A stretch of DNA of 64,000 nucleotides from Candidatus Latescibacterota bacterium (lineage in GTDB: Bacteria; Latescibacterota; UBA2968; UBA8231). Positions 1 to 64,000 of the stretch are shown piece by piece; the stretch's first letter is position 1, and the number at the start of each line of letters is the position of its first letter. The stretch covers positions 2,560,001 through 2,624,000 of the forward strand of contig CBDETK010000013.1 of NCBI GenBank assembly GCA_965242865.1, written 5' to 3'. The notes under the pieces were generated by a model, which worked only from the letters and a program-made list of their open reading frames with translations, was not told the DNA's origin and made no database searches. A program made the position numbers and the translations under genes.

Positions 1-2
1 GC

Positions 3-353
3 GGCGGGGCCATTGGCATCACGGTCGGCGACCGAATCCTGATGCTGGAGCATGCGTGTTATTCGGTGATCGTGCCGGAGAGCTGCTCAACCATTCTGTT
101 CAAGGTGCGCGAGCGCCGCGAGGAGGCGGCCGAGGCCCTCAAGCTCACGGCCGCCGACTTGGCCAAGCAGGGAATCATCGACCGCATCGTGCCCGAGCCG
201 TTGGGCGGCGCCCATCGCGACTGGGACGGAGCGGCCGCCACCCTCAAGCGCTACGTGCAAGATGCCCTAGCCGAGCTACAGCCCCTCGCTTCAGAGGAAC
301 TGATAGCCCAGCGGCAGGACAAGTTCGCGGCGATGGCGCGGTTTGAGGGCTAG
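3..353 (+). CDS. accA: Acetyl-CoA carboxylase carboxyltransferase alpha subunit (3' part, truncated by window start)
   Basis: [28 protein letters not shown]...LKLTAADL...[16 protein letters not shown] is the AccA C-terminal signature. Confidence 0.93.
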
Positions 354-363
354 GCGGCGGCGA

Positions 364-1188
364 TCAGGCGCGCCGCAGGCGGTCGAAGAGCCGCTCTAGG
401 CGGTCGAAGACGAGGCGGATCATGTCTTCGTCCCAGTCGCCGTCAATGTTGATCTGGAGCGTGGACTGGAGGGTCTCTAGATACGCTCGCTGCGTCTCGG
501 TTAGGGGGCGTTCCGGGCGTTCCGGGCGTTCCGGGCGTTCCGAGTTGGTGCGTTTGGCGCGGCCGTCGCGGCCGGGACGCTCCTTGGGGGCGGGCGCAGG
601 TTCTCGGGCGCTGCGATCGTCTTGGGGCGCGGCGGGGGCGGGGCGTTCGTTTTGCGGCTCGGCTTCGGCGGGTGCCGCTTCCCTTTGCGGGGCGTGGGGG
701 GTGCCGAAGTCGGCTTCGGCGATGAGATATTTGAAAAACATCTTCATCTTGTTGGCTGAATCGCGCCCCATGCCAGTGCGGGTGCGGAAGTAATCGACAA
801 TCGCCTCGTCGCTCATGGTGCCGCCGGTCTGTTCCCACTCCGGCAGCAGCTCCTTATAGAGGTCGCGGACCACTTCGGCAACCGCGAATCGGCGCGTCTC
901 CTGCGGGACGATCCGCAAGAGTAAGTCCGTGGGCTTTTGGTTGCGGTCGGTCAAGTTCATGGATTCGATGCCGCGCAAAAAGCGGTGAATCATCGACGGG
1001 GTGCGAATAATGGGCCGCACGTAGTCGCGGTTGATTTGGTCGGGGATTTTGTCCTCTAGCCGCGAGAGGAACCGCTCGAACTGCACCTTGGTAATGTAGG
1101 GAAACCAAGCCCGGTCCTGCCGGCCGCCGTTTTCCTCCGCGGCCTCTTCCACTGTCGTCTCAGCCGCGTCTTGGCGTACTTCTTCCAT
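364..1188 (-). CDS. Hypothetical protein, N-terminus DUF5343-like, Pro/Arg-rich linker
   Basis: Long ORF with GGAG RBS before ATG at 1188; FPYIT...IPDQINRDY...KPTDL pattern resembles DUF5343 (from memory). Confidence 0.55.
   Translation of the reverse strand: MEEVRQDAAETTVEEAAEENGGRQDRAWFPYITKVQFERFLSRLEDKIPDQINRDYVRPIIRTPSMIHRFLRGIESMNLTDRNQKPTDLLLRIVPQETRRFAVAEVVRDLYKELLPEWEQTGGTMSDEAIVDYFRTRTGMGRDSANKMKMFFKYLIAEADFGTPHAPQREAAPAEAEPQNERPAPAAPQDDRSAREPAPAPKERPGRDGRAKRTNSERPERPERPERPLTETQRAYLETLQSTLQINIDGDWDEDMIRLVFDRLERLFDRLRRA
506..541. repeat. 9-bp tandem repeat x4 (GGGCGTTCC) encoding ERP repeats
   Basis: Directly visible; in frame within the 364-1188 CDS. Confidence 0.9.
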
Positions 1189-1225
1189 TGTAGTCTCCAT
1201 TCGATAAGTTGATATGCCGCCGGGG

Positions 1226-1585
1226 TTAGGGCTGCGAGGCAAATTCGGCCGTCACAACGGCGGAGATGCCACCGCGCACGTTGAAGTCTCCCGCCACGGT
1301 CATGCGCCGCGGCGCACAGGCGGCCACCAAATCGTCGAGAATGGTGTTGGTGACCGCTTCGTAATACGCGCCCTCTTGGCGAAAGAACCACAGATAGAGC
1401 TTGAGCGATTTGAGCTCAATGCAATGCTGGTCGGGCACGTAGCAGATGTGAATGGTGCCGAAATCGGGTTGCCCGGTTACGGGACATATCGAAGTGAATT
1501 CCGGACACTCTAGCTCGATGGTGTAGTCGCGGTCCGGATGGGGATTGGCAAAAACCGCTAGGCTTTTGCTCGGCTCAGTAGCCAT
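1226..1585 (-). CDS. queF: NADPH-dependent preQ0 reductase QueF (type I)
   Basis: [23 protein letters not shown] and FNVRGGI motifs; AGGAG RBS. Confidence 0.96.
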
Positions 1586-1645
1586 GAAATTTAGTCTCCT
1601 AACTGCCTAAAGCACTTAGAAGATAAGGCCAAACGGGTGTTTTGG

Positions 1646-3229
1646 CTATGCTGCGACAAAGCGCTCGATGACGTTGGCGGTGATGCGCGACACGGTCTCA
1701 TCTACGAGAATCGAGGCTGGATAGGTGATGGAGCCCACGGAAAAAACCGCGCCGCCGCTCGCCGTTTCGTAGTACGTGATTTCCGCGCCGCCGCGGTCCG
1801 GGTTGAGGCCGCGGGCGACGATTTCGACGCCGGGGGGCGAAAAGGAGGAGGTCTTGTCGGTCTCGTGGCCGGAGGCGCCGCCGGGTATCCGCTCGTGCAA
1901 GCTGGCTGCGCCAAAGGCGTCGCCGGTTGTGACGCCCGTGCCGGCGAAAATCCAGTGGTCGGCGTCGAGGACTTGGTACGGCGCGGCCGTCATAATGCCC
2001 GGATGGGTAAAGACCACGCCGAGCAGATTGGCCTCGGACTCGTTGTACTGGTGAAAGCGGCTCTCGTAGCCTTTGGCCCGTTGGATGCGCGTGTCGCCGT
2101 TTTTGACCTTCATCGTCTGCTCGTCAATGAGCTCCACCTCGCAGTTGAGGCCGTTGCCGCCCAAGTACATGAGTTTGCCGCGGCGCTCGCGCACCCAGGC
2201 CTTGACCCCGTAGTACATCTGGCGCGACCAGTACTCGGGATGGGTGGTGATGATGAGGACTTTGTACTGGTCGAGGTCGAGCTGGCCAAAGTGCAACTGG
2301 GTCTCGGCGTACAGGTCGTAGGCAAGGCCCTCGCGCTCTAGCCAGCCGAGGAAGCGCCACTCGGCCGGGGCTACGTGACAGGCGGCGCGGCCCGCAATGG
2401 GGTCGGTGACCTCAACATCCGCGGGAATGTGGTTGATCGGCTCGGGCCGGTCAAAGGAGAGCGGGGCGTAGTCCTCGGCGTCGTAGTTGACGTGCTCGGG
2501 GTCGGTGTAGCGCTTCAGCTCTAGGCGGGCATTGATCGTCGGCGTGGGCGGGAAGCGGTCCGGGTGGATGTAGTTGGAGCGTCCGCCAAAATTGTTGTAC
2601 GCGTTCCAGTTGATGTTGGCGGCGAGGACCGCGATGTCCGCGCTGGGGGCGGCCGGAGCGACGATCCAAGGAAAGGAGAAGAACGCGCCGGACTCGCCTT
2701 GGGCGTGGAAGTAGTAAAGGCCAGAGCGTTCCGGCGCGGTCACGAACTGTTTGTGGGAGGGGCTAGTATAACCAAACTTGTTCCACGTCACCCCGGTCTG
2801 CACGTAGTCGCCGTCCGGGGTAATCTGCATAGTGGCGCACGGTCCGTGCTCGTCGAACCAGCCCAGCGGGCGGATGTGCTCTTTTTCCCAACCGTAGCGC
2901 CACAGGTCGAGGCGGTAGGCTTCGAGCGAGTGGACGCGAAACTCGGATTGTTCGCCCGCTTTGACCCACTTGGGCCAAGCGTAGCCGAGCAGCTGATGAG
3001 CGAGTAGGCGGAAGTGGTGGGGGCGGTCGGGGTGGATGTTGACCTGTACGCGCTTGGGGCCGAAGCCATCTTTTTGCAAGGTCGCGGTGTAGGGGCCGGG
3101 GGGGATGTCGGCAAAGACTTCGCCGGTGGCCCGCGAGCGAGTTTCGACGTGCAGGTTTTCGTTGGCGAGTTCAAGTTGCACATCGTGCAGGGCGATGTAG
3201 CGTTCGTCGCTGACGTAACCGACTAGCAT
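1646..3229 (-). CDS. N,N-dimethylformamidase beta-subunit family protein with N-terminal carboxypeptidase-regulatory-like domain
   Basis: SGLYYFH, WNAYNNFGG, LSFDRP, HPEYWS, YLGGNG, GASGHETDK and GGAVFSVGSI motifs; AAGGAG RBS. Confidence 0.82.
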   Translation of the reverse strand: MLVGYVSDERYIALHDVQLELANENLHVETRSRATGEVFADIPPGPYTATLQKDGFGPKRVQVNIHPDRPHHFRLLAHQLLGYAWPKWVKAGEQSEFRVHSLEAYRLDLWRYGWEKEHIRPLGWFDEHGPCATMQITPDGDYVQTGVTWNKFGYTSPSHKQFVTAPERSGLYYFHAQGESGAFFSFPWIVAPAAPSADIAVLAANINWNAYNNFGGRSNYIHPDRFPPTPTINARLELKRYTDPEHVNYDAEDYAPLSFDRPEPINHIPADVEVTDPIAGRAACHVAPAEWRFLGWLEREGLAYDLYAETQLHFGQLDLDQYKVLIITTHPEYWSRQMYYGVKAWVRERRGKLMYLGGNGLNCEVELIDEQTMKVKNGDTRIQRAKGYESRFHQYNESEANLLGVVFTHPGIMTAAPYQVLDADHWIFAGTGVTTGDAFGAASLHERIPGGASGHETDKTSSFSPPGVEIVARGLNPDRGGAEITYYETASGGAVFSVGSITYPASILVDETVSRITANVIERFVAA

Positions 3230-3274
3230 GGGTTAGCTCCTTAGGTAAGTGGGTATGAGGGAGCCGCACGGGGA

Positions 3275-3334
3275 CTGACCACTAATCACTGCAATCGGCG
3301 TAAGGCAAGGGGTCGTCGGTCCCGGCTCGGCGAA
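3275..3334. repeat. 60-bp direct repeat copy 1 (duplicate of the queC 3' end)
   Basis: 58/60 identical to 7203-7262. Confidence 0.95.
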
Positions 3335-3362
3335 TTTGGGCATTGAACGTTGGGCTTGGGTT

Positions 3363-3391
3363 TTGACAAAGCTACCATAATATGATAGTTT
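3363..3391 (+). promoter_or_regulatory. Sigma70-type promoter for the MTase
   Basis: TTGACA-17bp-TAGTTT with TG extension, followed by AAGGAG RBS at about 3405. Confidence 0.6.
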
Positions 3392-3411
3392 GTACTTAGA
3401 AAGCAAGGAGA

Positions 3412-6114
3412 ATGAAATCCATGAGTCAAAAATACAAGGCCGTTTACTTTCCTAATCTCCCGGCTCCCACCTCAAAGGAACGATCGTTGACCTTGGCATT
3501 TGGCAAAAAGACGCAGGAATTATACGAATGCGTCAAGGATCTTTCCAGTGCGGAACTGCGTCAGTTGTTGGGAGGCGATTATCGGGAACTCGTGGCGAAT
3601 GCGGAAGCAAGTGACTTGCCGTTAAACACGTATTGCCTGCGCCAGTTAAAGAAATCGATACATCTCGTGCGAGAACGCGCGGTCCAACTCTCGCTGCCGA
3701 CCATGGATGCCGACGCCAAATTATTCGATCCAGTAACTGTGACTTTCAAGGGCGGACGCCGAGAACCGTTTGCTCGCTGGTATCCGTACTTAGAAGGATA
3801 TTCGACGCAATTTGTGGCATCTATTTTGCAAAAATACGCCCCGAATGCCCAAGTAATTCTCGATCCCTTTGCTGGAACGGGAACCACGTTTTTTACCGCC
3901 GCCGAACTCGACAAAACAGCCTATTTTTGTGAGGTGAATCCGGTCTTGCAGTTTATCAGCATGACTAAAATCCGAGTCCGGCGGTTGAACTCGACGCGGC
4001 GATTGGCCTTGGTACGTGCGCTCGTGCAGGCAAAAGACGCGCTGCCGCACTTGGAAAAATTCTCGCGAAACCACGCGTTGCAGCAAACATACGCGCAGGT
4101 TTTTGGCGATAGTCTATTTTTTGCGGAGCGGATGTACGAGCAAGTTTTGTGCGCGAGATCGTGGGTTGATGAAGTTGCCCTTGAGGACCCGATGTTAGCG
4201 GATTTAATTGCGGTTGCGATTTTAGCGGCACTCGTCCCCGCATCTCAGATGAAACGAGCAGGCGACTTGCGTTATAAGACGCCTAGGGAACTTACGCGGC
4301 AAACGATTCCACTCGTCGAAGGTATCTACCGGAATATCGACCACATCGCGCACGATATCCGCGAGGATGTACGTGGCCTGCGAACGGAACCGCTGTTAAT
4401 CTGTGAAAATGCACACTCATTAGGTGAGGTGCCGCCGCTCGGTATCGATGCTGTTATAACTAGCCCGCCTTATGTGAACGGAACAAATTACTTTCGCAAC
4501 ACAAAAATAGAGTTGTGGTTCTTGCGTTGCTTAAAGGAAAAGCAGGATCTGGCGAGGTTTCGTGCAGCTTCTTTGACGGCTGGAATCAACGATGTCACCG
4601 TTGCAAAAGCCCCGGTTTCACTGCATCCAGACGTAGAGAAAGTTGTCGCCCGGCTCGCCCAGGAGGGTTACGACACGCGCATTCCTCGCATGATCGCCTG
4701 TTATTTTAGCGAGATGACTGGTGTTTTTCAGGCAATTCGCTCGCATTTAGCTCCAGAAGCGACAGTGGCGATTGATATTGGCGACTCGTGTTATGCCGGC
4801 ATCCACGTTCCCGCCGAGCAGTTGTTGTCCGCGTGTTTGCAAGACTTGGGCTTTGTGCAAACGGATGATGTGACCCTGCGACGCCGCAAATCGAGAGGAG
4901 GGATGCTGCTAAAACAGTCCCTGCTAGTCTTCAATTGTCACTCGCGACTAAGGAACTATAATATAAATATAAGAGCAAAAGAGCGGATTCCAGCTTGGCG
5001 CGACGAATGGGATCGCTGCAAGCAAAACCTGCCACATCAGCAAGCACCCTTTACAAGACGCAACTGGGGACACGCTTGGCATTCTCTGTGCTCGTATCCG
5101 GGGAAGCTAAAACCGGCTATCGCCCATCACTTGGTGCGGACATTTGTTCCGGTTGGAGGGCGCGTACTGGATCCTTTTGCAGGTGTTGGCACCATCCCAT
5201 TTGAAGCGGCGTTGGCCGACAAGCTAGCTTACGGTTTTGAGATCAGCCCGGCTGCTTTTGCTATTGCCAGCGCAAAGGTGCAATCTCCCTGCGAACAAGG
5301 TTGTGCGACAGTTTTAGAAACAGTGAAGAATTTTATTGCCGATAACATGGTTACTGAGCGGGAGACCGCCGAAGTCAAGCAGCTTGGATTCAATGGCAAA
5401 ATCGCCGACTATTACGAAGCGCGGACCTTGCGCGAAATCATTTTAGCTCGTCGCTATTTCCTCGCCCAGCCGCCGCGGACCCCCGCTGAGCACTTTGTGG
5501 TTGCCGCGCTACTACACATTTTGCACGGCAATCGCCCCTATGCTCTCAGTCGCCGCTCACATCCGCTGACGCCCTACAAGCCGACCGGTCCCTATGAGTA
5601 CCGAGGGCTAGTTGATCGCCTAGGTGCAAAGGTCCAGCGGAGTTTAAACGAAGAATTGCCCGCCGTCTTTCGATCCGGCAAGATATTTTTTCAAGATGCA
5701 GCGGGTTGGTGGCCTCAGGAGGTTGATCAGCTAGATGCCGTGATTACGTCGCCTCCTTTCTTCGACAGCACCCGCTTTTATCTCGCCAACTGGTTACGTT
5801 TGTGGTTTGCCGGTTGGTCAGCGCACGATTTTGCCACCTGCCCAGCCGTTTTTATTGACGAACAACAAAAGCGGAGTTTTGACGTATATATCCCGATTTT
5901 GCGGCAGGCAAGGGAGCGGCTTAAAACAAATGGCGTCTTCGTTTTGCACTTAGGCAAAAGCATTAAATGCGATATGGCAGCTCAGTTGTGTAAGCTCGGC
6001 AAACGATGGTTTCGCTCCGCAGATTTTTTCGACGAGAGTGTCGCGCACTGCGAATCGCATGGCATCCGCGACAAGGGGACGGTTACATCGCACCAGTATC
6101 TGGTTTTGTACTAG
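3412..6114 (+). CDS. Fused two-domain DNA amino-methyltransferase (N4-C/N6-A type)
   Basis: Two complete motif I/IV sets: DPFAGTGTT...TSPPY and DPFAGVGT...TSPPF. Confidence 0.88.
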   Translation: MKSMSQKYKAVYFPNLPAPTSKERSLTLAFGKKTQELYECVKDLSSAELRQLLGGDYRELVANAEASDLPLNTYCLRQLKKSIHLVRERAVQLSLPTMDADAKLFDPVTVTFKGGRREPFARWYPYLEGYSTQFVASILQKYAPNAQVILDPFAGTGTTFFTAAELDKTAYFCEVNPVLQFISMTKIRVRRLNSTRRLALVRALVQAKDALPHLEKFSRNHALQQTYAQVFGDSLFFAERMYEQVLCARSWVDEVALEDPMLADLIAVAILAALVPASQMKRAGDLRYKTPRELTRQTIPLVEGIYRNIDHIAHDIREDVRGLRTEPLLICENAHSLGEVPPLGIDAVITSPPYVNGTNYFRNTKIELWFLRCLKEKQDLARFRAASLTAGINDVTVAKAPVSLHPDVEKVVARLAQEGYDTRIPRMIACYFSEMTGVFQAIRSHLAPEATVAIDIGDSCYAGIHVPAEQLLSACLQDLGFVQTDDVTLRRRKSRGGMLLKQSLLVFNCHSRLRNYNINIRAKERIPAWRDEWDRCKQNLPHQQAPFTRRNWGHAWHSLCSYPGKLKPAIAHHLVRTFVPVGGRVLDPFAGVGTIPFEAALADKLAYGFEISPAAFAIASAKVQSPCEQGCATVLETVKNFIADNMVTERETAEVKQLGFNGKIADYYEARTLREIILARRYFLAQPPRTPAEHFVVAALLHILHGNRPYALSRRSHPLTPYKPTGPYEYRGLVDRLGAKVQRSLNEELPAVFRSGKIFFQDAAGWWPQEVDQLDAVITSPPFFDSTRFYLANWLRLWFAGWSAHDFATCPAVFIDEQQKRSFDVYIPILRQARERLKTNGVFVLHLGKSIKCDMAAQLCKLGKRWFRSADFFDESVAHCESHGIRDKGTVTSHQYLVLY

Positions 6115-7126
6115 TTCCTGCTTGCTGGAGGATCACTCGCTGGTATTCCTGATCGGCGCGGAGAATCCAATTGGGGGAAATGTTTTTGGAATGAGTAAAA
6201 AAATCAAAGCATTCGCGCTCCAAAATCCGATTGCGTAGCTTGATGATTTCCGGCATATAAGCTGAGTATTTGGTTAGCAGCATATCGACTTGTCTGGAGT
6301 TCTTGAGGCGTCTAATTGCTATAGGGTTATAATGGGCTGGCCCCGCTAGTATCTCGTACTGGATACCTGTCAGGATTGTGAGTTTTTTCAGTTCGTCGTC
6401 CGAGTAATAGATCGAAGGCCAGTGGCTCGATTTCTCGCTATTGTGTTTGCGACACAGCAGCGTCGCATTTTCAGTTGTTAGAGGCCATAAATAGACAATG
6501 GGCAATGTGTGGTCGAGAGGTCGTTCTATGTCATCGGCTCTTCGCAGGTCTTTTTGGCACTTGAAGCAGCGATAGTCAAATCGCGTATAAACTTCTTCGC
6601 TATTAATCGAGGTACTTGCAGATAGGTCTAGATACATTAGTCGTTTTTGAGCCGCTTCGCGGTGTTGATCCGGCAACCGGGTTTTGTTCTTGATAGAGTT
6701 GTAAATTTTTTTGCACAGCCGGCACTCGCCCTGACGCCCTGAGTTGCGAGATCGGTGGCGGTCAAACAAAGTGAGTGGTTTAATCGTATTACAGATAATA
6801 CAGTATTTGTATTTTTGCGCTTCTGCGATATAGTCGTCGTGCAGAATGGCAAATGCGCCTTGTTCGATGATAGAGTCGTCTCTCTGGTCTATCAGTTTGT
6901 ACTCGTAAAACTGAGTCTCGTCTCCTGCTCGCATAGCTTGCTTGCAGCTTGGGCAGACGAGTTCAAAGTCGTCGCCGAGCTCATCTTGGCGGACGAAGAT
7001 AAATTCCCGACAGGCACTATTCAGACACTGGAAACCCTTGAAGACAGTGTCGCCCATGCCGCGGACATGGGCCGCGCGAATTTGGTTCTCTTTTTTTACT
7101 TTTGTGTACGGCTTGCGTCTAGCCAT
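6083..7126 (-). CDS. Zinc-ribbon HNH endonuclease, probable restriction enzyme
   Basis: CLNSAC, CPSC, CIIC, CRLC, and CFKC...LDHTLP...ENATLLCRKHNSEK (HNH); GAGGA RBS before ATG 7126; convergent with the MTase. Confidence 0.8.
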   Translation of the reverse strand: MARRKPYTKVKKENQIRAAHVRGMGDTVFKGFQCLNSACREFIFVRQDELGDDFELVCPSCKQAMRAGDETQFYEYKLIDQRDDSIIEQGAFAILHDDYIAEAQKYKYCIICNTIKPLTLFDRHRSRNSGRQGECRLCKKIYNSIKNKTRLPDQHREAAQKRLMYLDLSASTSINSEEVYTRFDYRCFKCQKDLRRADDIERPLDHTLPIVYLWPLTTENATLLCRKHNSEKSSHWPSIYYSDDELKKLTILTGIQYEILAGPAHYNPIAIRRLKNSRQVDMLLTKYSAYMPEIIKLRNRILERECFDFFTHSKNISPNWILRADQEYQRVILQQAGTSTKPDTGAM

Positions 7127-7202
7127 GCCAGTTCCTCTTCTGTTTGGGAGGTCCGTCGATCGGCCCGTGTGGTATCTCTTGATAGGATCGGCGGTTGCCG
7201 AC

Positions 7203-7262
7203 CTGACCACTAATCACCGCAATCGGCGTAAGGCAAGGGGTCGTCGGCCCCGGCTCGGCGAA
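7203..7262. repeat. 60-bp direct repeat copy 2 (queC 3' end)
   Basis: 58/60 identical to 3275-3334; includes the queC stop codon. Confidence 0.95.
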
Positions 7263-7872
7263 AGCCGGCTCGGCGCACGAGGCAGCTCGCGCAACGGCCG
7301 CAGGCGAGGTCTTGGCGCTGGTAGCAGGACCAGGTCAGGTGCAGGGGGGCTGTGAGCGCTAGGCCGCGGCGGACGATGGCGGCTTTGTCCCAGTCGATGA
7401 GCGGGGTCTGGAGGCGCACTTGGGTTTGCGGGCCAGTACCAGCGGCGATCACGCGCTGGTACGCGATGAAAAATTCCCGGCGGCAGTCCGGGTACTGGCT
7501 CTCTGCTTGGTGAGCGCCGATGTAGATGTCGGCCGCGCCAATGACCTCGGCCCACGCCACGGCCACGCCGAGCAAGTTGGCGTTGCGGAAGGGGACATAG
7601 GTCGTGGGCAGGTCGGGCTCGTTTTCGGGTATGGGCTGGGTCGCATCGATCAAGCTGGAGCCGCCGATCTGGCGCATGTACTCGATATCGACCACGAGGC
7701 GGGTCGCGACCTGAAAGTGATCGGCGAGGGCGGAAAAGGCCGCAAATTCGCGGCCTTCCGTGCGCTGGCGATAGCGTGCGTGGAGAAAGGCCAGTGGCCC
7801 GCGGCGGGCGGCCATGGCCGCGGCCACGCAGGAGTCGAGCCCGCCGCTGACTAGCACGATTGCGAGACTCAA
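7210..7872 (-). CDS. queC: 7-cyano-7-deazaguanine synthase QueC
   Basis: SGGLDS, TYVPFRN, YPDCR and TWSCY...CGRCASC motifs; TTG start overlaps the upstream stop. Confidence 0.95.
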   Translation of the reverse strand: MSLAIVLVSGGLDSCVAAAMAARRGPLAFLHARYRQRTEGREFAAFSALADHFQVATRLVVDIEYMRQIGGSSLIDATQPIPENEPDLPTTYVPFRNANLLGVAVAWAEVIGAADIYIGAHQAESQYPDCRREFFIAYQRVIAAGTGPQTQVRLQTPLIDWDKAAIVRRGLALTAPLHLTWSCYQRQDLACGRCASCLVRRAGFRRAGADDPLPYADCGD

Positions 7873-9038
7873 AGCAAGAGAACGACTTCGTTTTGGATAG
7901 GGGTGGTAACTTCCGGGCCGGTCTCTGGATCCACGTACACATTGACTTCGAGCCGTACGCCAAACTCCGGCAGGTACGCACCCGGCTCTACGGAAAAGCC
8001 CGTGCCCGGTAGGATGGACCGCGCATCGCGGGTCTCCAAGTCGTCGAGGTTTGCGCCCAGCGCGTGGATGCTCGGCCCCGGGCCGAGGCTGTGCCCGGTG
8101 CGGTGGACGAACTGCTCGCCCAAGCCGTGCCCGGTCATAACTTGGCGCGCCACGCGGTCGAGCTGCCAGCCTTGCAGCTCGTCGCCCGCCCGCCACGCAG
8201 CCTTGAGCCGCGCCAGCACTTGATCGCGCGCTTGGCGCACTGCGGCAAAGACCGCGGCGTGAGCGGCTGGCACGTGTGCGCCGGCAAAGGCGACCCAAGT
8301 AATGTCGCCAAACACGTGCTGCTCGCCGGGGTGCCGCGCCCACAGGTCGATGAGAATCCAAGCACCCGGCCCAATGGCCGCGGCCGCGTTGGCTTGCGGC
8401 TCGTAGTGCGGGTTGCCGCTGTTGCGATTGACGCCGACGATCGGCGGATGCCCCATGTCGAGGCCGCGCCGCTCCAGCTCGGCGGCGATGAACGCCTGGA
8501 CGTCGAACTCGGTGAGGCCGGTGTGGAGCCGGTGGCGGATGTAATCAAAGGCCGCGTCCTTGACCTCGGCCACTTGGCGGCAGGCGTCGCGGTGCGAGGC
8601 GAGCGCGTCCGCGCTCCACGTGGCCAAGGCGACTTGGCACAGATTGGCCGAAGATACCACCTCGGGGCCGAGGGAGCGCACCAACTCTAAGGTTCCGCCA
8701 TCGACCCAAGACACCGTGGGCAACGCGCCCCCGGGCCAGTACTCCATGGCCACTTGCGCCAGCCCGCCCACGGCATCGCGCAACAGGGCATGGAGCTGTT
8801 CCCAGCTAGCGTACGGCGTGATCGCCACGCCCAGCCCGGCGAGGGCCTCCGGCTCAACCGCCGACCCGAGCAGGCGCGGTGCGCCGGCGGCCGGCACGAT
8901 GAGAAAGACCCGCCGGGTCGTCGACCGGCGCTGGCCCAAAAGCTGCCACAGGACCGGATTGCCGCCGCGAAAGTCGTACACCAGCCAAGCGCCGATCCCC
9001 TCCTGCTGCATGTAGGCTTGTATTTTTAGAATGTCCAT
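7869..9038 (-). CDS. M24 family (Xaa-Pro) metallopeptidase
   Basis: NPHYEP, LIDLWA, GDITW, HRTGHSLG, FSVEPGAY and GVRLE metal-binding motifs. Confidence 0.88.
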   Translation of the reverse strand: MDILKIQAYMQQEGIGAWLVYDFRGGNPVLWQLLGQRRSTTRRVFLIVPAAGAPRLLGSAVEPEALAGLGVAITPYASWEQLHALLRDAVGGLAQVAMEYWPGGALPTVSWVDGGTLELVRSLGPEVVSSANLCQVALATWSADALASHRDACRQVAEVKDAAFDYIRHRLHTGLTEFDVQAFIAAELERRGLDMGHPPIVGVNRNSGNPHYEPQANAAAAIGPGAWILIDLWARHPGEQHVFGDITWVAFAGAHVPAAHAAVFAAVRQARDQVLARLKAAWRAGDELQGWQLDRVARQVMTGHGLGEQFVHRTGHSLGPGPSIHALGANLDDLETRDARSILPGTGFSVEPGAYLPEFGVRLEVNVYVDPETGPEVTTPIQNEVVLLL

Positions 9039-9042
9039 GAGC

Positions 9043-11775
9043 TCAATCCCGTGCGGCAAACAACTTTTGCAAGTGCTCACCTGTGTGAGAGCCGGCCGTG
9101 CGGGCCACTTCCTCGGGGCGGCCGCACGCCGTGATCGCCCCGCCCGCCTGCCCGCCTTCCGGCCCCAAGTCGATGACCCAGTCCGCGGCCGCAATGAATT
9201 CGAGGTGGTGTTCAACCACCACCACGGTATGGCCCTCGTCAACTAAGCGCTGCAAGAGCGCGAGCAGCAAGCGCACGTCCTCCAAGTGCAGGCCCACAGT
9301 CGGCTCGTCGAGTAGGTAGAGCGCGTGATCTGGGCGCGAGCGGCCCAGTTCGGCCGCCAGCTTAACCCGCTGGGCCTCGCCGCCGGAGAAACTAGTCGCC
9401 GGTTGGCCGAGGTGCAAATACCCCAAGCCCACTTCCGCGAGGGTCGCTAGCCGCTGCGCTACTGGGGGCACGGCCGCAAAAAACGCGCTCGCCGCGGCCA
9501 CGCTCATCTCCAGCACTTCGGCGATGTGGCGTTGGCGATAGCGCACGTCCAAGACCTCGGCGCGATAGCGTTGTCCACTGCAAGAGCGGCAGATGGCTTC
9601 GAGACCATGCACCCCGCGCCCCTTGCACAGGTCGCAGGCCCCCTCCGGGGCGTTGAAGCTGAAGTGCCCCGGGCGGTAGCCCCGCAGGCGAGCTTCGGGC
9701 AAATCGGCAAACAGGCGGCGAATCGGGGCCAGCAGCCCGGTGTAGGTGGCCGCATTTGAGCGGGCGGTGCGGCCGATGGGCCGCTGGTCAACCGCCACGA
9801 CGCGCGCGATCTGTTCGATCCCAGTGCAAGCGCTGTAGGGCAGGGGCCGCCGCTGGGCGCCGTGCAGTTTGGCCGCCAAGAGCGGATGCAGGGTGTGGCT
9901 GACCAGCGAGCTTTTGCCCGACCCGGAAACCCCGGTCACGCAGGTCAAGGTCCCCAGCGGCCATTGCACATCGAGTTGGCGCAAGTTGTGGCCGCCGGCA
10001 CCGGCCAGCGTCAACCACCCCTGCGGCCGACGCGCCCGGGTGCGCGGCAATTGCAGGGCCCCGCGCAGGTAGCGTCCGGTCAGGGACTCGGCCGCGGCCA
10101 CCTCGCTCGGGGGGCCCTCGGCCACGACCTGCCCACCGGCGATCCCCGCGCCCGGCCCCATATCGACCAGCCAGTCGGCCCCGCGCAAGAGCGCTGCGTC
10201 GTGTTCTATTAGGAATACGGAGTTCCCGGCGTCGCGCAGCGCCCGCAGCGCGTCCAAGGTCTGGGCCGCGTCGCGGGCGTGCAAACCAGCACTGGGTTCG
10301 TCGAGCACATAGAGCATCTGGGTGGTGCCCGACGACAGGGCGGCCCCGAGGCGCAGCCGCTGGAACTCGCCGCTCGACAAGGTGTCGGCGCGGCGGTTCA
10401 GTTGCAGGTACTCCAGCCCCAACTCTTGCAACAGGCTCAGCCGGCGGCCAATCTGGGCGCGGATGGCCTCGCCCATGGGGGCTTTAGCCCCGGGGAAATC
10501 GAGGTTTTTGAGCCACTCGGCCGCCGCGGCCACCGCGCACTCGCCGACCGCGGCAATCGACGCCCCGCCCAATTCCACCGCCAGGGATTCGGGCCGCAAC
10601 CGCGCTCCGCCACAGCGAGCGCACGGCGCGTCGTCGAGGCGTTCCTCCAGCCAAGTCAATTCCTCGCCTTGGGCTTTAGCGGCCGTGCGCTCCAGCCAAC
10701 GCGCCAGCCCGATAAACCGACCCCGCCGGCCCTCGCCGCGCCACAGTCGGTCGGCCGTTGGGCCGGCCCAGTCGCCCACGGGCTGTTCGGGATTGACCTG
10801 ATGCCGCCGGCAAAAGGCGTGCAGGCTGTCGCGCAACTCGCCGTGCCCAAAGTCGTGCCACAGCGGGCCCAGTGCCCCTTCGAGCGTGGCCCGGCCATCG
10901 GCGAAGACCTGCTCGTTGCTCAAGCCCCGCTGCACCCCAAGCCCGCGACAGGCCGCACAGGCTCCGGCCGCGCTATTAAAGGAAAACAGCGCGGGGTCTA
11001 GGGCCGGGAAGGGCGCGCCACAGGCCGCACACGCCGGTCGCACCGCAAAAACCAAATCGCTTTCGGCGTCTAGGGCCGAGAGCACCACTTGGCCGTCGCC
11101 GATCTCCAAGGCCGCTTGCAGCGAGCCCTGCAAACGGCGCGTGATGCCCCGTTTGACGACGAGGCGATCGACGACTATGGACAGGTGCTGGGCGCGGGCT
11201 AGGTGTGCGGGCGCGATTTCGTCTAGCAGCAGATCGCGGCCGTCGAGGCGCAGGTGGCGGTAGCCGGCGCGGTCGACCGCGGCGAGGACCTGCTCGGGCG
11301 TCTCGTCGTCCCGCGAGCGGCGCGGCGCGAGAATCATCAGGCGGGTCCCGTCGGGCATGCTCGCAGCCGCTTCGCTCGCTTCCTCAAAGCGGTGCGTCTG
11401 CACGCGCCCGCCGCAGCCGAGGCAACCGGGCCGACCCACGCGGGCAAAGAGCAGGCGCAAGAGATCGTACAGGCCGGATAGGGTCGCGACCGTGGCGCGC
11501 GGACTCGGGTGGCCGGCCCCCCCGGCCAGCGCGAGGGCCGGGGCCAAGCCGTCGATGCGCCCGACCTTGGGCACGCGCAATGCGCGCCAGCCGCCTTGGT
11601 CCAGCGCGGCGAGAAAGCGCCGGCGCGCCTCCGCGTAAATCGTGTCCAATACGAGGGAGGTCTTGCCCGAGCCGGACGGGCCGCTGACGGCCACGATGGA
11701 TTCGTGCGGCAGGTCCAAGCAGACGCTGCGCAGGTTGTGTTCGCAGGCTTCGCGGACGATTAAGGTCGGCTGCAT
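9043..11775 (-). CDS. uvrA: Excinuclease ABC subunit A (UvrA family, probably a divergent paralogue)
   Basis: Two ABC ATPase domains (GPSGSGKT, GVSGSGKS, SGGEAQRVKLA, LDEPTVGLH) and CxxC zinc fingers. Confidence 0.88.
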   Translation of the reverse strand: MQPTLIVREACEHNLRSVCLDLPHESIVAVSGPSGSGKTSLVLDTIYAEARRRFLAALDQGGWRALRVPKVGRIDGLAPALALAGGAGHPSPRATVATLSGLYDLLRLLFARVGRPGCLGCGGRVQTHRFEEASEAAASMPDGTRLMILAPRRSRDDETPEQVLAAVDRAGYRHLRLDGRDLLLDEIAPAHLARAQHLSIVVDRLVVKRGITRRLQGSLQAALEIGDGQVVLSALDAESDLVFAVRPACAACGAPFPALDPALFSFNSAAGACAACRGLGVQRGLSNEQVFADGRATLEGALGPLWHDFGHGELRDSLHAFCRRHQVNPEQPVGDWAGPTADRLWRGEGRRGRFIGLARWLERTAAKAQGEELTWLEERLDDAPCARCGGARLRPESLAVELGGASIAAVGECAVAAAAEWLKNLDFPGAKAPMGEAIRAQIGRRLSLLQELGLEYLQLNRRADTLSSGEFQRLRLGAALSSGTTQMLYVLDEPSAGLHARDAAQTLDALRALRDAGNSVFLIEHDAALLRGADWLVDMGPGAGIAGGQVVAEGPPSEVAAAESLTGRYLRGALQLPRTRARRPQGWLTLAGAGGHNLRQLDVQWPLGTLTCVTGVSGSGKSSLVSHTLHPLLAAKLHGAQRRPLPYSACTGIEQIARVVAVDQRPIGRTARSNAATYTGLLAPIRRLFADLPEARLRGYRPGHFSFNAPEGACDLCKGRGVHGLEAICRSCSGQRYRAEVLDVRYRQRHIAEVLEMSVAAASAFFAAVPPVAQRLATLAEVGLGYLHLGQPATSFSGGEAQRVKLAAELGRSRPDHALYLLDEPTVGLHLEDVRLLLALLQRLVDEGHTVVVVEHHLEFIAAADWVIDLGPEGGQAGGAITACGRPEEVARTAGSHTGEHLQKLFAARD

Positions 11776-11869
11776 CGCGCTCGCCTATTCGCGCATTGTA
11801 AGAAAAACATGGGTGCATAAAGCATAGGGATTGGGTGTTGTACACTCCAAGAAGCAGCCCGGCACTACA

Positions 11870-11898
11870 TTGACGCTAAACCCCTTTGTATGTATATT
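11870..11898 (+). promoter_or_regulatory. Sigma70-type promoter for the TolC-MMPL operon
   Basis: TTGACG-17bp-TATATT in an AT-rich intergenic region. Confidence 0.65.
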
Positions 11899-11990
11899 AA
11901 CTTAACTATTTTTAATAAGTTATAAAAATGTACGGACCCGCGTTATCGCCGCGAATTCCGCCTCTTCCGCCGCTGAGATTTCCCACTGGC

Positions 11991-13355
11991 ATGCAAATTT
12001 GCGCTCCCTTGTGGCTAGGGGTTTGGGGCCTCGCCATCTGCTGGCCCGCCCTGCCCGCCCGCGCCCAAATGCCCGCCGAGCCCTGGACGCTAGCGGCGCT
12101 CATCGACCGCGCCTTAGACCACGACGCCGACATTGCGAGCCGCCGCTGGAAGGTCGAGTCGGCCGCGGCCCGCCGCCGCCAAGCGACAGCCGCCAAAATC
12201 CTCCCCCGCCTGCGCCTCGACAGCGAAAGCGGCCTAGTCCCAGATGCGATGGGCAATGTATTCAACCCGCCCGCCGACACCACCGGGATCCCCTCCTTGG
12301 GGCCGTTTGTGCGCGCCGAGCTGCAATTTGTGCAGCCGCTCTACCCCTTTAGCCTCGGCCGCCACCTCGACGAGGCCGCCACCCGAGGCGTGGAGGTGGA
12401 GCAGTCCGAGCTGTCGCAGACCCAGTTGGACGTGGCCTTTGCCGTCAAGGAGCTGTACTACGGGCTGCTGTTGGCCCAAGACCTAAACGCCTTGGCCCAG
12501 CGCGTCAGCGACGAACTCGACCGCAGGGTTGAGGAGTTAGACGACGCCCCCGCGCTTTCGCTGTCCGACCGCTACAAGCTGCGGTTGGCCCAGCTCGACT
12601 TGGACGAGCAGCAGCGCGAGGTCCGCGACCAATTGGCCTTGGCGCGGGCGGCTCTCGCTTGGCGCACGGGCCTGCCCCGCGACGCGCCTCTTTTGCTCCG
12701 GGCCGAAGGACTCGCGCCGGTAGCGGCCTCGGTGCCGCCCTTAGACGAGCTGGCGGCACAGGCCCTCGGCCAGCGACCGGAGTGGCGCAAGCTGCAAGCT
12801 GGCCTCGCCGCCAAGCAGGCCCTCGCGCAAGCGGCCCGCGCCGCGTACCAGCCCCAAGTATTCATCGGCGGCGGCTTGCGCTATGCCGCAGCCCCTGGGC
12901 GCACTGACCAGCGGAACCCATTTGTCAAAGATGAGTTCAACTTTTTTAACGGCGGCGTCTTTATCGGCGTGCGGCAATCCTTGGAATGGCACTTGTTGGC
13001 CGCAGATTTGGCTCGGGCCCGCGCTGAATACCGTGCGCTCGAAGTGCGCGTACCGGGCGCTGAGGAGGGGATCCGCTTAGATGTCCACCGCGCCTATTTG
13101 GCCTATCGCCGCGCCGACCGCGACTTGCAAGGGGCGCGCCAGAGCCGACAACTGGCCCGGCAGTGGCTGCGAGAAGCCCGAGACGATTTTGAGTTCGATC
13201 CCCAGACCATCGGCGCCTTGATCGCCGCCTTTGAGACTTGGGCCCGCCGCGAGCAAGGCTACGGCGAAGCCCTATACGACTTTAACATCAGCGTCGCGCG
13301 CCTCGAAAAAGCCACGGGCGGTCTCGAATTGATTCCACGCGATGAAACTCCTTAG
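11991..13355 (+). CDS. TolC family outer membrane protein
   Basis: Signal peptide, LTL..LI..AL start, VKELYYGLLLAQ, C-terminal A.YDFN...ARLEKATG; alternative start 11928. Confidence 0.85.
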   Translation: MQICAPLWLGVWGLAICWPALPARAQMPAEPWTLAALIDRALDHDADIASRRWKVESAAARRRQATAAKILPRLRLDSESGLVPDAMGNVFNPPADTTGIPSLGPFVRAELQFVQPLYPFSLGRHLDEAATRGVEVEQSELSQTQLDVAFAVKELYYGLLLAQDLNALAQRVSDELDRRVEELDDAPALSLSDRYKLRLAQLDLDEQQREVRDQLALARAALAWRTGLPRDAPLLLRAEGLAPVAASVPPLDELAAQALGQRPEWRKLQAGLAAKQALAQAARAAYQPQVFIGGGLRYAAAPGRTDQRNPFVKDEFNFFNGGVFIGVRQSLEWHLLAADLARARAEYRALEVRVPGAEEGIRLDVHRAYLAYRRADRDLQGARQSRQLARQWLREARDDFEFDPQTIGALIAAFETWARREQGYGEALYDFNISVARLEKATGGLELIPRDETP

Positions 13356-14625
13356 CACGGTCCTGCTCCTGCTGTTGGCGTTGGCCAGCCGCGGCGTCAG
13401 CGGGGCCGATGTACCTTGGGCGACGGACGCTGTGGCACGGCTGAACGCGCTGCTCGCGTCGCCCAACCGCGAGTGCGCCGACTGGGCCGACCGCCTAGTG
13501 AGCGAGCGCTTGGCCGTGGACGAGTTCGCCGCGGCGACTTTTAGCGACTATCCCGAAAAATCGCTGGACGCATACCGGAGCCTGCTACCCAGTCCGCGCT
13601 TTACCCACCTCGTTGAGCACTATCGCAGCCGCCTCAGTAGGGCCTACCAGCACCGCCTCCGCGCCGACTTGGCCGCCCAGCTCGCTTCCCCGGCTTTGCG
13701 CGGCTTGCGCTTGGATACCCTCAAAGTGAATGGCCCGCGGGCTCGGGCGCAGCTTCGCGCGGTATTTGACGCTCGCTCGCTCGGGGTGGAGGTCGATTTG
13801 ATTTTTGCAAACCAAACTTGGAAAATCGCCGCGCTGAAGATCGATGGCCAGTCCGTTGCCAGCCACTATCGGCGGCGTTACCAGCCGCTGATCGACCGCG
13901 GCCATTCGCCGCCGGTGCTGGAAGCCCAGCTCGCCGAGCGCGAGTTTGTCGTCCTCGAGGACTTCGCCGCTACGTGGGACGAGTCGCAGCCGCTGGAGTG
14001 GGGGCCGTGGAAGAAAAAGGACCGCCACAAACCCGTGCTCTATCGCGTAGAGGGCCGCCCGCGGCGCTACATGGCCGCCCGCGATTCGAGCCATTCGGTC
14101 ATTGTGGGAAAATTTGCCCACTGGAATCCGCGCCAGTACCCGATTATGACTTGGTGCTGGCGAGCCGCGGCCTTGCCGCTGGGCGGCAACGAGTTCCTCG
14201 ACGACGCCAACGACAGCGCGGCCGGCGTGTACGTCATCTTCTCCAAAAACTGGCTGGGGGTTCCCAAACAGCTCAAATACGTGTGGAGCACGACCTTGCC
14301 CGAAGGCACGGTGGGGCGGCGCGACAAGATATTCCGGCCTTGGTTCTTCGTCGTCGAAAGCGGCGCGACCAACTTGGGCAAATGGACCTTTGAAGTGGTT
14401 GACTTGGAAAAGCACCACCGAGAAAAGCTCGGCGGCCGCCCGGCCGGGCGCACCATTGGCCTAGGGCTGCTGACAGACGCCAACTCGACCCGTTCGTACG
14501 CAGAAGCGCACTACGCCGATCTGCGAGTGTGGACGCGCCAAGCCTTTGACGGCGGCCGCGTGGTCAACTACTGCGGTGGCCTGCCCGGCCTCAACGGCGC
14601 GTACCCAGCGGAGAATTCACAATGA
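13342..14625 (+). CDS. MlaC-like N-terminal domain fused to DUF3047 domain
   Basis: WKIAALKIDGQSVASHYR (MlaC-like); YPIMTWCWR...NDSAAGVYVIF...LKYVWS...LLTDANST (DUF3047-like). Confidence 0.7.
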   Translation: MKLLSTVLLLLLALASRGVSGADVPWATDAVARLNALLASPNRECADWADRLVSERLAVDEFAAATFSDYPEKSLDAYRSLLPSPRFTHLVEHYRSRLSRAYQHRLRADLAAQLASPALRGLRLDTLKVNGPRARAQLRAVFDARSLGVEVDLIFANQTWKIAALKIDGQSVASHYRRRYQPLIDRGHSPPVLEAQLAEREFVVLEDFAATWDESQPLEWGPWKKKDRHKPVLYRVEGRPRRYMAARDSSHSVIVGKFAHWNPRQYPIMTWCWRAAALPLGGNEFLDDANDSAAGVYVIFSKNWLGVPKQLKYVWSTTLPEGTVGRRDKIFRPWFFVVESGATNLGKWTFEVVDLEKHHREKLGGRPAGRTIGLGLLTDANSTRSYAEAHYADLRVWTRQAFDGGRVVNYCGGLPGLNGAYPAENSQ

Positions 14626-15215
14626 AAACGACATGGTGCGCCCTCTGGGCGCTGGCCGCGACCTGCGCGGCCGCCGCGGACGACCCCATCGCCTTCCTCA
14701 AAAGCCACGACGCCGAGGTGCAAGCCATCCTCGCGACCGCACCGGCCGACTCGCTGCCCCCGGCTATGCGGGAAGAACTCAAAAAGCACATCAATGCGGC
14801 CTTTGACTTTCGGGAATTGAGCCGCCTCGCCTTGGGCGAGCACTGGGAAAAACGCTCCCCAGAAGAGCGCGCCCACTTTGCCGCAACCTTCAGCAGCATC
14901 ATCCGCGAGCAGAATTTTGCCAGCTTCTCCCGCTACTACCGAGAGGGCGAGATCCGCTACGAGTCGGCCGAGGTGCAAAAAGACGCCGCGGTCGTCCACG
15001 CGCTGGCGCCGGTGCGGCGCGAGCAAATAGCAATCGAGTACAAGCTCCATCGGGTGGAAGGGGTGTGGCGGATATACGACTTGGTCATCGACGGCGTCAG
15101 CACGGCCGAGGGCAACCGGCGGCGCTATGCCCGCTACATCGAAAAAAACGGCTACGAAAAGCTAATCGCCCAGCTCGACAAGCAGTTGGCCCGCCTGCGC
15201 CAAACCCGGGATTGA
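14622..15215 (+). CDS. MlaC/Ttg2D (HpnM-like) periplasmic lipid-binding protein
   Basis: FDFRELSRLALGEHW and WRIYDLVIDGVS motifs. Confidence 0.88.
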   Translation: MKTTWCALWALAATCAAAADDPIAFLKSHDAEVQAILATAPADSLPPAMREELKKHINAAFDFRELSRLALGEHWEKRSPEERAHFAATFSSIIREQNFASFSRYYREGEIRYESAEVQKDAAVVHALAPVRREQIAIEYKLHRVEGVWRIYDLVIDGVSTAEGNRRRYARYIEKNGYEKLIAQLDKQLARLRQTRD

Positions 15216-15224
15216 GCCGCCGCC

Positions 15225-17612
15225 ATGCCCATAAGTCACCAGCGCTTGGTCCGCTACATCTACCACCATTACATCGGCATCATCGCGCTGGCCACGATCC
15301 TGTCGGTATTTGCCGGGTTTTTCGCCGCCAAGCTGGCCGCCAACATCAAGACCGACTTCGCCGACCTCCTGTCCGACGAGTACGTCAGCGTTAGCGAACT
15401 CAACCGCATCAAGGCCCGCATCGGCGGCATCGGCCCGCTGATGGTCGTCATTACCAGCGACGACTTAGGAGCGGCCGTTTCCTTCATGCAGGTCTTGGCC
15501 GATTCGCTCGAATCCAGCCCGCTGATCAGCTCGGTGAGCCGCTTTGACAGCAAAAAGGAGCTCCTCGATAAAAACCGGCTCCTCTACATGGACTTAGCGG
15601 ACCTGCGCGAGATCAACCGCCGCCTCGACGATCACATAGCACTGCAAAAGCTCAAGCAGTCGCCGCTCTACTTCGCCTTGGACGACGAGGAAGAACAAGG
15701 GCTCGACTTTGCGGACATTGAGGCCAAGTACCAGCGGGACGGTGCGGCGGTCGCAGAGCCATATCGCCGCTACGTCCTCACGCGCGAGGGCAACGGCGTC
15801 ATTCTTCGGCTCTATCCGGCCGGACTCACCACGGACGTCGCCTTCTCGCGCGCCCTGATCGACCACCTCGACCAGACCATTGCCGCCATTGGCCCGGAGC
15901 GTTTCCACCCCAGCATCGAATGCGTGTACAAGGGCAGTTTCCAAAACAGCGCCAACCAATTCGCGATCATTGTGCGCGACCTCAAGTCAACGGCCCTGTA
16001 CAGCATCGTCGGTGTGCTCCTGCTCATCACGCTGTTCTTCCGCCAAGTGGTGGGGTCGCTCTTCATCACCTTGCCGTTGCTGATGAGCTTGACTTGGACT
16101 TTTGGCGTCACCTACTTGGCCATCGGCAGCCTCAACATGATCACCGTGGGGCTGTTCGCCATCCTCTTTGGGCTGGGCATTGACTTTGGCATTCACATTT
16201 TCGCCCGCTACCGAGAGGCCCGCCGGCGAGGCATGGACATTGAACAGGCCCTGAGCGTGACCGTCAGACACACGGGCAAAGCCCTTTCGACGACCGCGTT
16301 TACGACCTCGGTGGCCTTTTATTCGCTGCTGCTGACGGATTTTAAGGGCTTTTCGGAGTTTGGCTTTATCGTGGGCACGGGCATCCTGTTCTCGCTGGTG
16401 GCCATGGTCGCGATATGCCCGGCCTTTATCGTCCTCGCCGAGCGCCTGCGCTGGGTCATCCCGATCCGCAAGCGCAGCGTCCTGTGGCGCACCGGGCGCT
16501 ATCCCAAGCCTTGGGCCACCTTGCTGGTGGGCGCGGCGATCACCGGGTACTCGCTGTACTACTTCGGCGATTTGGAATTTGAATACGACTTCAGCAAGCT
16601 CAAGCCCAAGCCGCCGCCCAACATCAACAAGGGCAGCCTGCCCCAGAGCCTGAAGGAAGGCCGCTCGCCGGCCATCGTCTTGACCGAAAGCTACGACGAG
16701 GCCATGGAGGTGGTTCGCACGGTCGAGCGCATCAAGGCCGCCCACGGGGACTCCTCCACGGTCCTCAACGTCAAGAGCGTGTACTCGGCCCTGCCGCAAG
16801 CCCAAGACGCCAAGCTGGCCCTCATCGCCGACATGCGCGCCTTGCTCGACCGGGAGGAGGGCCTGTTCAGCAAGCGCGAGCGCGCTAAACTGGATTCGCT
16901 GCGCCCTTACCTCGACGTGGAGAAGCTAACGCTCTACGACCTGCCGGCCGACTTGACCAACGAGTTCAAGGACAAGGACGGCCGCATTCTCAACTTCGTG
17001 GCGATCAACGCCGCGGTCGAGCTCAAGGACGGAAAAGACGCCATCCGCTTTGCCGAGGAAATCAGCCGCATTGAAACGCCGACTGGCACGACCTACATCG
17101 CCTCTAGCTCGCACATCATCGTCGCCGAAATGCTCAAGGTCATGCTCAAAGACAGTTCCCTCGCGGTGATCCTCACGCTGGCGGTGGTCGCGGTGGTGCT
17201 GCTCATCGATCTGCGGAGCTTCGTCGATACCCTGCTGGTGCTCACGCCGCTCGTGAACGCCTTGGTGTGGGTCGTGGGCTTCATGTACGCGTTTGACATC
17301 AAGCTCAATCTTTACAACATGGTGGCCTTTCCGACCATTATCGGCATGGGCATTGACAACAGCGTCCACATCTTCCACCGCTACCAAGAAGTCGGGCGCG
17401 GCTCGCTGCGCTTGGTGTTGCGCACCACCGGCGTCGCACTCTTGGCCACGTCCCTGACGACGATGGTCGGCTTTTCGGGGTTGGTGCCGGCCATCCACCC
17501 GGCGCTCACGTCGATTGGGGTGCTCTCGCTGGTGGGCTTGGGGTCTTGTTTTATCACCTCGGTCACCCTGCTGCCGGCCCTGTTGCAAATCCGCGAGGGC
17601 CGCGCTTCCTAA
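15225..17612 (+). CDS. MMPL/RND family transporter (HpnN-like)
   Basis: Two TM bundles with GLGIDFGIH and GMGIDNSVH motifs. Confidence 0.88.
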   Translation: MPISHQRLVRYIYHHYIGIIALATILSVFAGFFAAKLAANIKTDFADLLSDEYVSVSELNRIKARIGGIGPLMVVITSDDLGAAVSFMQVLADSLESSPLISSVSRFDSKKELLDKNRLLYMDLADLREINRRLDDHIALQKLKQSPLYFALDDEEEQGLDFADIEAKYQRDGAAVAEPYRRYVLTREGNGVILRLYPAGLTTDVAFSRALIDHLDQTIAAIGPERFHPSIECVYKGSFQNSANQFAIIVRDLKSTALYSIVGVLLLITLFFRQVVGSLFITLPLLMSLTWTFGVTYLAIGSLNMITVGLFAILFGLGIDFGIHIFARYREARRRGMDIEQALSVTVRHTGKALSTTAFTTSVAFYSLLLTDFKGFSEFGFIVGTGILFSLVAMVAICPAFIVLAERLRWVIPIRKRSVLWRTGRYPKPWATLLVGAAITGYSLYYFGDLEFEYDFSKLKPKPPPNINKGSLPQSLKEGRSPAIVLTESYDEAMEVVRTVERIKAAHGDSSTVLNVKSVYSALPQAQDAKLALIADMRALLDREEGLFSKRERAKLDSLRPYLDVEKLTLYDLPADLTNEFKDKDGRILNFVAINAAVELKDGKDAIRFAEEISRIETPTGTTYIASSSHIIVAEMLKVMLKDSSLAVILTLAVVAVVLLIDLRSFVDTLLVLTPLVNALVWVVGFMYAFDIKLNLYNMVAFPTIIGMGIDNSVHIFHRYQEVGRGSLRLVLRTTGVALLATSLTTMVGFSGLVPAIHPALTSIGVLSLVGLGSCFITSVTLLPALLQIREGRAS

Positions 17613-17629
17613 CGAAAATTGGGCCGCAA

Positions 17630-17663
17630 AAAAGGCCGATCCGCGACAACGGACCGGCCTTTT
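17630..17663. terminator. Bidirectional intrinsic terminator
   Basis: AAAAGGCCG-ATCCG..CGGA-CCGGCCTTTT hairpin between the convergent MMPL gene and tRNA. Confidence 0.7.
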
Positions 17664-17703
17664 CCCCAGAGGGCCTTGCGCTATATTTTGGTAAGCTAAA
17701 AAA

Positions 17704-17779
17704 TGGAGCGAGAGACGGGACTCGAACCCGCGACAACCACGTTGGCAACGTGGAGCTCTACCAACTGAGCTACTCTCGC
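17704..17779 (-). tRNA. tRNA-Gly (GCC)
   Basis: Reverse complement GCGAGAGTAGCTCAGTTGGTAGAGCTCCACGTTGCCAACGTGGTTGTCGCGGGTTCGAGTCCCGTCTCTCGCTCCA; 76 nt, cloverleaf, CCA end. Confidence 0.97.
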
Positions 17780-17813
17780 TCGACACTCGAAAACTACTCG
17801 CTATGGGAGGAAA

Positions 17814-17842
17814 AATATAACGATGCCCCGAATAAGCGTCAA
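17814..17842 (-). promoter_or_regulatory. Promoter of tRNA-Gly
   Basis: Minus-strand TTGACG-17bp-TATATT about 35 nt upstream of the tRNA. Confidence 0.65.
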
Positions 17843-20800
17843 GGTGCGCCACGCCCTCTTGCCTTTGGCCGCGGTCTGGGGAGCGGCCTGTGAACCGGGG
17901 CCGCCCGCTTGGCCCCCCAAAGCGCGGTGGCACAACAATCAGGGCGTGGTCTATATGGATCAGCACAACTACACGCGCGGTCGCGAGGAGTTTGACCGCG
18001 CCTTGGCCTTGGCCCCGGACTATGCAAAGGCGCGGGCCAATTTGGGCATTGCGTACTACGCGCTCGGCAAGTACGACAGCGCGGCCACGGCCCTGCAAAC
18101 CGCCCTCGCCACCGACCCCGAGCTCCTCCACGCCAACTACGCGCTGGGCCTGATTTACAACGCCCAAGGCCGCGACCACGCCAAGGCGCTGGCCGCCTTG
18201 CAAAAGGTCGCGGCTGCCGATCGCGACGACCCGCACGTGCGCTACTACATGGGGCAGATGCGGGCCAAGCTAAACGAGGGCGAGGCCGCCATCGCCGACT
18301 TTGAGGAGGCCATCCGCCTCGATCCCTACAATGTGTCCGCGTACTATGGACTGGCCAACCTCTACCGACGGCTCGGGCGCGACGAGGAGTGGAAAAGCAC
18401 CTTGGAGCACTTCAACCAGCTCAGCCAAGCCGGCCACCAAGGCGTTTCCTCGTCCTATCAGGGGCAGGGCAAATACGCCGAGGCCGTGGCCGACGCCAGC
18501 GGCGGCGACCCGAGTCGGGACGACGCGGCCGGCCCCTTTGCCTTTGCCGCGGCTGGCCCGGCGGCTGGCCCGGCGGCTGGCCCGGTGCGCTTTGCGGCCT
18601 TGGGCGATTTTGACGCCGATGGCCGACCGGATGTCTTGGCCGGGGCCGAGGGCTTGCGTCTGTACGCTGGCGGCACGGGGGCCGCACGTTCTGTCCCGAC
18701 CGCCCCGACCGGCGGCGGCACGGGGGCCGCGCCCTACGTTCCGACGGTACCCGATGGGTTTGGGCCGACCGGTGCGATCGCTGGCGATCTCGACAACGAC
18801 GGGACCGCCGACTTGGTCCTCAGCGGCGCGGGTGGAACCCTCCTCTATCGAGCGGTCGATGGCCAATGGGCCGCTGGCGAAGATTTGGCGGTTGCCTCGG
18901 CCCGGGTCGCGCTGGGCGATGCCGACCACGATGGGGACCTCGATCTGCTGGTGCTCGGCCCGCGCGTCGCGCTGCTGGCCAACGACGGAACGGCCCGCTT
19001 TGCCGCGACCGGCCAACCCACCGGCTCAGTCGCGGCCGACCGCGCTGCATTTTCCGACCTCGACAACGACCGCGACGTGGATATAGTCCTGCTCTCGGGG
19101 CAGGGCCTGCAAGTCCACACCAACAATCGCGACGGCACGTTCTCGGAAATAGCCGACGCTTTGGGCTTGGGCGTGGTGCCGGGCGCGGGCTTGGCCGTTG
19201 AGGACTTCAACCAAGATGGCTATATGGATTTGGCCATCGCGGCGAGCGGGGCCGTTGAGACGCATGTCAACCAAGCGGGCCGAGCCTTCGTCCGGGCCGA
19301 GGCGGCGGTTGCGTCCGGCGGGCTGGCGTTGCTCCCGGCCGACTTTGACAACGACGGCGACCTCGACCTGCTCGCCTGTGCGCCCGACCGGCTGCAACCG
19401 CTCGCGTATAGCGGCCGCCAGTTCCAGCCGCAAGCCCCGCTCGACGAGCCGGGGGGAGGCGCGCTCGTGGCCGATTTTAACGGCGACGGTCGCGTGGATA
19501 TTTGGGCCGGGGGCCGGGTGCTGCACAACCAAAGCGAGGGGGGGCGCTGGATCGAGATCGCCGCCCAAGGGCTCAACAGCAATCGCGACGGCGTGGGGGC
19601 CAAGGTGGAGGTCAAAACCACCCATCGCCTCCAAAAGCGCGAGATTCGCAGCGAAGGGTACGCCGGCGTACTCCACTTCGGCTTGGCGCAAACCGACTCG
19701 GTCGAATTCGTTCGCATCCTCTGGCCCGGGGGCGTGCGCCAGACCGAGTTGGCCACCGCGGCCGGCCAGCGACTGGACCTGACCGAGCTCGACCGCAAGG
19801 GCACCTCGTGTCCCATTCTCTACGCTTGGGATGGCGAGCGGTATCGCTTTGTCACCGACATTCTCGGGGGGGCCATTATTGGCTACTTGACCGCCCCGGG
19901 CCAGTACTACCAGCCCGACACCGACGAGTACGTGCGCGTCGGGCCGCTCGCGCCCAAAGACGGCCACTACGTCTTGCAGCTAGCCAATCAGTTGGAGGAA
20001 ATCATTTACGTCGATGCCCTCGAGTTGGTGGCGGTCGATCATCCGCCCGAGCTCGACGTATATCCCAACGAGCGCCTGCTCTCCGCGCCGCCCTATCCCG
20101 CATTCAAACTGTATCCCCTGCGGAAGCTGCGCCCGCCCGTGGCCGCCCGCGATCACCGGGGTGCGGACGTGTTGGCCGCCCTGCAAGCGATCGACGACGA
20201 GTGGTACGATGGATTTGCGCGGCTCGATATCCACGGCTACGCCGAAGACCATGCGCTAGAGCTAGACTTGGGCGACCTGTCCGAATTTGCTCATCCAGTC
20301 TTGCTCGGCTACGGGTGGGTTGATTACGCGCATTCGACCTCCAATTGGAGCGCGGCGCAACGCGGCTGGTCCCTAAAGCCGCCGCGCCTGTCGGTCGCCG
20401 ATGGCCAAGGGGGGTGGGTTGAAGTCAGCGCGGATATGGGTCGCCCGGCCGGCCTGCCCAAACACGCGCTCTTCGACTTGGCCGGCCTGTTCCCGTCCGA
20501 CGACTACCGGCTGCGGATCGAGACCAATACCGCGCTCTACTGGGACCAATTGCTGGTGGGCGACGCAGCAGACGTGCCCCTAGCGGTCCACCGCCTCCAG
20601 CCAGCGCGGAGCAACCTCCACTGGCGCGGCTACCCGGCCCACACCGCGATCAAGGGCACCTTTGCCTTTCGCTACCACTACGATCAATTGGCGTTAGAAG
20701 CGCCTTGGGGCACCCACGCCGGGGCCTTCACTCGCTTCGGCCCGGTGGAGGAGCTGGTCGGGGACCGCGACGACCGCTTTGTCATCATGTTCCACGGCGA

Positions 20801-21053
20801 CGAGCTGACCGTTGAATTTGCCGCCTTGCCGCAGCCCGCGCCCGGGCTGGTGCGCTCGTTCTTGCTGTACGCCGATGGCTTTGGCAAGGACATGGACCTG
20901 CACTCGGCGCACTCGCTCACGGTCGGGCCGCTCCCCTTTCACGGCATGTCCGGCTACCCGTACCCGGCGCACGAACACTATCCGCAGACGAGTGCCCACC
21001 TAGAGTACTTGCAGGAATACAACACGCGCTGGGTCAAAGGCTACTATGAATGA
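17823..21053 (+). CDS. TPR + FG-GAP/VCBS + ASPIC/UnbV (CRTAC1-like) lipoprotein
   Basis: Lipobox-like WGAAC, TPRs, many DxDxDGxxD repeats, NRDGVGAKVEV...LHFGL...ILWP; true start may be GTG 17844. Confidence 0.85.
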   Translation: MPRISVKVRHALLPLAAVWGAACEPGPPAWPPKARWHNNQGVVYMDQHNYTRGREEFDRALALAPDYAKARANLGIAYYALGKYDSAATALQTALATDPELLHANYALGLIYNAQGRDHAKALAALQKVAAADRDDPHVRYYMGQMRAKLNEGEAAIADFEEAIRLDPYNVSAYYGLANLYRRLGRDEEWKSTLEHFNQLSQAGHQGVSSSYQGQGKYAEAVADASGGDPSRDDAAGPFAFAAAGPAAGPAAGPVRFAALGDFDADGRPDVLAGAEGLRLYAGGTGAARSVPTAPTGGGTGAAPYVPTVPDGFGPTGAIAGDLDNDGTADLVLSGAGGTLLYRAVDGQWAAGEDLAVASARVALGDADHDGDLDLLVLGPRVALLANDGTARFAATGQPTGSVAADRAAFSDLDNDRDVDIVLLSGQGLQVHTNNRDGTFSEIADALGLGVVPGAGLAVEDFNQDGYMDLAIAASGAVETHVNQAGRAFVRAEAAVASGGLALLPADFDNDGDLDLLACAPDRLQPLAYSGRQFQPQAPLDEPGGGALVADFNGDGRVDIWAGGRVLHNQSEGGRWIEIAAQGLNSNRDGVGAKVEVKTTHRLQKREIRSEGYAGVLHFGLAQTDSVEFVRILWPGGVRQTELATAAGQRLDLTELDRKGTSCPILYAWDGERYRFVTDILGGAIIGYLTAPGQYYQPDTDEYVRVGPLAPKDGHYVLQLANQLEEIIYVDALELVAVDHPPELDVYPNERLLSAPPYPAFKLYPLRKLRPPVAARDHRGADVLAALQAIDDEWYDGFARLDIHGYAEDHALELDLGDLSEFAHPVLLGYGWVDYAHSTSNWSAAQRGWSLKPPRLSVADGQGGWVEVSADMGRPAGLPKHALFDLAGLFPSDDYRLRIETNTALYWDQLLVGDAADVPLAVHRLQPARSNLHWRGYPAHTAIKGTFAFRYHYDQLALEAPWGTHAGAFTRFGPVEELVGDRDDRFVIMFHGDELTVEFAALPQPAPGLVRSFLLYADGFGKDMDLHSAHSLTVGPLPFHGMSGYPYPAHEHYPQTSAHLEYLQEYNTRWVKGYYE
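18669..18737. repeat. Two REP-like GGCGGCACGGGGGCCGC units inside the CDS
   Basis: Units at 18669-18685 and 18714-18737 (second ends GCCCTAC); resemble the REPs at 53222-53282. Confidence 0.55.
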
Positions 21054-23196
21054 GGCGGTAGAAGGGGCCAAACGCACGCTTCAGCACCCCGTGCTCAAGC
21101 GGTTGCTGCTCTACACGGCTGGCTTCTTGGCCTTGTACGCGGCTGTTGGCGTGGGCGGCTATTTGCTCTTCAACGACAATTTGCCGGACATCGACGCTTG
21201 GAGCTTCCGGCCCAAGCGGGTCACCAACGTGTATTCGGCCGACGGACGCCACTTGCAGGACTTCCTCGAGGAAAACCGCGAAATCGTCGCGTACGAGGAA
21301 ATCCCCGCATCCATGCAGGCCGCTCTCCTCGCGATTGAAGACCGGCGTTTCTTCGCGCACTGGGGCATTGATATTTACCGCATCCCCGGGTCCCTGCTGG
21401 CCAACCTCAGGGATCGACGCCTCGTCGGTCAGGGGGCCAGTACGCTCACCCAGCAACTCGCCCGCAATATCTTCGCCGAAGTGGGTACGCAGCGCAGCAG
21501 TGCCTCCTTTGCGGACGTGGTGGCCACGTACGCGCGCAAAATTCGCGAACAGATCACCGCGGTCTTAATTGAACGCCTGTACACCAAGCCCGAGATAATG
21601 ACCATGTACCTCAACACGGTCTATTTCGGCCACGGGGCCTACGGGGTTAAGTCGGCCGCGCGCCTGTACTTTGACAGCGAAGTCGATCAGCTCGCGCTCG
21701 AAGAGAATGCCTTGCTCGTCGGGCTACTGCAAAGGCCCAATGCGTACACTCCCCTGCGCCACCCGGACCGCGCCCGTACGCGCCGCAACGTGGTGCTGTA
21801 TAGCATGGCCGACAACGGCGCGATTACTCCAGCCGAGCGCGATTCCCTATGCGACGAACCCATCGCCGCCCGCAAACGCCGCCGCGAGGAGACCTACGGC
21901 TTGGCCCCGTATTTTGTCGAGTACGTCCGCCAGCAGATGCAGCGTGCGTTTGGCATGGCGATCTACCGCGAGGGCTTTGTGGTCCACACGACCCTCGACT
22001 CGCGCTTGCAGCAGATCGCCGAAAAGCACTTTGCCGTTGAAATAAGCAAGGTGCAGAAAAAGGTGGATGAGCACCTAGCGGACGTGGGCGCGGCCCCTAG
22101 TCGGCGCGACTCGGCCGTAGTTCAAGCCGCCTTTGTGGCCATGGACCCGACCACCGGCCACATCTTGGCCATGATCGGCGGCCGCGACTTCAGCCGCAGC
22201 AAATTCAACCGCGCCACCCAAGCCAAGCGGCAGCCCGGGTCGGCGTTCAAGCCCTTTGTGTACACGGCCGCCATCGACAACAATCGCTTTGCGGTGGATG
22301 TACTCGACGACAACGCCTTTACGCTGTGGGACCACAGACGCGAACAGTTTTGGGACCCCGAGAACTACGACAAAAAGTTCAAGGGGCCGATGACGCTGCG
22401 CGAAGGGTTGAAACTGTCGCGCAACCTCATCTCGATTAAGTTGGCCGACGAACTCGGCCCGCCCCTGATTCGGAGCTATGCCCGCAACATGGGTATCTCC
22501 ACGCCGATCCAAGCCATTCCCTCCATCGGCGTCGGCACCAGCGAGGTGCTGCTGCTCGACTTAGTGGCGGCGTACGCGGTCTTCCCCAACAAGGGCATTT
22601 ACGTGGAGCCTATGGCCATCAGCCGCTTGGAGAGCAAGGACGGGGCCGTCTTTTTTGCGCGGGAAAGCGGCCCCAAGCAGGAGGTGCTGCGGCCGGCCGT
22701 GGCCGTGGTGGTCGCGGATATGCTGCGCTCGGTTGTCGATGAAGTGGGCGGCACTGGACGCCGCATCCGTACGCGCTACGGCTTTCGGCCCCAAGCGGCG
22801 GGCAAAACCGGCACGACCAACGACTACACGGATGCGTGGTTCATCGGCTTTACGCCTCAGCTCGTCGCCGGGGTTTGGGTCGGGATGGACGACCCCGGCC
22901 TGCGGCTCTGGCCTAAGCAGGCTGGCTCTTCGGCGGCCTTGCCGTTGTGGGCGGAGTTTATGAAGGAGGTGTACGCGACCGTGGAACCCTACCGCAGCCT
23001 GACCAACCGCGGGTTTGAGTATCCAGAGGACCTCGTCGTGCATCGCGCGGTCTGCAACGACACCCACAAGATCGCCACCCGCTTCTGTCCCGATCAGCGA
23101 GAGGAGCTCTTTATCGCGGGCGAGGTCTTGCCGAGCGCGTGCCCCCTGCACGGACGCCCCCCAGAGCAAGCCCCCGAGCACATCCAGCGGTTTTGA
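21046..23196 (+). CDS. Class A penicillin-binding protein (PBP1A family)
   Basis: EDRRF, GASTLTQQL, RQPGSAFKPF (SxxK), SRN and KTGTT motifs. Confidence 0.93.
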   Translation: MNEAVEGAKRTLQHPVLKRLLLYTAGFLALYAAVGVGGYLLFNDNLPDIDAWSFRPKRVTNVYSADGRHLQDFLEENREIVAYEEIPASMQAALLAIEDRRFFAHWGIDIYRIPGSLLANLRDRRLVGQGASTLTQQLARNIFAEVGTQRSSASFADVVATYARKIREQITAVLIERLYTKPEIMTMYLNTVYFGHGAYGVKSAARLYFDSEVDQLALEENALLVGLLQRPNAYTPLRHPDRARTRRNVVLYSMADNGAITPAERDSLCDEPIAARKRRREETYGLAPYFVEYVRQQMQRAFGMAIYREGFVVHTTLDSRLQQIAEKHFAVEISKVQKKVDEHLADVGAAPSRRDSAVVQAAFVAMDPTTGHILAMIGGRDFSRSKFNRATQAKRQPGSAFKPFVYTAAIDNNRFAVDVLDDNAFTLWDHRREQFWDPENYDKKFKGPMTLREGLKLSRNLISIKLADELGPPLIRSYARNMGISTPIQAIPSIGVGTSEVLLLDLVAAYAVFPNKGIYVEPMAISRLESKDGAVFFARESGPKQEVLRPAVAVVVADMLRSVVDEVGGTGRRIRTRYGFRPQAAGKTGTTNDYTDAWFIGFTPQLVAGVWVGMDDPGLRLWPKQAGSSAALPLWAEFMKEVYATVEPYRSLTNRGFEYPEDLVVHRAVCNDTHKIATRFCPDQREELFIAGEVLPSACPLHGRPPEQAPEHIQRF

Positions 23197-23199
23197 AGA

Positions 23200-24912
23200 T
23201 CACAAAACGAAGAAGATGTAGAACAGCCCGCCGAGAATGCCGGCCGACAGGCCGCGCACAATGGTCTTGTTTTCTGGTTTGAGGACCGTTTGCTCGACCA
23301 TGTCGCCCCCCCCCAAGACCTCGTGCAACCCCTTGGGCACTCGGTCCGAGCGATAGGCTTGGACGCGGCGGTCCCAGCGCACGATGCGGTCGGCGGTGGT
23401 TTCTAGTCTGAGAAAGAGATCGCCATACGCCTCGCGCCGCTGCTCCCCGCTCCAAGGGAGTAGCCGGCGAGACGCTGGCGAGTACACCACCCGTGCCCGG
23501 ACTAGCCGGTAGTACACTACGTCGGCTGGTGCGTCTTCTCGCTGGCGCACCAGCACCTGATAGCCCCGCCCCTGCAACGTCTCGATCAGGGCGTCCTCAA
23601 CGACCCAGTTGGCCTCGTTTTTGTGGTCTTCGGCCTGTAGGAAAAGCCGCGTACTGGGGGACAGGGGCAGGGCATCTAGCTGGTGGTCTAAGGCGTGGAC
23701 AAAGGCGCGGTTGATCAACTGCAAGTCCGTGGGCGTTTGCTGGGCATCGCCTGGGGCGTGGGCCGCTTCCTTCCACACCACGCGGATCGTGTTCGCGCCG
23801 CGCAGGGGAATGAACTCCTCCCGCCCCAAGGGCTTACAGGCACTCTGCCAAGTAAAAGGCCCCGGGCGCTGGGGCACGGCTTCGAGGGTCACCCTAAGTG
23901 CCTCGCCCGCGCCCAAGCTATCCAAGCCGCTCACCAGCAGGGTCGGGGCGGCTTTCTCGTCGCTTGGTACGAGCGTCGCGCCCGGCGGCCCTTCCACTAA
24001 GGAGACATCCGAGAACGCCGGCGCGATTTGCAGGCGCACCGCCGCGAGGCCGATGGGGTCGGCACTCTCGTTGCGCCAGACGCAGGTGACCGGCCCGCGC
24101 TTGCCCACCTCCATAAACCCGCGCTCCAACGCCATCACGGGCAGCGGATCCACCTGTACGTGCTGGGTCGCCAAGTCTATCAGGCTTTGGCCGGAGACCC
24201 GGGCGGTGACCGCGACGGGCAGGGGGCCGAGGTGGGCCGAAGCTACGTGCGCCGACCAAGCAAGCGTGTCGGCCTGCCCGGGGGCCAAGCGGCCCTCCCA
24301 GCGCAGCGGAGCGTCGCCCTCCGGCCAACTCAGCGCCGGCGGCCAGTGCCAGTTCAACTCTTCTAAGGGCGGCCCATCGTCGAGGCGCACAATCGCCCGC
24401 AAGTCAAAGCGCTCGCCCTGATAGACGCGCTGGGGCGCAAGGGACCACGAAATCGCGGGCGGGGGGCGCACCGCTAGGTCGAATTCGATTTGGTGGGCCG
24501 GAGCGCCCTGGGGGTCGAGCGAGGAGTAGAGGGCCGCGGACCAGTTGATTTTCCCTACCTCGGCCGCGGCTAGGTCGAGGTAGAGCGTGTCGATGGGTGC
24601 TCCGGCCAAAGGCCGCGCCGCGTAGTCTAGGCGGACGGACGCGCCCGCGAGCTGGGCTTGGCCGAGGGCTGAGCGGGCGTTGTGCAACCGCGCCTTCCCG
24701 CGGCACTCAAGCTCCGTGCGCACGATGGCCTCGCCATCGCCGGGAAAGTAGTGCAAATAGAAAATGGCCTGCTGATCTAAGGCCGGCCCGGCAATCGCCG
24801 GTTGGTCTAGGTGCATACTGAGCGTCGAGCGGGCACTCGCCGGCGCCGCTGCTGCCCACAGCGCGACGACCACCCCTAGCCCGCGCCAACAGGCGGTCTT
24901 TCGGGTTGCCAT
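23200..24912 (-). CDS. Hypothetical exported protein with beta-rich repeats and C-terminal membrane anchor
   Basis: 570-aa ORF with signal peptide (ASA-R) and hydrophobic C-terminus. Confidence 0.6.
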   Translation of the reverse strand: MATRKTACWRGLGVVVALWAAAAPASARSTLSMHLDQPAIAGPALDQQAIFYLHYFPGDGEAIVRTELECRGKARLHNARSALGQAQLAGASVRLDYAARPLAGAPIDTLYLDLAAAEVGKINWSAALYSSLDPQGAPAHQIEFDLAVRPPPAISWSLAPQRVYQGERFDLRAIVRLDDGPPLEELNWHWPPALSWPEGDAPLRWEGRLAPGQADTLAWSAHVASAHLGPLPVAVTARVSGQSLIDLATQHVQVDPLPVMALERGFMEVGKRGPVTCVWRNESADPIGLAAVRLQIAPAFSDVSLVEGPPGATLVPSDEKAAPTLLVSGLDSLGAGEALRVTLEAVPQRPGPFTWQSACKPLGREEFIPLRGANTIRVVWKEAAHAPGDAQQTPTDLQLINRAFVHALDHQLDALPLSPSTRLFLQAEDHKNEANWVVEDALIETLQGRGYQVLVRQREDAPADVVYYRLVRARVVYSPASRRLLPWSGEQRREAYGDLFLRLETTADRIVRWDRRVQAYRSDRVPKGLHEVLGGGDMVEQTVLKPENKTIVRGLSAGILGGLFYIFFVL

Positions 24913-25134
24913 TCGGTTCGCCCTTCGTCTCGAATTGGCCCTTAGCGAAAAGAGCCTAACTTGATTTTTAACTGTAACTTACGTCTAGTCCAAGCCTAAT
25001 GTACGCCGCGGGTGCTGTCAAGGCAGAAGCCCCGGTCCGCCTCCTTGGCAAGGCTTGACTGAACCCACGCGCTCCGCTAGGTTGTAACCGAGCTTAACCA
25101 GCCCCCTTTGGAACTCAAAGCCGCGCCCTTCTTC

Positions 25135-25770
25135 ATGCTAGACTGGCTATTTCCCGCGCTCGGCGCGCTCGCCCTTGGTGCGCTGTGCGCCCCTATGACC
25201 TTGGCCTTGCGCTGTCAGCGCGAGGGCTTTCCCGCGGCTTGGGAATGGGGCGTGCGGCTGTCCTTTTTTTGGGGAGGGGTAGGGCTTGGGCTGCGCGGGG
25301 GTGCCCAGGGCCTGTGCATCGCGCCGGTGCTCTTGGGCCAATTCCTCCCGTACCCTCGCCTGCCGCTGCGGACCGAGGTGAAGCACCGGCGGAAAGCCGC
25401 GCCCGAGGCCGCGCCCAACGTCAGCGAGCGGCCCCGCCGCCCGGTCGGATGCCTGCTGATCAAGCCCGGCCTTAGGTTGCTGGCGAGTTTGCCGCGCACC
25501 ATCGGGCTCAAACGGCTGCGGGTCGAGGGCCGCTTGGGCTTTGCCGACCCAGCCCAAACCGGGCGCGTCTATGGCTATTTGCAGGCGGTGGCCGCCCGCA
25601 AGGGCAAGGTATCCATAAACGTCAGCCCGGATTTCGTGCGCCCGGGGGCCTTTGGCCGCGTGGACTTGGTCGCTCATCTGCATTTGGGCTTGTTCATAGT
25701 GCTCTTGGGGCGCTTTGGCTCGCAGGTGGCCTACCGCTTGTTCGTGGCGCGCGTTCGCACCGACAACTAA
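25135..25770 (+). CDS. DUF2953 (YtfI-like) protein
   Basis: LGFADPAQTGRVYG and VSPDF motifs; upstream of a YtfJ-family gene. Confidence 0.6.
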   Translation: MLDWLFPALGALALGALCAPMTLALRCQREGFPAAWEWGVRLSFFWGGVGLGLRGGAQGLCIAPVLLGQFLPYPRLPLRTEVKHRRKAAPEAAPNVSERPRRPVGCLLIKPGLRLLASLPRTIGLKRLRVEGRLGFADPAQTGRVYGYLQAVAARKGKVSINVSPDFVRPGAFGRVDLVAHLHLGLFIVLLGRFGSQVAYRLFVARVRTDN

Positions 25771-25793
25771 GCCCAATCTCCGAGGAGCTTTTC

Positions 25794-26168
25794 ATGGCAT
25801 CGTCTGTAGAATCCCTAGTGGAGCGCGTCCTAGGCGAGTTGCACCGCATCGTCCAAACCGAAACCGTCATTGGGCAGCCGTTTCAGTCCGGCGACTTGAC
25901 CATCATTCCGGTATCGAAAATATCGTTTGGCTTTGGGGCCGGCGGTGGGCTGGAGGGCAAGGGGCAGAGCGGGACCGGCGGCGGCGCGAACATCGAACCC
26001 ATTGCCTTTCTCATCGTCGATGCCAAGGGCCGGGTGCAGGTGGCGGCTATCGGCGATCAAGAGGCCGGTTGGGGCCAGATCATCGGGCTGGTGCCCGAAG
26101 CCATCGGCAAGATCAAGCAGTTCATCCGCAAGAACAAAGACAAAGACGCCAAGGCCGACGGCGACTGA
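25794..26168 (+). CDS. YtfJ/GerW family protein
   Basis: TETVIGQP...TIIPVSKISFGFGAGGG...GTGGGANIEPIAFL; GAGGAG RBS. Confidence 0.88.
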   Translation: MASSVESLVERVLGELHRIVQTETVIGQPFQSGDLTIIPVSKISFGFGAGGGLEGKGQSGTGGGANIEPIAFLIVDAKGRVQVAAIGDQEAGWGQIIGLVPEAIGKIKQFIRKNKDKDAKADGD

Positions 26169-26178
26169 GTCCCTTAGC

Positions 26179-26700
26179 TCAGTGGTGGTCTTGGCTGGTG
26201 GGGAACACCTTGAAGCGCCCGTCTAGCAACAGGTGGGTGTACCAACCGACGACGCCGGCCACAAAGAAAATCACGTGCCCTTCCAGCAGAATGTACACGT
26301 TGTCCCAAGTAAATTCCCCTAAAAAAGCCTGCCGCGCCCGCCAGTATTCGTAGCTGGTGCCCAGCAATACCACCGTGAGGAACGGGCTGATCTTTGAGTG
26401 CGTCCAGCCGCGGTGGTGATCCAAAAGCGGTAGGATGCACAAGATGCCTACCAGCGTCGCCAACTCGTAGTGCTCGGCCCAGCCCAGATAGAGCAAGACG
26501 CCCAAGACGCAGCGGAAGAACCACCGCTGGGCCACCGAAGCGGTGTCCAAGTCGGGAAACAGGGAGAAAAACAGCGCGGTGCCGGCGACAGCGGCTTGGG
26601 TCGCCAGATCGCCGGGCGCGACCGAGCCGGAGTAAACCGCGCCCGCTGCAACGCCGCTGCCGGCGACGACCCCGCCCACGACATGTCCTTTGAAGTTCAC
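26179..26700 (-). CDS. Membrane-bound metal-dependent hydrolase (YdjM-like)
   Basis: GH...PDLD...HRGWTHS...HLLLD motifs. Confidence 0.8.
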   Translation of the reverse strand: MNFKGHVVGGVVAGSGVAAGAVYSGSVAPGDLATQAAVAGTALFFSLFPDLDTASVAQRWFFRCVLGVLLYLGWAEHYELATLVGILCILPLLDHHRGWTHSKISPFLTVVLLGTSYEYWRARQAFLGEFTWDNVYILLEGHVIFFVAGVVGWYTHLLLDGRFKVFPTSQDHH

Positions 26701-27746
26701 GATTTTTGCTGGTGGTAAAGCTGGCCGCAGGCCGCGTCAATGTCTCGCCCGCGGCTGTGGCGCACGGTAAACTCAACGCCGCAGCCTTTGAGCACTTGGT
26801 AAAACTGGGCTAGCCGCCGCTGGGCTGGCCGGCGAAAGCGGGGGTCTGTGGCCGTTTCGTTGTAGGGGATGAGGTTGATCTTGCACGGAATGTCGCGGGT
26901 CAGCGCGGCTAGCCGCCGGGCGTCCGCGTCCGCATCGGTCAACCCGGCCATGAGCACGTATTCAAAGGTGACGCCATAGCCGCGCCGGGCGAAAAATTCG
27001 CGCGCCACCGCCAAGAGGTCGGCGATCTTGTGCTTGCGGTTGATCGGCATGAGCTGTTCGCGCAGCTCGTCGGTCGTGGCGTTGAGCGAAATGGCCAACC
27101 CCACGTTGAGATCTTCGGCCATGAGCCGGCGAATGCCCGGGATGTACCCCGCAGTAGATACCGTGATTTTCCGCCCCCCCAGCCCAATGCCCCCTTTTAG
27201 GCGCATCAGTTTTAGGGCGCGGACGACGGCTGAGTAATTGAGCAGAGGCTCGCCCATCCCCATCATCACCACATTGGTCACCTTCTCGTCCCGCCCTTGG
27301 GCGAAGTGGTTTACCTGCAAGAGCTGATCGACGATCTGCCCGGCTTCGAGGTTGGCGATCAGGCCCATGCGCCCGGTGGCGCAGAACTGGCAGTCGAGCG
27401 GGCAGCCTACTTGCGACGACAGGCACGCCGTGCGCCGCGTGCCATCGACGATCAGGACGGATTCGATGCGCTGCCCGGTGGGCAGCTCAAAGAGGAATTT
27501 GACGGCCTCGCCCGCAGCCGACTCTCGACGCTGGACGAGGCGTAGGCGCGTAATGCGCGTCCGCGTGGCGAGCTTTTCCCGCAATGCTTTGGAGAGATTG
27601 GTCATCTCCCGGACATCGTGGACGCCCTTGGCATAGAGCCAATTGAGGAGCTGCCCGGTGCGGTACGCCGGTTCGCCGAGCTCGCCGACGAGTTGGTCAA
27701 TCTCGTTGGGCAGCATGGCTTTGAGGTCGTAGAGCTGACTAACCAC
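26697..27746 (-). CDS. rlmN: 23S rRNA/tRNA m2A methyltransferase RlmN
   Basis: CLSSQVGCPLDCQFCATG, MGMGEP and DIDAACGQL motifs. Confidence 0.96.
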   Translation of the reverse strand: MVSQLYDLKAMLPNEIDQLVGELGEPAYRTGQLLNWLYAKGVHDVREMTNLSKALREKLATRTRITRLRLVQRRESAAGEAVKFLFELPTGQRIESVLIVDGTRRTACLSSQVGCPLDCQFCATGRMGLIANLEAGQIVDQLLQVNHFAQGRDEKVTNVVMMGMGEPLLNYSAVVRALKLMRLKGGIGLGGRKITVSTAGYIPGIRRLMAEDLNVGLAISLNATTDELREQLMPINRKHKIADLLAVAREFFARRGYGVTFEYVLMAGLTDADADARRLAALTRDIPCKINLIPYNETATDPRFRRPAQRRLAQFYQVLKGCGVEFTVRHSRGRDIDAACGQLYHQQKS

Positions 27747-27859
27747 CTTAAAAGTCCTTGACGAGTAAACGGGTTGGTATATATGTTAAGTGTCTGCTGA
27801 TATTGGTCAACGGGCTCCCAACCGTTGCTCGCTCCCTTGTTTTCCCAGACATTTTGAAT

Positions 27860-29173
27860 ATGCGATTGCGATTCGGATTTGCCATCTGGTTGTCGGGCAT
27901 TTTATTGGGCGTCCTCGCGCTTGTGGCGTTGCGCTTGGGGACGGCCTCTCAGCACTCGGCGGCCCCAGCCGCCCCCCTCGGGGAAGTGGCCTTTGCGCCG
28001 GCCGCTTCGGCCGCCGTGCGGGAGCCGCCCTTTGTCGGCCCCCGCGTTCCGCCCCCGCCCGAAACGCGGACGATTGCCGCCGTGCTAAACTACGGGGATT
28101 CCATTGGCCGCTCGCTCGATCAGTGCCGCGTCCCGAGCCGCCAGTTGGCTCGGCTGTACCAAGCCTTGTACGCGGTCTTCGACCCCGCGCGCGTCAAGCC
28201 GGGCGACTCCTACGAGGTCGTAATCGACTCCAGCGACGCCATTCGCCGCTTCCGCTACACGCCCCACCGCACCCCGGACCGCCCGGTCGAGGTGGTGCTG
28301 CGCGATGGCCAGTTCGTCGGACAGCAGCTACAACTGCCGCTGGAGCGGCGGGTCGAGCGGCTCGAAGTGCGGATCGAGGACAACCTCTTTAACGCCATCG
28401 GCGAGGCCGGGGAAGGCAGCGCGCTCAGCGACGTGATCGCCGACGACATATTCGGCGCCGTCATCGACTTCCAGCGCGACCCGCGCCGCGGCGACCGGCT
28501 AGGCGTGGTCTTTGAAAAGCTTTACCTAGACGAGTGCTTCGTGCGCTACGGCCAGGTCCTATTGGCGCGCTACCAAGGGGCGCAAGTGACCCAGTTGGGG
28601 GTCCGCTATGCCCCGGCCGAAGGCGAGGACGCCTATTACGACGCCAGCGGCCGCTCCCTCGGCCGGATGTTCGTCCTCAAGCCCCTCAAAGTTAGCCGCA
28701 TCACCTCGCGCTTCAACCGCCAACGCTTCCATCCCGTACTCAAAAAGCAGCGCCCCCATCTGGGCACGGACTACGGTGCGCCGACCGGCACCTTGGTGTG
28801 GACTACGGCCCGCGGGCAGGTTGCGTACGCCGGGCGGAAGGGCGGCTACGGCAAGTTGGTCGAAATCGTCCATCCCAATGGCTACCGCACCCGCTATGCA
28901 CACCTGAGCAAGATATTGGTTCGCAAGGGGCAGCTCGTCCAGCAAAAAGACATCATCGGCAAAGTGGGGGCCACTGGACTCGCGACCGGCCCCCACCTAC
29001 ACTACGAAATCATCAAGGACGGGCGCCACATCAATCCCGAACGCATCAACGCGGGCAGTGTCGTCCCGACGCTGGCCGCCGACCTGTTGCCCGACTTTAT
29101 CCAACAGCGCGACCGGCTCAAGCGCGTCCTCTCGCTCGGCCCACTCCATTTAGCGTTCCGCAACGGCCCTTGA
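27860..29173 (+). CDS. M23 family peptidoglycan DD-endopeptidase (MepM-like)
   Basis: HLGTDYGAP, YAHLS and TGPHLHYE motifs; N-terminal TM segment. Confidence 0.9.
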   Translation: MRLRFGFAIWLSGILLGVLALVALRLGTASQHSAAPAAPLGEVAFAPAASAAVREPPFVGPRVPPPPETRTIAAVLNYGDSIGRSLDQCRVPSRQLARLYQALYAVFDPARVKPGDSYEVVIDSSDAIRRFRYTPHRTPDRPVEVVLRDGQFVGQQLQLPLERRVERLEVRIEDNLFNAIGEAGEGSALSDVIADDIFGAVIDFQRDPRRGDRLGVVFEKLYLDECFVRYGQVLLARYQGAQVTQLGVRYAPAEGEDAYYDASGRSLGRMFVLKPLKVSRITSRFNRQRFHPVLKKQRPHLGTDYGAPTGTLVWTTARGQVAYAGRKGGYGKLVEIVHPNGYRTRYAHLSKILVRKGQLVQQKDIIGKVGATGLATGPHLHYEIIKDGRHINPERINAGSVVPTLAADLLPDFIQQRDRLKRVLSLGPLHLAFRNGP

Positions 29174-29210
29174 CACGCCCACAGCCCTAGTTTGTTTTGG
29201 CAATCTCGCG

Positions 29211-29609
29211 ATGGAATTAAAGCTGCAAGAAATCGACAATCTAGCCGAGCGCGACGGTCGGTACAAGCGGGATGCGTACCTTTTTGTATATGACGCGCTG
29301 GAATACACGGTACACCAGCTCGGCAAGGACGCCTTGGCCAACGAGAAGCGGCACATTTCTGGCCGGGATTTGCTCTTGGGCATCAGCGAGTACAGCGCCG
29401 ATCAATTCGGGCCGCTCACCCGCGCGGTTTTTGCCCACTGGGGCATTGAGCAGACGCGCGATTTCGGCGAGATCGTCTTCAATTTGGTCGGAGCGAATTT
29501 GCTGCGCAAAACAGACGAGGACCGGATTGAAGACTTCGTCGATGTGTACGACTTTGCCGAGGAATTCGACTGGAAGAAGCGCAAGGCCGACCTCAAGCGC
29601 CTGCCCTGA
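29211..29609 (+). CDS. Minf_1886-like conserved protein
   Basis: RYKRDAYLFV, RHISGRDLL, FGPL...WGI..TRDFGEIVFNLV motifs. Confidence 0.75.
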   Translation: MELKLQEIDNLAERDGRYKRDAYLFVYDALEYTVHQLGKDALANEKRHISGRDLLLGISEYSADQFGPLTRAVFAHWGIEQTRDFGEIVFNLVGANLLRKTDEDRIEDFVDVYDFAEEFDWKKRKADLKRLP

Positions 29610-29624
29610 GCGCGGGACGCAACC

Positions 29625-30824
29625 ATGAAAATCGCCTATTTCGACTGCTTCTCAGGGATTAGCGGCGACATGATCTTGGGTGCCCTGCTCGACGCGGGCC
29701 TCGCGCTGGCCGACCTCAACCGAGAAATCGCCAAGCTCGGCGTGCCAGACGTCGCGATTGAGCGCGAATCCACCGCCCGACACGCCATTGCCGCCACCCG
29801 CGCCCAAGTCTGCCTAGCCGGCGCGCCATTGGCCGACGCCGAGCACCATCTCGACCTGTCGGGCGAGCACACCCACACCCACCTCAACGACATCACGAGC
29901 CGCATCAACGGCAGCCGCTTGGATGGCGCGGTCAAGGAGCGGTCCATTCGCGTTTTTGAACGCCTGTGTGCGGCCGAAGCCGAGGTCCACAACGCCGCGC
30001 CCGCTAAAGTGGCCCTGCACGAAGTGGGAGCCCTCGATGCCCTGCTAGATGTAGTGGGGGCCGTGGCTGGCCTCCAGCTCTTGGAGGTGGACGAGGTCTG
30101 CGCTTCGCCGTTGCGCTTTGGCACGGGCTTGGTGCGCTGTGCGCACGGCCGCTACCCGGTGCCCGTGCCTGGGGTCGTGGCCCTCTGCCGCGGTGTGCCG
30201 ACCGAGCAGACCGATATCCGCGCCGAGCTCGTCACCCCGACCGGGGCCGCGATCATCACCACCTTGGCCCATTCCTTTGGGCCGCAGCCGCCCTTCTGCC
30301 AACAGGCCGTCGGCTATGGTGCGGGCCGCCGCGACTTAGAGACCGTCCCCAATCTATTGCGCCTGCGCTTGGGCGAGCGCGCCCCGGCCAGCGAGCGCGT
30401 CCTGCTGATTGAAGCCAATATCGACGACATGAATCCAGAGGTGTACGGCTACCTCTTCGATCGGCTGCTGGCGCAGGGGGCGTACGACGTGTATGCCGCG
30501 CCGGTCCTGATGAAAAAGGGCCGCCCGGGCAATGTGCTCAGCGTTCTCGCGCCGGCCGGCCGCTTGGACGAACTGGCCGAAATCGTCCTGCGCGAAACCA
30601 CGACCATCGGCCTCCGCTACTACGCGGTGGAACGCCGCGTCTTGGAACGCCAGCTCCGAACCGTTGCCACGCCGTATGGAGCGGTCGGCGTCAAGTTTAG
30701 CTATATCGACGGCCGCGACCGCGTCGCGCCTGAGTACGACGATTGCGCTCGGCTGGCCCAAGAACACCAAGTGCCCTTGCTATCCGTATATGAGGCCGCT
30801 CGCACGGCCGCCACCAAGGAGTAA
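29625..30824 (+). CDS. larC: Nickel pincer cofactor biosynthesis protein LarC
   Basis: DCFSGISGDM, HEVGALD, ELVTPTGAA, MKKGRPG, ETTTIG and PEYDD motifs. Confidence 0.92.
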   Translation: MKIAYFDCFSGISGDMILGALLDAGLALADLNREIAKLGVPDVAIERESTARHAIAATRAQVCLAGAPLADAEHHLDLSGEHTHTHLNDITSRINGSRLDGAVKERSIRVFERLCAAEAEVHNAAPAKVALHEVGALDALLDVVGAVAGLQLLEVDEVCASPLRFGTGLVRCAHGRYPVPVPGVVALCRGVPTEQTDIRAELVTPTGAAIITTLAHSFGPQPPFCQQAVGYGAGRRDLETVPNLLRLRLGERAPASERVLLIEANIDDMNPEVYGYLFDRLLAQGAYDVYAAPVLMKKGRPGNVLSVLAPAGRLDELAEIVLRETTTIGLRYYAVERRVLERQLRTVATPYGAVGVKFSYIDGRDRVAPEYDDCARLAQEHQVPLLSVYEAARTAATKE

Positions 30825-31591
30825 TGCCCATCATGTTGCGGTTGATCGTATGCTTATGCGCGTTATGGCTGGTTCCCCTATCGAGCCCAGCGGCAAAATG
30901 GCCGGCTTATAGGGGCGACCTAGACGAATTCGACAACATCCAACGCTTGCCGGCCGGCGAAGGCCCCGCCCGCCTCGTGCTCGGCGACGACGACGGCCGG
31001 ATCCACGTCTATGAAGAGCGCGACCAGACCTATACCGAGGTGTGGGTCAGCGACTATCTCGAAGGGGCTGTCGCTGGGGTGTTCGTCCTCGACATCAACG
31101 ACGACCCGCTCGACGAGATCGTCGCCTATACCGACCACGGCCGCGTGTATTACTTCGACGCTCGGGACTACGCGCTCGTGTGGAGCAACTCGCCCAATGA
31201 ATACGCCCGCATCACCAGCCTAACCATCGGCGACATCGACGACGACCCCCAGCCCGAGCTCGTGTTTTGCGCCGATGGCCGCTTGATCGTGTACGATGGC
31301 CGCGACCAGTACGAGCAGTGGCGCAGCGACCAAACCGACCTGACGGCCCATCAAATTCTCATCGGCGATGTCGATGGAGACGGCGAAGACGAAATCGTGC
31401 TCAACGACGGCTACGTGTTCGACGCCCGGTTCTTCGACTTGGAATGGCAGTCGCCCGAGCCGTTTGGCGAGCGCATGGGCCTAATAGACCTCGACGAGGA
31501 CCAAATTCCCGAAGTCGTCGGCGAGTCTCAGGGCCGCTACCTGCGCATCTTTGACATCGATCTCCGGCGAGCCAAGTCGCTGGGTCGCTAG
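30824..31591 (+). CDS. Exported FG-GAP-like repeat (beta-propeller) protein
   Basis: Signal peptide and repeated DxDxDxxxE motifs. Confidence 0.65.
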   Translation: MPIMLRLIVCLCALWLVPLSSPAAKWPAYRGDLDEFDNIQRLPAGEGPARLVLGDDDGRIHVYEERDQTYTEVWVSDYLEGAVAGVFVLDINDDPLDEIVAYTDHGRVYYFDARDYALVWSNSPNEYARITSLTIGDIDDDPQPELVFCADGRLIVYDGRDQYEQWRSDQTDLTAHQILIGDVDGDGEDEIVLNDGYVFDARFFDLEWQSPEPFGERMGLIDLDEDQIPEVVGESQGRYLRIFDIDLRRAKSLGR

Positions 31592-31668
31592 CGGCCTCGC
31601 CTTGACACTTTGGCCGCGACCGGCGTATATACTGCCGCCGCTACAACCCCCACCAAGGAGCGATTGCC

Positions 31669-32658
31669 ATGCGACCTGTCACCCTCTTCACTGGCCAGTG
31701 GGCCGACTTGCCGATCGAGACCCTGTGCCAACAGGCCGTTGAGTTTGGCTACGACGGCTTGGAGCTGGCCTGCTGGGGAGACCACTTTGAGGTCGACCAA
31801 GCCACTGATGCCTATTGCGAGGCCAAGCGCGAGTTGCTCAAAAAACACGATCTAGCCCTGTTTGCCATTTCCAATCACCTCGTCGGCCAAGCCGTGTGCG
31901 ACGCCATTGACAGCCGCCACCAAGCCATCCTGCCCCCGCGCATCTTTGGCGATGGCCGCCCAGAGGGCGTGCGCCAGCGCGCGGCCGAAGAGATGATCGC
32001 CACGGGCCGAGCGGCCGCCCGGCTCGGGGTTGAGGTGGTCAACGGCTTTACCGGCTCCTCGATCTGGCCGTTGCTCTATTCATTTCCGCCGGTATCCCCG
32101 GACTTGATCGCGGCGGGTTATGCGGATTTTGCCGCCCGCTGGAAGCCTATTCTCGACCAATACCAAGCCCTCGGCGTCCGGTTCGCGCTAGAGGTCCATC
32201 CCACGGAAATCGCCTTTGACATTGCCTCGGCCGAGCGCGCCATCCAAGCGCTCGACGGGCACCCGGCCTTTGGCTTCAACTACGACCCCAGTCACCTCGG
32301 CTACCAAGGCGTGGATTACGTTGAGTTCATCTACCGCTTCAGCGACCGCATCTTCCACGTCCACCTGAAGGACGTCGGCTGGTCTGCGACGCCGACCGAC
32401 GCTGGGGTCTTCGGCGGGCACACCGAGTTCGGCGACCGCCGGCGCTATTGGGACTTTCGCTCGTTGGGCCGCGGCAACATCGATTTCGAGGAAATCATCC
32501 GCGCCCTCAACCGCATCAACTACCAAGGACCGCTGTCGGTCGAGTGGGAGGACAGCGGCATGGACCGGGTCCACGGCGCGACCGAAGCGGCCGCCTTTGT
32601 CAAACAGGTCGATTTCCCGCCCTCGGACTTGGCCTTTGACGCGGCGTTTGAGGACTAG
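31669..32658 (+). CDS. Sugar phosphate isomerase/epimerase (xylose isomerase-like TIM barrel)
   Basis: [32 protein letters not shown] and SVEWED motifs; AAGGAG RBS. Confidence 0.9.
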
Positions 32659-32660
32659 CG

Positions 32661-34220
32661 TTGCAGGGTCTCGTCGCCCTCCTGCTCGTCGTTCTGCTCG
32701 TGGCTTGTGGCCGCGAAGAATCCGCGCAGCAGACGTTGGTTTTTGGCCGCGGCTCGGATTCGGTCGGGCTCGATCCGGCCATTGAAAACGACGGCGAATC
32801 GTTTAAGGTCTGCGACAACATATACGAGACGTTGGTGACCTACGACCACGAGAGCACGGCCGTGGTGCCGCAGCTCGCGCGGTCTTGGCACATTTCCGCC
32901 GATCAGCTCGCGTGGACCTTTCACTTGCGCTCGGGGGTCCGCTTCCACGACGGCACGCCCTTTAACGCCGAGGCCATGCTGTTTTCCCTCGAGCGGCAGT
33001 GGGACAAAGACCATCCCTTCCACAAAGTCGCCGGCGCTTATAAGTACTGGCAGGCCATGGGCATGGACGACATCGTCGCCGCCCTAGAGGCCCCGGACGA
33101 CTCGACCTTTGTCATCCGCCTCCAAGAGCCGCATGCCCCGTTTCTGGCCAACTTGGCGATGAACTTCTGCGCGGCCGTCAGTCCCACTGCGGTGGCCCGG
33201 CACGGGCGCGATTACTTCAAAAACCCGGTCGGCACCGGCCCGTTCCGCTTTGTCGAATGGCGCAAGGACGAGCGCATCGTCTTGGAGCGCAACCCCGATT
33301 ACTGGGCCCCCAAGCCGCCGCTCGACCGCCTAATTTTCAAGCCCATTCAGGAAGCCTCGGTGCGCTTTTTGGAGCTGGCGCAGGGCGCGATCCACGGCTT
33401 CGACAACCTCAGCCCCGAGTACCTAGAGCCGATCCGCGCCGACCCCAATCTCCACCTCTTGACGCAGGCCGGCATGAACGTCGGGTACTTGGCCATGCAC
33501 ACAGCCAAAAAGCCCTTTGACGACGTGCGGGTGCGCCGAGCCGTAAACCACGCCGTGGATAAGCAAGCCCTCGTGGACAATTTTTACGAGGGCTTGGCCA
33601 TTCCAGCCAAAAACCCCATTCCGCCGACCCTGTGGAGCTACAACGACACCATTGCCGGCTATGGCTACGATCCGGCCAAAGCGCGGGCCTTGCTGGCCGC
33701 CGCCGGTTATGCCGAGGGCTTTGAGACCGAGCTGTGGGCCATGCCGGTGCCGCGGCCCTATATGCCGCAGCCGGGCAAGATCGCCGAGGCGATTCAGGCC
33801 GACCTCGAAAAGGTGGGGATCCGCGCCCGCATTGTGTCGTGGGAATGGGGGACGTACTTGGACAAGGTGTTTGACGGCCAGCACCAGATGGCGTTGTTGG
33901 GTTGGACCGGCGACAACGGCGATCCAGACAACTTCCTCTACGTGCTCCTCGACTCCACTGCGGCCAGCAAGCCGGCCCAGAACATCGCCTTCTACCGCAG
34001 TGCCGAGCTGCACGACTCCTTGGTCGCGGCCCGCCGCTCAACCGACCGCGCCGAGCGTACGCGGCTCTACGCCCAAGCGCAGGAAATCGTCCACCGCGAC
34101 GCGCCTTGGGTGCCCCTAGTACACGCGACCCAGACGGTGGTTTTCCAGCGCCGCGTCACCGGCTTCAAGCTGCATCCCACCGGCAGCAAGTGGTTTCACA
34201 GCACCGCGCTGGCCCCTTGA
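32661..34220 (+). CDS. dppA: Dipeptide/oligopeptide ABC transporter substrate-binding lipoprotein
   Basis: Lipobox LVAC; GVRFHDGTPFNA, PVGTGPF, MPVPRPYMP and GWTGDNGDPDNF motifs. Confidence 0.88.
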   Translation: MQGLVALLLVVLLVACGREESAQQTLVFGRGSDSVGLDPAIENDGESFKVCDNIYETLVTYDHESTAVVPQLARSWHISADQLAWTFHLRSGVRFHDGTPFNAEAMLFSLERQWDKDHPFHKVAGAYKYWQAMGMDDIVAALEAPDDSTFVIRLQEPHAPFLANLAMNFCAAVSPTAVARHGRDYFKNPVGTGPFRFVEWRKDERIVLERNPDYWAPKPPLDRLIFKPIQEASVRFLELAQGAIHGFDNLSPEYLEPIRADPNLHLLTQAGMNVGYLAMHTAKKPFDDVRVRRAVNHAVDKQALVDNFYEGLAIPAKNPIPPTLWSYNDTIAGYGYDPAKARALLAAAGYAEGFETELWAMPVPRPYMPQPGKIAEAIQADLEKVGIRARIVSWEWGTYLDKVFDGQHQMALLGWTGDNGDPDNFLYVLLDSTAASKPAQNIAFYRSAELHDSLVAARRSTDRAERTRLYAQAQEIVHRDAPWVPLVHATQTVVFQRRVTGFKLHPTGSKWFHSTALAP

Positions 34221-34223
34221 GCC

Positions 34224-35234
34224 GTGTACCGCTTCGTCCTCAAGCGGCTCATCGCGCTCGTGCCGACGCTGGCGGGTATTTCGCTGTTGGTTTTTCTGAT
34301 GCTCTACTTGGTGCCGGGCGACCCGGCCCAAGTCATGCTCGGCGAGCGCGCCAATGCCGAGAGCTTGGCCGAGTTGCGCGCGACCCTGGGCCTCGACCAG
34401 CCCTTCCACGTGCAGTGTTACCGCTTCTTCGCCGGCCTGTTGCGCGGCGACTTAGGCCGCTCGATTCGCACTCACGAAAAGATCACCACCGAACTCGTCC
34501 AGCGCTTCCCGGCCACCTGCGAGCTCACGGTGGCCAGTATGCTGCTGGCCGTGACGGTCGGCATCGCGGCCGGCCTGTGGGCGGCTGTGCGACGAGGCAA
34601 AATCGCCGATCTCCTCAGCATGGTCTTGGCTACGGCCGGCATTTCCATTCCCGTGTTTTGGCTGGCCCTGATGCTCGTGTTGCTGTGGGCCTTTTACGTG
34701 CCGCTCTTTCCGGTGTCTGGCCGCTTGAGTACGCACATCTACTTTGAGCCGATCACCTATTTCTACGTACTCGACACGCTGATACAGGGCGATTTCGCGG
34801 CCTGCGGCGACGTGCTGTGGCACCTCTTCCTGCCAGCCCTGACCTTGGGGACCATTCCCATGGCCGTCATTGCGCGCATGACCCGCGCCAGCCTGCTCGA
34901 CGTCCTCGGCGAGGACTACATTCGCACGGCTTGGGCCAAGGGCCTGCAACAGCGGGTGGTGATTGTGCGCCACGCTCTGAAAAACGCCTTCATCCCCACG
35001 CTTACGGTCATTGCCCTCGAATTTGGCTACCTGCTCGGGGGCGCGGTTATCACCGAGACCATCTTTGCGTGGCCCGGGGTGGGACGCTGGCTCTTTTTGG
35101 CGGTGCAGGCGCGCGACTTCCGCGCAGTGCAGGGCGGGGTTTTGCTGCTGGCCACGGTCTTTGTGCTGGCCAACCTCATCGCCGACGTGCTCTACGCTTG
35201 GCTGGATCCGCGGATCCGCTACGACGAGGAATAG
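34224..35234 (+). CDS. dppB: Dipeptide ABC transporter permease DppB
   Basis: PGDPA, GDLGRS, EDYIRTAWAKGL, ETIFAWPG and LDPRIR motifs. Confidence 0.88.
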   Translation: MYRFVLKRLIALVPTLAGISLLVFLMLYLVPGDPAQVMLGERANAESLAELRATLGLDQPFHVQCYRFFAGLLRGDLGRSIRTHEKITTELVQRFPATCELTVASMLLAVTVGIAAGLWAAVRRGKIADLLSMVLATAGISIPVFWLALMLVLLWAFYVPLFPVSGRLSTHIYFEPITYFYVLDTLIQGDFAACGDVLWHLFLPALTLGTIPMAVIARMTRASLLDVLGEDYIRTAWAKGLQQRVVIVRHALKNAFIPTLTVIALEFGYLLGGAVITETIFAWPGVGRWLFLAVQARDFRAVQGGVLLLATVFVLANLIADVLYAWLDPRIRYDEE

Positions 35235-35313
35235 AGTGTGGCTTTGGAGCGTCCGAGAATGTATTGTATATTGACCTCAGTTGTTTTCTGGCAATCATGC
35301 ACGGGAGTGAATA

Positions 35314-35655
35314 ATGGATTTCAGTAATCCTCTGATCTATATAATTCCCGGACTAGCCATTTTTGGCTATATCGTAAAATGGATTATTAAGGTAGAAAGA
35401 TGGATGGGCAAGATAGACGAGTCTATACGCTTGCTTGAAGAAGGTGCCCGCGAAATGAGGACGGATATTACTTCTATTCAGGTTGTGGAGAAAAACAGCC
35501 CGCTCCGCTTGACGGAAGCGGGGCACTCTATTTCCGAGGCGTTGGATGTTAAGGATCGCCCTGTTGGGTGCTTGGAATCGATGCCGATTTTAATACGTCA
35601 TAAGTCCTTGAAAAACAACGACTTACCCCCCCCCCCCCCGAAAATTCTCCGCTAG
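35314..35655 (+). pseudogene. AT-rich small membrane protein, apparently truncated by the cassette starting at 35559
   Basis: TM plus coiled-coil N-terminus; the last ~31 codons are cassette sequence shared with 53017-53116. Confidence 0.5.
35600..35639 (+). promoter_or_regulatory. Palindrome TAAGTCcTTG-AAAAA-CAAcGACTTA followed by a C14 tract
   Basis: Directly visible; conserved in copy B with C17. Confidence 0.7.
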
Positions 35656-35992
35656 CACCAAGCACTAAACTCTCTACTTCTCAGCATAGGCCGACAGCTC
35701 GTGTGCGGCCGTTGGGCGTCGCGTCGGTCTGGCCGCGTGGCCCCAAGCGCACGCTGCCGTGCGGCCGTTGGGCTGATCCACGTTTACGGCACCACCCCCG
35801 CAACTCGTCTGCCAAAGACCGAGGGCGGAATCTCCTCGCCCCAGATACCGCGAGAACACTAGCAAAGGCGCACCCAAAGCAAGGGGCGCGTCCTGAGCAC
35901 TCCAAGTTAGGCCCTAGGGCTAGCTCTGCCTCTTTCGGGGCGTCATGCCCCTCTTCCAATCTCCACACCATATCCACACAAAGGAGCAAAAC

Positions 35993-36336
35993 ATGCCTTC
36001 GTTGAGATCGATAAAAACCCTGTTTGGATTCGTCCTTTTGGGCATCGTCGGTGCTTGGATGGGCTGCTCAGACTCCGCGCCGGTCGCCTCTCGGCCGGCG
36101 GGCAAAGCCACCTGTTCCTTATGCGAATTCTTGGGCGACGAGACTTACACCGCTGCCGACGGGTTGGCCGCCCCCGAAAGCCCTGACACCACCGAGACCG
36201 AAGCCGAAGCTGACAGTACATCTGGGCGGACTATGGCACGAGTAAAATTCAGCATGCCGACCTAAATGGATCAAACGTCGCAGACCTCGTCACGGGATTG
36301 AATGTTCCATCGAGCATCGCGCTGGAATTTCGGTAG
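35993..36336 (+). pseudogene. Internally deleted LRR/YWTD-family lipoprotein gene
   Basis: N-terminus near-identical to the 52667 gene; 36217-36336 in another frame encodes YIWADYGTSKIQHADLNGSNVADLVTGLNVPSSIALEFR*, a YWTD repeat. Confidence 0.82.
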
Positions 36337-36486
36337 TCATGGAGGTGAGGCGACGCGGCAGAACGGGCTAAGGAGCCGAGCGGGAAGGATGGCGACCGCC
36401 TCTACGACTTGTTCAACACGCCCCAAGGTAGGATCTTCAGACCGCTTCTAAGGATTGCCGTAAAAACGCAGACGCGAGGAGTAGCG

Positions 36487-36972
36487 ATGAATGCAGTGCG
36501 GCTGTTGTGCCTAGGGGTCGCGCTCGCGGCTTCTACCGCTTTAGATGCCGATAAAACCACCCGCCGAATCCGGCAAGCCGCGATTGCCTCGACCATCGCC
36601 GTGGTGGCCGAAGGCGACTTTGAGCCGAGAAGTATCGGCAGCTACAGCCTCCGAATATACGCCGCAACCGATCCCCGCTTCCCTTACGACCGCTTTATTG
36701 CCGGGGCTGTCCGGCCACGCGACGGGGTCGTCGAAAGGGTGCAATTCTCCGATCTGGACGACGACGGATCGCCCGAAATCGTCGTGATTGTTCGCTCGGT
36801 TGGCTCCGGCGGCTATCTCTCGGCAGACGCCTTTCAATTGCACGAGAAAGCCCCGACGTGGCTGGCGACGGTGGCTGGCTTGGCGCCGGACGACGACCCC
36901 ATTCGCGCCCTTGCAGTCAAGCTCAAAGCGGGGCCTGAACCGCCTGCGGTTCCAGACGACGACCGCCCGTAG
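36487..36972 (+). CDS. PliI-family inhibitor of I-type lysozyme
   Basis: Signal peptide; VVAEGDFEPRSIGSYSLRIY, RPRDG and RSVGSGGYLSADAF motifs; GAGGAG RBS. Confidence 0.78.
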   Translation: MNAVRLLCLGVALAASTALDADKTTRRIRQAAIASTIAVVAEGDFEPRSIGSYSLRIYAATDPRFPYDRFIAGAVRPRDGVVERVQFSDLDDDGSPEIVVIVRSVGSGGYLSADAFQLHEKAPTWLATVAGLAPDDDPIRALAVKLKAGPEPPAVPDDDRP

Positions 36973-38191
36973 CCGGCGACGCGCTGCTGCATATTTCCGG
37001 GTGCTGCTTTAGGTAAGCAAGCAAGGCTTCCGCGGCCCACTGGTGGCCCGTCGCATTCCAGTGGCCATCGTGCGGCCAGTGCGAGTCTTTAATTCTCGCC
37101 CCACGCCCGAGGATGTAGTCGTATTCCTCAATGACGGGAATGCCCCGCGCCTCGGCCATGCTGTTCAGCCGATCGACGAGGAAGTCCTCGCCTCTCCGGC
37201 TGTGTACAGCCAAGATCACCAACGCGCTCCCGTCGCGGTCCGTGCGTTCCTTGAACTGGTCGAGGCCGAAAGCCGTGAATTCGCAGGCTTCCTCAAAGGC
37301 CGGCCCGGCCTCGGGCATTCGCGTTGTTGGCGTCCAATCGGCTAAAAGGGGTGCATAGCGGGGACGCTGGCTGAGAAGCCCCGCCCATGCAATGGCTCGG
37401 GGATGGGCATCGCGCGGAAAGAAGGCCCCTCTCTTGGCATCGAGGTAGTTTACGAACCGAGAAACCAGCCTCATGCGATTCACGAGCTGGTCTTGCAAGG
37501 GCCGCGGCAATCGGTGCTTTCGCCAATCGGGATCAGGCGGGCGCAGTTTGATGGTTCCGTCCGCCCGTCTGGCCGCAGACATCCACGGAAACCGATCCGG
37601 ATCCAACCCGGACGTGAGGGCGTGCAGAATCGCGGAGTTGTTTTGGAAATCGTTTGGAACGAAGACGAGCACTACGAGTTTGGGGCGCAGAGGCCGGGCG
37701 AACTCATCATAAAACGGCAGTTGATTGATCTGCCCGGTTCCAGAAATCCCAAAGGCCGAGGTCGTGACGTCCAGATGGGGTGCTGCCCGACCCGCGAGTT
37801 GTTCCAGCCGAACTTGAAATTTGTCGGCGATGGGAACGTGCATCGCATCGACAAAGGAATCGCCGATTATGGCGATGTGGCAGCTCTCGGCCGCACGGGC
37901 ATGGCTCGGGGGTTCGCGGTCCACGAAGCCCAGACTGTTGGTGCGGGAAACGGTCCAGAAATCGAGAAAATTCGTATGGCGCACCTCTGCGTTGGGTTGC
38001 CGGATGAGGCCCACCTTGGGAACGAAGCGAAAGGCACGCTCTTTGCTCGTAAACGGCCACGGACGAAGCAGGCGGAAATACGCCTCCCCGGCGATGGCGA
38101 TTAGGACCAGCCCGGCGATGAACAACAGCGCGTTCCAGCCGACCAATTGCAGCACCCGGCGGATGCGTGGCGGAGTTAAACCGTTGTCCAC
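36923..38191 (-). CDS. SGNH/GDSL hydrolase-like membrane-anchored protein
   Basis: TNSLGF, IIGDSF, FVPND and DGHWNATGH motifs. Confidence 0.78.
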   Translation of the reverse strand: MDNGLTPPRIRRVLQLVGWNALLFIAGLVLIAIAGEAYFRLLRPWPFTSKERAFRFVPKVGLIRQPNAEVRHTNFLDFWTVSRTNSLGFVDREPPSHARAAESCHIAIIGDSFVDAMHVPIADKFQVRLEQLAGRAAPHLDVTTSAFGISGTGQINQLPFYDEFARPLRPKLVVLVFVPNDFQNNSAILHALTSGLDPDRFPWMSAARRADGTIKLRPPDPDWRKHRLPRPLQDQLVNRMRLVSRFVNYLDAKRGAFFPRDAHPRAIAWAGLLSQRPRYAPLLADWTPTTRMPEAGPAFEEACEFTAFGLDQFKERTDRDGSALVILAVHSRRGEDFLVDRLNSMAEARGIPVIEEYDYILGRGARIKDSHWPHDGHWNATGHQWAAEALLAYLKQHPEICSSASPATGGRRLEPQAVQAPL

Positions 38192-39312
38192 TCGCCCCGG
38201 TTGTTGGACGATTCGACCGCGGCCGCGACGAACTTCATGCCGGCGACGCCCTCTTGCACGCCCGGATGGGGAAAGGCCGCGGGCACATCCGGCTGGCCGC
38301 GGCGCGTGCGGATGAGCCGCTCGATCGTGGTGTGGAGGTTGGCGAGGGCCGGGAAGAAGTCCTCGTGGTGCCCCGAAGGCACCCGCAAGTACGAGACAAC
38401 GGCCGCGGGCAGGCCAAATTCAGCACCAATCCAATAGGTAATGTCGCGGCCATCGCCGCGGCGCAGGAGCAGGCATTCGGCCCGTTCCTGCCGCCACTCG
38501 ATGGAGCCTTGAGTGCCAAAGACGCGGAAGCCATTGTCGTTGCGGTAGCCGACCGCGATTTGCGTGGCCGTGATCAGGGCGGTGCCGCCGTTTTCCAGCT
38601 CGCCGATCACGTTGAAATCGTCGTCGAGTGCGCGGCCTTCAACAAAGGTGTTGAGGCGCGCCGACACCCGCTCAATGGCCAGCCCGGTCACCCAAGTCGC
38701 GGCGATGAAGGCATGGGTGCCAATGTCGCCGCCGCAATTGGAAATACCCGTGCGCTCGGGATCGGTGCGCCAAGACGCCTGCTGCTGGCCGGTCTGTTCG
38801 AGGGCCGTGGCCAGCCAGCCCTGATTATACCAAGAATCCACCTTGCGGATTGGGCCGATTTCGCCGCTCTGGATCATTTCTTTGGCCAGCATCATCATGG
38901 GATGGCCCGTATAGGTGTGGGCCAGCACAAAGGGCACGGACTCGCGCTCGACAATGCGCGCCAAGTCCTCGGCTTCGGCCACCGTCATGGTCATTGGCTT
39001 TTCGCAGAGCACCGGGATGCCGGCCTGCAAAAAGGCTTTGGCTGGCTCGTAGTGGGCGAAGTTGGGGGTGACGATGGTGACGTAATCAAGGGCTTGCTCG
39101 CCGCTTTGCGCGGCCGCCAACAGGGCCTGATAGGTGGGATACCCGGCAATGCCGTAGTCGTCGGCCGCGCGCATGGCCGCCGCGGGGTCGGACCGCAGCG
39201 CGCCAGCGACCAATTCGCGGCTGGCGTCGAGCGCGATGGCGCGGTTGTGAACCATGCCAAAAAAGGAATCCGGGCCACCGCCGCCGATCATACCTACTTT
39301 GAGTTTGTTCAT
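38176..39312 (-). CDS. Gfo/Idh/MocA family oxidoreductase
   Basis: GMIGGG, IVTPNFAH, CEKP, YNQGWL and DIGTHA motifs; AGGAG RBS. Confidence 0.92.
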   Translation of the reverse strand: MNKLKVGMIGGGGPDSFFGMVHNRAIALDASRELVAGALRSDPAAAMRAADDYGIAGYPTYQALLAAAQSGEQALDYVTIVTPNFAHYEPAKAFLQAGIPVLCEKPMTMTVAEAEDLARIVERESVPFVLAHTYTGHPMMMLAKEMIQSGEIGPIRKVDSWYNQGWLATALEQTGQQQASWRTDPERTGISNCGGDIGTHAFIAATWVTGLAIERVSARLNTFVEGRALDDDFNVIGELENGGTALITATQIAVGYRNDNGFRVFGTQGSIEWRQERAECLLLRRGDGRDITYWIGAEFGLPAAVVSYLRVPSGHHEDFFPALANLHTTIERLIRTRRGQPDVPAAFPHPGVQEGVAGMKFVAAAVESSNNRGEWTTV

Positions 39313-39338
39313 AATGTTCTCCTAGTGGATTGTGGGTC

Positions 39339-39435
39339 TAGAAGCGTTCACGGTCTAGAAGGGCGGTCGCGGGGGACGCGCCCCTACGTGTCGCAACGTG
39401 CGTATTAAAAACGCATCCGACTTGGGGCTGTCAAA
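39339..39435. repeat. 97-bp perfect direct repeat copy 1 (contains a REP-like unit and minus-strand TTGACA)
   Basis: Identical to 40009-40105. Confidence 0.96.
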
Positions 39436-39453
39436 CGCCGGAGGCAGTTAAAA

Positions 39454-39801
39454 TCAACCAATGATGGTTTTGACTATCCGCCGAAGTTGGTCTTGGTCCG
39501 CCGGTTGCAGTTGCCCCAGCTTTTTAATGACCAACCCTTTTTCGATGGTAGTGATCACCGGCTTTACGACCGAAGGTTTGAGCAGTCCGGCTTGCCGCCA
39601 GCCAGCTATCGAGAATTCTCCGAGTGTTTGCATTGATTCAACTCGGCTTGTAACTGCTGCGATGACGACATCTGGTTTGGCAGCGTTATAAGCGGATGTA
39701 CTGATGACCGTTGCCGGGCGTTTTTTATGGCTGGTTTGGTCGGTAAAAGGGAACGGCACCAAGACGAGGTCGCCGAAGCTATAGGTTGTCGTATGCTGCA
39801 T
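39454..39801 (-). CDS. PemK/MazF family toxin
   Basis: GDLVLVPFPFTD...KKRPA...GLLKPS motifs. Confidence 0.88.
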   Translation of the reverse strand: MQHTTTYSFGDLVLVPFPFTDQTSHKKRPATVISTSAYNAAKPDVVIAAVTSRVESMQTLGEFSIAGWRQAGLLKPSVVKPVITTIEKGLVIKKLGQLQPADQDQLRRIVKTIIG

Positions 39802-39997
39802 CCTCTGAATTGTCCCAGACTCGATTAAAGCTAGCCTCAGCGGTCCTTAATGCAGCCTGAGTTAGTTCCCGCTCCTGATCTTTGTGGTAGAGGAAATCGA
39901 TGAAATCCTCAACCGTGGCAAGGCGTTCCGGCGGCAGTAATTGGAGTTTGTGAAGCACCTGTTGAATGAGTGCTTGTTGGTCCCTAGGTGAAATCAT
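39779..39997 (-). CDS. Putative antitoxin (DUF2281-like)
   Basis: LPPERLATVEDFIDFL...VWDNSEDAAYDNL; overlaps the toxin start. Confidence 0.75.
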   Translation of the reverse strand: MISPRDQQALIQQVLHKLQLLPPERLATVEDFIDFLYHKDQERELTQAALRTAEASFNRVWDNSEDAAYDNL

Positions 39998-40008
39998 CGC
40001 AATTCCCT

Positions 40009-40105
40009 TAGAAGCGTTCACGGTCTAGAAGGGCGGTCGCGGGGGACGCGCCCCTACGTGTCGCAACGTGCGTATTAAAAACGCATCCGACTTGGGGCTG
40101 TCAAA
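40009..40105. repeat. 97-bp perfect direct repeat copy 2
   Basis: Identical to 39339-39435. Confidence 0.96.
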
Positions 40106-40106
40106 T

Positions 40107-40853
40107 TCACGGGACGCGCAGCACGGCCGGAGGTAGGCCCTGTTGCAATTGGCTGGGGTCCAGCCCGCTGTTGAAGGCATAGCGTTTGTAGGCCAGCACC
40201 AGCGAGATGTTGGCTTGACGTATTTCCACGCGGCGCGGCAGGTACAGCGCGGCTGCGCGGCGGTATTCTCCCAACTCGCGGAGCAGGACGTCGCCTGCGG
40301 GCAGCGGGCGGCTCTCGCGCACCACCAAGCCGCGGCGCAAATCCAGCCACGCCCGTCGCCCGTCGGTAAGCGCGACCACCGCACGGTCGGCGCGCGGATA
40401 CTCGACCGGCTCGGCGATGGAACCCGGCTCGACGAGGCCGAGCAAGGCGTAGCGCAGATCGCCGGCCCCCAAGTCCAGCCCCGTCAGCGTGGTTAGCAGC
40501 CGGCCGCGCACCGTTCCTTTTAGAGGCTGGTCCATGCCGCGGCCATACACGGTCAGGCTGTCGCCTTCGAGTAGAGCCGTAAAAATGTGGGTGAAAAAGG
40601 GGCCGCGCACTTCAACGCGGAAGAGATCGGGGTTGATTAGCTGCACGAGGGCTGTCCCCCGGTCGCGCCGCGCGCCGCGCCGCAGCTCAATGGCCGCTTC
40701 GGCCGTCAGGTCATCGAACTGGGCCAGAGAGGCCGAGGCCGCGAGCAAGGCGGCCGGTCCTTGGGCCGCGTCCCAGCCTTGGCGCACCACCGGCGGCGGG
40801 GTGCAAGCGAGCGCGAGGGCGCAGAGCGCGAACCGCTTCAACCACACGCGCAT
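40107..40853 (-). CDS. LolB/DUF4292-like lipoprotein
   Basis: Lipobox ALAC; PDLFRVEVRGPF; translationally coupled to the TPR gene. Confidence 0.6.
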   Translation of the reverse strand: MRVWLKRFALCALALACTPPPVVRQGWDAAQGPAALLAASASLAQFDDLTAEAAIELRRGARRDRGTALVQLINPDLFRVEVRGPFFTHIFTALLEGDSLTVYGRGMDQPLKGTVRGRLLTTLTGLDLGAGDLRYALLGLVEPGSIAEPVEYPRADRAVVALTDGRRAWLDLRRGLVVRESRPLPAGDVLLRELGEYRRAAALYLPRRVEIRQANISLVLAYKRYAFNSGLDPSQLQQGLPPAVLRVP

Positions 40854-42745
40854 CACGGCAGCAGCTTGCGCCGGACCTCTTCGTTGTCCGGCGCGAGTTC
40901 CAGCACCTTTTGCCAGTGGGCGCGCGCCTCGCCCGGTTTGCCGAGCGCGCTGGCAATATCGCCGGCGTGGTCGAAGATCACGGCCTGTTCCTCGGGATCG
41001 CCCTCGTCCATCTGCTCCAAGGCTTGTTGTAGGTAGTGTTCGGCCTGCGCCAGCTCGCCGAGGCGGAAGTAGGCCCAACCCATGCTGTCGAGAAACGCGC
41101 TGTTGTCCGGCTCGATCGCGATCGCCTTCTCCAAGAGCTCGACCGCTTCGGTCAGCCGCATGCCCTTGTCCGCGTACATGTAGCCGAGGTAGTTGAGGGC
41201 GTAGGCGTCGTTTGGGTCGATCGCCAAGAGGCGTTGAAAGGTCTCGATGGCGCGATCGAAGTACTCGTCGCGGCCGAGTTTGCGCGAAGCCTGCTCATAG
41301 CAGGAGCCGAGGTAAAAGAGCGCGTGGCTCTCGTCGCCGGCGAGCGCGACCGCCCGCTGTAGCTTCTCCAGCGCGGCTTCCCAATGCTCCAATTCTTCTA
41401 GTGCGATGCCCCAGTGCAAAAAGGTCGGGCTGTACGCAGAGTCGAGCGCGGCCGCTGTTTCGTATTGGGCCAGCGCGGCTTCCCACTGCCCCTGCCGCCC
41501 CAAGCCGATGCCCCACCGCACGTGCAGCACGGCGTCGTCCGGGGCTACGGCGAGTGCTTGGCGATAGACAGCAATGGCCTCTGCCCAAGCGTCTTGTTGC
41601 TCTAGCGCGAGCCCCCAGTACAGATATATGTCAATGGCGTCGGGCAGGCGCTCGAGGCCGCGCTGGTACACGGCGATGGCCTCGTCGTAGCGCTCGGTGT
41701 TCTCCAAGACGGTCCCCCAGTACAGGTAAATCTCGCTGCTGTCCGGCATGGCTTGGGCCGCTTGGCCGAGGACGGCGGTGGCGGAATCGTAATCCTCCAA
41801 GTAGATGTAGTAGCGCACTAGGTCGGTCCACTGCTCGACCGTTTGGGGTTGCATCTCGACGATGCGCTTAAAAACCAACGTGGCTTGGTCGTACTGGCCG
41901 GCCTCGGACAGGGCCACTCCCAAGTGATAGAGCACCTCGGCGCCCTCTTCAGCGAGAATGTCCTCTAGGTCGTGCTCGGTGACCATGAGCCGCGCCAAGT
42001 AGTAAGGGACGCTGCTGTCGGGCAGGTGTCTAGCGGCTTTTCGGTAGATGGCGATGGCCTCGTGGCGGTGCTCCTGCGCCAGCTTGAGTTCGGCTAGACC
42101 CAGCCAAGCGTCCTCGACCTCGGGATCGGCCGCGAGGACCCGGTGATAGATGCGCTCGGCCTCTTTTTGCCGGTTGATGCGAAAAAAAATGCCGGCGATG
42201 TCCACCGCGACCTCGGGCGGCACTTGCTCTTGGGCGAGCACCCCCTCAAAGAGCGGAGCGATTTGCTCGGGCTGGCCCGTTTCAAAGTAGAGATAGGCCA
42301 AGTGGCGGTAGAGCGGCCAGTTGGCCGGCTCGTAGCGCAGCAGTTGTTCGATGTGGCCGATGGCACGCTCGCGGTCCCCTTCGCGCTCCAAGAGCCGAAT
42401 CAGCATGCGGCGCAACCGCACTTGGCTGCCTTCCAATGCCAAGCTCGCGTGGGCAAAGTGGGCGGCCATCAGGGGGTCGTCGATGCGCTGGTAGTTGTAA
42501 GCGAGACGGGCGTAAATGGTGGGCGAGGCCGGGTCGAGGTCGGCGGCCGAGCGCAGGGCGACGATCGCGCCGAAGTAGTTGTGCTGGGCTTCAAAGACCT
42601 TGGCCTTGACAAAGTATTGCATAGCTTGGTCGGCGTTGGTCGGCCCGGCGGGCGCGGGCGCGTTGTGGCCCCTCAGACCCGCGCAGCCGCCCGCGGACAG
42701 CGCGAGGACGCAGAGCAGGGGGAGGAGATGCGAGACATTGTTCAT
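40853..42745 (-). CDS. TPR repeat lipoprotein
   Basis: Lipobox GGC, many TPRs, ALNYLGYMYA...FLDSMGWAYF. Confidence 0.88.
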   Translation of the reverse strand: MNNVSHLLPLLCVLALSAGGCAGLRGHNAPAPAGPTNADQAMQYFVKAKVFEAQHNYFGAIVALRSAADLDPASPTIYARLAYNYQRIDDPLMAAHFAHASLALEGSQVRLRRMLIRLLEREGDRERAIGHIEQLLRYEPANWPLYRHLAYLYFETGQPEQIAPLFEGVLAQEQVPPEVAVDIAGIFFRINRQKEAERIYHRVLAADPEVEDAWLGLAELKLAQEHRHEAIAIYRKAARHLPDSSVPYYLARLMVTEHDLEDILAEEGAEVLYHLGVALSEAGQYDQATLVFKRIVEMQPQTVEQWTDLVRYYIYLEDYDSATAVLGQAAQAMPDSSEIYLYWGTVLENTERYDEAIAVYQRGLERLPDAIDIYLYWGLALEQQDAWAEAIAVYRQALAVAPDDAVLHVRWGIGLGRQGQWEAALAQYETAAALDSAYSPTFLHWGIALEELEHWEAALEKLQRAVALAGDESHALFYLGSCYEQASRKLGRDEYFDRAIETFQRLLAIDPNDAYALNYLGYMYADKGMRLTEAVELLEKAIAIEPDNSAFLDSMGWAYFRLGELAQAEHYLQQALEQMDEGDPEEQAVIFDHAGDIASALGKPGEARAHWQKVLELAPDNEEVRRKLLP

Positions 42746-42789
42746 AATGAAAAGTAAACCTGTATTGGCGGTATCTGGGAAGTCGCGTA

Positions 42790-42975
42790 CTATGCCATCG
42801 CCTCCATGAGCGCGTCGCGGAATTTCACAAAGCTGTGCGAGCGATTGCAGGCCGGATTGATGCGAGCGGCAATGGCACGCGCCGCTTCTACGGGAAACAG
42901 CCGCGGGAGCAATTCACGCAAGAATGCCTCCATAGAAGGCTCTTCGACCAAAATCTCCAGATAGGGATTCTCCAT
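42790..42975 (-). pseudogene. DUF4276-like (TOPRIM-related) gene with internal deletion
   Basis: LEILVEEPSMEAFL (N-terminus) joined directly to NRSHSF (C-terminus) in only 61 aa. Confidence 0.7.
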
Positions 42976-44204
42976 TATTCACTTCCTGCAAGCGGTCCAG
43001 TGGCCCCGCCTTGGTTGACGAGTGGATCGCCGACATTAAAGTAGCCCTCCATCCACAGGTGGCCGAGTTGTGCCCCGTGGTCCATGAATGCTTGCACTTC
43101 CGTTATATCCGCGACCCATTGCGTTTGGGCATAGCCTTGCTCGTCGCGCCAGAGAACGCGCACCTCTTTGGATTGCAAGGCGTTGAGGAAGAACGGCGAA
43201 TGCGTGGTGACCAGCAGCTGAGTGTGCTCGCTGGCCGTGCGGCATTCCTCGGCCAGTTCCCCAAGCAGCCGGGGGTGGAGGAAGTTTTCCGGTTCCTCAA
43301 TACCGATAAAGGGCGGTGGGTTCGGGTCGTGGAGGAGCACGAGGTAAGCCAGCATTTTTAGGGTGCCGTCGGAGGCGAATCGGGCCAGCACTGGGTCGCT
43401 GAACGGGGCGTCCTTGATTTGCAATAGCAGGCGGCCGTCGGGCATGGTATCGGCCAGCACCTTTTCAATGCGCGGGACGCGCCGGCGCAGCACCTCAAAG
43501 ATGTCCTCGAGTCGCGCTGGGTGCTGCTCGGCTAAGTATTGGATGACGTTGGCGAGGTTGTCGCCCGTTTTGCTCAACTGCTCTTGCGGCCCAGCTTCGG
43601 GCTGACCGCGTGCGCTGTCTGCCGAAAGGTAGGATACGTGCCAGCCAGTAATGAACTGGCGCAGTGCCGCCACGCGCGGGTGGTCGGCGAATTGTCCGAG
43701 GGCATTGACTGCCAGCAAGTCGGGTGCGTTCAGGGGGATTTCGATGCGCTGATCTTGTTTGTCTGGCAAAGCACCGCTGATTGCTCGGCCTTGGCCCTCT
43801 TTATAGTCGAGAAATCGAAACGGATATCCGAACCTATCTCGCTTCCATCTCAACCACTCTTCGGCTACAATAGGTGCCCCATTGCGTTCAACAACAGCCA
43901 AGTGATAGGTGATGAGCGGCTGTCCCGGCTTTTCGCGGTACTTGATCTCGATTACTACGGATCCGTCCTCGCCTCGGGACACAAGCTCTTTGCCGCGCCC
44001 ACGCTTATCCCAAGCGCGGCGCAGTCCCAACTCGAAACACTCGGCCAGAAAAGCAAATACGTCGAATACGGTGGACTTGCCGCTGCCGTTGGGGCCGAGC
44101 AACACCGTCAGCGGCGTCAGGTTTTTGAACTCGACATTCCGCAGAGCACGGAAATTCTGCACCTTGAGGTATTCGATGCGGGCTGGAGTGGGAATTGGGT
44201 TCAT
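42975..44204 (-). CDS. AAA_21/ABC-type ATPase (AbiEii-like)
   Basis: [24 protein letters not shown] and VTTHSP motifs. Confidence 0.88.
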
Positions 44205-44228
44205 CGGTGGTCTCCGTTGGAGGGAAGT

Positions 44229-45074
44229 CTAAATTTTCGGATCTAAGGCGTCTCTGAGCCCGTCGCCAAAGAGGTTGAGCGCGAGGACGACCGCGAAGAT
44301 GGCCAGCCCGGGAAACGCCATGACCCAAGGTGCTTGCAAGAGCAGCTCGCGCCCCCCGGATAGCATGGCCCCCCACTCGGGGGTCGGCGGCTGGGCGCCC
44401 AAGCCCAAAAAGCTCAATCCGGCCGCGTCGAGGATGGCCGTGCCCAAGCTGAGCGTGGCTTGCACGATGAGCGGAACCGCGCAGTTGGGCAAGACGCTGT
44501 AAAACAGCAGCCGCCATTCGCTCGCCCCCAGCGCGCGCACGGCCTCGACGTACGCGGCCTCGCGCACGGTTAGCACTGAGGAGCGCATGAGGCGGGCAAA
44601 TTGCGGCACCAACACGATGCTGACGGCGAGGATGGCGTTGTCGATGCCCGGCCCGATGACGGCGACGATGGCAATGGCCAGCAGGATGCTAGGGAAGGCC
44701 AGCATCAGATCCATCAGCCGCATGATGAGCATGTCGGCGGCCCCGCCGCGATACCCGGCCACGAGGCCGAGCAAGGTGCCGGTCGAAGCGGCCAGCGCGA
44801 TGGCAACTAGGCCGATCCGCAGCGAGATGCGGGCGCCGTACGCGATGCGGCTGAAAATGTCGCGGCCAAAGTCGTCGGTGCCCAGCCAGTGGCTCGGCGA
44901 CGGCGGCTGCAAGCGCGCATAGAGGTTTTGCGCCAGTGGATCGTACGGTGCCAAAAGCGGTGCCAAAAGCGCGACCAGCAACGCCCCGGCCAAGACCCCG
45001 CCGCCGACCAGCGCGAGCCGATGGTTGCCGAGCCGCCGCAGTTGACCGGTGCCGTGTGCAATCATCTCAAGCAT
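44229..45074 (-). CDS. dppC: Dipeptide ABC transporter permease DppC
   Basis: [11 protein letters not shown] and [16 protein letters not shown]...[10 protein letters not shown] motifs. Confidence 0.88.
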
Positions 45075-47247
45075 GGCCTATAAGCTCTAGTACCAACGCG
45101 CCCAGCGGCGGCAGGTGCAACCGCGCCGACTGCGGGCGGCCATGGCAAGCGACCGGCTCGGTTTGCACCCAGCCGCCGTGGCCTAGGCCGCTCCCGCCGT
45201 AGATTTCGGCGTCGCTGTTGAGCACCTCGCGGTACGGCCCGGCCGCAGGCAGCCCGAGTTGGTAATCCGCGCGGGGGACTGGGGTAAAATTGCAGACGAA
45301 AATCAGGGGAGGTTCGCCCTCGGCGCGGCGCACAAAAGCCACCACGCTCTGGGCGGCATCCGAGCAATCGATCCATTCAAAACCATCGGGCTGCGCATCG
45401 GTGCGGTGCAGGGCCGCGCAGCGGCGATAGAGCTGGTTGAGGTCGCAGAGCCAGCGATAGACGCCGGCGTGCCCCTCGTCGTCGAGCAGGTGCCAAGGCA
45501 GTTCGCCTTGGTGATCCCACTCTTCCCACTGGGCCAACTCGGCCCCCATAAAGAGCAGCTTTTTGCCGGGGTGCCCGTACATAAAGCCGTAGAGCAAGCG
45601 CAAGTTGGCCCGCTGCTGCCAAGCGTCCCCGGGCATCTTGCTCAAGAGCGAGCACTTGCCGTGGACGACCTCGTCATGCGCCAGCGGCAACACGAAGTTT
45701 TCGCTGTGGGCGTAGAGCAGGCCAAAGGTCAGGTCGTCTTGGTGGTGGCGGCGGTGGATCGGGTCGCGCTGCATGTAGCGCAGCACGTCGTTCATCCAGC
45801 CCATGTTCCACTTGAAGTGGAAGCCGAGGCCGCCGCCGGCGACCGGCCGGGAAACTTCCGGCCAAGCGGTCGATTCCTCGGCGATCATCAAGGCGTCCGG
45901 GCAGTGCTCGCCGATGGCCGTGTTGAGCTGCCGCAGGAAATCGATGGCTTCGAGGTTTTCGCGCCCGCCGTGAGCGTTGGGCACCCATTCCCCTTCGGAG
46001 CGCGAGTAGTCGAGGTAGAGCATGGAAGCCACCGCATCGACGCGCAGGCCGTCGAGGTGAAAGCGTTCGAGCCAAAACAGGGCATTGGCAATGAGAAAGG
46101 AGCGGACTTCGGCGCGGCCGTAGTTGAATATGCAGGTCTGCCAGTCGGGATGCCGGCCTTGGCGCGGGTCGCGGTGCTCGTAGAGGCTGGTGCCGTCGAA
46201 TTGAGCCAAGCCGTGGGCGTCGCTAGGGAAGTGCGCCGGCACCCAGTCGAGAATCACCCCGATGGCGTGGCGGTGGCAGTAGTCGATGAAATAAGCAAAG
46301 TCCTCGGGCGCACCAAAGCGCGCGCTCGGCGCGAAATACCCGGTTCCTTGATACCCCCACGAGCCGTCAAAGGGATGCTCGGCCACCGGCATCAGCTCGA
46401 TGTGGGTAAAACCGAGCGCGGCCACGTGGGCGACCAATTGGTGAGCCAGCGTGCGATAGTCGAGATTGCGCCGCCACGAGCCGAGATGGACCTCGTAGAT
46501 GGCGAGGGGTGCTTCCAACCCGTTGTGCGCTCGGCGCTCGGCCATCCAAGCGTCGTCGCCCCAAGCGAACGCATCGCCCCGGCAGACCACCGAAGCGGTG
46601 CGGGGGGGCCGTTCCGTGGCCAAGGCAAAGGGATCGCTCTTGAGCAGGATGGTTCCTTGGCGACTGAGGATTTCGTACTTGTAGAGCGCGCCCGCGCCCA
46701 CCTCCGGGACGAACAGTTCCCACACCCCGGACGCGCCCAGCGAGCGCATGCAGTGCAGCCGGCCGTCCCAGTGGTTGAAGTCGCCGACCGCGCTGACTCG
46801 GCGGGCATTCGGCGCCCACACCGCAAAGTACGTGCCCTCGGCCCCGTCGATGCAGCGCGGATGCGCCCCCAGCAACTCGTAGGCGCGGTAGTGGGTTCCT
46901 TCGTTGAAGAGGTATTGGTCTTGGGACGCCAACTGCGGCCAGAACGAGTACGGATCGCGGCAGCAGCGAACCGCGCCCTGCGCGTCGGTCACCGCCAGAT
47001 GGTACGCAAAGGACGAGCGGCGGCCGGCGATCCGCGCCTCAAACAATCCCTCGGCATGGGTCTTGGCGGCCTGAAAGCTCGCGCCTTGCCCCCCCCGCTC
47101 CACGACCTGCACGCTCGCCGCCTCGGGCCAGAACACGCGCACGACCCAGCCCTCGTCTAAGGGGTGCATCCCCAAGTGCGAGAACACATCGGCGCATTCG
47201 CCGTGCAAAAGGGCCTCCATTATCTGCGGATCAAGCGTTGTCTGCAT
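45067..47247 (-). CDS. glgB: 1,4-alpha-glucan branching enzyme
   Basis: [31 protein letters not shown] and KWNMGWM motifs. Confidence 0.96.
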
Positions 47248-47474
47248 GGTCGCACTCGGATTTCGGGGTTGAGCATTCTTAGAGAAGATAGGCCAATTTA
47301 GGGGAACTACAAGCAAACCCTAACGCGCGCCCGTTGCCGAGCAAGGCCGTCGCCCCGTCGCCCTGATTCCGCAAAGTTGGGAAGCGTATCGTATTGTTAT
47401 ATTTTTAGTTGAGGCGAGGGCGACAGCGCAACGTCCGCTTTTTTAAGCGCAAAACCACCCGACTTACTTCGACT

Positions 47475-48806
47475 ATGGACCAAAAAATCGCCACCTCCGG
47501 CTGGGGGCTGTACCCGTGCGTCGCCGCCTCGGTTCGGCGTGCGCGCTACCTAAGCGACCTGTGCCGCGCTGTTGCGGCCCCGATTTTGCCCCAAGGCAAT
47601 TGCCGGTCCTACGGCGACGCCTGCCTATACGAGCGCGTCGTCTCCACCCTGCCCCTCAAGCACCTGCTCGACTTCGATCGGCAGCGCGGGCTTTTGCACG
47701 CCCAAGCCGGCATTACGCTCGCCGAGATCATCCGCTTTGCCCTGCCCCAGGGCTTTTTCCCGCCCGTTACGCCGGGGACCAAGTTCCCCACGCTCGGCGG
47801 CTGCATTGCCGCCGATGTCCACGGCAAAAACCACCACGTCGAGGGGTCTATCGCCGCCTTTGTCGAGTCGCTGGACATGGTGTTGGCCGATGGCTCAACC
47901 GTGCGCTGCTCGCGCAGCCAGCGCGCCGATCTGTTTTGGGCCACGCTGGGCGGCATGGGCCTGACGGGGTTTATCTACGCGGCGACACTGCGGCTCAAAA
48001 AGGTGCCGTCGGCGTACATCCGGCAGCGCGCCATTAAGACGGCGAATTGGGCCGAGACGTACCGCGTTTGCCAAGAGACTCAGCAGCAGTACACCTATTC
48101 GGTCGCGTGGATTGACGGCCTGCAAACGGGCCGGCAGCTAGGGCGCGGTCACGTGTTGTTGGGGGAACACGCCAGCGCGAGCGCACTCAAGGGCAAGCCG
48201 CCCTTTCCCCTCCACGGCGCTAGCCGCTGGGCCGTGCCGTTTTCTGTGCCCAGCGGCATGCTCAATGCCCAATCCCTGAAGGCGTTTAACGCCCTTTACT
48301 ATCATCGCCAAGTGCGCCGGGCGACCGACGCGCTCGTCCACTACGACCCGTATTTCTATCCGCTCGACGCGGTCCGCGGCTGGAATCGCCTATATGGCCG
48401 CCGGGGCTTTTTGCAGTACCAAGTCGCCGTGCCAGCCGCCGATGGCGCGGAGGTGATCGGCGAGCTGCTCGGGCGCATTGCCCGCCAAGGCGTGGCTTCG
48501 CCCTTGGCCGTGTTCAAGACCTTTGGGACGCCGAGCGGCGGCCTGCTTTCCTTTCCCCTCGCGGGCTACACCCTCTCGCTGGACATCCCCTTGCGCGACG
48601 CTGGGACGATTCCCTTCTTGCGCACCCTGAACAAAACCGTCGTCGAGGCCAAAGGGCGCGTCTATTTGGCCAAGGACGCCATTTTGGAAAAGGAGGATTT
48701 CGCCGCCATGTATCCGCAGCTCGACCCATTCAAAGCGGTCAAGCGCAAATACGACCCGGAACACCGCTTCCGCTCCTGCCTGTCCGACCGCTTGGGGATC
48801 ACGTGA
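47475..48806 (+). CDS. DprE1-like FAD-binding oxidoreductase
   Basis: RSYGD, PVTPGTK, DVHGKNHH, YSVAWID and GRVYLAKD motifs. Confidence 0.88.
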   Translation: MDQKIATSGWGLYPCVAASVRRARYLSDLCRAVAAPILPQGNCRSYGDACLYERVVSTLPLKHLLDFDRQRGLLHAQAGITLAEIIRFALPQGFFPPVTPGTKFPTLGGCIAADVHGKNHHVEGSIAAFVESLDMVLADGSTVRCSRSQRADLFWATLGGMGLTGFIYAATLRLKKVPSAYIRQRAIKTANWAETYRVCQETQQQYTYSVAWIDGLQTGRQLGRGHVLLGEHASASALKGKPPFPLHGASRWAVPFSVPSGMLNAQSLKAFNALYYHRQVRRATDALVHYDPYFYPLDAVRGWNRLYGRRGFLQYQVAVPAADGAEVIGELLGRIARQGVASPLAVFKTFGTPSGGLLSFPLAGYTLSLDIPLRDAGTIPFLRTLNKTVVEAKGRVYLAKDAILEKEDFAAMYPQLDPFKAVKRKYDPEHRFRSCLSDRLGIT

Positions 48807-49528
48807 GGGCCTTGGTTTTAGGGGCCAAATCGGCGATTGCCCAAGCCATCGTCGAGCACCTCGATGGCTACGACTTTGCGCTGGCCGCCCGCCGGTGCAT
48901 CGATCTAGAGCCTTTTGCCGCGGACTTGCGGCTCAGACGCTCGTGCCGCGTAGAGCTGATCGAGTTTGACGCCTTGTACTTTGCAGCCTTGGCGGACTTG
49001 CCGCAACAGGTTCACGAGCGCGTCGGCCCCTTCGACTTGGTCGTCCTCGCCTTCGGCTACTTCGGCGACGCAACGCACGATACAGACGAGATCATCCGCA
49101 CCCTCAACACCAACCTCACCGGCGCGGCCCTCGCCCTCGCGCATTTGGCCAATTACCTAGAGCAAAAGGGCACGCCGGCCGGTATCATCGCGATCTCGTC
49201 CGTATCCGGCGACCGGGGCCGCCAAGGCAATTACGTCTATGGAGCGGCTAAGGGGGGGCTTTCGGTTTTCTTGCAAGGGCTACGCAATCGGCTGGCTAAG
49301 ACGCCGGTACACGTCCTGACCGTCAAGCCCGGGTTCGTCGATACGCCGATGACCGAGGGGCGGCTAGACGGGCTTTGGGGGGTCGCTACGCCGGACAAAG
49401 TGGCGGCCGACATCGTGCGCGCCTATCGGCAAAAGAAGGATGTGCTCTACACGCCGTTTTTTTGGCGTTGGATCATGCTCGCGGTCCGAAGCATCCCCGA
49501 GCGCATTTTTAAGAGGCTGAAGTTGTGA
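48803..49528 (+). CDS. DprE2-like short-chain dehydrogenase
   Basis: SSVSGDRGRQGNYVYGAAK and KPGFVDTPMT motifs; coupled to the DprE1-like gene. Confidence 0.85.
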   Translation: MRALVLGAKSAIAQAIVEHLDGYDFALAARRCIDLEPFAADLRLRRSCRVELIEFDALYFAALADLPQQVHERVGPFDLVVLAFGYFGDATHDTDEIIRTLNTNLTGAALALAHLANYLEQKGTPAGIIAISSVSGDRGRQGNYVYGAAKGGLSVFLQGLRNRLAKTPVHVLTVKPGFVDTPMTEGRLDGLWGVATPDKVAADIVRAYRQKKDVLYTPFFWRWIMLAVRSIPERIFKRLKL

Positions 49529-49588
49529 CGAGTTGACATGGGTGCGCGTCCTCAACGCCGACGCGAGAGGATGAAGTGCTATTTGCAG

Positions 49589-49608
49589 AATAGAAATTCA
49601 TTTCTATT
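49589..49608. promoter_or_regulatory. Perfect inverted repeat AATAGAAAT-TC-ATTTCTATT, putative operator
   Basis: Ends 10 bp upstream of ATG 49618. Confidence 0.55.
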
Positions 49609-49617
49609 TTACCAAAC

Positions 49618-50751
49618 ATGATTTCTAGATTGCTCAAAAGGCAAATTGACGCGCAACTCGCGCGCTATCCGGCCGTGGCCCTGAGCGGAGCGCGCCAGAC
49701 GGGTAAGACGACCTTAGCTAAAGCATTCGAGGGCCATTATTTCGACCTAGAAAATCCCCGCGACCAACTGCGTCTCGACGTCACGTGGGAGGAGCGGATG
49801 GGAACGCGGGAATTGGTCATCCTCGATGAAATCCAAGCCATGCCCGAACTCTTTCCGCGCTTGCGCGCCGCCATTGACGCGGACCGCAAGCGCTGTGGTC
49901 GCTTCCTGATGCTCGGCTCGGTTGCGCCCGCCCTGATGCAGCGGGCCGGTCAGGCGCTCACTGGCCGCCTAGCCCAACTCACCGGCTTTTTGGCGCGGGA
50001 ACGGCCTGTTGAAGAGTGGGATCGCCTGTGGCAACGGGGGGGGTATCCCGACGGCGGCATCCTCGACGCCAGCCGCTTTCCCGACTGGCAGCAAAACTAC
50101 CTCGCGCTCATGGCCCAGCGCGACCTTCCCACTTGGGGCCTGCCGGCCCAGCCCGTGCTCATCCAGCGGTTCTTCCGCATGTTGGCCGCGCTGCACGGCC
50201 AGATGTGGAATGCTTCCCAACTCGGCAAGAGCTTGGGATTGAGTTATCACACCGTCAATACATACGCCGACTTCCTAGAGCAAGCCTTCTTGATTCGTCG
50301 GCTGCCAGCCTATACGGCGAACCTGCACAAACGCTTGGTCAAGCGTCCCAAGCTCTATTGGCGCGACACCGGCCTCTTGCATGCCTTGCTGGGTCTCGAC
50401 CGCGACCGCGATGTATTGGACCAGCCGTGGGTTGGAACGAGTTGGGAAGGATGGGTGATTGAGCAGCTATTAGGCCACCTGCAAAGCACGGGCCGCGCTT
50501 TTGAGGCGTTTTATATGCGGACCAGCGACCAGCGGGAGATCGACCTCGTGTTGGAGTATCGCGGCCACCGCTGGGCCTTTGAGATCAAGCTGAGCAGTGC
50601 CCCGGACGCGGCGGATCTGCGGCGTTTGCAAGACCATGCCGCGCTCGTCAGCGCCGACCGGGTCGCCCTAATCAGCCGCACGACCGAGCCGGTCTGTGGC
50701 AAAGCGGTCGCCTCGCTCAATCTGGCCGCGGCCCTCGATTGGCTGCTCTAA
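49618..50751 (+). CDS. AAA_14 ATPase with DUF4143 domain
   Basis: GARQTGKT, ILDEIQ, RGGYP, KRPKLYWRDTGL and EIDLV...FEIK motifs. Confidence 0.9.
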   Translation: MISRLLKRQIDAQLARYPAVALSGARQTGKTTLAKAFEGHYFDLENPRDQLRLDVTWEERMGTRELVILDEIQAMPELFPRLRAAIDADRKRCGRFLMLGSVAPALMQRAGQALTGRLAQLTGFLARERPVEEWDRLWQRGGYPDGGILDASRFPDWQQNYLALMAQRDLPTWGLPAQPVLIQRFFRMLAALHGQMWNASQLGKSLGLSYHTVNTYADFLEQAFLIRRLPAYTANLHKRLVKRPKLYWRDTGLLHALLGLDRDRDVLDQPWVGTSWEGWVIEQLLGHLQSTGRAFEAFYMRTSDQREIDLVLEYRGHRWAFEIKLSSAPDAADLRRLQDHAALVSADRVALISRTTEPVCGKAVASLNLAAALDWLL

Positions 50752-50900
50752 ACATCCCGTCATCCTCTTAGAAGCGGTCTGCTCCGCAAATTCTACCTTG
50801 GGGCGTGTTGAACAAGCCGTAGAGCCGGTGCTCGGCTCCTCAGTCCCTATCTGCCGCGTCGCCTCAACGCCATGCAAGCCGGGCCGGTGATCCTCCACGA

Positions 50901-52667
50901 CTACCAAACACCCAGCGCGAGGTACTTTGGAAACATCAACCCCCTAAGGAGGACTCGGGGATTTGAGCCATCCAAGTTGGCGCTCCCCACGTCACCCGGG
51001 ACCTGGTTCACAAAGGTACTCCCGTTCTGGTCCACCCAGTATATCTTTTCGCGCTCCGCATCCACCGCGATGCCCCATAGCTGCGTCACCCCCGCGGGGG
51101 TGACGACTTCGGCGTCTGAGCCATCCCCATCCAAGTCGGCCCGCTGAAGTCTAGTGCCCGTGGCCATGGTCCAGCTCACCCAGTATATCTTTCTGTTCAC
51201 CAAATCCAGCGCGACGCCCGATGCATTATTCGTGTTCGTGTTCGCAAGGAAGTCTTGGCGGTTTGAGCCATCCAAGTCGGCAGACTCAATCTTATTCAAA
51301 ACCCAGTCCGTCCAGTATATCTTTCCGCGCTCCGCATCCACCGCGATGCCCGTTGGAGTATTCAATGTCGAGGTGATGATGTCTGTGGGGGCTGGCGGGT
51401 CATCCAAGTTGGCAGACCCAATAGCGCCGGGGTTCTGGTCCGTCCAGTATATCTTTCTGTTCACCAAATCCAGCGCGACGCCCTGTGGCGAACCCAGGTT
51501 CGAGGCGATTCTTAGCGTGTCTGAGCCATCCAAGTTGGAACGCCGAATCGAACCGGCTGCCATCGCGTCCGCCCAGTATATCTTTCTGTTCGCCACATCC
51601 ACCGCGATGCCATTTGGATTACTTCCGTCGAGGTATCTTGGGATCCGACCATCGGATCGTACATGACCAAAATGAACTCGTGGCAAGGGGATGAAGGATC
51701 GGGCGACTGAGCCATCCAAGCTGACACGCCAAATCTTTGACCGTCTTTCTGTTCGGGGCGAATTTCTGTCACCGTCCGTCACGTATAGGGCGGGCCCTAC
51801 TGCTCCCTGCCCTTCATCCGGTTCTTCTGGATAGACCTGGACGGTTTCGACGCGGGGGTATTTTTCTAGTACCGCTTCGACGCGGAGGCCGCTTGTTATC
51901 GCGGCGGCGAGTTGTTGGTTGGCCGCGTGCTGGCTAAGGGCGTTTTCCATCACGCCCAGCCATTGCAGGTTGGTCAGGCTGGCCAACGGACTCACGTCCG
52001 CAATGTCGTTGTCACCTAGATTGAGAAATTGCAGATTGGTTAGGCCAGCGAACGGCTGTACATCCGTAATTTCGTTGCCCCACATATCCAGCGTGCGCAA
52101 GCTGATCAGGCTGGCCAGCGGACTCGCATCCGCCACCTTGTTGCCCCACAGCGACAACGTTTGAAGGTTGGTCAGGCTGGCCAACGGCTGCACATCGGTA
52201 ATCGCGTTGCCCCGCAGATACAGCGTTGTCAGGGCCGTTGCGTGTTCAAGGCCGGCCACGCTCTCAATGTTTTTATAGCTCGCGTCAAGTTCGGTTAGGG
52301 CCGCCAAGTCCGCCGGGGTCAGTGCTCCTTGCGGGCGATCCAGTGCCTCCCGCACCGCTCGCTCCAAATTGGCGTCGGCGAACTCCACGATGGCCGATTG
52401 GGTGCTGTCGGCGTCAGCGTCGGTCTGGGTGCTATCGGCGTCGGCGTCGGCGTCGGCGTCGGTTTGGGTGGTGTCGGGGCTTTCCCGGGCGGGCAGCCCG
52501 TCGGTAGCGGTGTAGGCGTCGTCGCCCAAGAACTCGCACAAGGAACAAGTGGCTTTGCCGGCTGGCCGAGAAGCCACCGGCGCGGAGTCTGAGCAGCCCA
52601 TCCAAGCAGCGACGATGCCCAAAAGGACGAGCGCAAACAGGGTTTTGAGAGATTTCAACGAAGTCAT
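50901..52667 (-). CDS. Lipoprotein with internalin-like LRRs and YWTD (LDL-receptor class B) beta-propeller
   Basis: Lipobox WMGC; FADANLERAVR cap; LxxLxLxxNxI repeats; KIYWTD/KIYWAD repeats; AAGGAG RBS. Confidence 0.88.
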   Translation of the reverse strand: MTSLKSLKTLFALVLLGIVAAWMGCSDSAPVASRPAGKATCSLCEFLGDDAYTATDGLPARESPDTTQTDADADADADSTQTDADADSTQSAIVEFADANLERAVREALDRPQGALTPADLAALTELDASYKNIESVAGLEHATALTTLYLRGNAITDVQPLASLTNLQTLSLWGNKVADASPLASLISLRTLDMWGNEITDVQPFAGLTNLQFLNLGDNDIADVSPLASLTNLQWLGVMENALSQHAANQQLAAAITSGLRVEAVLEKYPRVETVQVYPEEPDEGQGAVGPALYVTDGDRNSPRTERRSKIWRVSLDGSVARSFIPLPRVHFGHVRSDGRIPRYLDGSNPNGIAVDVANRKIYWADAMAAGSIRRSNLDGSDTLRIASNLGSPQGVALDLVNRKIYWTDQNPGAIGSANLDDPPAPTDIITSTLNTPTGIAVDAERGKIYWTDWVLNKIESADLDGSNRQDFLANTNTNNASGVALDLVNRKIYWVSWTMATGTRLQRADLDGDGSDAEVVTPAGVTQLWGIAVDAEREKIYWVDQNGSTFVNQVPGDVGSANLDGSNPRVLLRGLMFPKYLALGVW

Positions 52668-53032
52668 TTTTTGCTCCTTTATATGGTTGGGGAAGAAATG
52701 GTATGGAGGTTGGAAGAGGGGCATGACGCCCCAAAAGAGGCGGAGTTAGCCCTAGGGCTATCACTTGGAGCGCTCAGGATGTGCGCCCCTTGCTGTGGGT
52801 GCGCCTTTGCTGGTGTTCTGGCGGCGTCCGGGGCGAGGAGATTCCGCCCTCGGTCCTTGGCAGACGGGTTGCGGGGGTGGTGCAGTAAACGGGGATCTGC
52901 ATAAAGGCCGCACGGTGGCGTACGCTTGGGATCGTGCGGCCAGACCGACGCGACGCCCAATGGCCGCGCACGAGCCGTCGGCCGATGCTGAGAAGTAGAG
53001 AGTGTAGTGCTTGGTGCTAGCGGAGAATTTTC

Positions 53033-53075
53033 GGGGGGGGGGGGGGGGGTAAGTCGTTGTTTTTCAAGGACTTAC
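53033..53075 (-). promoter_or_regulatory. Palindrome GTAAGTC-TTG-5bp-CAA-GACTTAC plus C17 tract (copy B)
   Basis: G17 at 53033-53049; palindrome at 53049-53075. Confidence 0.7.
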
Positions 53076-53221
53076 GACACATTAAATCCGACGACGATTC
53101 CAAGCACTCAACAGGGTTTTGCCCCATAGCAAGGCCCCTGCCTGATATGAAATGCTTAACCATCGTCTCGTTCATCTCTCGTTCATCCGCCAACCAATGG
53201 TGCCAAATTTGCCGCTGTAAC

Positions 53222-53282
53222 GGGCAGGCACGGGGGCCTGCCCCAACGGGATTCTTACGGGCAGGCACGGGGGGCCGCCCCT
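53222..53282. repeat. Two GTAG-family REP-like units (GGGCAGGCACGGGGGCCTGCCCC)
   Basis: Tandem imperfect palindromes at 53222-53247 and 53259-53282. Confidence 0.65.
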
Positions 53283-53434
53283 GATTGTAGGTTCTTTGCC
53301 GTCGTCAAATAAAAGCCTAAACACAGAAGCCGCAACCGAATCACACAAAAAAATATAGTGTTCAGACAGCCAAAAGAAAAGTTCCGCCGAGCCATGTTCG
53401 ACGGAGCCTGTGCTGCAAGGGATATAGACGCTCC

Positions 53435-53755
53435 TCAGGTGCCCGGGGGCCGGTAGGGCACGCTTTTCCCGATGGCCTCGTCTATGGTTTCCGGGGCGAC
53501 CAGTACGGTAACGCTAATGTCGAGTGCGCCCGCGTTGCCGATGACCATGGACACGGCCGCGGCCGTTGCGTCGTCGGGAAGATCGGCAATGATATAGAGG
53601 TCTGGGGTGCCGAAGGCGTAGTACAGCGATTCCACGCTGCCGCCCATTTCCTCAATGGTCTGGGTTAGGGCCGCCCGTCGCCGCGTGCCGCCTTCCTTCA
53701 GCAAACCGGCCAGCCCGGCCTGCGTGTACGTCGCGCGAAACATGTATTTGCTCAT
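53435..53755 (-). CDS. GYD domain protein
   Basis: MSKYMFRATYT...GGSVESLYYAFG..D...YRPPG; GGAGG RBS. Confidence 0.85.
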   Translation of the reverse strand: MSKYMFRATYTQAGLAGLLKEGGTRRRAALTQTIEEMGGSVESLYYAFGTPDLYIIADLPDDATAAAVSMVIGNAGALDISVTVLVAPETIDEAIGKSVPYRPPGT

Positions 53756-53934
53756 TGGATTTCCTCCTTTTATCCAAGATGGCTTCCAACGTAAGCAGCA
53801 TTGGCACCTCGGTCAAACCGCAACGACGACCTTTTACCGCCGCGGTGAGATTGGGTTGACTTCACTCGGTAGTTTACCATGTTAGCCACTTGCGCGCTTG
53901 GTCAACTATCCGCCCGCCGAACTCGAGAACAGCC

Positions 53935-54636
53935 ATGCCCACGCTGATTGCCTTTGACGCCGACGATACCCTGTGGGAAAACGAGATTTACTTTGAACGG
54001 GTCATAGACCGCTTTAAGCATTTGCTGTCGCCCGATTGCGACCCGGCGTGGACTGAGCGGGAACTATACGAGACCGAAAGGCGCAACTTGTCTCACTTTG
54101 GCTACGGGATCAAAGGCTTCACCTTGTCCATGATAGAGACGGCCCTCGACCTGACGAAGGGAGCGGTAACCGGGCACCAAATCCGCCAGATTTTGGACTA
54201 TGGCAAAGAGATGTTGCAGATGCCCATTGAGCCGCTGCCCCACGTCGAGGAGGTGCTTACCGGCCTGTCCCGCACGCGGCCCCTGATGCTGTTGACCAAG
54301 GGCGACTTACTGGACCAAGAGGCCAAAATCGCCCGCTCCGGCTTGGCCGACTACTTCACTTACATCGAAATCGTCAGCGAAAAAGACGAGGAAACCTACG
54401 CGGCCCTGCTGCAACGCCACGGCATCCGGCCCGCCGACTTTTGCATGGTGGGCAATTCGCTCAAATCGGACATCCTGCCCGTCGTCGCTTTAGGCGGCCG
54501 TGCGGTCTATGTGCCTTGCCACACCACTGGGCCGCACGAACGCGCCGAGCCTTCGGAGGCCGAATGCCAGCAATTCCACCAAATAGCCCACCTAGGCGAA
54601 CTGCCCGGCCTGCTCGCAGAGCGGTTAGAAGCGTGA
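53935..54636 (+). CDS. HAD family hydrolase
   Basis: AFDADDTLW, TKGDLLDQ and MVGNSLKSD motifs. Confidence 0.9.
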   Translation: MPTLIAFDADDTLWENEIYFERVIDRFKHLLSPDCDPAWTERELYETERRNLSHFGYGIKGFTLSMIETALDLTKGAVTGHQIRQILDYGKEMLQMPIEPLPHVEEVLTGLSRTRPLMLLTKGDLLDQEAKIARSGLADYFTYIEIVSEKDEETYAALLQRHGIRPADFCMVGNSLKSDILPVVALGGRAVYVPCHTTGPHERAEPSEAECQQFHQIAHLGELPGLLAERLEA

Positions 54637-54677
54637 AGGGGCGGTCTTGCCGGCGGTGAATTTTGACCAAACGGGGT

Positions 54678-55010
54678 ATGTATCGTAAGGTGGCCAGCGC
54701 GCTCCTCAAAGCCGTGCATCTGTGGACCGACCGCGGCGAAGGGGATTTCGGCCTGTTCTTTTTGCGCGACAAGCAACAACGCGAAGTCGATTTCGTCGTC
54801 GTCCGCGACGGGCGGCCTTGGTTCCTAGTCGAAGTCAAACGCGCTGGTCGCGCCGCCCTTTCTCCGGCCCTACACCTATTCCAACGCCAGACGGAAGCGC
54901 CGCACGCTTTCCAAGTGGTGCTGGACTTGCCTTTTGTCGAGCGCGACTGTTTTGCCCACCACCAACCCATCATCGTCCCGGCGCAGACCTTGCTCTCGCA
55001 ATTGGTTTGA
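54678..55010 (+). pseudogene. Remnant of an AAA_14/DUF4143 gene (C-terminal part only)
   Basis: MYRK joined to ...FLRDKQQREVDFVV...LVEVK; no Walker motifs. Confidence 0.7.
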
Positions 55011-55108
55011 CCCAGCGATCTTGAAAGCACCTTGAGAAGGCAATACATTTTTGGCCGTAGAGCGAGCGGCCAACGGCCAGTCCACTAGCAGAGAAAGGAG
55101 CGTACACA

Positions 55109-56044
55109 ATGCGCGTGCTGATCACCGGCGGCGCGGGTTTCTTGGGGTCGCACCTGAGCGACCTTCTGCTAAGGGAAGGCTGCGAAATCATCTGCATGGA
55201 CAACTTCCTCACTGGCCGGCCCGAAAACATCGCCCACCTGCTCGACCACCCGCGATTCCAGTTTGTTCAATGCGATGTGACCAACGACATCCGCGTAGAT
55301 GGGCCGCTCAACTTCATCTTGCATCTCGCCAGCCCAGCGAGCCCGGCCGACTTTGAGCGGTTGGCCGTCAACATCCTCAAAGTCGGCGCGTTGGGCACGC
55401 ACAAGACCTTGGAGTTGGCCGTGGCCAAGCAAGCCAAGTTCCTGCTGGCCTCCACGTCAGAGGTGTATGGCGACCCCTTGGTACATCCCCAGTCCGAGGA
55501 GTACCTCGGCAACGTCAACCCCATTGGCATCCGCGGCGCGTACGACGAGGCCAAGCGCTTTGCCGAGGCCATGACCATGGCATACCACCGCTTGCACGGC
55601 ACGGACGTGCGCATCGTGCGCATATTCAATGCCTACGGCGAGCGCATGCGCCAAGACGACGGCCGGGCCGTGCCCAACTTCATCATCCAAGCCCTCAAGG
55701 GCGACGATCTGACGGTCTATGGCGACGGGCAGCAAACGCGCAGCATCTGCTATTGCAGCGATTTGATCGCCGGCCTCTACAAGCTCATGCTGTCCGAGGT
55801 GGTGACCCCGGTCAACCTCGGCAATCCCTGCGAAATCACCGTGCTCGACTTGGCCCGCAAGATCATCGCCATGACCGGGGCCAAGAGCCGCATCGCCTTC
55901 CGCGATTTACCGCAAGACGACCCCCGGGTCCGCCTGCCCGACATTGCCAAGGCCCAATCCCTGCTCGGCTGGACGCCCCGCGTGGGAGCGGGCGAAGGGC
56001 TGGGCCGGACGATTGCTTGGTTCAAGCGAGAATTGGAGAACTAG
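55109..56044 (+). CDS. UDP-glucuronate decarboxylase family (UXS-like) SDR
   Basis: [27 protein letters not shown] and YDEAKR motifs. Confidence 0.9.
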
Positions 56045-56046
56045 CT

Positions 56047-56913
56047 ATGTGCGCCTTTGAACTGCGAGAAAACGCCCTCGGCCTTGAAATCCACGCGGGC
56101 AGCAAGTTGCTCGCCCTGTACCGCGCCACCGAGGAGCTGCCCCGCAGCGAATCCCCCAAGCCCTGCTTCGCGCCCCTGTACACGCTTTCCGGCCAGCTCG
56201 TGACCGAGTACCGCCCGCCCGACCACGCTTGGCACACCGGGCTGTACTTTGGCTGGGTCCACGTCAACGACGCCAACTTGTGGGGCGGGCCTTGGTACTT
56301 GCCAGAGAAAAAGAAATACGAATACGTCGCCGACAGCCACGGCGTGCAGCGGCACGACCGCTTCACGGCTTTAGCAGGGGCCTCGGCGACCGAAGTGCTT
56401 TCTTGGCTCGACGGCCGCGACCAACTCATGGCGGTGGAGTCGCGCTCTTTTGGCTTGTATAGCACGGCCGGCGGCTACTGCTTGCGGATATCCACGCGCA
56501 TTGAGCCGGCCGGCGACCGGCTGGTGATGGGCGCCTCGCGGGCGGCGCGGTACTCGGGGTTGGAATTGCGTATGGGGCCTTCCTTTGCCGAGGCCGACCA
56601 CTATTGCAGCGAGGGACGCCGAGGCCACGCAGACATCATGGGGCAGCGCGCCCGCTGGGTCGGGGCGAGCGGCAAACATGGCGGCTTTGTCGCGCTCATG
56701 GATCACCCCACCAACCCGCGCCACCCGGTCCCTTGGTTTACCCGCGCAAACTTGCTCGGCGCGGGCCTGCTAATGGAGGGCGACTTAGCGCTGGCGGCCA
56801 GCGAGTGCTTGGAACTCCACTACGCTTTCTTCGTCCTAGACCAAGACCCCGGCCGCGCCCAAATCGAAGCCTTGTACGCGGACTTTGCTGCTTCCCCCGG
56901 AGAATTGCCATGA
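56047..56913 (+). CDS. DUF6807 / 'PmoA-family' hypothetical protein (not a true methane monooxygenase)
   Basis: KP..APLYT.SG..VT...P.DH.WH.GL and DHPTNPRHP.PWF motifs. Confidence 0.65.
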   Translation: MCAFELRENALGLEIHAGSKLLALYRATEELPRSESPKPCFAPLYTLSGQLVTEYRPPDHAWHTGLYFGWVHVNDANLWGGPWYLPEKKKYEYVADSHGVQRHDRFTALAGASATEVLSWLDGRDQLMAVESRSFGLYSTAGGYCLRISTRIEPAGDRLVMGASRAARYSGLELRMGPSFAEADHYCSEGRRGHADIMGQRARWVGASGKHGGFVALMDHPTNPRHPVPWFTRANLLGAGLLMEGDLALAASECLELHYAFFVLDQDPGRAQIEALYADFAASPGELP

Positions 56914-58328
56914 GGCCGTTGTGCCTCCCGCTGCTGGTGCTGCTCGCCTGCGCCTCAGTAGAGGACGGGGCCTCTCCCGTCCTCAGCTTCCCCCCGCCGG
57001 ACCAATGGATAGCTGACGCCTCCGCAGAGCCGGTCGCCGACCGCTGGTGGCGCGACATGGGAGCCGCACGCCTCGACAGCCTCGTGGCCTTGGCCTTAGC
57101 TCATAACTACGATCTCAAGGCCGCTGGGGCGCGTCTGGCCCAAGCCCAAGCCCAAGCCCGAGTGGCCGGGGCCCCGCTCTGGCCCCAGCTCAACGCCAAC
57201 GCCAATGGCGCGCGGCGCAAACAAAACTTCGTCGGCCTTCCCATTCCCGGGCGCGACCCAGACCAAGTCTTGAGTTCTACCAGCACCTCCTTTGGCGTCG
57301 ATCTGACTGCGAGTTGGGAGGCGGACCTGTGGGGTCGCCTGCGGGCCGGGGCCCAAGCCGCGCTGGCCGACGCGGCGGCCGCGGCCGCTGATTTTCGGGC
57401 GGCGCGCCTCTCGCTGGCCGCGCAGACGGCGCGGGCCTATTTCGCCGCGGTCGAAGCGGGGCGCCAAGTCGAGCTGGCGCAGGCCACCGTTGAAAACTAC
57501 CGGCTCTCCACCGACCAGATAGCGGACCGCTATCGCCGCGGCTTGCGCTCATCGCTCGACGTGCGCTTGGGCCGGTCGAGCTTGGCTACGGCCGAAGCAA
57601 CCCTCGCCCAACGCCGCGGCCAACGGGATGCTGCGCTGCGTCAGCTCGAATTGATCTTGGGCCGCTACCCCGGCGCTCAGGTCGAGGTCGGGGGCGAGTT
57701 GCCCGCGGTCCGCGGTCCGATTCCAGCCGGCCTGCCCGCCCAGCTCGTGGGCCGACGGCCGGACCTCGTGGCCGCGGAGCGCCGCCTCGCCGCGGCCGAT
57801 CGCCGGTTGGCCCAAGCTCGGCGCGCCCTGTTGCCGCGCATCAGTCTCACGGCCTCTACGGGCCGCTCGTCGAGCGCGTTGAGCAACCTGCTCGATGGCG
57901 ACTTTTCGATCTGGAGTCTCGTGGGCAATATCACGCAGCCCTTGCTGCAAGGGGGTCGCCTGCGCGCCGGCGTCGATCAAGCCGCGGCCGGGGCCGAGCA
58001 AGCACTCTTTGCCTACGCGCAAAGCGCCCTCAAGGCATACAGCGAGGTAGAGGCGGCCCTGAACGCCGAAGGGTTGCTCGCCGACCAAGAACGCGCCCTC
58101 GCGACCGCGGCCGAAGAAGCCTTGGCCGCACGCGCCTTAGCCGAAGATCGCTACGTCCGCGGGCTTGCCGATCTCATCGCCCTGCTAGAGTCGCAACGCC
58201 GAGCCTTTGACGCCCAGAGCCGCTTGCTCGCCATTCGCCGCCAGCGGCTCGATACGCGCATTGACCTGCACTTGGCGCTGGGCGGTGGCTTTACCCTCGC
58301 CTCTCAATCCGCGGAGCTTCAGCAATGA
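56910..58328 (+). CDS. RND efflux outer membrane lipoprotein (NodT/OprM family)
   Basis: Lipobox LLAC; SWEADLWGR, RRPDL and LALGGG motifs. Confidence 0.9.
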   Translation: MRPLCLPLLVLLACASVEDGASPVLSFPPPDQWIADASAEPVADRWWRDMGAARLDSLVALALAHNYDLKAAGARLAQAQAQARVAGAPLWPQLNANANGARRKQNFVGLPIPGRDPDQVLSSTSTSFGVDLTASWEADLWGRLRAGAQAALADAAAAAADFRAARLSLAAQTARAYFAAVEAGRQVELAQATVENYRLSTDQIADRYRRGLRSSLDVRLGRSSLATAEATLAQRRGQRDAALRQLELILGRYPGAQVEVGGELPAVRGPIPAGLPAQLVGRRPDLVAAERRLAAADRRLAQARRALLPRISLTASTGRSSSALSNLLDGDFSIWSLVGNITQPLLQGGRLRAGVDQAAAGAEQALFAYAQSALKAYSEVEAALNAEGLLADQERALATAAEEALAARALAEDRYVRGLADLIALLESQRRAFDAQSRLLAIRRQRLDTRIDLHLALGGGFTLASQSAELQQ

Positions 58329-59563
58329 TGCGCGTCTTCAAAATAGTCTTGCCCGTCGTCATCCTCGCCCTCGGGTTTGGGGCCTTCCAACTGCTGGCCT
58401 CCATGCGCGAGCCGCCCCAGCGCGTCGCGCCCACCTATGCCGGGCCGCTCGTCGAAGCCATGGCCGCCCCGCTCCAACAGGTCCAAGTCGTAGTTGAGGG
58501 GCAGGGCACGGTGCAGCCCGATGCCCAGATCGACCTCGTGCCGCAGGTGTCGGGGGTCGTGGTGTGGAAGGACGCTGATTTCAAACCCGGCGGGACTTTT
58601 GCCAAGGGGGCGCTGCTCTTTCGGCTGGACCCACGCGACTACGAGCTCGCGGTCCAACAGGCTGCGGCCCAAGTGGCGCAGGCGCGCTACCAACTCGACT
58701 TGGCCCGAGCAGAAGCCGCCATTGCCGCGCAAGAGTGGGAGCGGCTCCACGCCCCAGCCCCAGCCCCCACGGACTTGGTGCTCCGCAAACCCCAGTTGCG
58801 CGCGGCCGAGGCCGCCCTCCAAGGCGCGGAAGCCCGCCTCGCCGAAGCGCGGCTGCGCCTCGATCGCACCAAAGTACACGCGCCATTTGCCGGCCGAGTG
58901 CGCACTGCCCGCGTCGATGTCGGCCAACACCTCAACGCCGGCCAAGCCATCGCCCAGATATACAGCATTGAAAAGGCCGAGATCGTCGTCCCGGTCCCGG
59001 ACGAAGACCTCGGGTGGTTCACCCTGCCGCTGCCCATGGACATCGCGCCGGCCAGCACGCCCGTTTCCGAGCGCAACGCCGAGGGCCATTCCCGCGCCTT
59101 TGCCTTTGGCCGAGAGGGGGCCAGCGCCGTGGTCCACGGGGTCTTTGCCGGCCAACGCCACCAGTGGAACGGCCGCGTAGTTCGCACCGAGGGCGAGCTC
59201 GACCCGCAAAGCCGCATGGTCCGCTTAGTGGTGGAGGTCGAAGCGCCCTACGGCGGCATGGCCGACGGGATTCCGCCGCTGACGGTGGGGATGTTCGTCG
59301 ATGTGGCCATTGCCGGTCGCACGGTCGATGGCGTCCGCGTCTTGCCGCGCGCGGCCCTGCGCCAAGGCGACCGCGTGTGGGTGGTGGGCCGCGATGGCGT
59401 CCTCCGCATCCGCCGAGCGCAAGTGGTGCGGGCGCTCGAAAATGAAGTGCTCTCTTACATCGACTTGGATCCCCAAGAGCGGATCATCGTCTCTCAGCTC
59501 AGCGGCGTCACCGACGGGATGCAGGTGAGGTTGGCCGCTGGCAATGCAGGAGATCCACCGTGA
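58325..59563 (+). CDS. RND efflux membrane fusion protein
   Basis: PQVSG, LDRTKVHAPFAG and GMFV motifs. Confidence 0.9.
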   Translation: MMRVFKIVLPVVILALGFGAFQLLASMREPPQRVAPTYAGPLVEAMAAPLQQVQVVVEGQGTVQPDAQIDLVPQVSGVVVWKDADFKPGGTFAKGALLFRLDPRDYELAVQQAAAQVAQARYQLDLARAEAAIAAQEWERLHAPAPAPTDLVLRKPQLRAAEAALQGAEARLAEARLRLDRTKVHAPFAGRVRTARVDVGQHLNAGQAIAQIYSIEKAEIVVPVPDEDLGWFTLPLPMDIAPASTPVSERNAEGHSRAFAFGREGASAVVHGVFAGQRHQWNGRVVRTEGELDPQSRMVRLVVEVEAPYGGMADGIPPLTVGMFVDVAIAGRTVDGVRVLPRAALRQGDRVWVVGRDGVLRIRRAQVVRALENEVLSYIDLDPQERIIVSQLSGVTDGMQVRLAAGNAGDPP

Positions 59564-62500
59564 AAGCACCCGTAGCTTGGATGGCGAAGAACCACGTCGC
59601 GGCCAATCTGCTGATGGGCTTCATCATGTTGAGCGGCCTGTTTTCCATGATGCAGACCAAGAAAGAGACCTTCCCCGAGATGTCGCTCGACCAAGTGCAG
59701 ATTCAAGTGCCCTATCTGGGCGCGACCCCGGCCGAGGTCGAAGACGCGGTCTGCAAGCGCATTGAGGAGCGGGTGCGCGGCCTAGAGGGGGTGCGCCGCG
59801 TGCGCTCCACCGCCGCCGAGGGCATGGGCTCGGTCAGCATTGAGCTGGAGCGCGGGGCCGATCTAGACAAACTCCTCGACGACATCAAAAACGAGATCGA
59901 CCGCATCGACACCTTTCCCGCCGAGGTCGAAGAGCCGGTCATCAAGGAACTGACGCGGCGCAATCAAGCCATCGACGTGGTCCTCTACGGCGAGGTCGAG
60001 GAAAAGGCCCTCAAAGTCGCGGCCGAGCGCGTGCGCGACGACCTGCGCAGCAGCGGCGTGATTTCGCAGGTCGAGCTCAAGGGCGTGCGCGTCGATGAGA
60101 TTGCCATTGAGGTGTCCGAAGAGGCGTTGCGCCGCTACGGGCTGACCTTCGCGCAAGTCGCTGACGCCGTGCGCCGCACGAGCCTCGACCTGCCGGCGGG
60201 CCGCGTCGAAAGCGAGGACGGCGCGATCTTGCTCCGCACGCAGGGGCTGATGCGCTCGGGGCGCGAATACGAAGAGGTCGTGGTCCTCACCCGCCCCGAC
60301 GGCACGGCCCTCAAGCTCAAAGACATGGCCACGGTCGTCGATGGCTTTGAGGATACCGAGCTCATCTCGCGCTTCAACGGCCAGCCAGCGGCCGTGGTGC
60401 AAGTCTATCGCATTGGCGACCAAAGTGCGCTCGACATCTCCGCTTATGTCCATCAGTACATCGAGGACAAACGCTCAACCCTGCCGGCGGGAATCCACAT
60501 CAACTACGCACGCGACGACGCCCGCATCCTGCGCAGCCGCATAGACCTGCTGATCCGCAACGCCCGCCTCGGCTTGGTGCTGGTCTTTATCTGCCTGAGC
60601 TTCTTCCTCGATCTGCGCTTGGCGTTCTGGGTGATGATGGGCATTCCCATCAGCTTTTTGGGGGCCTTCGTGCTGATGGAGCCTTTTGACGCCTCGATCA
60701 ACATGCTTTCCCTGTTCGCCTTTATCGTGGCCTTGGGCATTGTGGTTGATGACGCGATCATCGTCGGCGAAAACATCTTTGCCCACCGCGTGCAGGGGAA
60801 ACCCTTTGGCCGCGCCGCCATTGATGGCGCCCTCGAAGTGGGGACGCCGGTCACCTTCTCGATCATGACCTCGATTGCTGCTTTTATGCCGCTGTTTTTC
60901 GTCGAGGGCCTGATGGGCAAGTTCATGTCGGTCATGCCGGTGATCGTCATCTCCGTGCTCCTGCTATCGCTGATTGAGAGCCTGTTCATTCTGCCGGCGC
61001 ACCTATCTTCCGAGGGGGACGGGGCACTCAGCCGCCTCGTTCGCCGGCTCTTGGCGCGCCCGCTCGCTTGGCACGACCGGGTCGTCGTCCTCTTTGACCG
61101 CGGCCTCCAGTACGTCATCCACAACGCCTATCAGCCCACGCTGCGCTTGGCGCTGGCCCACCCGATCTCCAGCGCGGCCTTGGCCTTGTCGCTGATGATG
61201 GGGACCGGCGGGCTGATCGCCGGAGGCCATATCAAGTTCGTGTTTATGCCCGAGATCGGCTCCGATTGGGTGACCATCTCGGTCAACATGCCCCAAGGCA
61301 CCACGGCCAGCCAGACCGCCAAAGTCGTGCAATACATCGAGGAAAAGGCCCTCGCCCTGCGCGACCAGATCGACGCCGAGCGCGCCAGCGAGGATTCCAT
61401 CTATCGCAATGTGTTTACGTACATCGGCGACCAACCCACGGCCCGGCGTTCCTCCTTTGCGTCGGCCCCGGGGGCCGGCGGCCAAGGGCACCTCGCCGAA
61501 ATTACCATTGAGCTGCAACCTTCTGAGGAGCGCGATTTCGACAGCACGGAGATCGAGTCGCAGCTGCGCCAACGGGTCGGCGAAGTGCCCGGCCCGGAAT
61601 CCATTGTTTTCTCTTCGCTGCTGTTTTCCGCCGGCAATCCCATTGAAGTCGAGCTCGCCGCGGACAACTTCGATCAGCTCTTGTTGGCGGTCGATCGGCT
61701 CAAGGGCAAAATCGCCGAGTACGCCGGCGTCGGCGACATCCAAGACAGCTTTGAGGAAGGCAAGCTGGAGATGAAGCTCCAGCTCAAGCCCCAAGCCCGC
61801 ACCCTCGGCCTCACGCTCGCGGATCTGGCCCGTCAAGTGCGCCAAGGCTTTTACGGCGACCAAGCACTGCGCTTCCAGCGCGGCTCGGACGATGTGCGGG
61901 TGATGGTGCGCTACCCCAAAGGCGAGCGCCGCAACCTAGGCGACGTGCGCTCGATGCGCGTCCGCACGCCATCGGGGGCCGAGGTGCCCTTTGGCGAGGT
62001 CGCCACCGTGGCCATTGGCCACGCCTATGCTTCCATCCAGCGCACCGATGGCCAGCGCGTGGTGCGGGTGACTGCCTCGGTCGATGACCAAGTCGCCAAT
62101 GCCGACGAGATCAACCGCGATCTCGAATCGTCTTTGCTGCCCGCCCTCGCCGCGGACTATCCCGGCCTGCGCTACCGATTCGGCGGCGAGCAAAAGGAGC
62201 AGCAGGATTCGCTGCAGAGCCTGCTGTCCAACTTTGCCATCGCTCTTTTTGCCATTTACATGTTGCTGGCCGTGCCCTTCAAATCGTACACCCAGCCCCT
62301 CGTTGTCATGAGCGCGATTCCCTTCGGCATCATTGGCGCGGTTTGGGGGCATCTGCTCATGGGCTTGGACTTGGCCCTGTTGAGCTTCTTTGGCATCGTC
62401 GCGCTGTCGGGCGTGGTGGTCAACGATTCGCTGGTGCTGCTGACCTTCTACAACCAGATGCTGCGCGGGGGGACGCCGCACGCAGAAGCCCTAGTTTCAG

Positions 62501-62763
62501 CCGGGGCGGCCCGCTTCCGCCCCATCCTCCTCACCTCCCTGACGACCTTCTTTGGGCTGTTGCCGATGATCCTCGAAAAAAGCATCCAAGCGCAGTTCCT
62601 AATCCCCATGGCCGTCAGCTTGGGCTTTGGCATCCTCTTTGCCACCTTCATCATTTTGCTGGGCGTCCCGGTGGGCATGCACCTGCTGGTGAAAGCACAG
62701 GGGCTTTGGGCGCGGTTGGGCGCGGGTAAAACCGCCTCGGTCGCGCCGGTTCCTGAGTCTTGA
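59560..62763 (+). CDS. RND efflux permease (AcrB/AcrD/AcrF family)
   Basis: GIVVDDAIIVGEN, GVVVNDSLV and RFRPILLTSLTT motifs. Confidence 0.93.
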   Translation: MKAPVAWMAKNHVAANLLMGFIMLSGLFSMMQTKKETFPEMSLDQVQIQVPYLGATPAEVEDAVCKRIEERVRGLEGVRRVRSTAAEGMGSVSIELERGADLDKLLDDIKNEIDRIDTFPAEVEEPVIKELTRRNQAIDVVLYGEVEEKALKVAAERVRDDLRSSGVISQVELKGVRVDEIAIEVSEEALRRYGLTFAQVADAVRRTSLDLPAGRVESEDGAILLRTQGLMRSGREYEEVVVLTRPDGTALKLKDMATVVDGFEDTELISRFNGQPAAVVQVYRIGDQSALDISAYVHQYIEDKRSTLPAGIHINYARDDARILRSRIDLLIRNARLGLVLVFICLSFFLDLRLAFWVMMGIPISFLGAFVLMEPFDASINMLSLFAFIVALGIVVDDAIIVGENIFAHRVQGKPFGRAAIDGALEVGTPVTFSIMTSIAAFMPLFFVEGLMGKFMSVMPVIVISVLLLSLIESLFILPAHLSSEGDGALSRLVRRLLARPLAWHDRVVVLFDRGLQYVIHNAYQPTLRLALAHPISSAALALSLMMGTGGLIAGGHIKFVFMPEIGSDWVTISVNMPQGTTASQTAKVVQYIEEKALALRDQIDAERASEDSIYRNVFTYIGDQPTARRSSFASAPGAGGQGHLAEITIELQPSEERDFDSTEIESQLRQRVGEVPGPESIVFSSLLFSAGNPIEVELAADNFDQLLLAVDRLKGKIAEYAGVGDIQDSFEEGKLEMKLQLKPQARTLGLTLADLARQVRQGFYGDQALRFQRGSDDVRVMVRYPKGERRNLGDVRSMRVRTPSGAEVPFGEVATVAIGHAYASIQRTDGQRVVRVTASVDDQVANADEINRDLESSLLPALAADYPGLRYRFGGEQKEQQDSLQSLLSNFAIALFAIYMLLAVPFKSYTQPLVVMSAIPFGIIGAVWGHLLMGLDLALLSFFGIVALSGVVVNDSLVLLTFYNQMLRGGTPHAEALVSAGAARFRPILLTSLTTFFGLLPMILEKSIQAQFLIPMAVSLGFGILFATFIILLGVPVGMHLLVKAQGLWARLGAGKTASVAPVPES

Positions 62764-64000
62764 AGGATTGGTGGGGTGGTCTGTTGCCGTTGTGCATGGT
62801 GGCTTGTGCGCCGGCGGACGGCCCTCCCTTCATTGACAAGGCCGGCGAGTGGGGCTTGGACCGGCCCCACGTCGGCGGCGGCGCGGAAAAGCGCTATATC
62901 GTCGAAGCCAAAGGCGGCGGGGCCGCGCTCCTCGACGCAGACTTGGACGGCGACTTGGACATCTACTGGGTCAATGGGGAGGGCGGTGGCAATGCCCTCT
63001 ACCGCAACGACCACAACGACCGCGCCCGCAACTTTGTCGATAGAGCGGTCGCGGCCGGGGTGGTGGGTCGCGGCTGGGGCATGGGGGCGCTGAGCGCGGA
63101 CTACGATGCCGACGGCGACGCCGATTTGTACGTCACGTGCCTGCGCGAAAACATCCTCTATCGCAACGACGGGTTGGAGCAATTCGCCGACGCTACGGCC
63201 AGCGCCGGGCTGGCGCTGCCGGTGTGGAGTACGGGCGCGGCCATGGGCGACGCGGACTTGGACGGCGACTTGGATTTGTACGTGGCCAATTACGCGGATT
63301 TTGATTCGGCCACAGTGCGGCCCTTGGGGACGCAGTGGAAGGGCCGGGACGTGTTCGTCGGCCCGCTGGGCTTGCCCGCGCAGCCGGATGTGCTCTACCG
63401 CAACGAGGGCGCGGGCGTCTTTACCGATGTGACGGCCGCCAGCGGCCTCGGGCGGCCTGACCCGGGCTATGGGTTTGCCGTGCTCTTCGTGGACAGCGAC
63501 GACGACGGCGATTTGGACTTGTATGTCGCCAACGACTCAACGCCCAATTTCCTCTACCGCAACGATGGTGCCGGTATCTTTGCCGAAGTGGGGTTACGGG
63601 CCAACGCCGCGCTGGGGGAAACGGGCTTGGCGCAGGCTGGCATGGGCGCGGCGTGGGGCGATTACGACAACGATGGCGACAGCGATTTGCTGGTCACCAA
63701 CTTTGAGGACGACTACAACACGCTCTATCGCAACACCGGCCGCGGCACTTTTGCGGACGTGAGCTTTGCCGCTGGCTTGGGGCGCATCAGCCTTCCCTAC
63801 GTGGGGTTTGGCGCGGTCTTTTTCGACTTTGACAACGACGCCGACCCAGACTTATTCGTGGCCAACGGGCACGTGTACCCCCAAATCGAACGCCCGGGCA
63901 GCGGCGCGACCTACGCGCAAGCCAACCACTTGTTCGCCAATGACGCCGGTCACTTCCGCCTCGTTGAGCGCGCCCCAAGCGAGAAGCAGGCGGTCAGTCG
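62760..64000 (+). CDS. CRTAC1/FG-GAP repeat lipoprotein (truncated by window end)
   Basis: Open frame from TTG 62760 (MKDWWGGLLPLCMVAC...) with repeated DxDxDGDxDLYV and LYRN motifs; not in the ORF track because it has no stop. Confidence 0.85.
   Translation, partial: MKDWWGGLLPLCMVACAPADGPPFIDKAGEWGLDRPHVGGGAEKRYIVEAKGGGAALLDADLDGDLDIYWVNGEGGGNALYRNDHNDRARNFVDRAVAAGVVGRGWGMGALSADYDADGDADLYVTCLRENILYRNDGLEQFADATASAGLALPVWSTGAAMGDADLDGDLDLYVANYADFDSATVRPLGTQWKGRDVFVGPLGLPAQPDVLYRNEGAGVFTDVTAASGLGRPDPGYGFAVLFVDSDDDGDLDLYVANDSTPNFLYRNDGAGIFAEVGLRANAALGETGLAQAGMGAAWGDYDNDGDSDLLVTNFEDDYNTLYRNTGRGTFADVSFAAGLGRISLPYVGFGAVFFDFDNDADPDLFVANGHVYPQIERPGSGATYAQANHLFANDAGHFRLVERAPSEKQAVS

Follow-up and report, generated by a model that had tools for sequence, protein, structure and literature searches.

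The two inverted copies of a lipoprotein locus (A and B) in the genome of a sponge-associated bacterium raise the question of what kind of unit they represent; namely, whether they are ordinary paralogues, a constant chassis through which payloads are exchanged, or copies of a mobile element. We compared the two copies within the window (the whole stretch of 64,000 nucleotides that was analysed), with the rest of the genome and with the corresponding sites in related genomes.

Two copies in the window and a family in the genome

Copies A and B align through five inverted arms that are 86–91% complementary (Table 1), and a 24-mer common to both trailers lies within the arm pairs. Both copies have an AAGGAG ribosome-binding site, a poly-C tract and a near-identical lipoprotein N terminus, and their flanks are unrelated. 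This homology and the shared ends had been described in an earlier interpretation of the window (the sequence-only reading) and they stand; three other parts of that description do not. The abrupt start at CCCTGTTG is simply the 5′ truncation of copy A: the homology of copy B to the family reaches about 220 nt farther upstream, to position 53337, and an IS-like terminal repeat lies upstream of that point. Terminal repeats and target duplications were said not to be visible, but the right terminal repeat of the family ends both copies (36438–36452 in copy A; 20 nt at 50771–50790 in copy B, with TTA at 50768–50770 on the + strand) and adjoins TAA/TTA; complete family members have terminal repeats at both ends. 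The third part, a payload that differs between the copies, fails on the structure of copy A.

Copy A is a decayed remnant, 5′-truncated and internally deleted (near 36214–36220). It lacks its own payload: the ORF is 90 codons long, and after the deletion the last YWTD blade alone is left (36220–36336, ending in IALEFR and a stop codon), in another frame. The AT-rich gene fragment at its 5′ junction has a paralogue elsewhere in the genome (56% amino-acid identity) and is also missing from relatives at this site. The claim that copy A cuts into another ORF has to be amended: ORF 35314–35655 is a chimaera in which the fragment is read through into the copy A leader. The DNA beyond 36452 is native intergenic sequence that is found also in the relatives G005 and G019, in which a dppB-like gene is followed by a PliI gene within 45–85 nt.

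Copy B is intact. Its product is an exported lipoprotein with an LRR domain and a YWTD propeller with six blades, of the animal LDL-receptor type. The order is a signal peptide ending in AAWMGC, an Asp/Thr-rich linker, the LRR domain (Pfam LRR_4, 9.9 × 10−30) and the YWTD β-propeller (Ldl_recept_b, LDL-receptor class B, 2.3 × 10−25). An AlphaFold2 model (mean pLDDT of 71.9) has about 24 strands in residues 294–587; its best Foldseek match is the LRP4 propeller (E = 1.3 × 10−18), followed by LRP6 and nidogen.

The two copies are not alone. The lipoprotein N terminus is encoded at 37 loci in the genome, 28 of which have the poly-C leader, and 46 genome matches are obtained with the 434-nt leader of copy A (18 spanning at least 429 nt). 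Homology begins at the same base as in copy B (53337) at 14 of the 36 other loci, and ends 133–137 nt past the stop codon at 8 loci. Copies A and B belong to this family, which comprises about 28 transposase-less cassettes. Complete units are 2.4–3.0 kb in length, with one gene each, and consist of a left terminal inverted repeat, a leader of about 670 nt, the lipoprotein gene, a trailer formed by the right arm of a MITE, and the right terminal repeat.

Table 1 Features of copies A and B in the window
Feature	Position	Strand	Remark
AT-rich fragment of unrelated gene	35235–35558	+	abuts truncated 5′ end of copy A
Copy A leader, 5′-truncated	35559–35992	+	upstream-ORF start codon lost
Copy A poly-C tract	35626–35639		14 C
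Copy A open frame	35640–36005		terminates at TGA, 10 nt past ATG
Copy A gene remnant	35993–36336	+	N-terminal ~78 codons kept
Copy A trailer with right terminal repeat	36337–36452	+	end motif 36438–36452
Copy B trailer	50768–50900	-	right arm of MITE
Copy B lipoprotein gene	50901–52667	-	588 aa plus stop
Copy B conserved leader, ~670 nt	52668–53337	-	84–92% identical in other copies
Copy B frame typically open from poly-C to lipoprotein start	52679–53032	-	closed by TAA 52681–52679, 14 nt ahead of ATG
Copy B upstream ORF	53017–53175	-	in-frame ATGs 53175, 53163, 53082; stop TAG 53019–53017
Copy B poly-C tract	53033–53049	-	17 C, inside upstream ORF
Copy B GC-rich hairpin sub-repeat	53218–53281	-	1–4 tandem units, copy-dependent
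Copy B left terminal repeat, degenerate	53349–53376	-	type of right end of 935-bp IS
Arm 1 (A / B)	35559–35639 / 53036–53116	inverted	
Arm 2 (A / B)	35626–35889 / 52783–53046	inverted	
Arm 3 (A / B)	35911–35974 / 52695–52758	inverted	
Arm 4 (A / B)	35974–36214 / 52446–52686	inverted	
Arm 5 (A / B)	36395–36441 / 50783–50829	inverted	

Cassette ends, resident elements and empty sites

Complete cassettes have terminal inverted repeats of 20–50 nt (perfect 20/20 repeats at both ends in three copies, about 50 nt in one), and six copies have both repeats, inverted, 2,446–2,969 nt apart. An IS5-family IS of 935 bp and MITEs of about 150 nt in the same genome have identical outer 11 nt to the cassettes, and TAA/TTA flanks these ends. 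In 4 of the 6 complete copies the two flanking triplets match each other (TAA or TTA), and in all 6 they are T-A/T-A, with the caveat that TAA beside the ends is not always separable from bases of the terminal repeat. The IS is present in two TAA-flanked copies that are 100% identical; its transposase spans two frames, with an A7 run at the junction, and matches NCBIfam transpos_IS5_3 (9.7 × 10−34 and 1.6 × 10−27) and Pfam DUF4096 and DDE_Tnp_1. Stand-alone MITEs of about 135–215 nt have the same ends as the cassettes and share sub-terminal segments with them in the same order (91% and 94–100% identity). In copy B, the outermost 6 nt of the left repeat are mutated, and a comparison by eye of 53349–53371 with the right end of the IS gives about 31 matches in 38 positions. 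Because the cassette ends are terminal repeats of a resident IS5-family IS and MITEs, the family fits the class of mobile insertion cassettes (MICs), and we regard it as probably belonging to this known kind of element.

The leader and trailer recur genome-wide in many copies with common boundaries, and relatives have empty sites. All six cassettes that have colinear flanks are absent from the corresponding site in the closest relative. G046 (91–94% identical, colinear) lacks window positions 50745–53369, containing copy B, and resumes at 53370; G019 and G005 lack approximately 35248–36473, containing copy A; and cassettes F1850565p, F1921908p, F892072p and F1110524m are missing from matching sites in relatives. 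The order at F1921908p is flank-TAA-cassette-TAA-MITE-TAA-flank; this site reads flank-TAA-MITE-TAA-flank in G046 and has a single TAA in G019. Two further copies sit precisely where synteny with G046, and also with G019, is broken.

Copy number, boundaries and empty sites uphold the sequence-only reading in its view of a dispersed, non-autonomous unit that brings expression and export signals with it, along with a gene of host-interaction type. It did not recognize the unit as a described element; the IS and MITE ends show that the unit fits a known kind. It had named a match to such ends as grounds for rejection; the match was found, and explains mobility instead of refuting it.

The cassettes would have been mobilized in trans by the transposase of the 935-bp IS5-family IS or by a related transposase, inserting at TAA/TTA with duplication of 3 bp; as cassette and IS repeats are alike in their first 11 nt only, recognition by this particular transposase is not assured. 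The rise to about 28 copies would have occurred in this lineage after its split from the closest sampled relative, and copies already in place would have become substrates of deletion, of truncation and of rearrangements of the genome. Among cassettes, pairwise identity reaches at most 97% (constant coding part) and 93% (variable part); with no two near-identical, recent activity is not supported.

Some observations count against the MIC reading. Both terminal repeats are kept in only 6 of the 28 copies, and left ends are ragged or replaced in many. On one side, the copy B site has about 20 nt more than the empty site, and the flanks of F1850565p show a directly duplicated hairpin (about 17–20 nt), not a simple 3-bp duplication. 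At two sites a MITE in a relative takes the place of the cassette seen here, an alternation that would also fit recombinational exchange between related elements.

The missing repeats, left ends of at least four kinds, a 17–20-nt flanking duplication unlike IS5-type insertion and the abundance of MITEs (95 genome matches to the IS-type repeat with at most 3 mismatches) could be taken to mean that these are ordinary dispersed paralogues, near which MITE or IS ends landed later by chance or target preference, and that the unit never transposed. We consider this unlikely, however: junctions between repeat arm and cargo are the same across several copies, and, in comparison with relatives, the insertions of F892072p, F1921908p and copy B are bounded at the repeat ends. 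The 20-nt repeat of the cassette type is almost confined to family ends (16 of 18 genome matches with at most 3 mismatches; 14 at family ends and 2 at family fragments), and no flanking host genes are co-duplicated.

Propeller divergence and the poly-C leader

Payload shuffling, as originally proposed, for the most part does not describe the family: 22 of the 24 full-length copies carry the same YWTD propeller, with similar dS and raised dN, and only 2 have an LRR-type C terminus instead. Simple Nei–Gojobori estimates, from protein-guided alignments of a repetitive domain and with no site model, give dN of 0.05–0.10, dS of 0.20–0.45 and dN/dS of 0.14–0.43 for the constant half, and dN of 0.35–0.64, dS of 0.27–0.72 and dN/dS of 0.73–1.87 for the propeller half (up to 231 pairs). 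Non-synonymous divergence is 5–10 times higher in the propeller half whereas synonymous divergence is close (median dS, propeller versus constant half: 0.24 versus 0.27 within class I; 0.47 versus 0.31 between classes). Divergence mainly by amino-acid replacement points to diversifying selection on the propeller, at a predicted surface of the cell through which the lipoprotein may interact with the host. Once inserted, the cassettes would have kept their leader, signal peptide, linker and LRR half conserved as the propeller half diverged mainly by replacement.

A constant chassis with exchangeable payloads, in which C-terminal modules are swapped at leader and trailer or the ends are homogenized by gene conversion around old middles, is highly improbable. 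Older or unrelated middles would have saturated dS, whereas dS is similar in the propeller and constant halves and the jump is confined to dN. The two LRR-tailed copies would suit exchange, as would a second leader module in two alternative versions, trailers up to 97.7% identical between copies of different propeller classes, and copies at rearrangement breakpoints; however, both LRR-tailed copies lack a trailer and look like products of fusion or deletion. Hypermutation of the propeller by a diversity-generating retroelement, with which localized and mostly non-synonymous divergence would agree, has next to no probability, as variation extends over about 290 codons rather than a short C-terminal patch and the only reverse-transcriptase match in the genome (RVT_1, 40 bits) adjoins a large ATPase/nuclease-like ORF, at a locus with no similarity found to family members and no template/variable repeat pair except one internal 135-nt, 81% repeat.

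Within the cassettes, pairwise leader distances are 0.02–0.155, compared with dS of 0.2–0.45 in the adjoining coding part. Among the 28 copies the uninterrupted poly-C run varies from 3 to 20 C (whole tracts, about 8–26 nt); the genome has 28 C/G runs of 13 or more versus 1.5 expected. The tract sits within an upstream ORF, about 260–480 nt ahead of the lipoprotein start. From the tract to this start, one frame is free of stops in 21 of the 28 copies, and is also open in a relative; in 16 copies it terminates at TGA, 10 nt past the lipoprotein ATG. The upstream ORF of copy B, part of an 83-aa ORF (53017–53268), contains MCRKSLKNNDL-(Pro)n-KILR, and its short frame is presumed to be the OFF frame. 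The peptide KSLKNNxL is retained across synonymous changes in other genes and species, and the GC-rich hairpin unit has short matches in class-level relatives. The arrangement suggests that poly-C slippage could drive phase variation, a candidate on/off switch, of the lipoprotein. The genome has a rho gene (672.8 bits; cut-off of 509), and C-rich RNA that is left untranslated in short frames would be a plausible Rho loading site. A hypermutable repeat of its own near the 5′ end of each gene would permit combinatorial on/off expression.

Relation to known systems

MIC231 of Bacillus cereus is one example of a MIC. MICs are described as passenger genes that lie between inverted repeats of IS type and are moved in trans (PMC4337579, PMC3129680), and those carrying TALE effectors in Xanthomonas have Tn3-type ends (PMC4337579). 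Like these, the cassettes have no internal transposase, have inverted repeats related to a resident IS and short target duplications, carry host-interaction-type cargo in many copies per genome, and include decayed copies with one repeat or none. Unlike them, they have ends of IS5-family type with a TAA/TTA target rather than Tn3 or IS231 type, arms that are MITE arms, and a single-gene cargo at about 28 dispersed copies that brings a conserved leader with a homopolymer tract; mobilization here is predicted.

Neisseria Opa genes have a repeat tract within the part that encodes the signal peptide, and in the Mycoplasma Vlp/Vsp variable lipoproteins the 5′ region and signal peptide are conserved and the remainder varies. 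Both are placed in the timeline of PMC11868660. The cassettes share with these families many paralogues, a conserved 5′ region with a lipoprotein signal peptide, and a variable exposed part, but their tract belongs to a separate ORF upstream rather than to the gene or promoter spacer, and they are dispersed on transposon-like units instead of clustered, in a sponge-associated bacterium and with putative switching. Control through a leader ORF, by translational coupling or Rho-dependent attenuation, is described for tnaC, for example (PMC12360218). Translation status of the upstream ORF could likewise set lipoprotein expression here, but the input would be a heritable homopolymer frameshift rather than a metabolite or ribosome stalling; our literature search on phase variation and upstream-ORF coupling found no described case of such frameshift control of a leader ORF.

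In Poribacteria, which are sponge symbionts, proteins with LRR and LDL-receptor class B repeats have been reported, at 1–5 such genes per partial genome, and action at the cell surface towards the host was proposed (PMC3909097). The available part of that account makes no mention of mobile-element ends, a shared leader, homopolymer tracts or selection (PMC3909097). The two sets of proteins share their domain types, PF12799 LRR and PF00058 YWTD repeats, with signal peptides or membrane anchors (PMC3909097).

Family size, boundaries and ends of the cassettes

The two cassette copies in the window belong to a large dispersed family. The sequence-only reading had proposed, as a check, a search of the leader against the whole genome, and that search returned many copies: queried against the organism's own 5.99-Mb genome of 13 contigs, the 434-nt leader of copy A gave 46 hits, 18 of them spanning at least 429 nt at 80–100% identity. 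Searching with the N-terminal 77 residues of the lipoprotein (tblastn) identified 37 loci, every one on the main contig. The poly-C leader is present in 28 of the 37, and 24 are full-length close members (474–596 aa), all of which have kept their open reading frames. LRR and YWTD domains are combined in 22 of these 24, the other 2 having a second LRR-type C-terminus; in one of the 24, F1940827p, the C-terminal tail is aberrant and seems to be frameshifted. Most of the more distant loci encode LRR-only lipoproteins (~300–690 aa), and the leader is usually absent from them. Boundaries recur across the family. Homology to copy B opens at the identical base in 14 loci (Table), with a second shared start 162 nt inward of it, and stops downstream 133–137 nt past the stop codon in 8 loci.

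Copy B contains a 588-codon gene that encodes a signal peptide (..AAWMGC), an Asp/Thr-rich linker, LRR units and YWTD (LDL-receptor class B) repeats. This gene is the sole long ORF of copy B, no transposase gene was found inside the unit, and the Pfam matches to the gene are to LRR and YWTD families only. Copy A has an ORF of just 90 codons, of which ~78 are common with copy B and are followed by an internal deletion; beyond it lie the last YWTD blade alone, out of frame, and the shared trailer. The window arms pair in inverted orientation (five pairs, 86–91% complementary in the alignment). The coordinates, 24-mer, poly-C tract, ribosome-binding site and N-terminal peptide of the sequence-only reading are all present in the sequence. 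Its starting point for the homology was wrong, as many loci begin at the base marked in the Table and copy A alone begins at its own point; the separate payload that it assigned to copy A is the out-of-frame blade; and the terminal repeats that it had missed exist: both copies have the right repeat, and only copy B has a left repeat, which is degenerate. Inversion between the two inverted copies was not seen: window positions 33200–53831 are colinear with G046, the closest relative in our genus sample.

A small MITE with inverted ends (~135–215 nt) also exists by itself in the genome; its right arm forms the cassette trailer, and its left arm, with the same sub-terminal segment, lies upstream of several leaders. 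In six family members the two ends are present as inverted repeats separated by 2446–2969 nt; three of these complete copies have perfect repeats (20/20). With up to 3 mismatches, the cassette-type 20-nt repeat occurs at 18 sites in the genome, 14 being family ends and 2 the trailers of family fragments. Its outer 11 nt are also the end of a 935-bp element outside the window, the rest of the repeat being different. This element has two copies that are 100% identical, 17-nt repeats and, in one copy, TAA on both sides. Two overlapping frames, joined at a run of seven A, fit an IS5-family transposase model end to end (NCBIfam transpos_IS5_3, profile positions 2–124 and 120–258), and Pfam matches are to DUF4096 and DDE_Tnp_1. 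Its predicted DDE transposase, inverted repeats and short duplication qualify the element as an IS5-family insertion sequence. The genome also has truncated copies of this IS and a second IS type at 65% identity. By eye, MITE left arms and the IS left end agree at ~21 of 25 nt. TAA or TTA flanks IS copies, MITEs and cassettes alike; the triplets at the two ends agree in 4 of the 6 complete cassettes and, because they form a direct and not an inverted repeat, represent a target duplication.

Elsewhere in the window, two 97-nt direct repeats (100% identical) open with a motif resembling the IS and MITE ends. Two small overlapping ORFs lie between them, which resemble a toxin–antitoxin pair in their size, overlap and sequence. 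The gene at the window end contains Asp-rich repeat units (D-x-D-G-D-L-D type, 43–49 nt) and probably encodes a calcium-binding repeat protein.

Table. Positions of cassette copies, neighbouring features and homopolymer modules (G000, the organism's own genome; G023, G046, relatives)
Feature	Sequence	Position	Strand
Copy A	window	~35559–36452	+
Foreign gene fragment plus copy A	window	~35248–36473	
Native DNA past the copy A end	window	36453–36475	
PliI gene	window	36409–36972	
97-nt direct repeats	window	39339–39435; 40009–40105	
Small overlapping ORFs	window	39454–39801; 39779–40021	−
Copy B	window	~50768–53376	−
Stretch missing in G046	window	50745–53369	
66-nt LRR tandem units, copy B	window	51941–52209	
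Common start of homology to copy B	window	53337	
Asp-rich repeat units	window	62921–63590	
Other DNA at F1850565p site	G023:C1	5453324–5454226	
RVT_1 match	G000 C13	5488215–5488628	
Second 5′ module	G000 C13	286111; 1273848; 1277969; 1847247; 2462705; 3492055; 3870535; 3875003	
KSLKNNxL-polyC module elsewhere	G000 C13	1636400; 2391590; 3302154; 3887801(−); 4675726; 1931643(−); 2478261(−)	
KSLKNNxL-polyC module elsewhere	G000 C7	3201(−)	

Occupied and empty sites in related genomes

Empty sites, another check that the sequence-only reading had proposed, were found in relatives. In G046, whose flanking genes are 91–94% identical to those of the window, 15 nt separate the end of the AAA_14/DUF4143 gene from the flank with the GYD gene, so that the stretch with copy B (Table) is missing there; the junction is not fully clean, with ~20 unmatched nt on one side. 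At the site of copy A, two other relatives (G019 and G005) have only 45–85 nt between the dppB-like gene and the PliI gene, a short gap that identifies the foreign gene fragment plus copy A as an insertion. Four other complete cassettes are absent from the matching G046 sites, which have 184, 68, 164 and 61 nt instead. One locus, F1921908p, reads flank-TAA-cassette-TAA-MITE-TAA-flank, the G046 site flank-TAA-MITE-TAA-flank, and the G019 site has a single TAA. The G046 site of a second locus, F892072p, likewise has a MITE between the same TAA triplets.

A third locus, F1850565p, is flanked by a duplicated hairpin of 17–20 nt instead of a triplet. Its intergenic site holds the cassette in the organism's own genome, 184 nt in G046, 65 nt in G019 and ~900 nt of other DNA in a further relative (G023), and may be an insertion hot spot. 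At two loci (F4748405p and F5564425p), over 1 Mb separates the flanks in G046 as well as in G019, and the breakpoints fall exactly at the cassette ends; therefore, cassette copies took part in genome rearrangement. G046 has only about three related genes (76–78% identical) and three or four leader modules and, given so few copies, the expansion to 28 belongs to the lineage of the organism studied here. No pair of cassettes is near-identical, and the family may no longer be moving.

The gene that adjoins copy A matches PliI, a periplasmic inhibitor of invertebrate-type lysozyme (1.3e-39), which fits life in an invertebrate host; at this site it is present in G019 and G005 and absent in G046. 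The native DNA just past the end of copy A, also present in G005 and G019, resembles the ~20 nt between terminal repeat and leader start at several other loci (for example F3989374p, F5425472m, F5111775m and F1850565p). This likeness may go back to the founder locus or may have been left by copies joined head to tail.

Propeller divergence and a candidate homopolymer switch

Domain searches and structure prediction agree on the architecture of the copy B product. PF00058 (YWTD) matches at 2.3e-25 (89 bits, cut-off 21), and the AlphaFold2 model of residues 294–587 has ~24 strands, mostly at pLDDT 80–93. The nearest solved folds in Foldseek are the animal propellers of LRP4, LRP6, nidogen and LDLR (E 1e-18 to 1e-16 over ~300 columns). 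The model thus predicts a six-bladed YWTD beta-propeller for the C-terminal half, the blade count being taken from the strand list. LRR_4 matches four stretches (9.9e-30) in a region of 66-nt tandem units, which the model shows as alternating strand/helix units forming an arc (residues 127–241), with a disordered linker. At the N-terminus, a hydrophobic helix (residues 8–24) precedes the motif ..W-M/T/I-G-C. The cysteine is invariant in 7 of 7 aligned copies; tryptophan at position −3 is atypical for the bacterial lipobox consensus. We infer, with fair confidence, that the product is exported as a putative lipoprotein, at the surface or in the periplasm, where it would bind some component of the host.

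The two halves of the gene have diverged differently. Across all 276 pairs of the 24 full-length copies, median identity is 90.6% for the leader core, 89.3% for the constant coding half, 71.8% for the variable half and 68% for the trailer (93–98% among copies that keep the trailer). Synonymous divergence is nearly flat along the gene (0.20–0.45 before residue ~272 and 0.27–0.72 after), whereas non-synonymous divergence rises from 0.05–0.10 to 0.35–0.64. Accordingly, dN/dS goes from 0.14–0.43 in the constant half to 0.73–1.87 in the propeller half, as simple Nei–Gojobori estimates from a protein-guided alignment of a repetitive domain, without a site model. The flat dS and the jump in dN indicate that the propellers are about as old as the rest of the gene and diverged by amino-acid replacement. 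The YWTD, LDG and GIALD motifs are kept, and we read the pattern as probable diversifying selection on a conserved propeller scaffold. A diversity-generating retroelement was considered as the source of the variation and rejected, as the genome has no reverse transcriptase with a template repeat that matches the variable region. The single RVT_1 match of the genome is to a 525-aa ORF, which has ORFs of 933 aa (ATPase/nuclease-like) and 417 aa next to it; the arrangement resembles a defence-type reverse-transcriptase locus.

Distances in the leader (0.02–0.155) correspond to a rate about one-third of that at synonymous sites. Rfam has no match in window 50600–53500 at E up to 1; in window 50700–53450, a sigma-70 promoter scan gives 0 sites against a shuffle mean of 1.1, and terminator-like sites are at chance level. 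RNAalifold folds the 375-column stretch from poly-C to ATG, with covariation not above the control (114–222 of 500 shuffles reach the observed values); a possible four-pair helix, in which CUCC past the tract would pair with the GGAG ribosome-binding site, is no more than a lead.

Placed inside an upstream ORF (..M-C/R-R-K-S-L-K-N-N-x-L-(Pro)n), where a change of length would shift the reading frame as at contingency (phase-variable) loci, the poly-C tract differs in length among paralogues and between species. Two of the frames past the tract meet conserved stops 13 and 26 nt on; in 21 of the 28 copies the third reaches the lipoprotein ATG without a stop. Totalled over the 28 copies, the third frame has 10 stops versus 89 and 102 in the others; comparable openness arose in 68 of 2000 composition-matched shuffles. 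A TGA 10 nt past the ATG closes the third frame in 16 copies, and in all 16, including one of the four with an alternative second leader module, the tract-to-ATG distance is 2 modulo 3 (263, 266, 329, 350, 353, 362, 365, 380, 383 or 476 nt). The homologous cassette of G046, 75% identical and with a different small leader insertion, has 318 nt open and the same TGA at +10; its other frames stop at 11 and 19 nt. No protein-level constraint was detected on the long frame (dN/dS 0.79 versus 1.26 and 0.52, with no third-position excess), which suggests that openness alone is maintained, not the peptide. As assembled, with homopolymer lengths that may be wrong, the 24 copies with an intact leader start comprise 4 in the long frame, 13 that end in ..KILR-stop and 7 in the other frame.

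The module extends beyond the family. There are 28 C or G runs of at least 13 in the genome versus 1.5 expected: 22 in the KSLKNNxL-polyC module, 1 in a variant and 5 in a second, poly-G start module. This second conserved 5′ module (an AT-rich stretch, ATG, a few codons and a poly-G/C run of 9–19) was seen at no fewer than eight loci. Outside the gene intervals of the family, the pattern of start, KSLKNNxL and poly-C occurs at nine places. One is a leader fragment without a gene; in several of the genes at the others, the tract shares the frame of a signal peptide or immediately precedes one. The ORFs that these modules head have ~480–620 codons and a hydrophobic signal-like segment directly past the tract, which suggests further homopolymer-switched exported proteins. 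Four other species of the genus have the module with 17–24 C, once ahead of another lipoprotein gene, and synonymous changes preserve the KSLKNNxL peptide across them. The exact pattern is too strict for the genus (27 matches in the organism's own genome, 4 in G046 and no others), as the modules of other species differ from it by one or two base changes. The whole leader is also found in G046 ahead of an unrelated secreted-protein gene.

Leader-ORF control of Rho is described for other inputs in the consulted part of PMC12360218, and the organism has a rho gene. These features could be combined as follows. A transposon-type cassette would have multiplied one surface lipoprotein gene to ~28 copies, and diversifying selection would have set the animal-type YWTD propeller of each copy apart. 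Poly-C slippage would move the leader ORF (..KSLKNNxL-polyPro) between frames. In two frames the ribosome would halt at once; in the third it would translate ~115–160 codons and end 10 nt inside the lipoprotein gene, and this long frame would turn the lipoprotein on through translational coupling, or because ribosomes on the C-rich leader RNA deny Rho access to it. That slippage toggles each copy on and off in this way is conceivable, although we think the balance is against it. Because the same module heads genes for exported proteins here and in sister species, slippage phase variation would be a general trait of the genus. We therefore offer only tentatively the whole reading, an antigenic-variation-like system of cassette amplification, propeller diversification and a portable poly-C switch on each copy as a genus-wide trait.

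Habitat and comparison with known elements

Eukaryote-like repeat proteins are the main candidates for dealings between sponge symbionts and their hosts; their large numbers have been noted. Public runs that contain the window stretch, no RNA run among them, are labelled sponge metagenome, with sampled-word shares of 0.33–0.54 and 0.32–0.71 in two studies. Contigs from four runs differ from the unique flanks at 0–13 positions per ~500 nt and stop at the cassette ends. This habitat match is not independent support, because the best run may be the source sample. A distant match among named genomes, to a Candidatus Poribacteria MAG at 34% identity, is only a lead.

The family provides a concrete route of expansion, as a single-gene cassette that has IS5/MITE ends and is absent from the corresponding sites of sister species, and a binding-type surface that evolves rapidly, with dN/dS near or above 1 over ~290 codons and frames intact. 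Slippage-driven phase variation is known from pathogens. Should the poly-C leader ORF prove to be a switch, the bet-hedging tools of pathogens would be in use by a mutualist, which in turn would mean that the sponge discriminates among bacterial surface variants. Several components are already known: MICs, MITEs and IS5 elements as kinds, LRR and YWTD proteins in sponge symbionts (consulted part of PMC3909097) and repeat-tract phase variation (consulted part of PMC11868660). Our search of the literature library found no paper on an IS5/MITE-borne cassette together with propeller selection and a homopolymer in an overlapping leader ORF, and a search on homopolymer phase variation in sponge symbionts or Poribacteria found no relevant paper. 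The combination of an amplified eukaryote-like lipoprotein cassette, a diversified propeller and a leader-ORF homopolymer thus appears to be unpublished.

A mobile insertion cassette (MIC) is defined, in the parts of PMC4337579 and PMC3129680 consulted, as a passenger gene between IS-type inverted repeats without a transposase. We assign the lipoprotein cassettes to this class on their sequence features, because they have IS-type repeats, no transposase of their own, target duplications and a related IS in the genome. With fair confidence, an IS5-family transposase acting in trans would have spread them, a view that the empty sites in relatives back indirectly; that it was the transposase of this particular 935-bp IS, of whose repeats just 11 nt coincide with theirs, we also infer. 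The Xanthomonas TALE cassettes, as described in the material consulted, are a close parallel in logic. Compared with known MICs, the lipoprotein cassettes differ in their IS5/MITE-type arms, in their TAA/TTA target, in a single-gene cargo that has been amplified to ~28 dispersed copies, and in the long leader that travels along with the gene.
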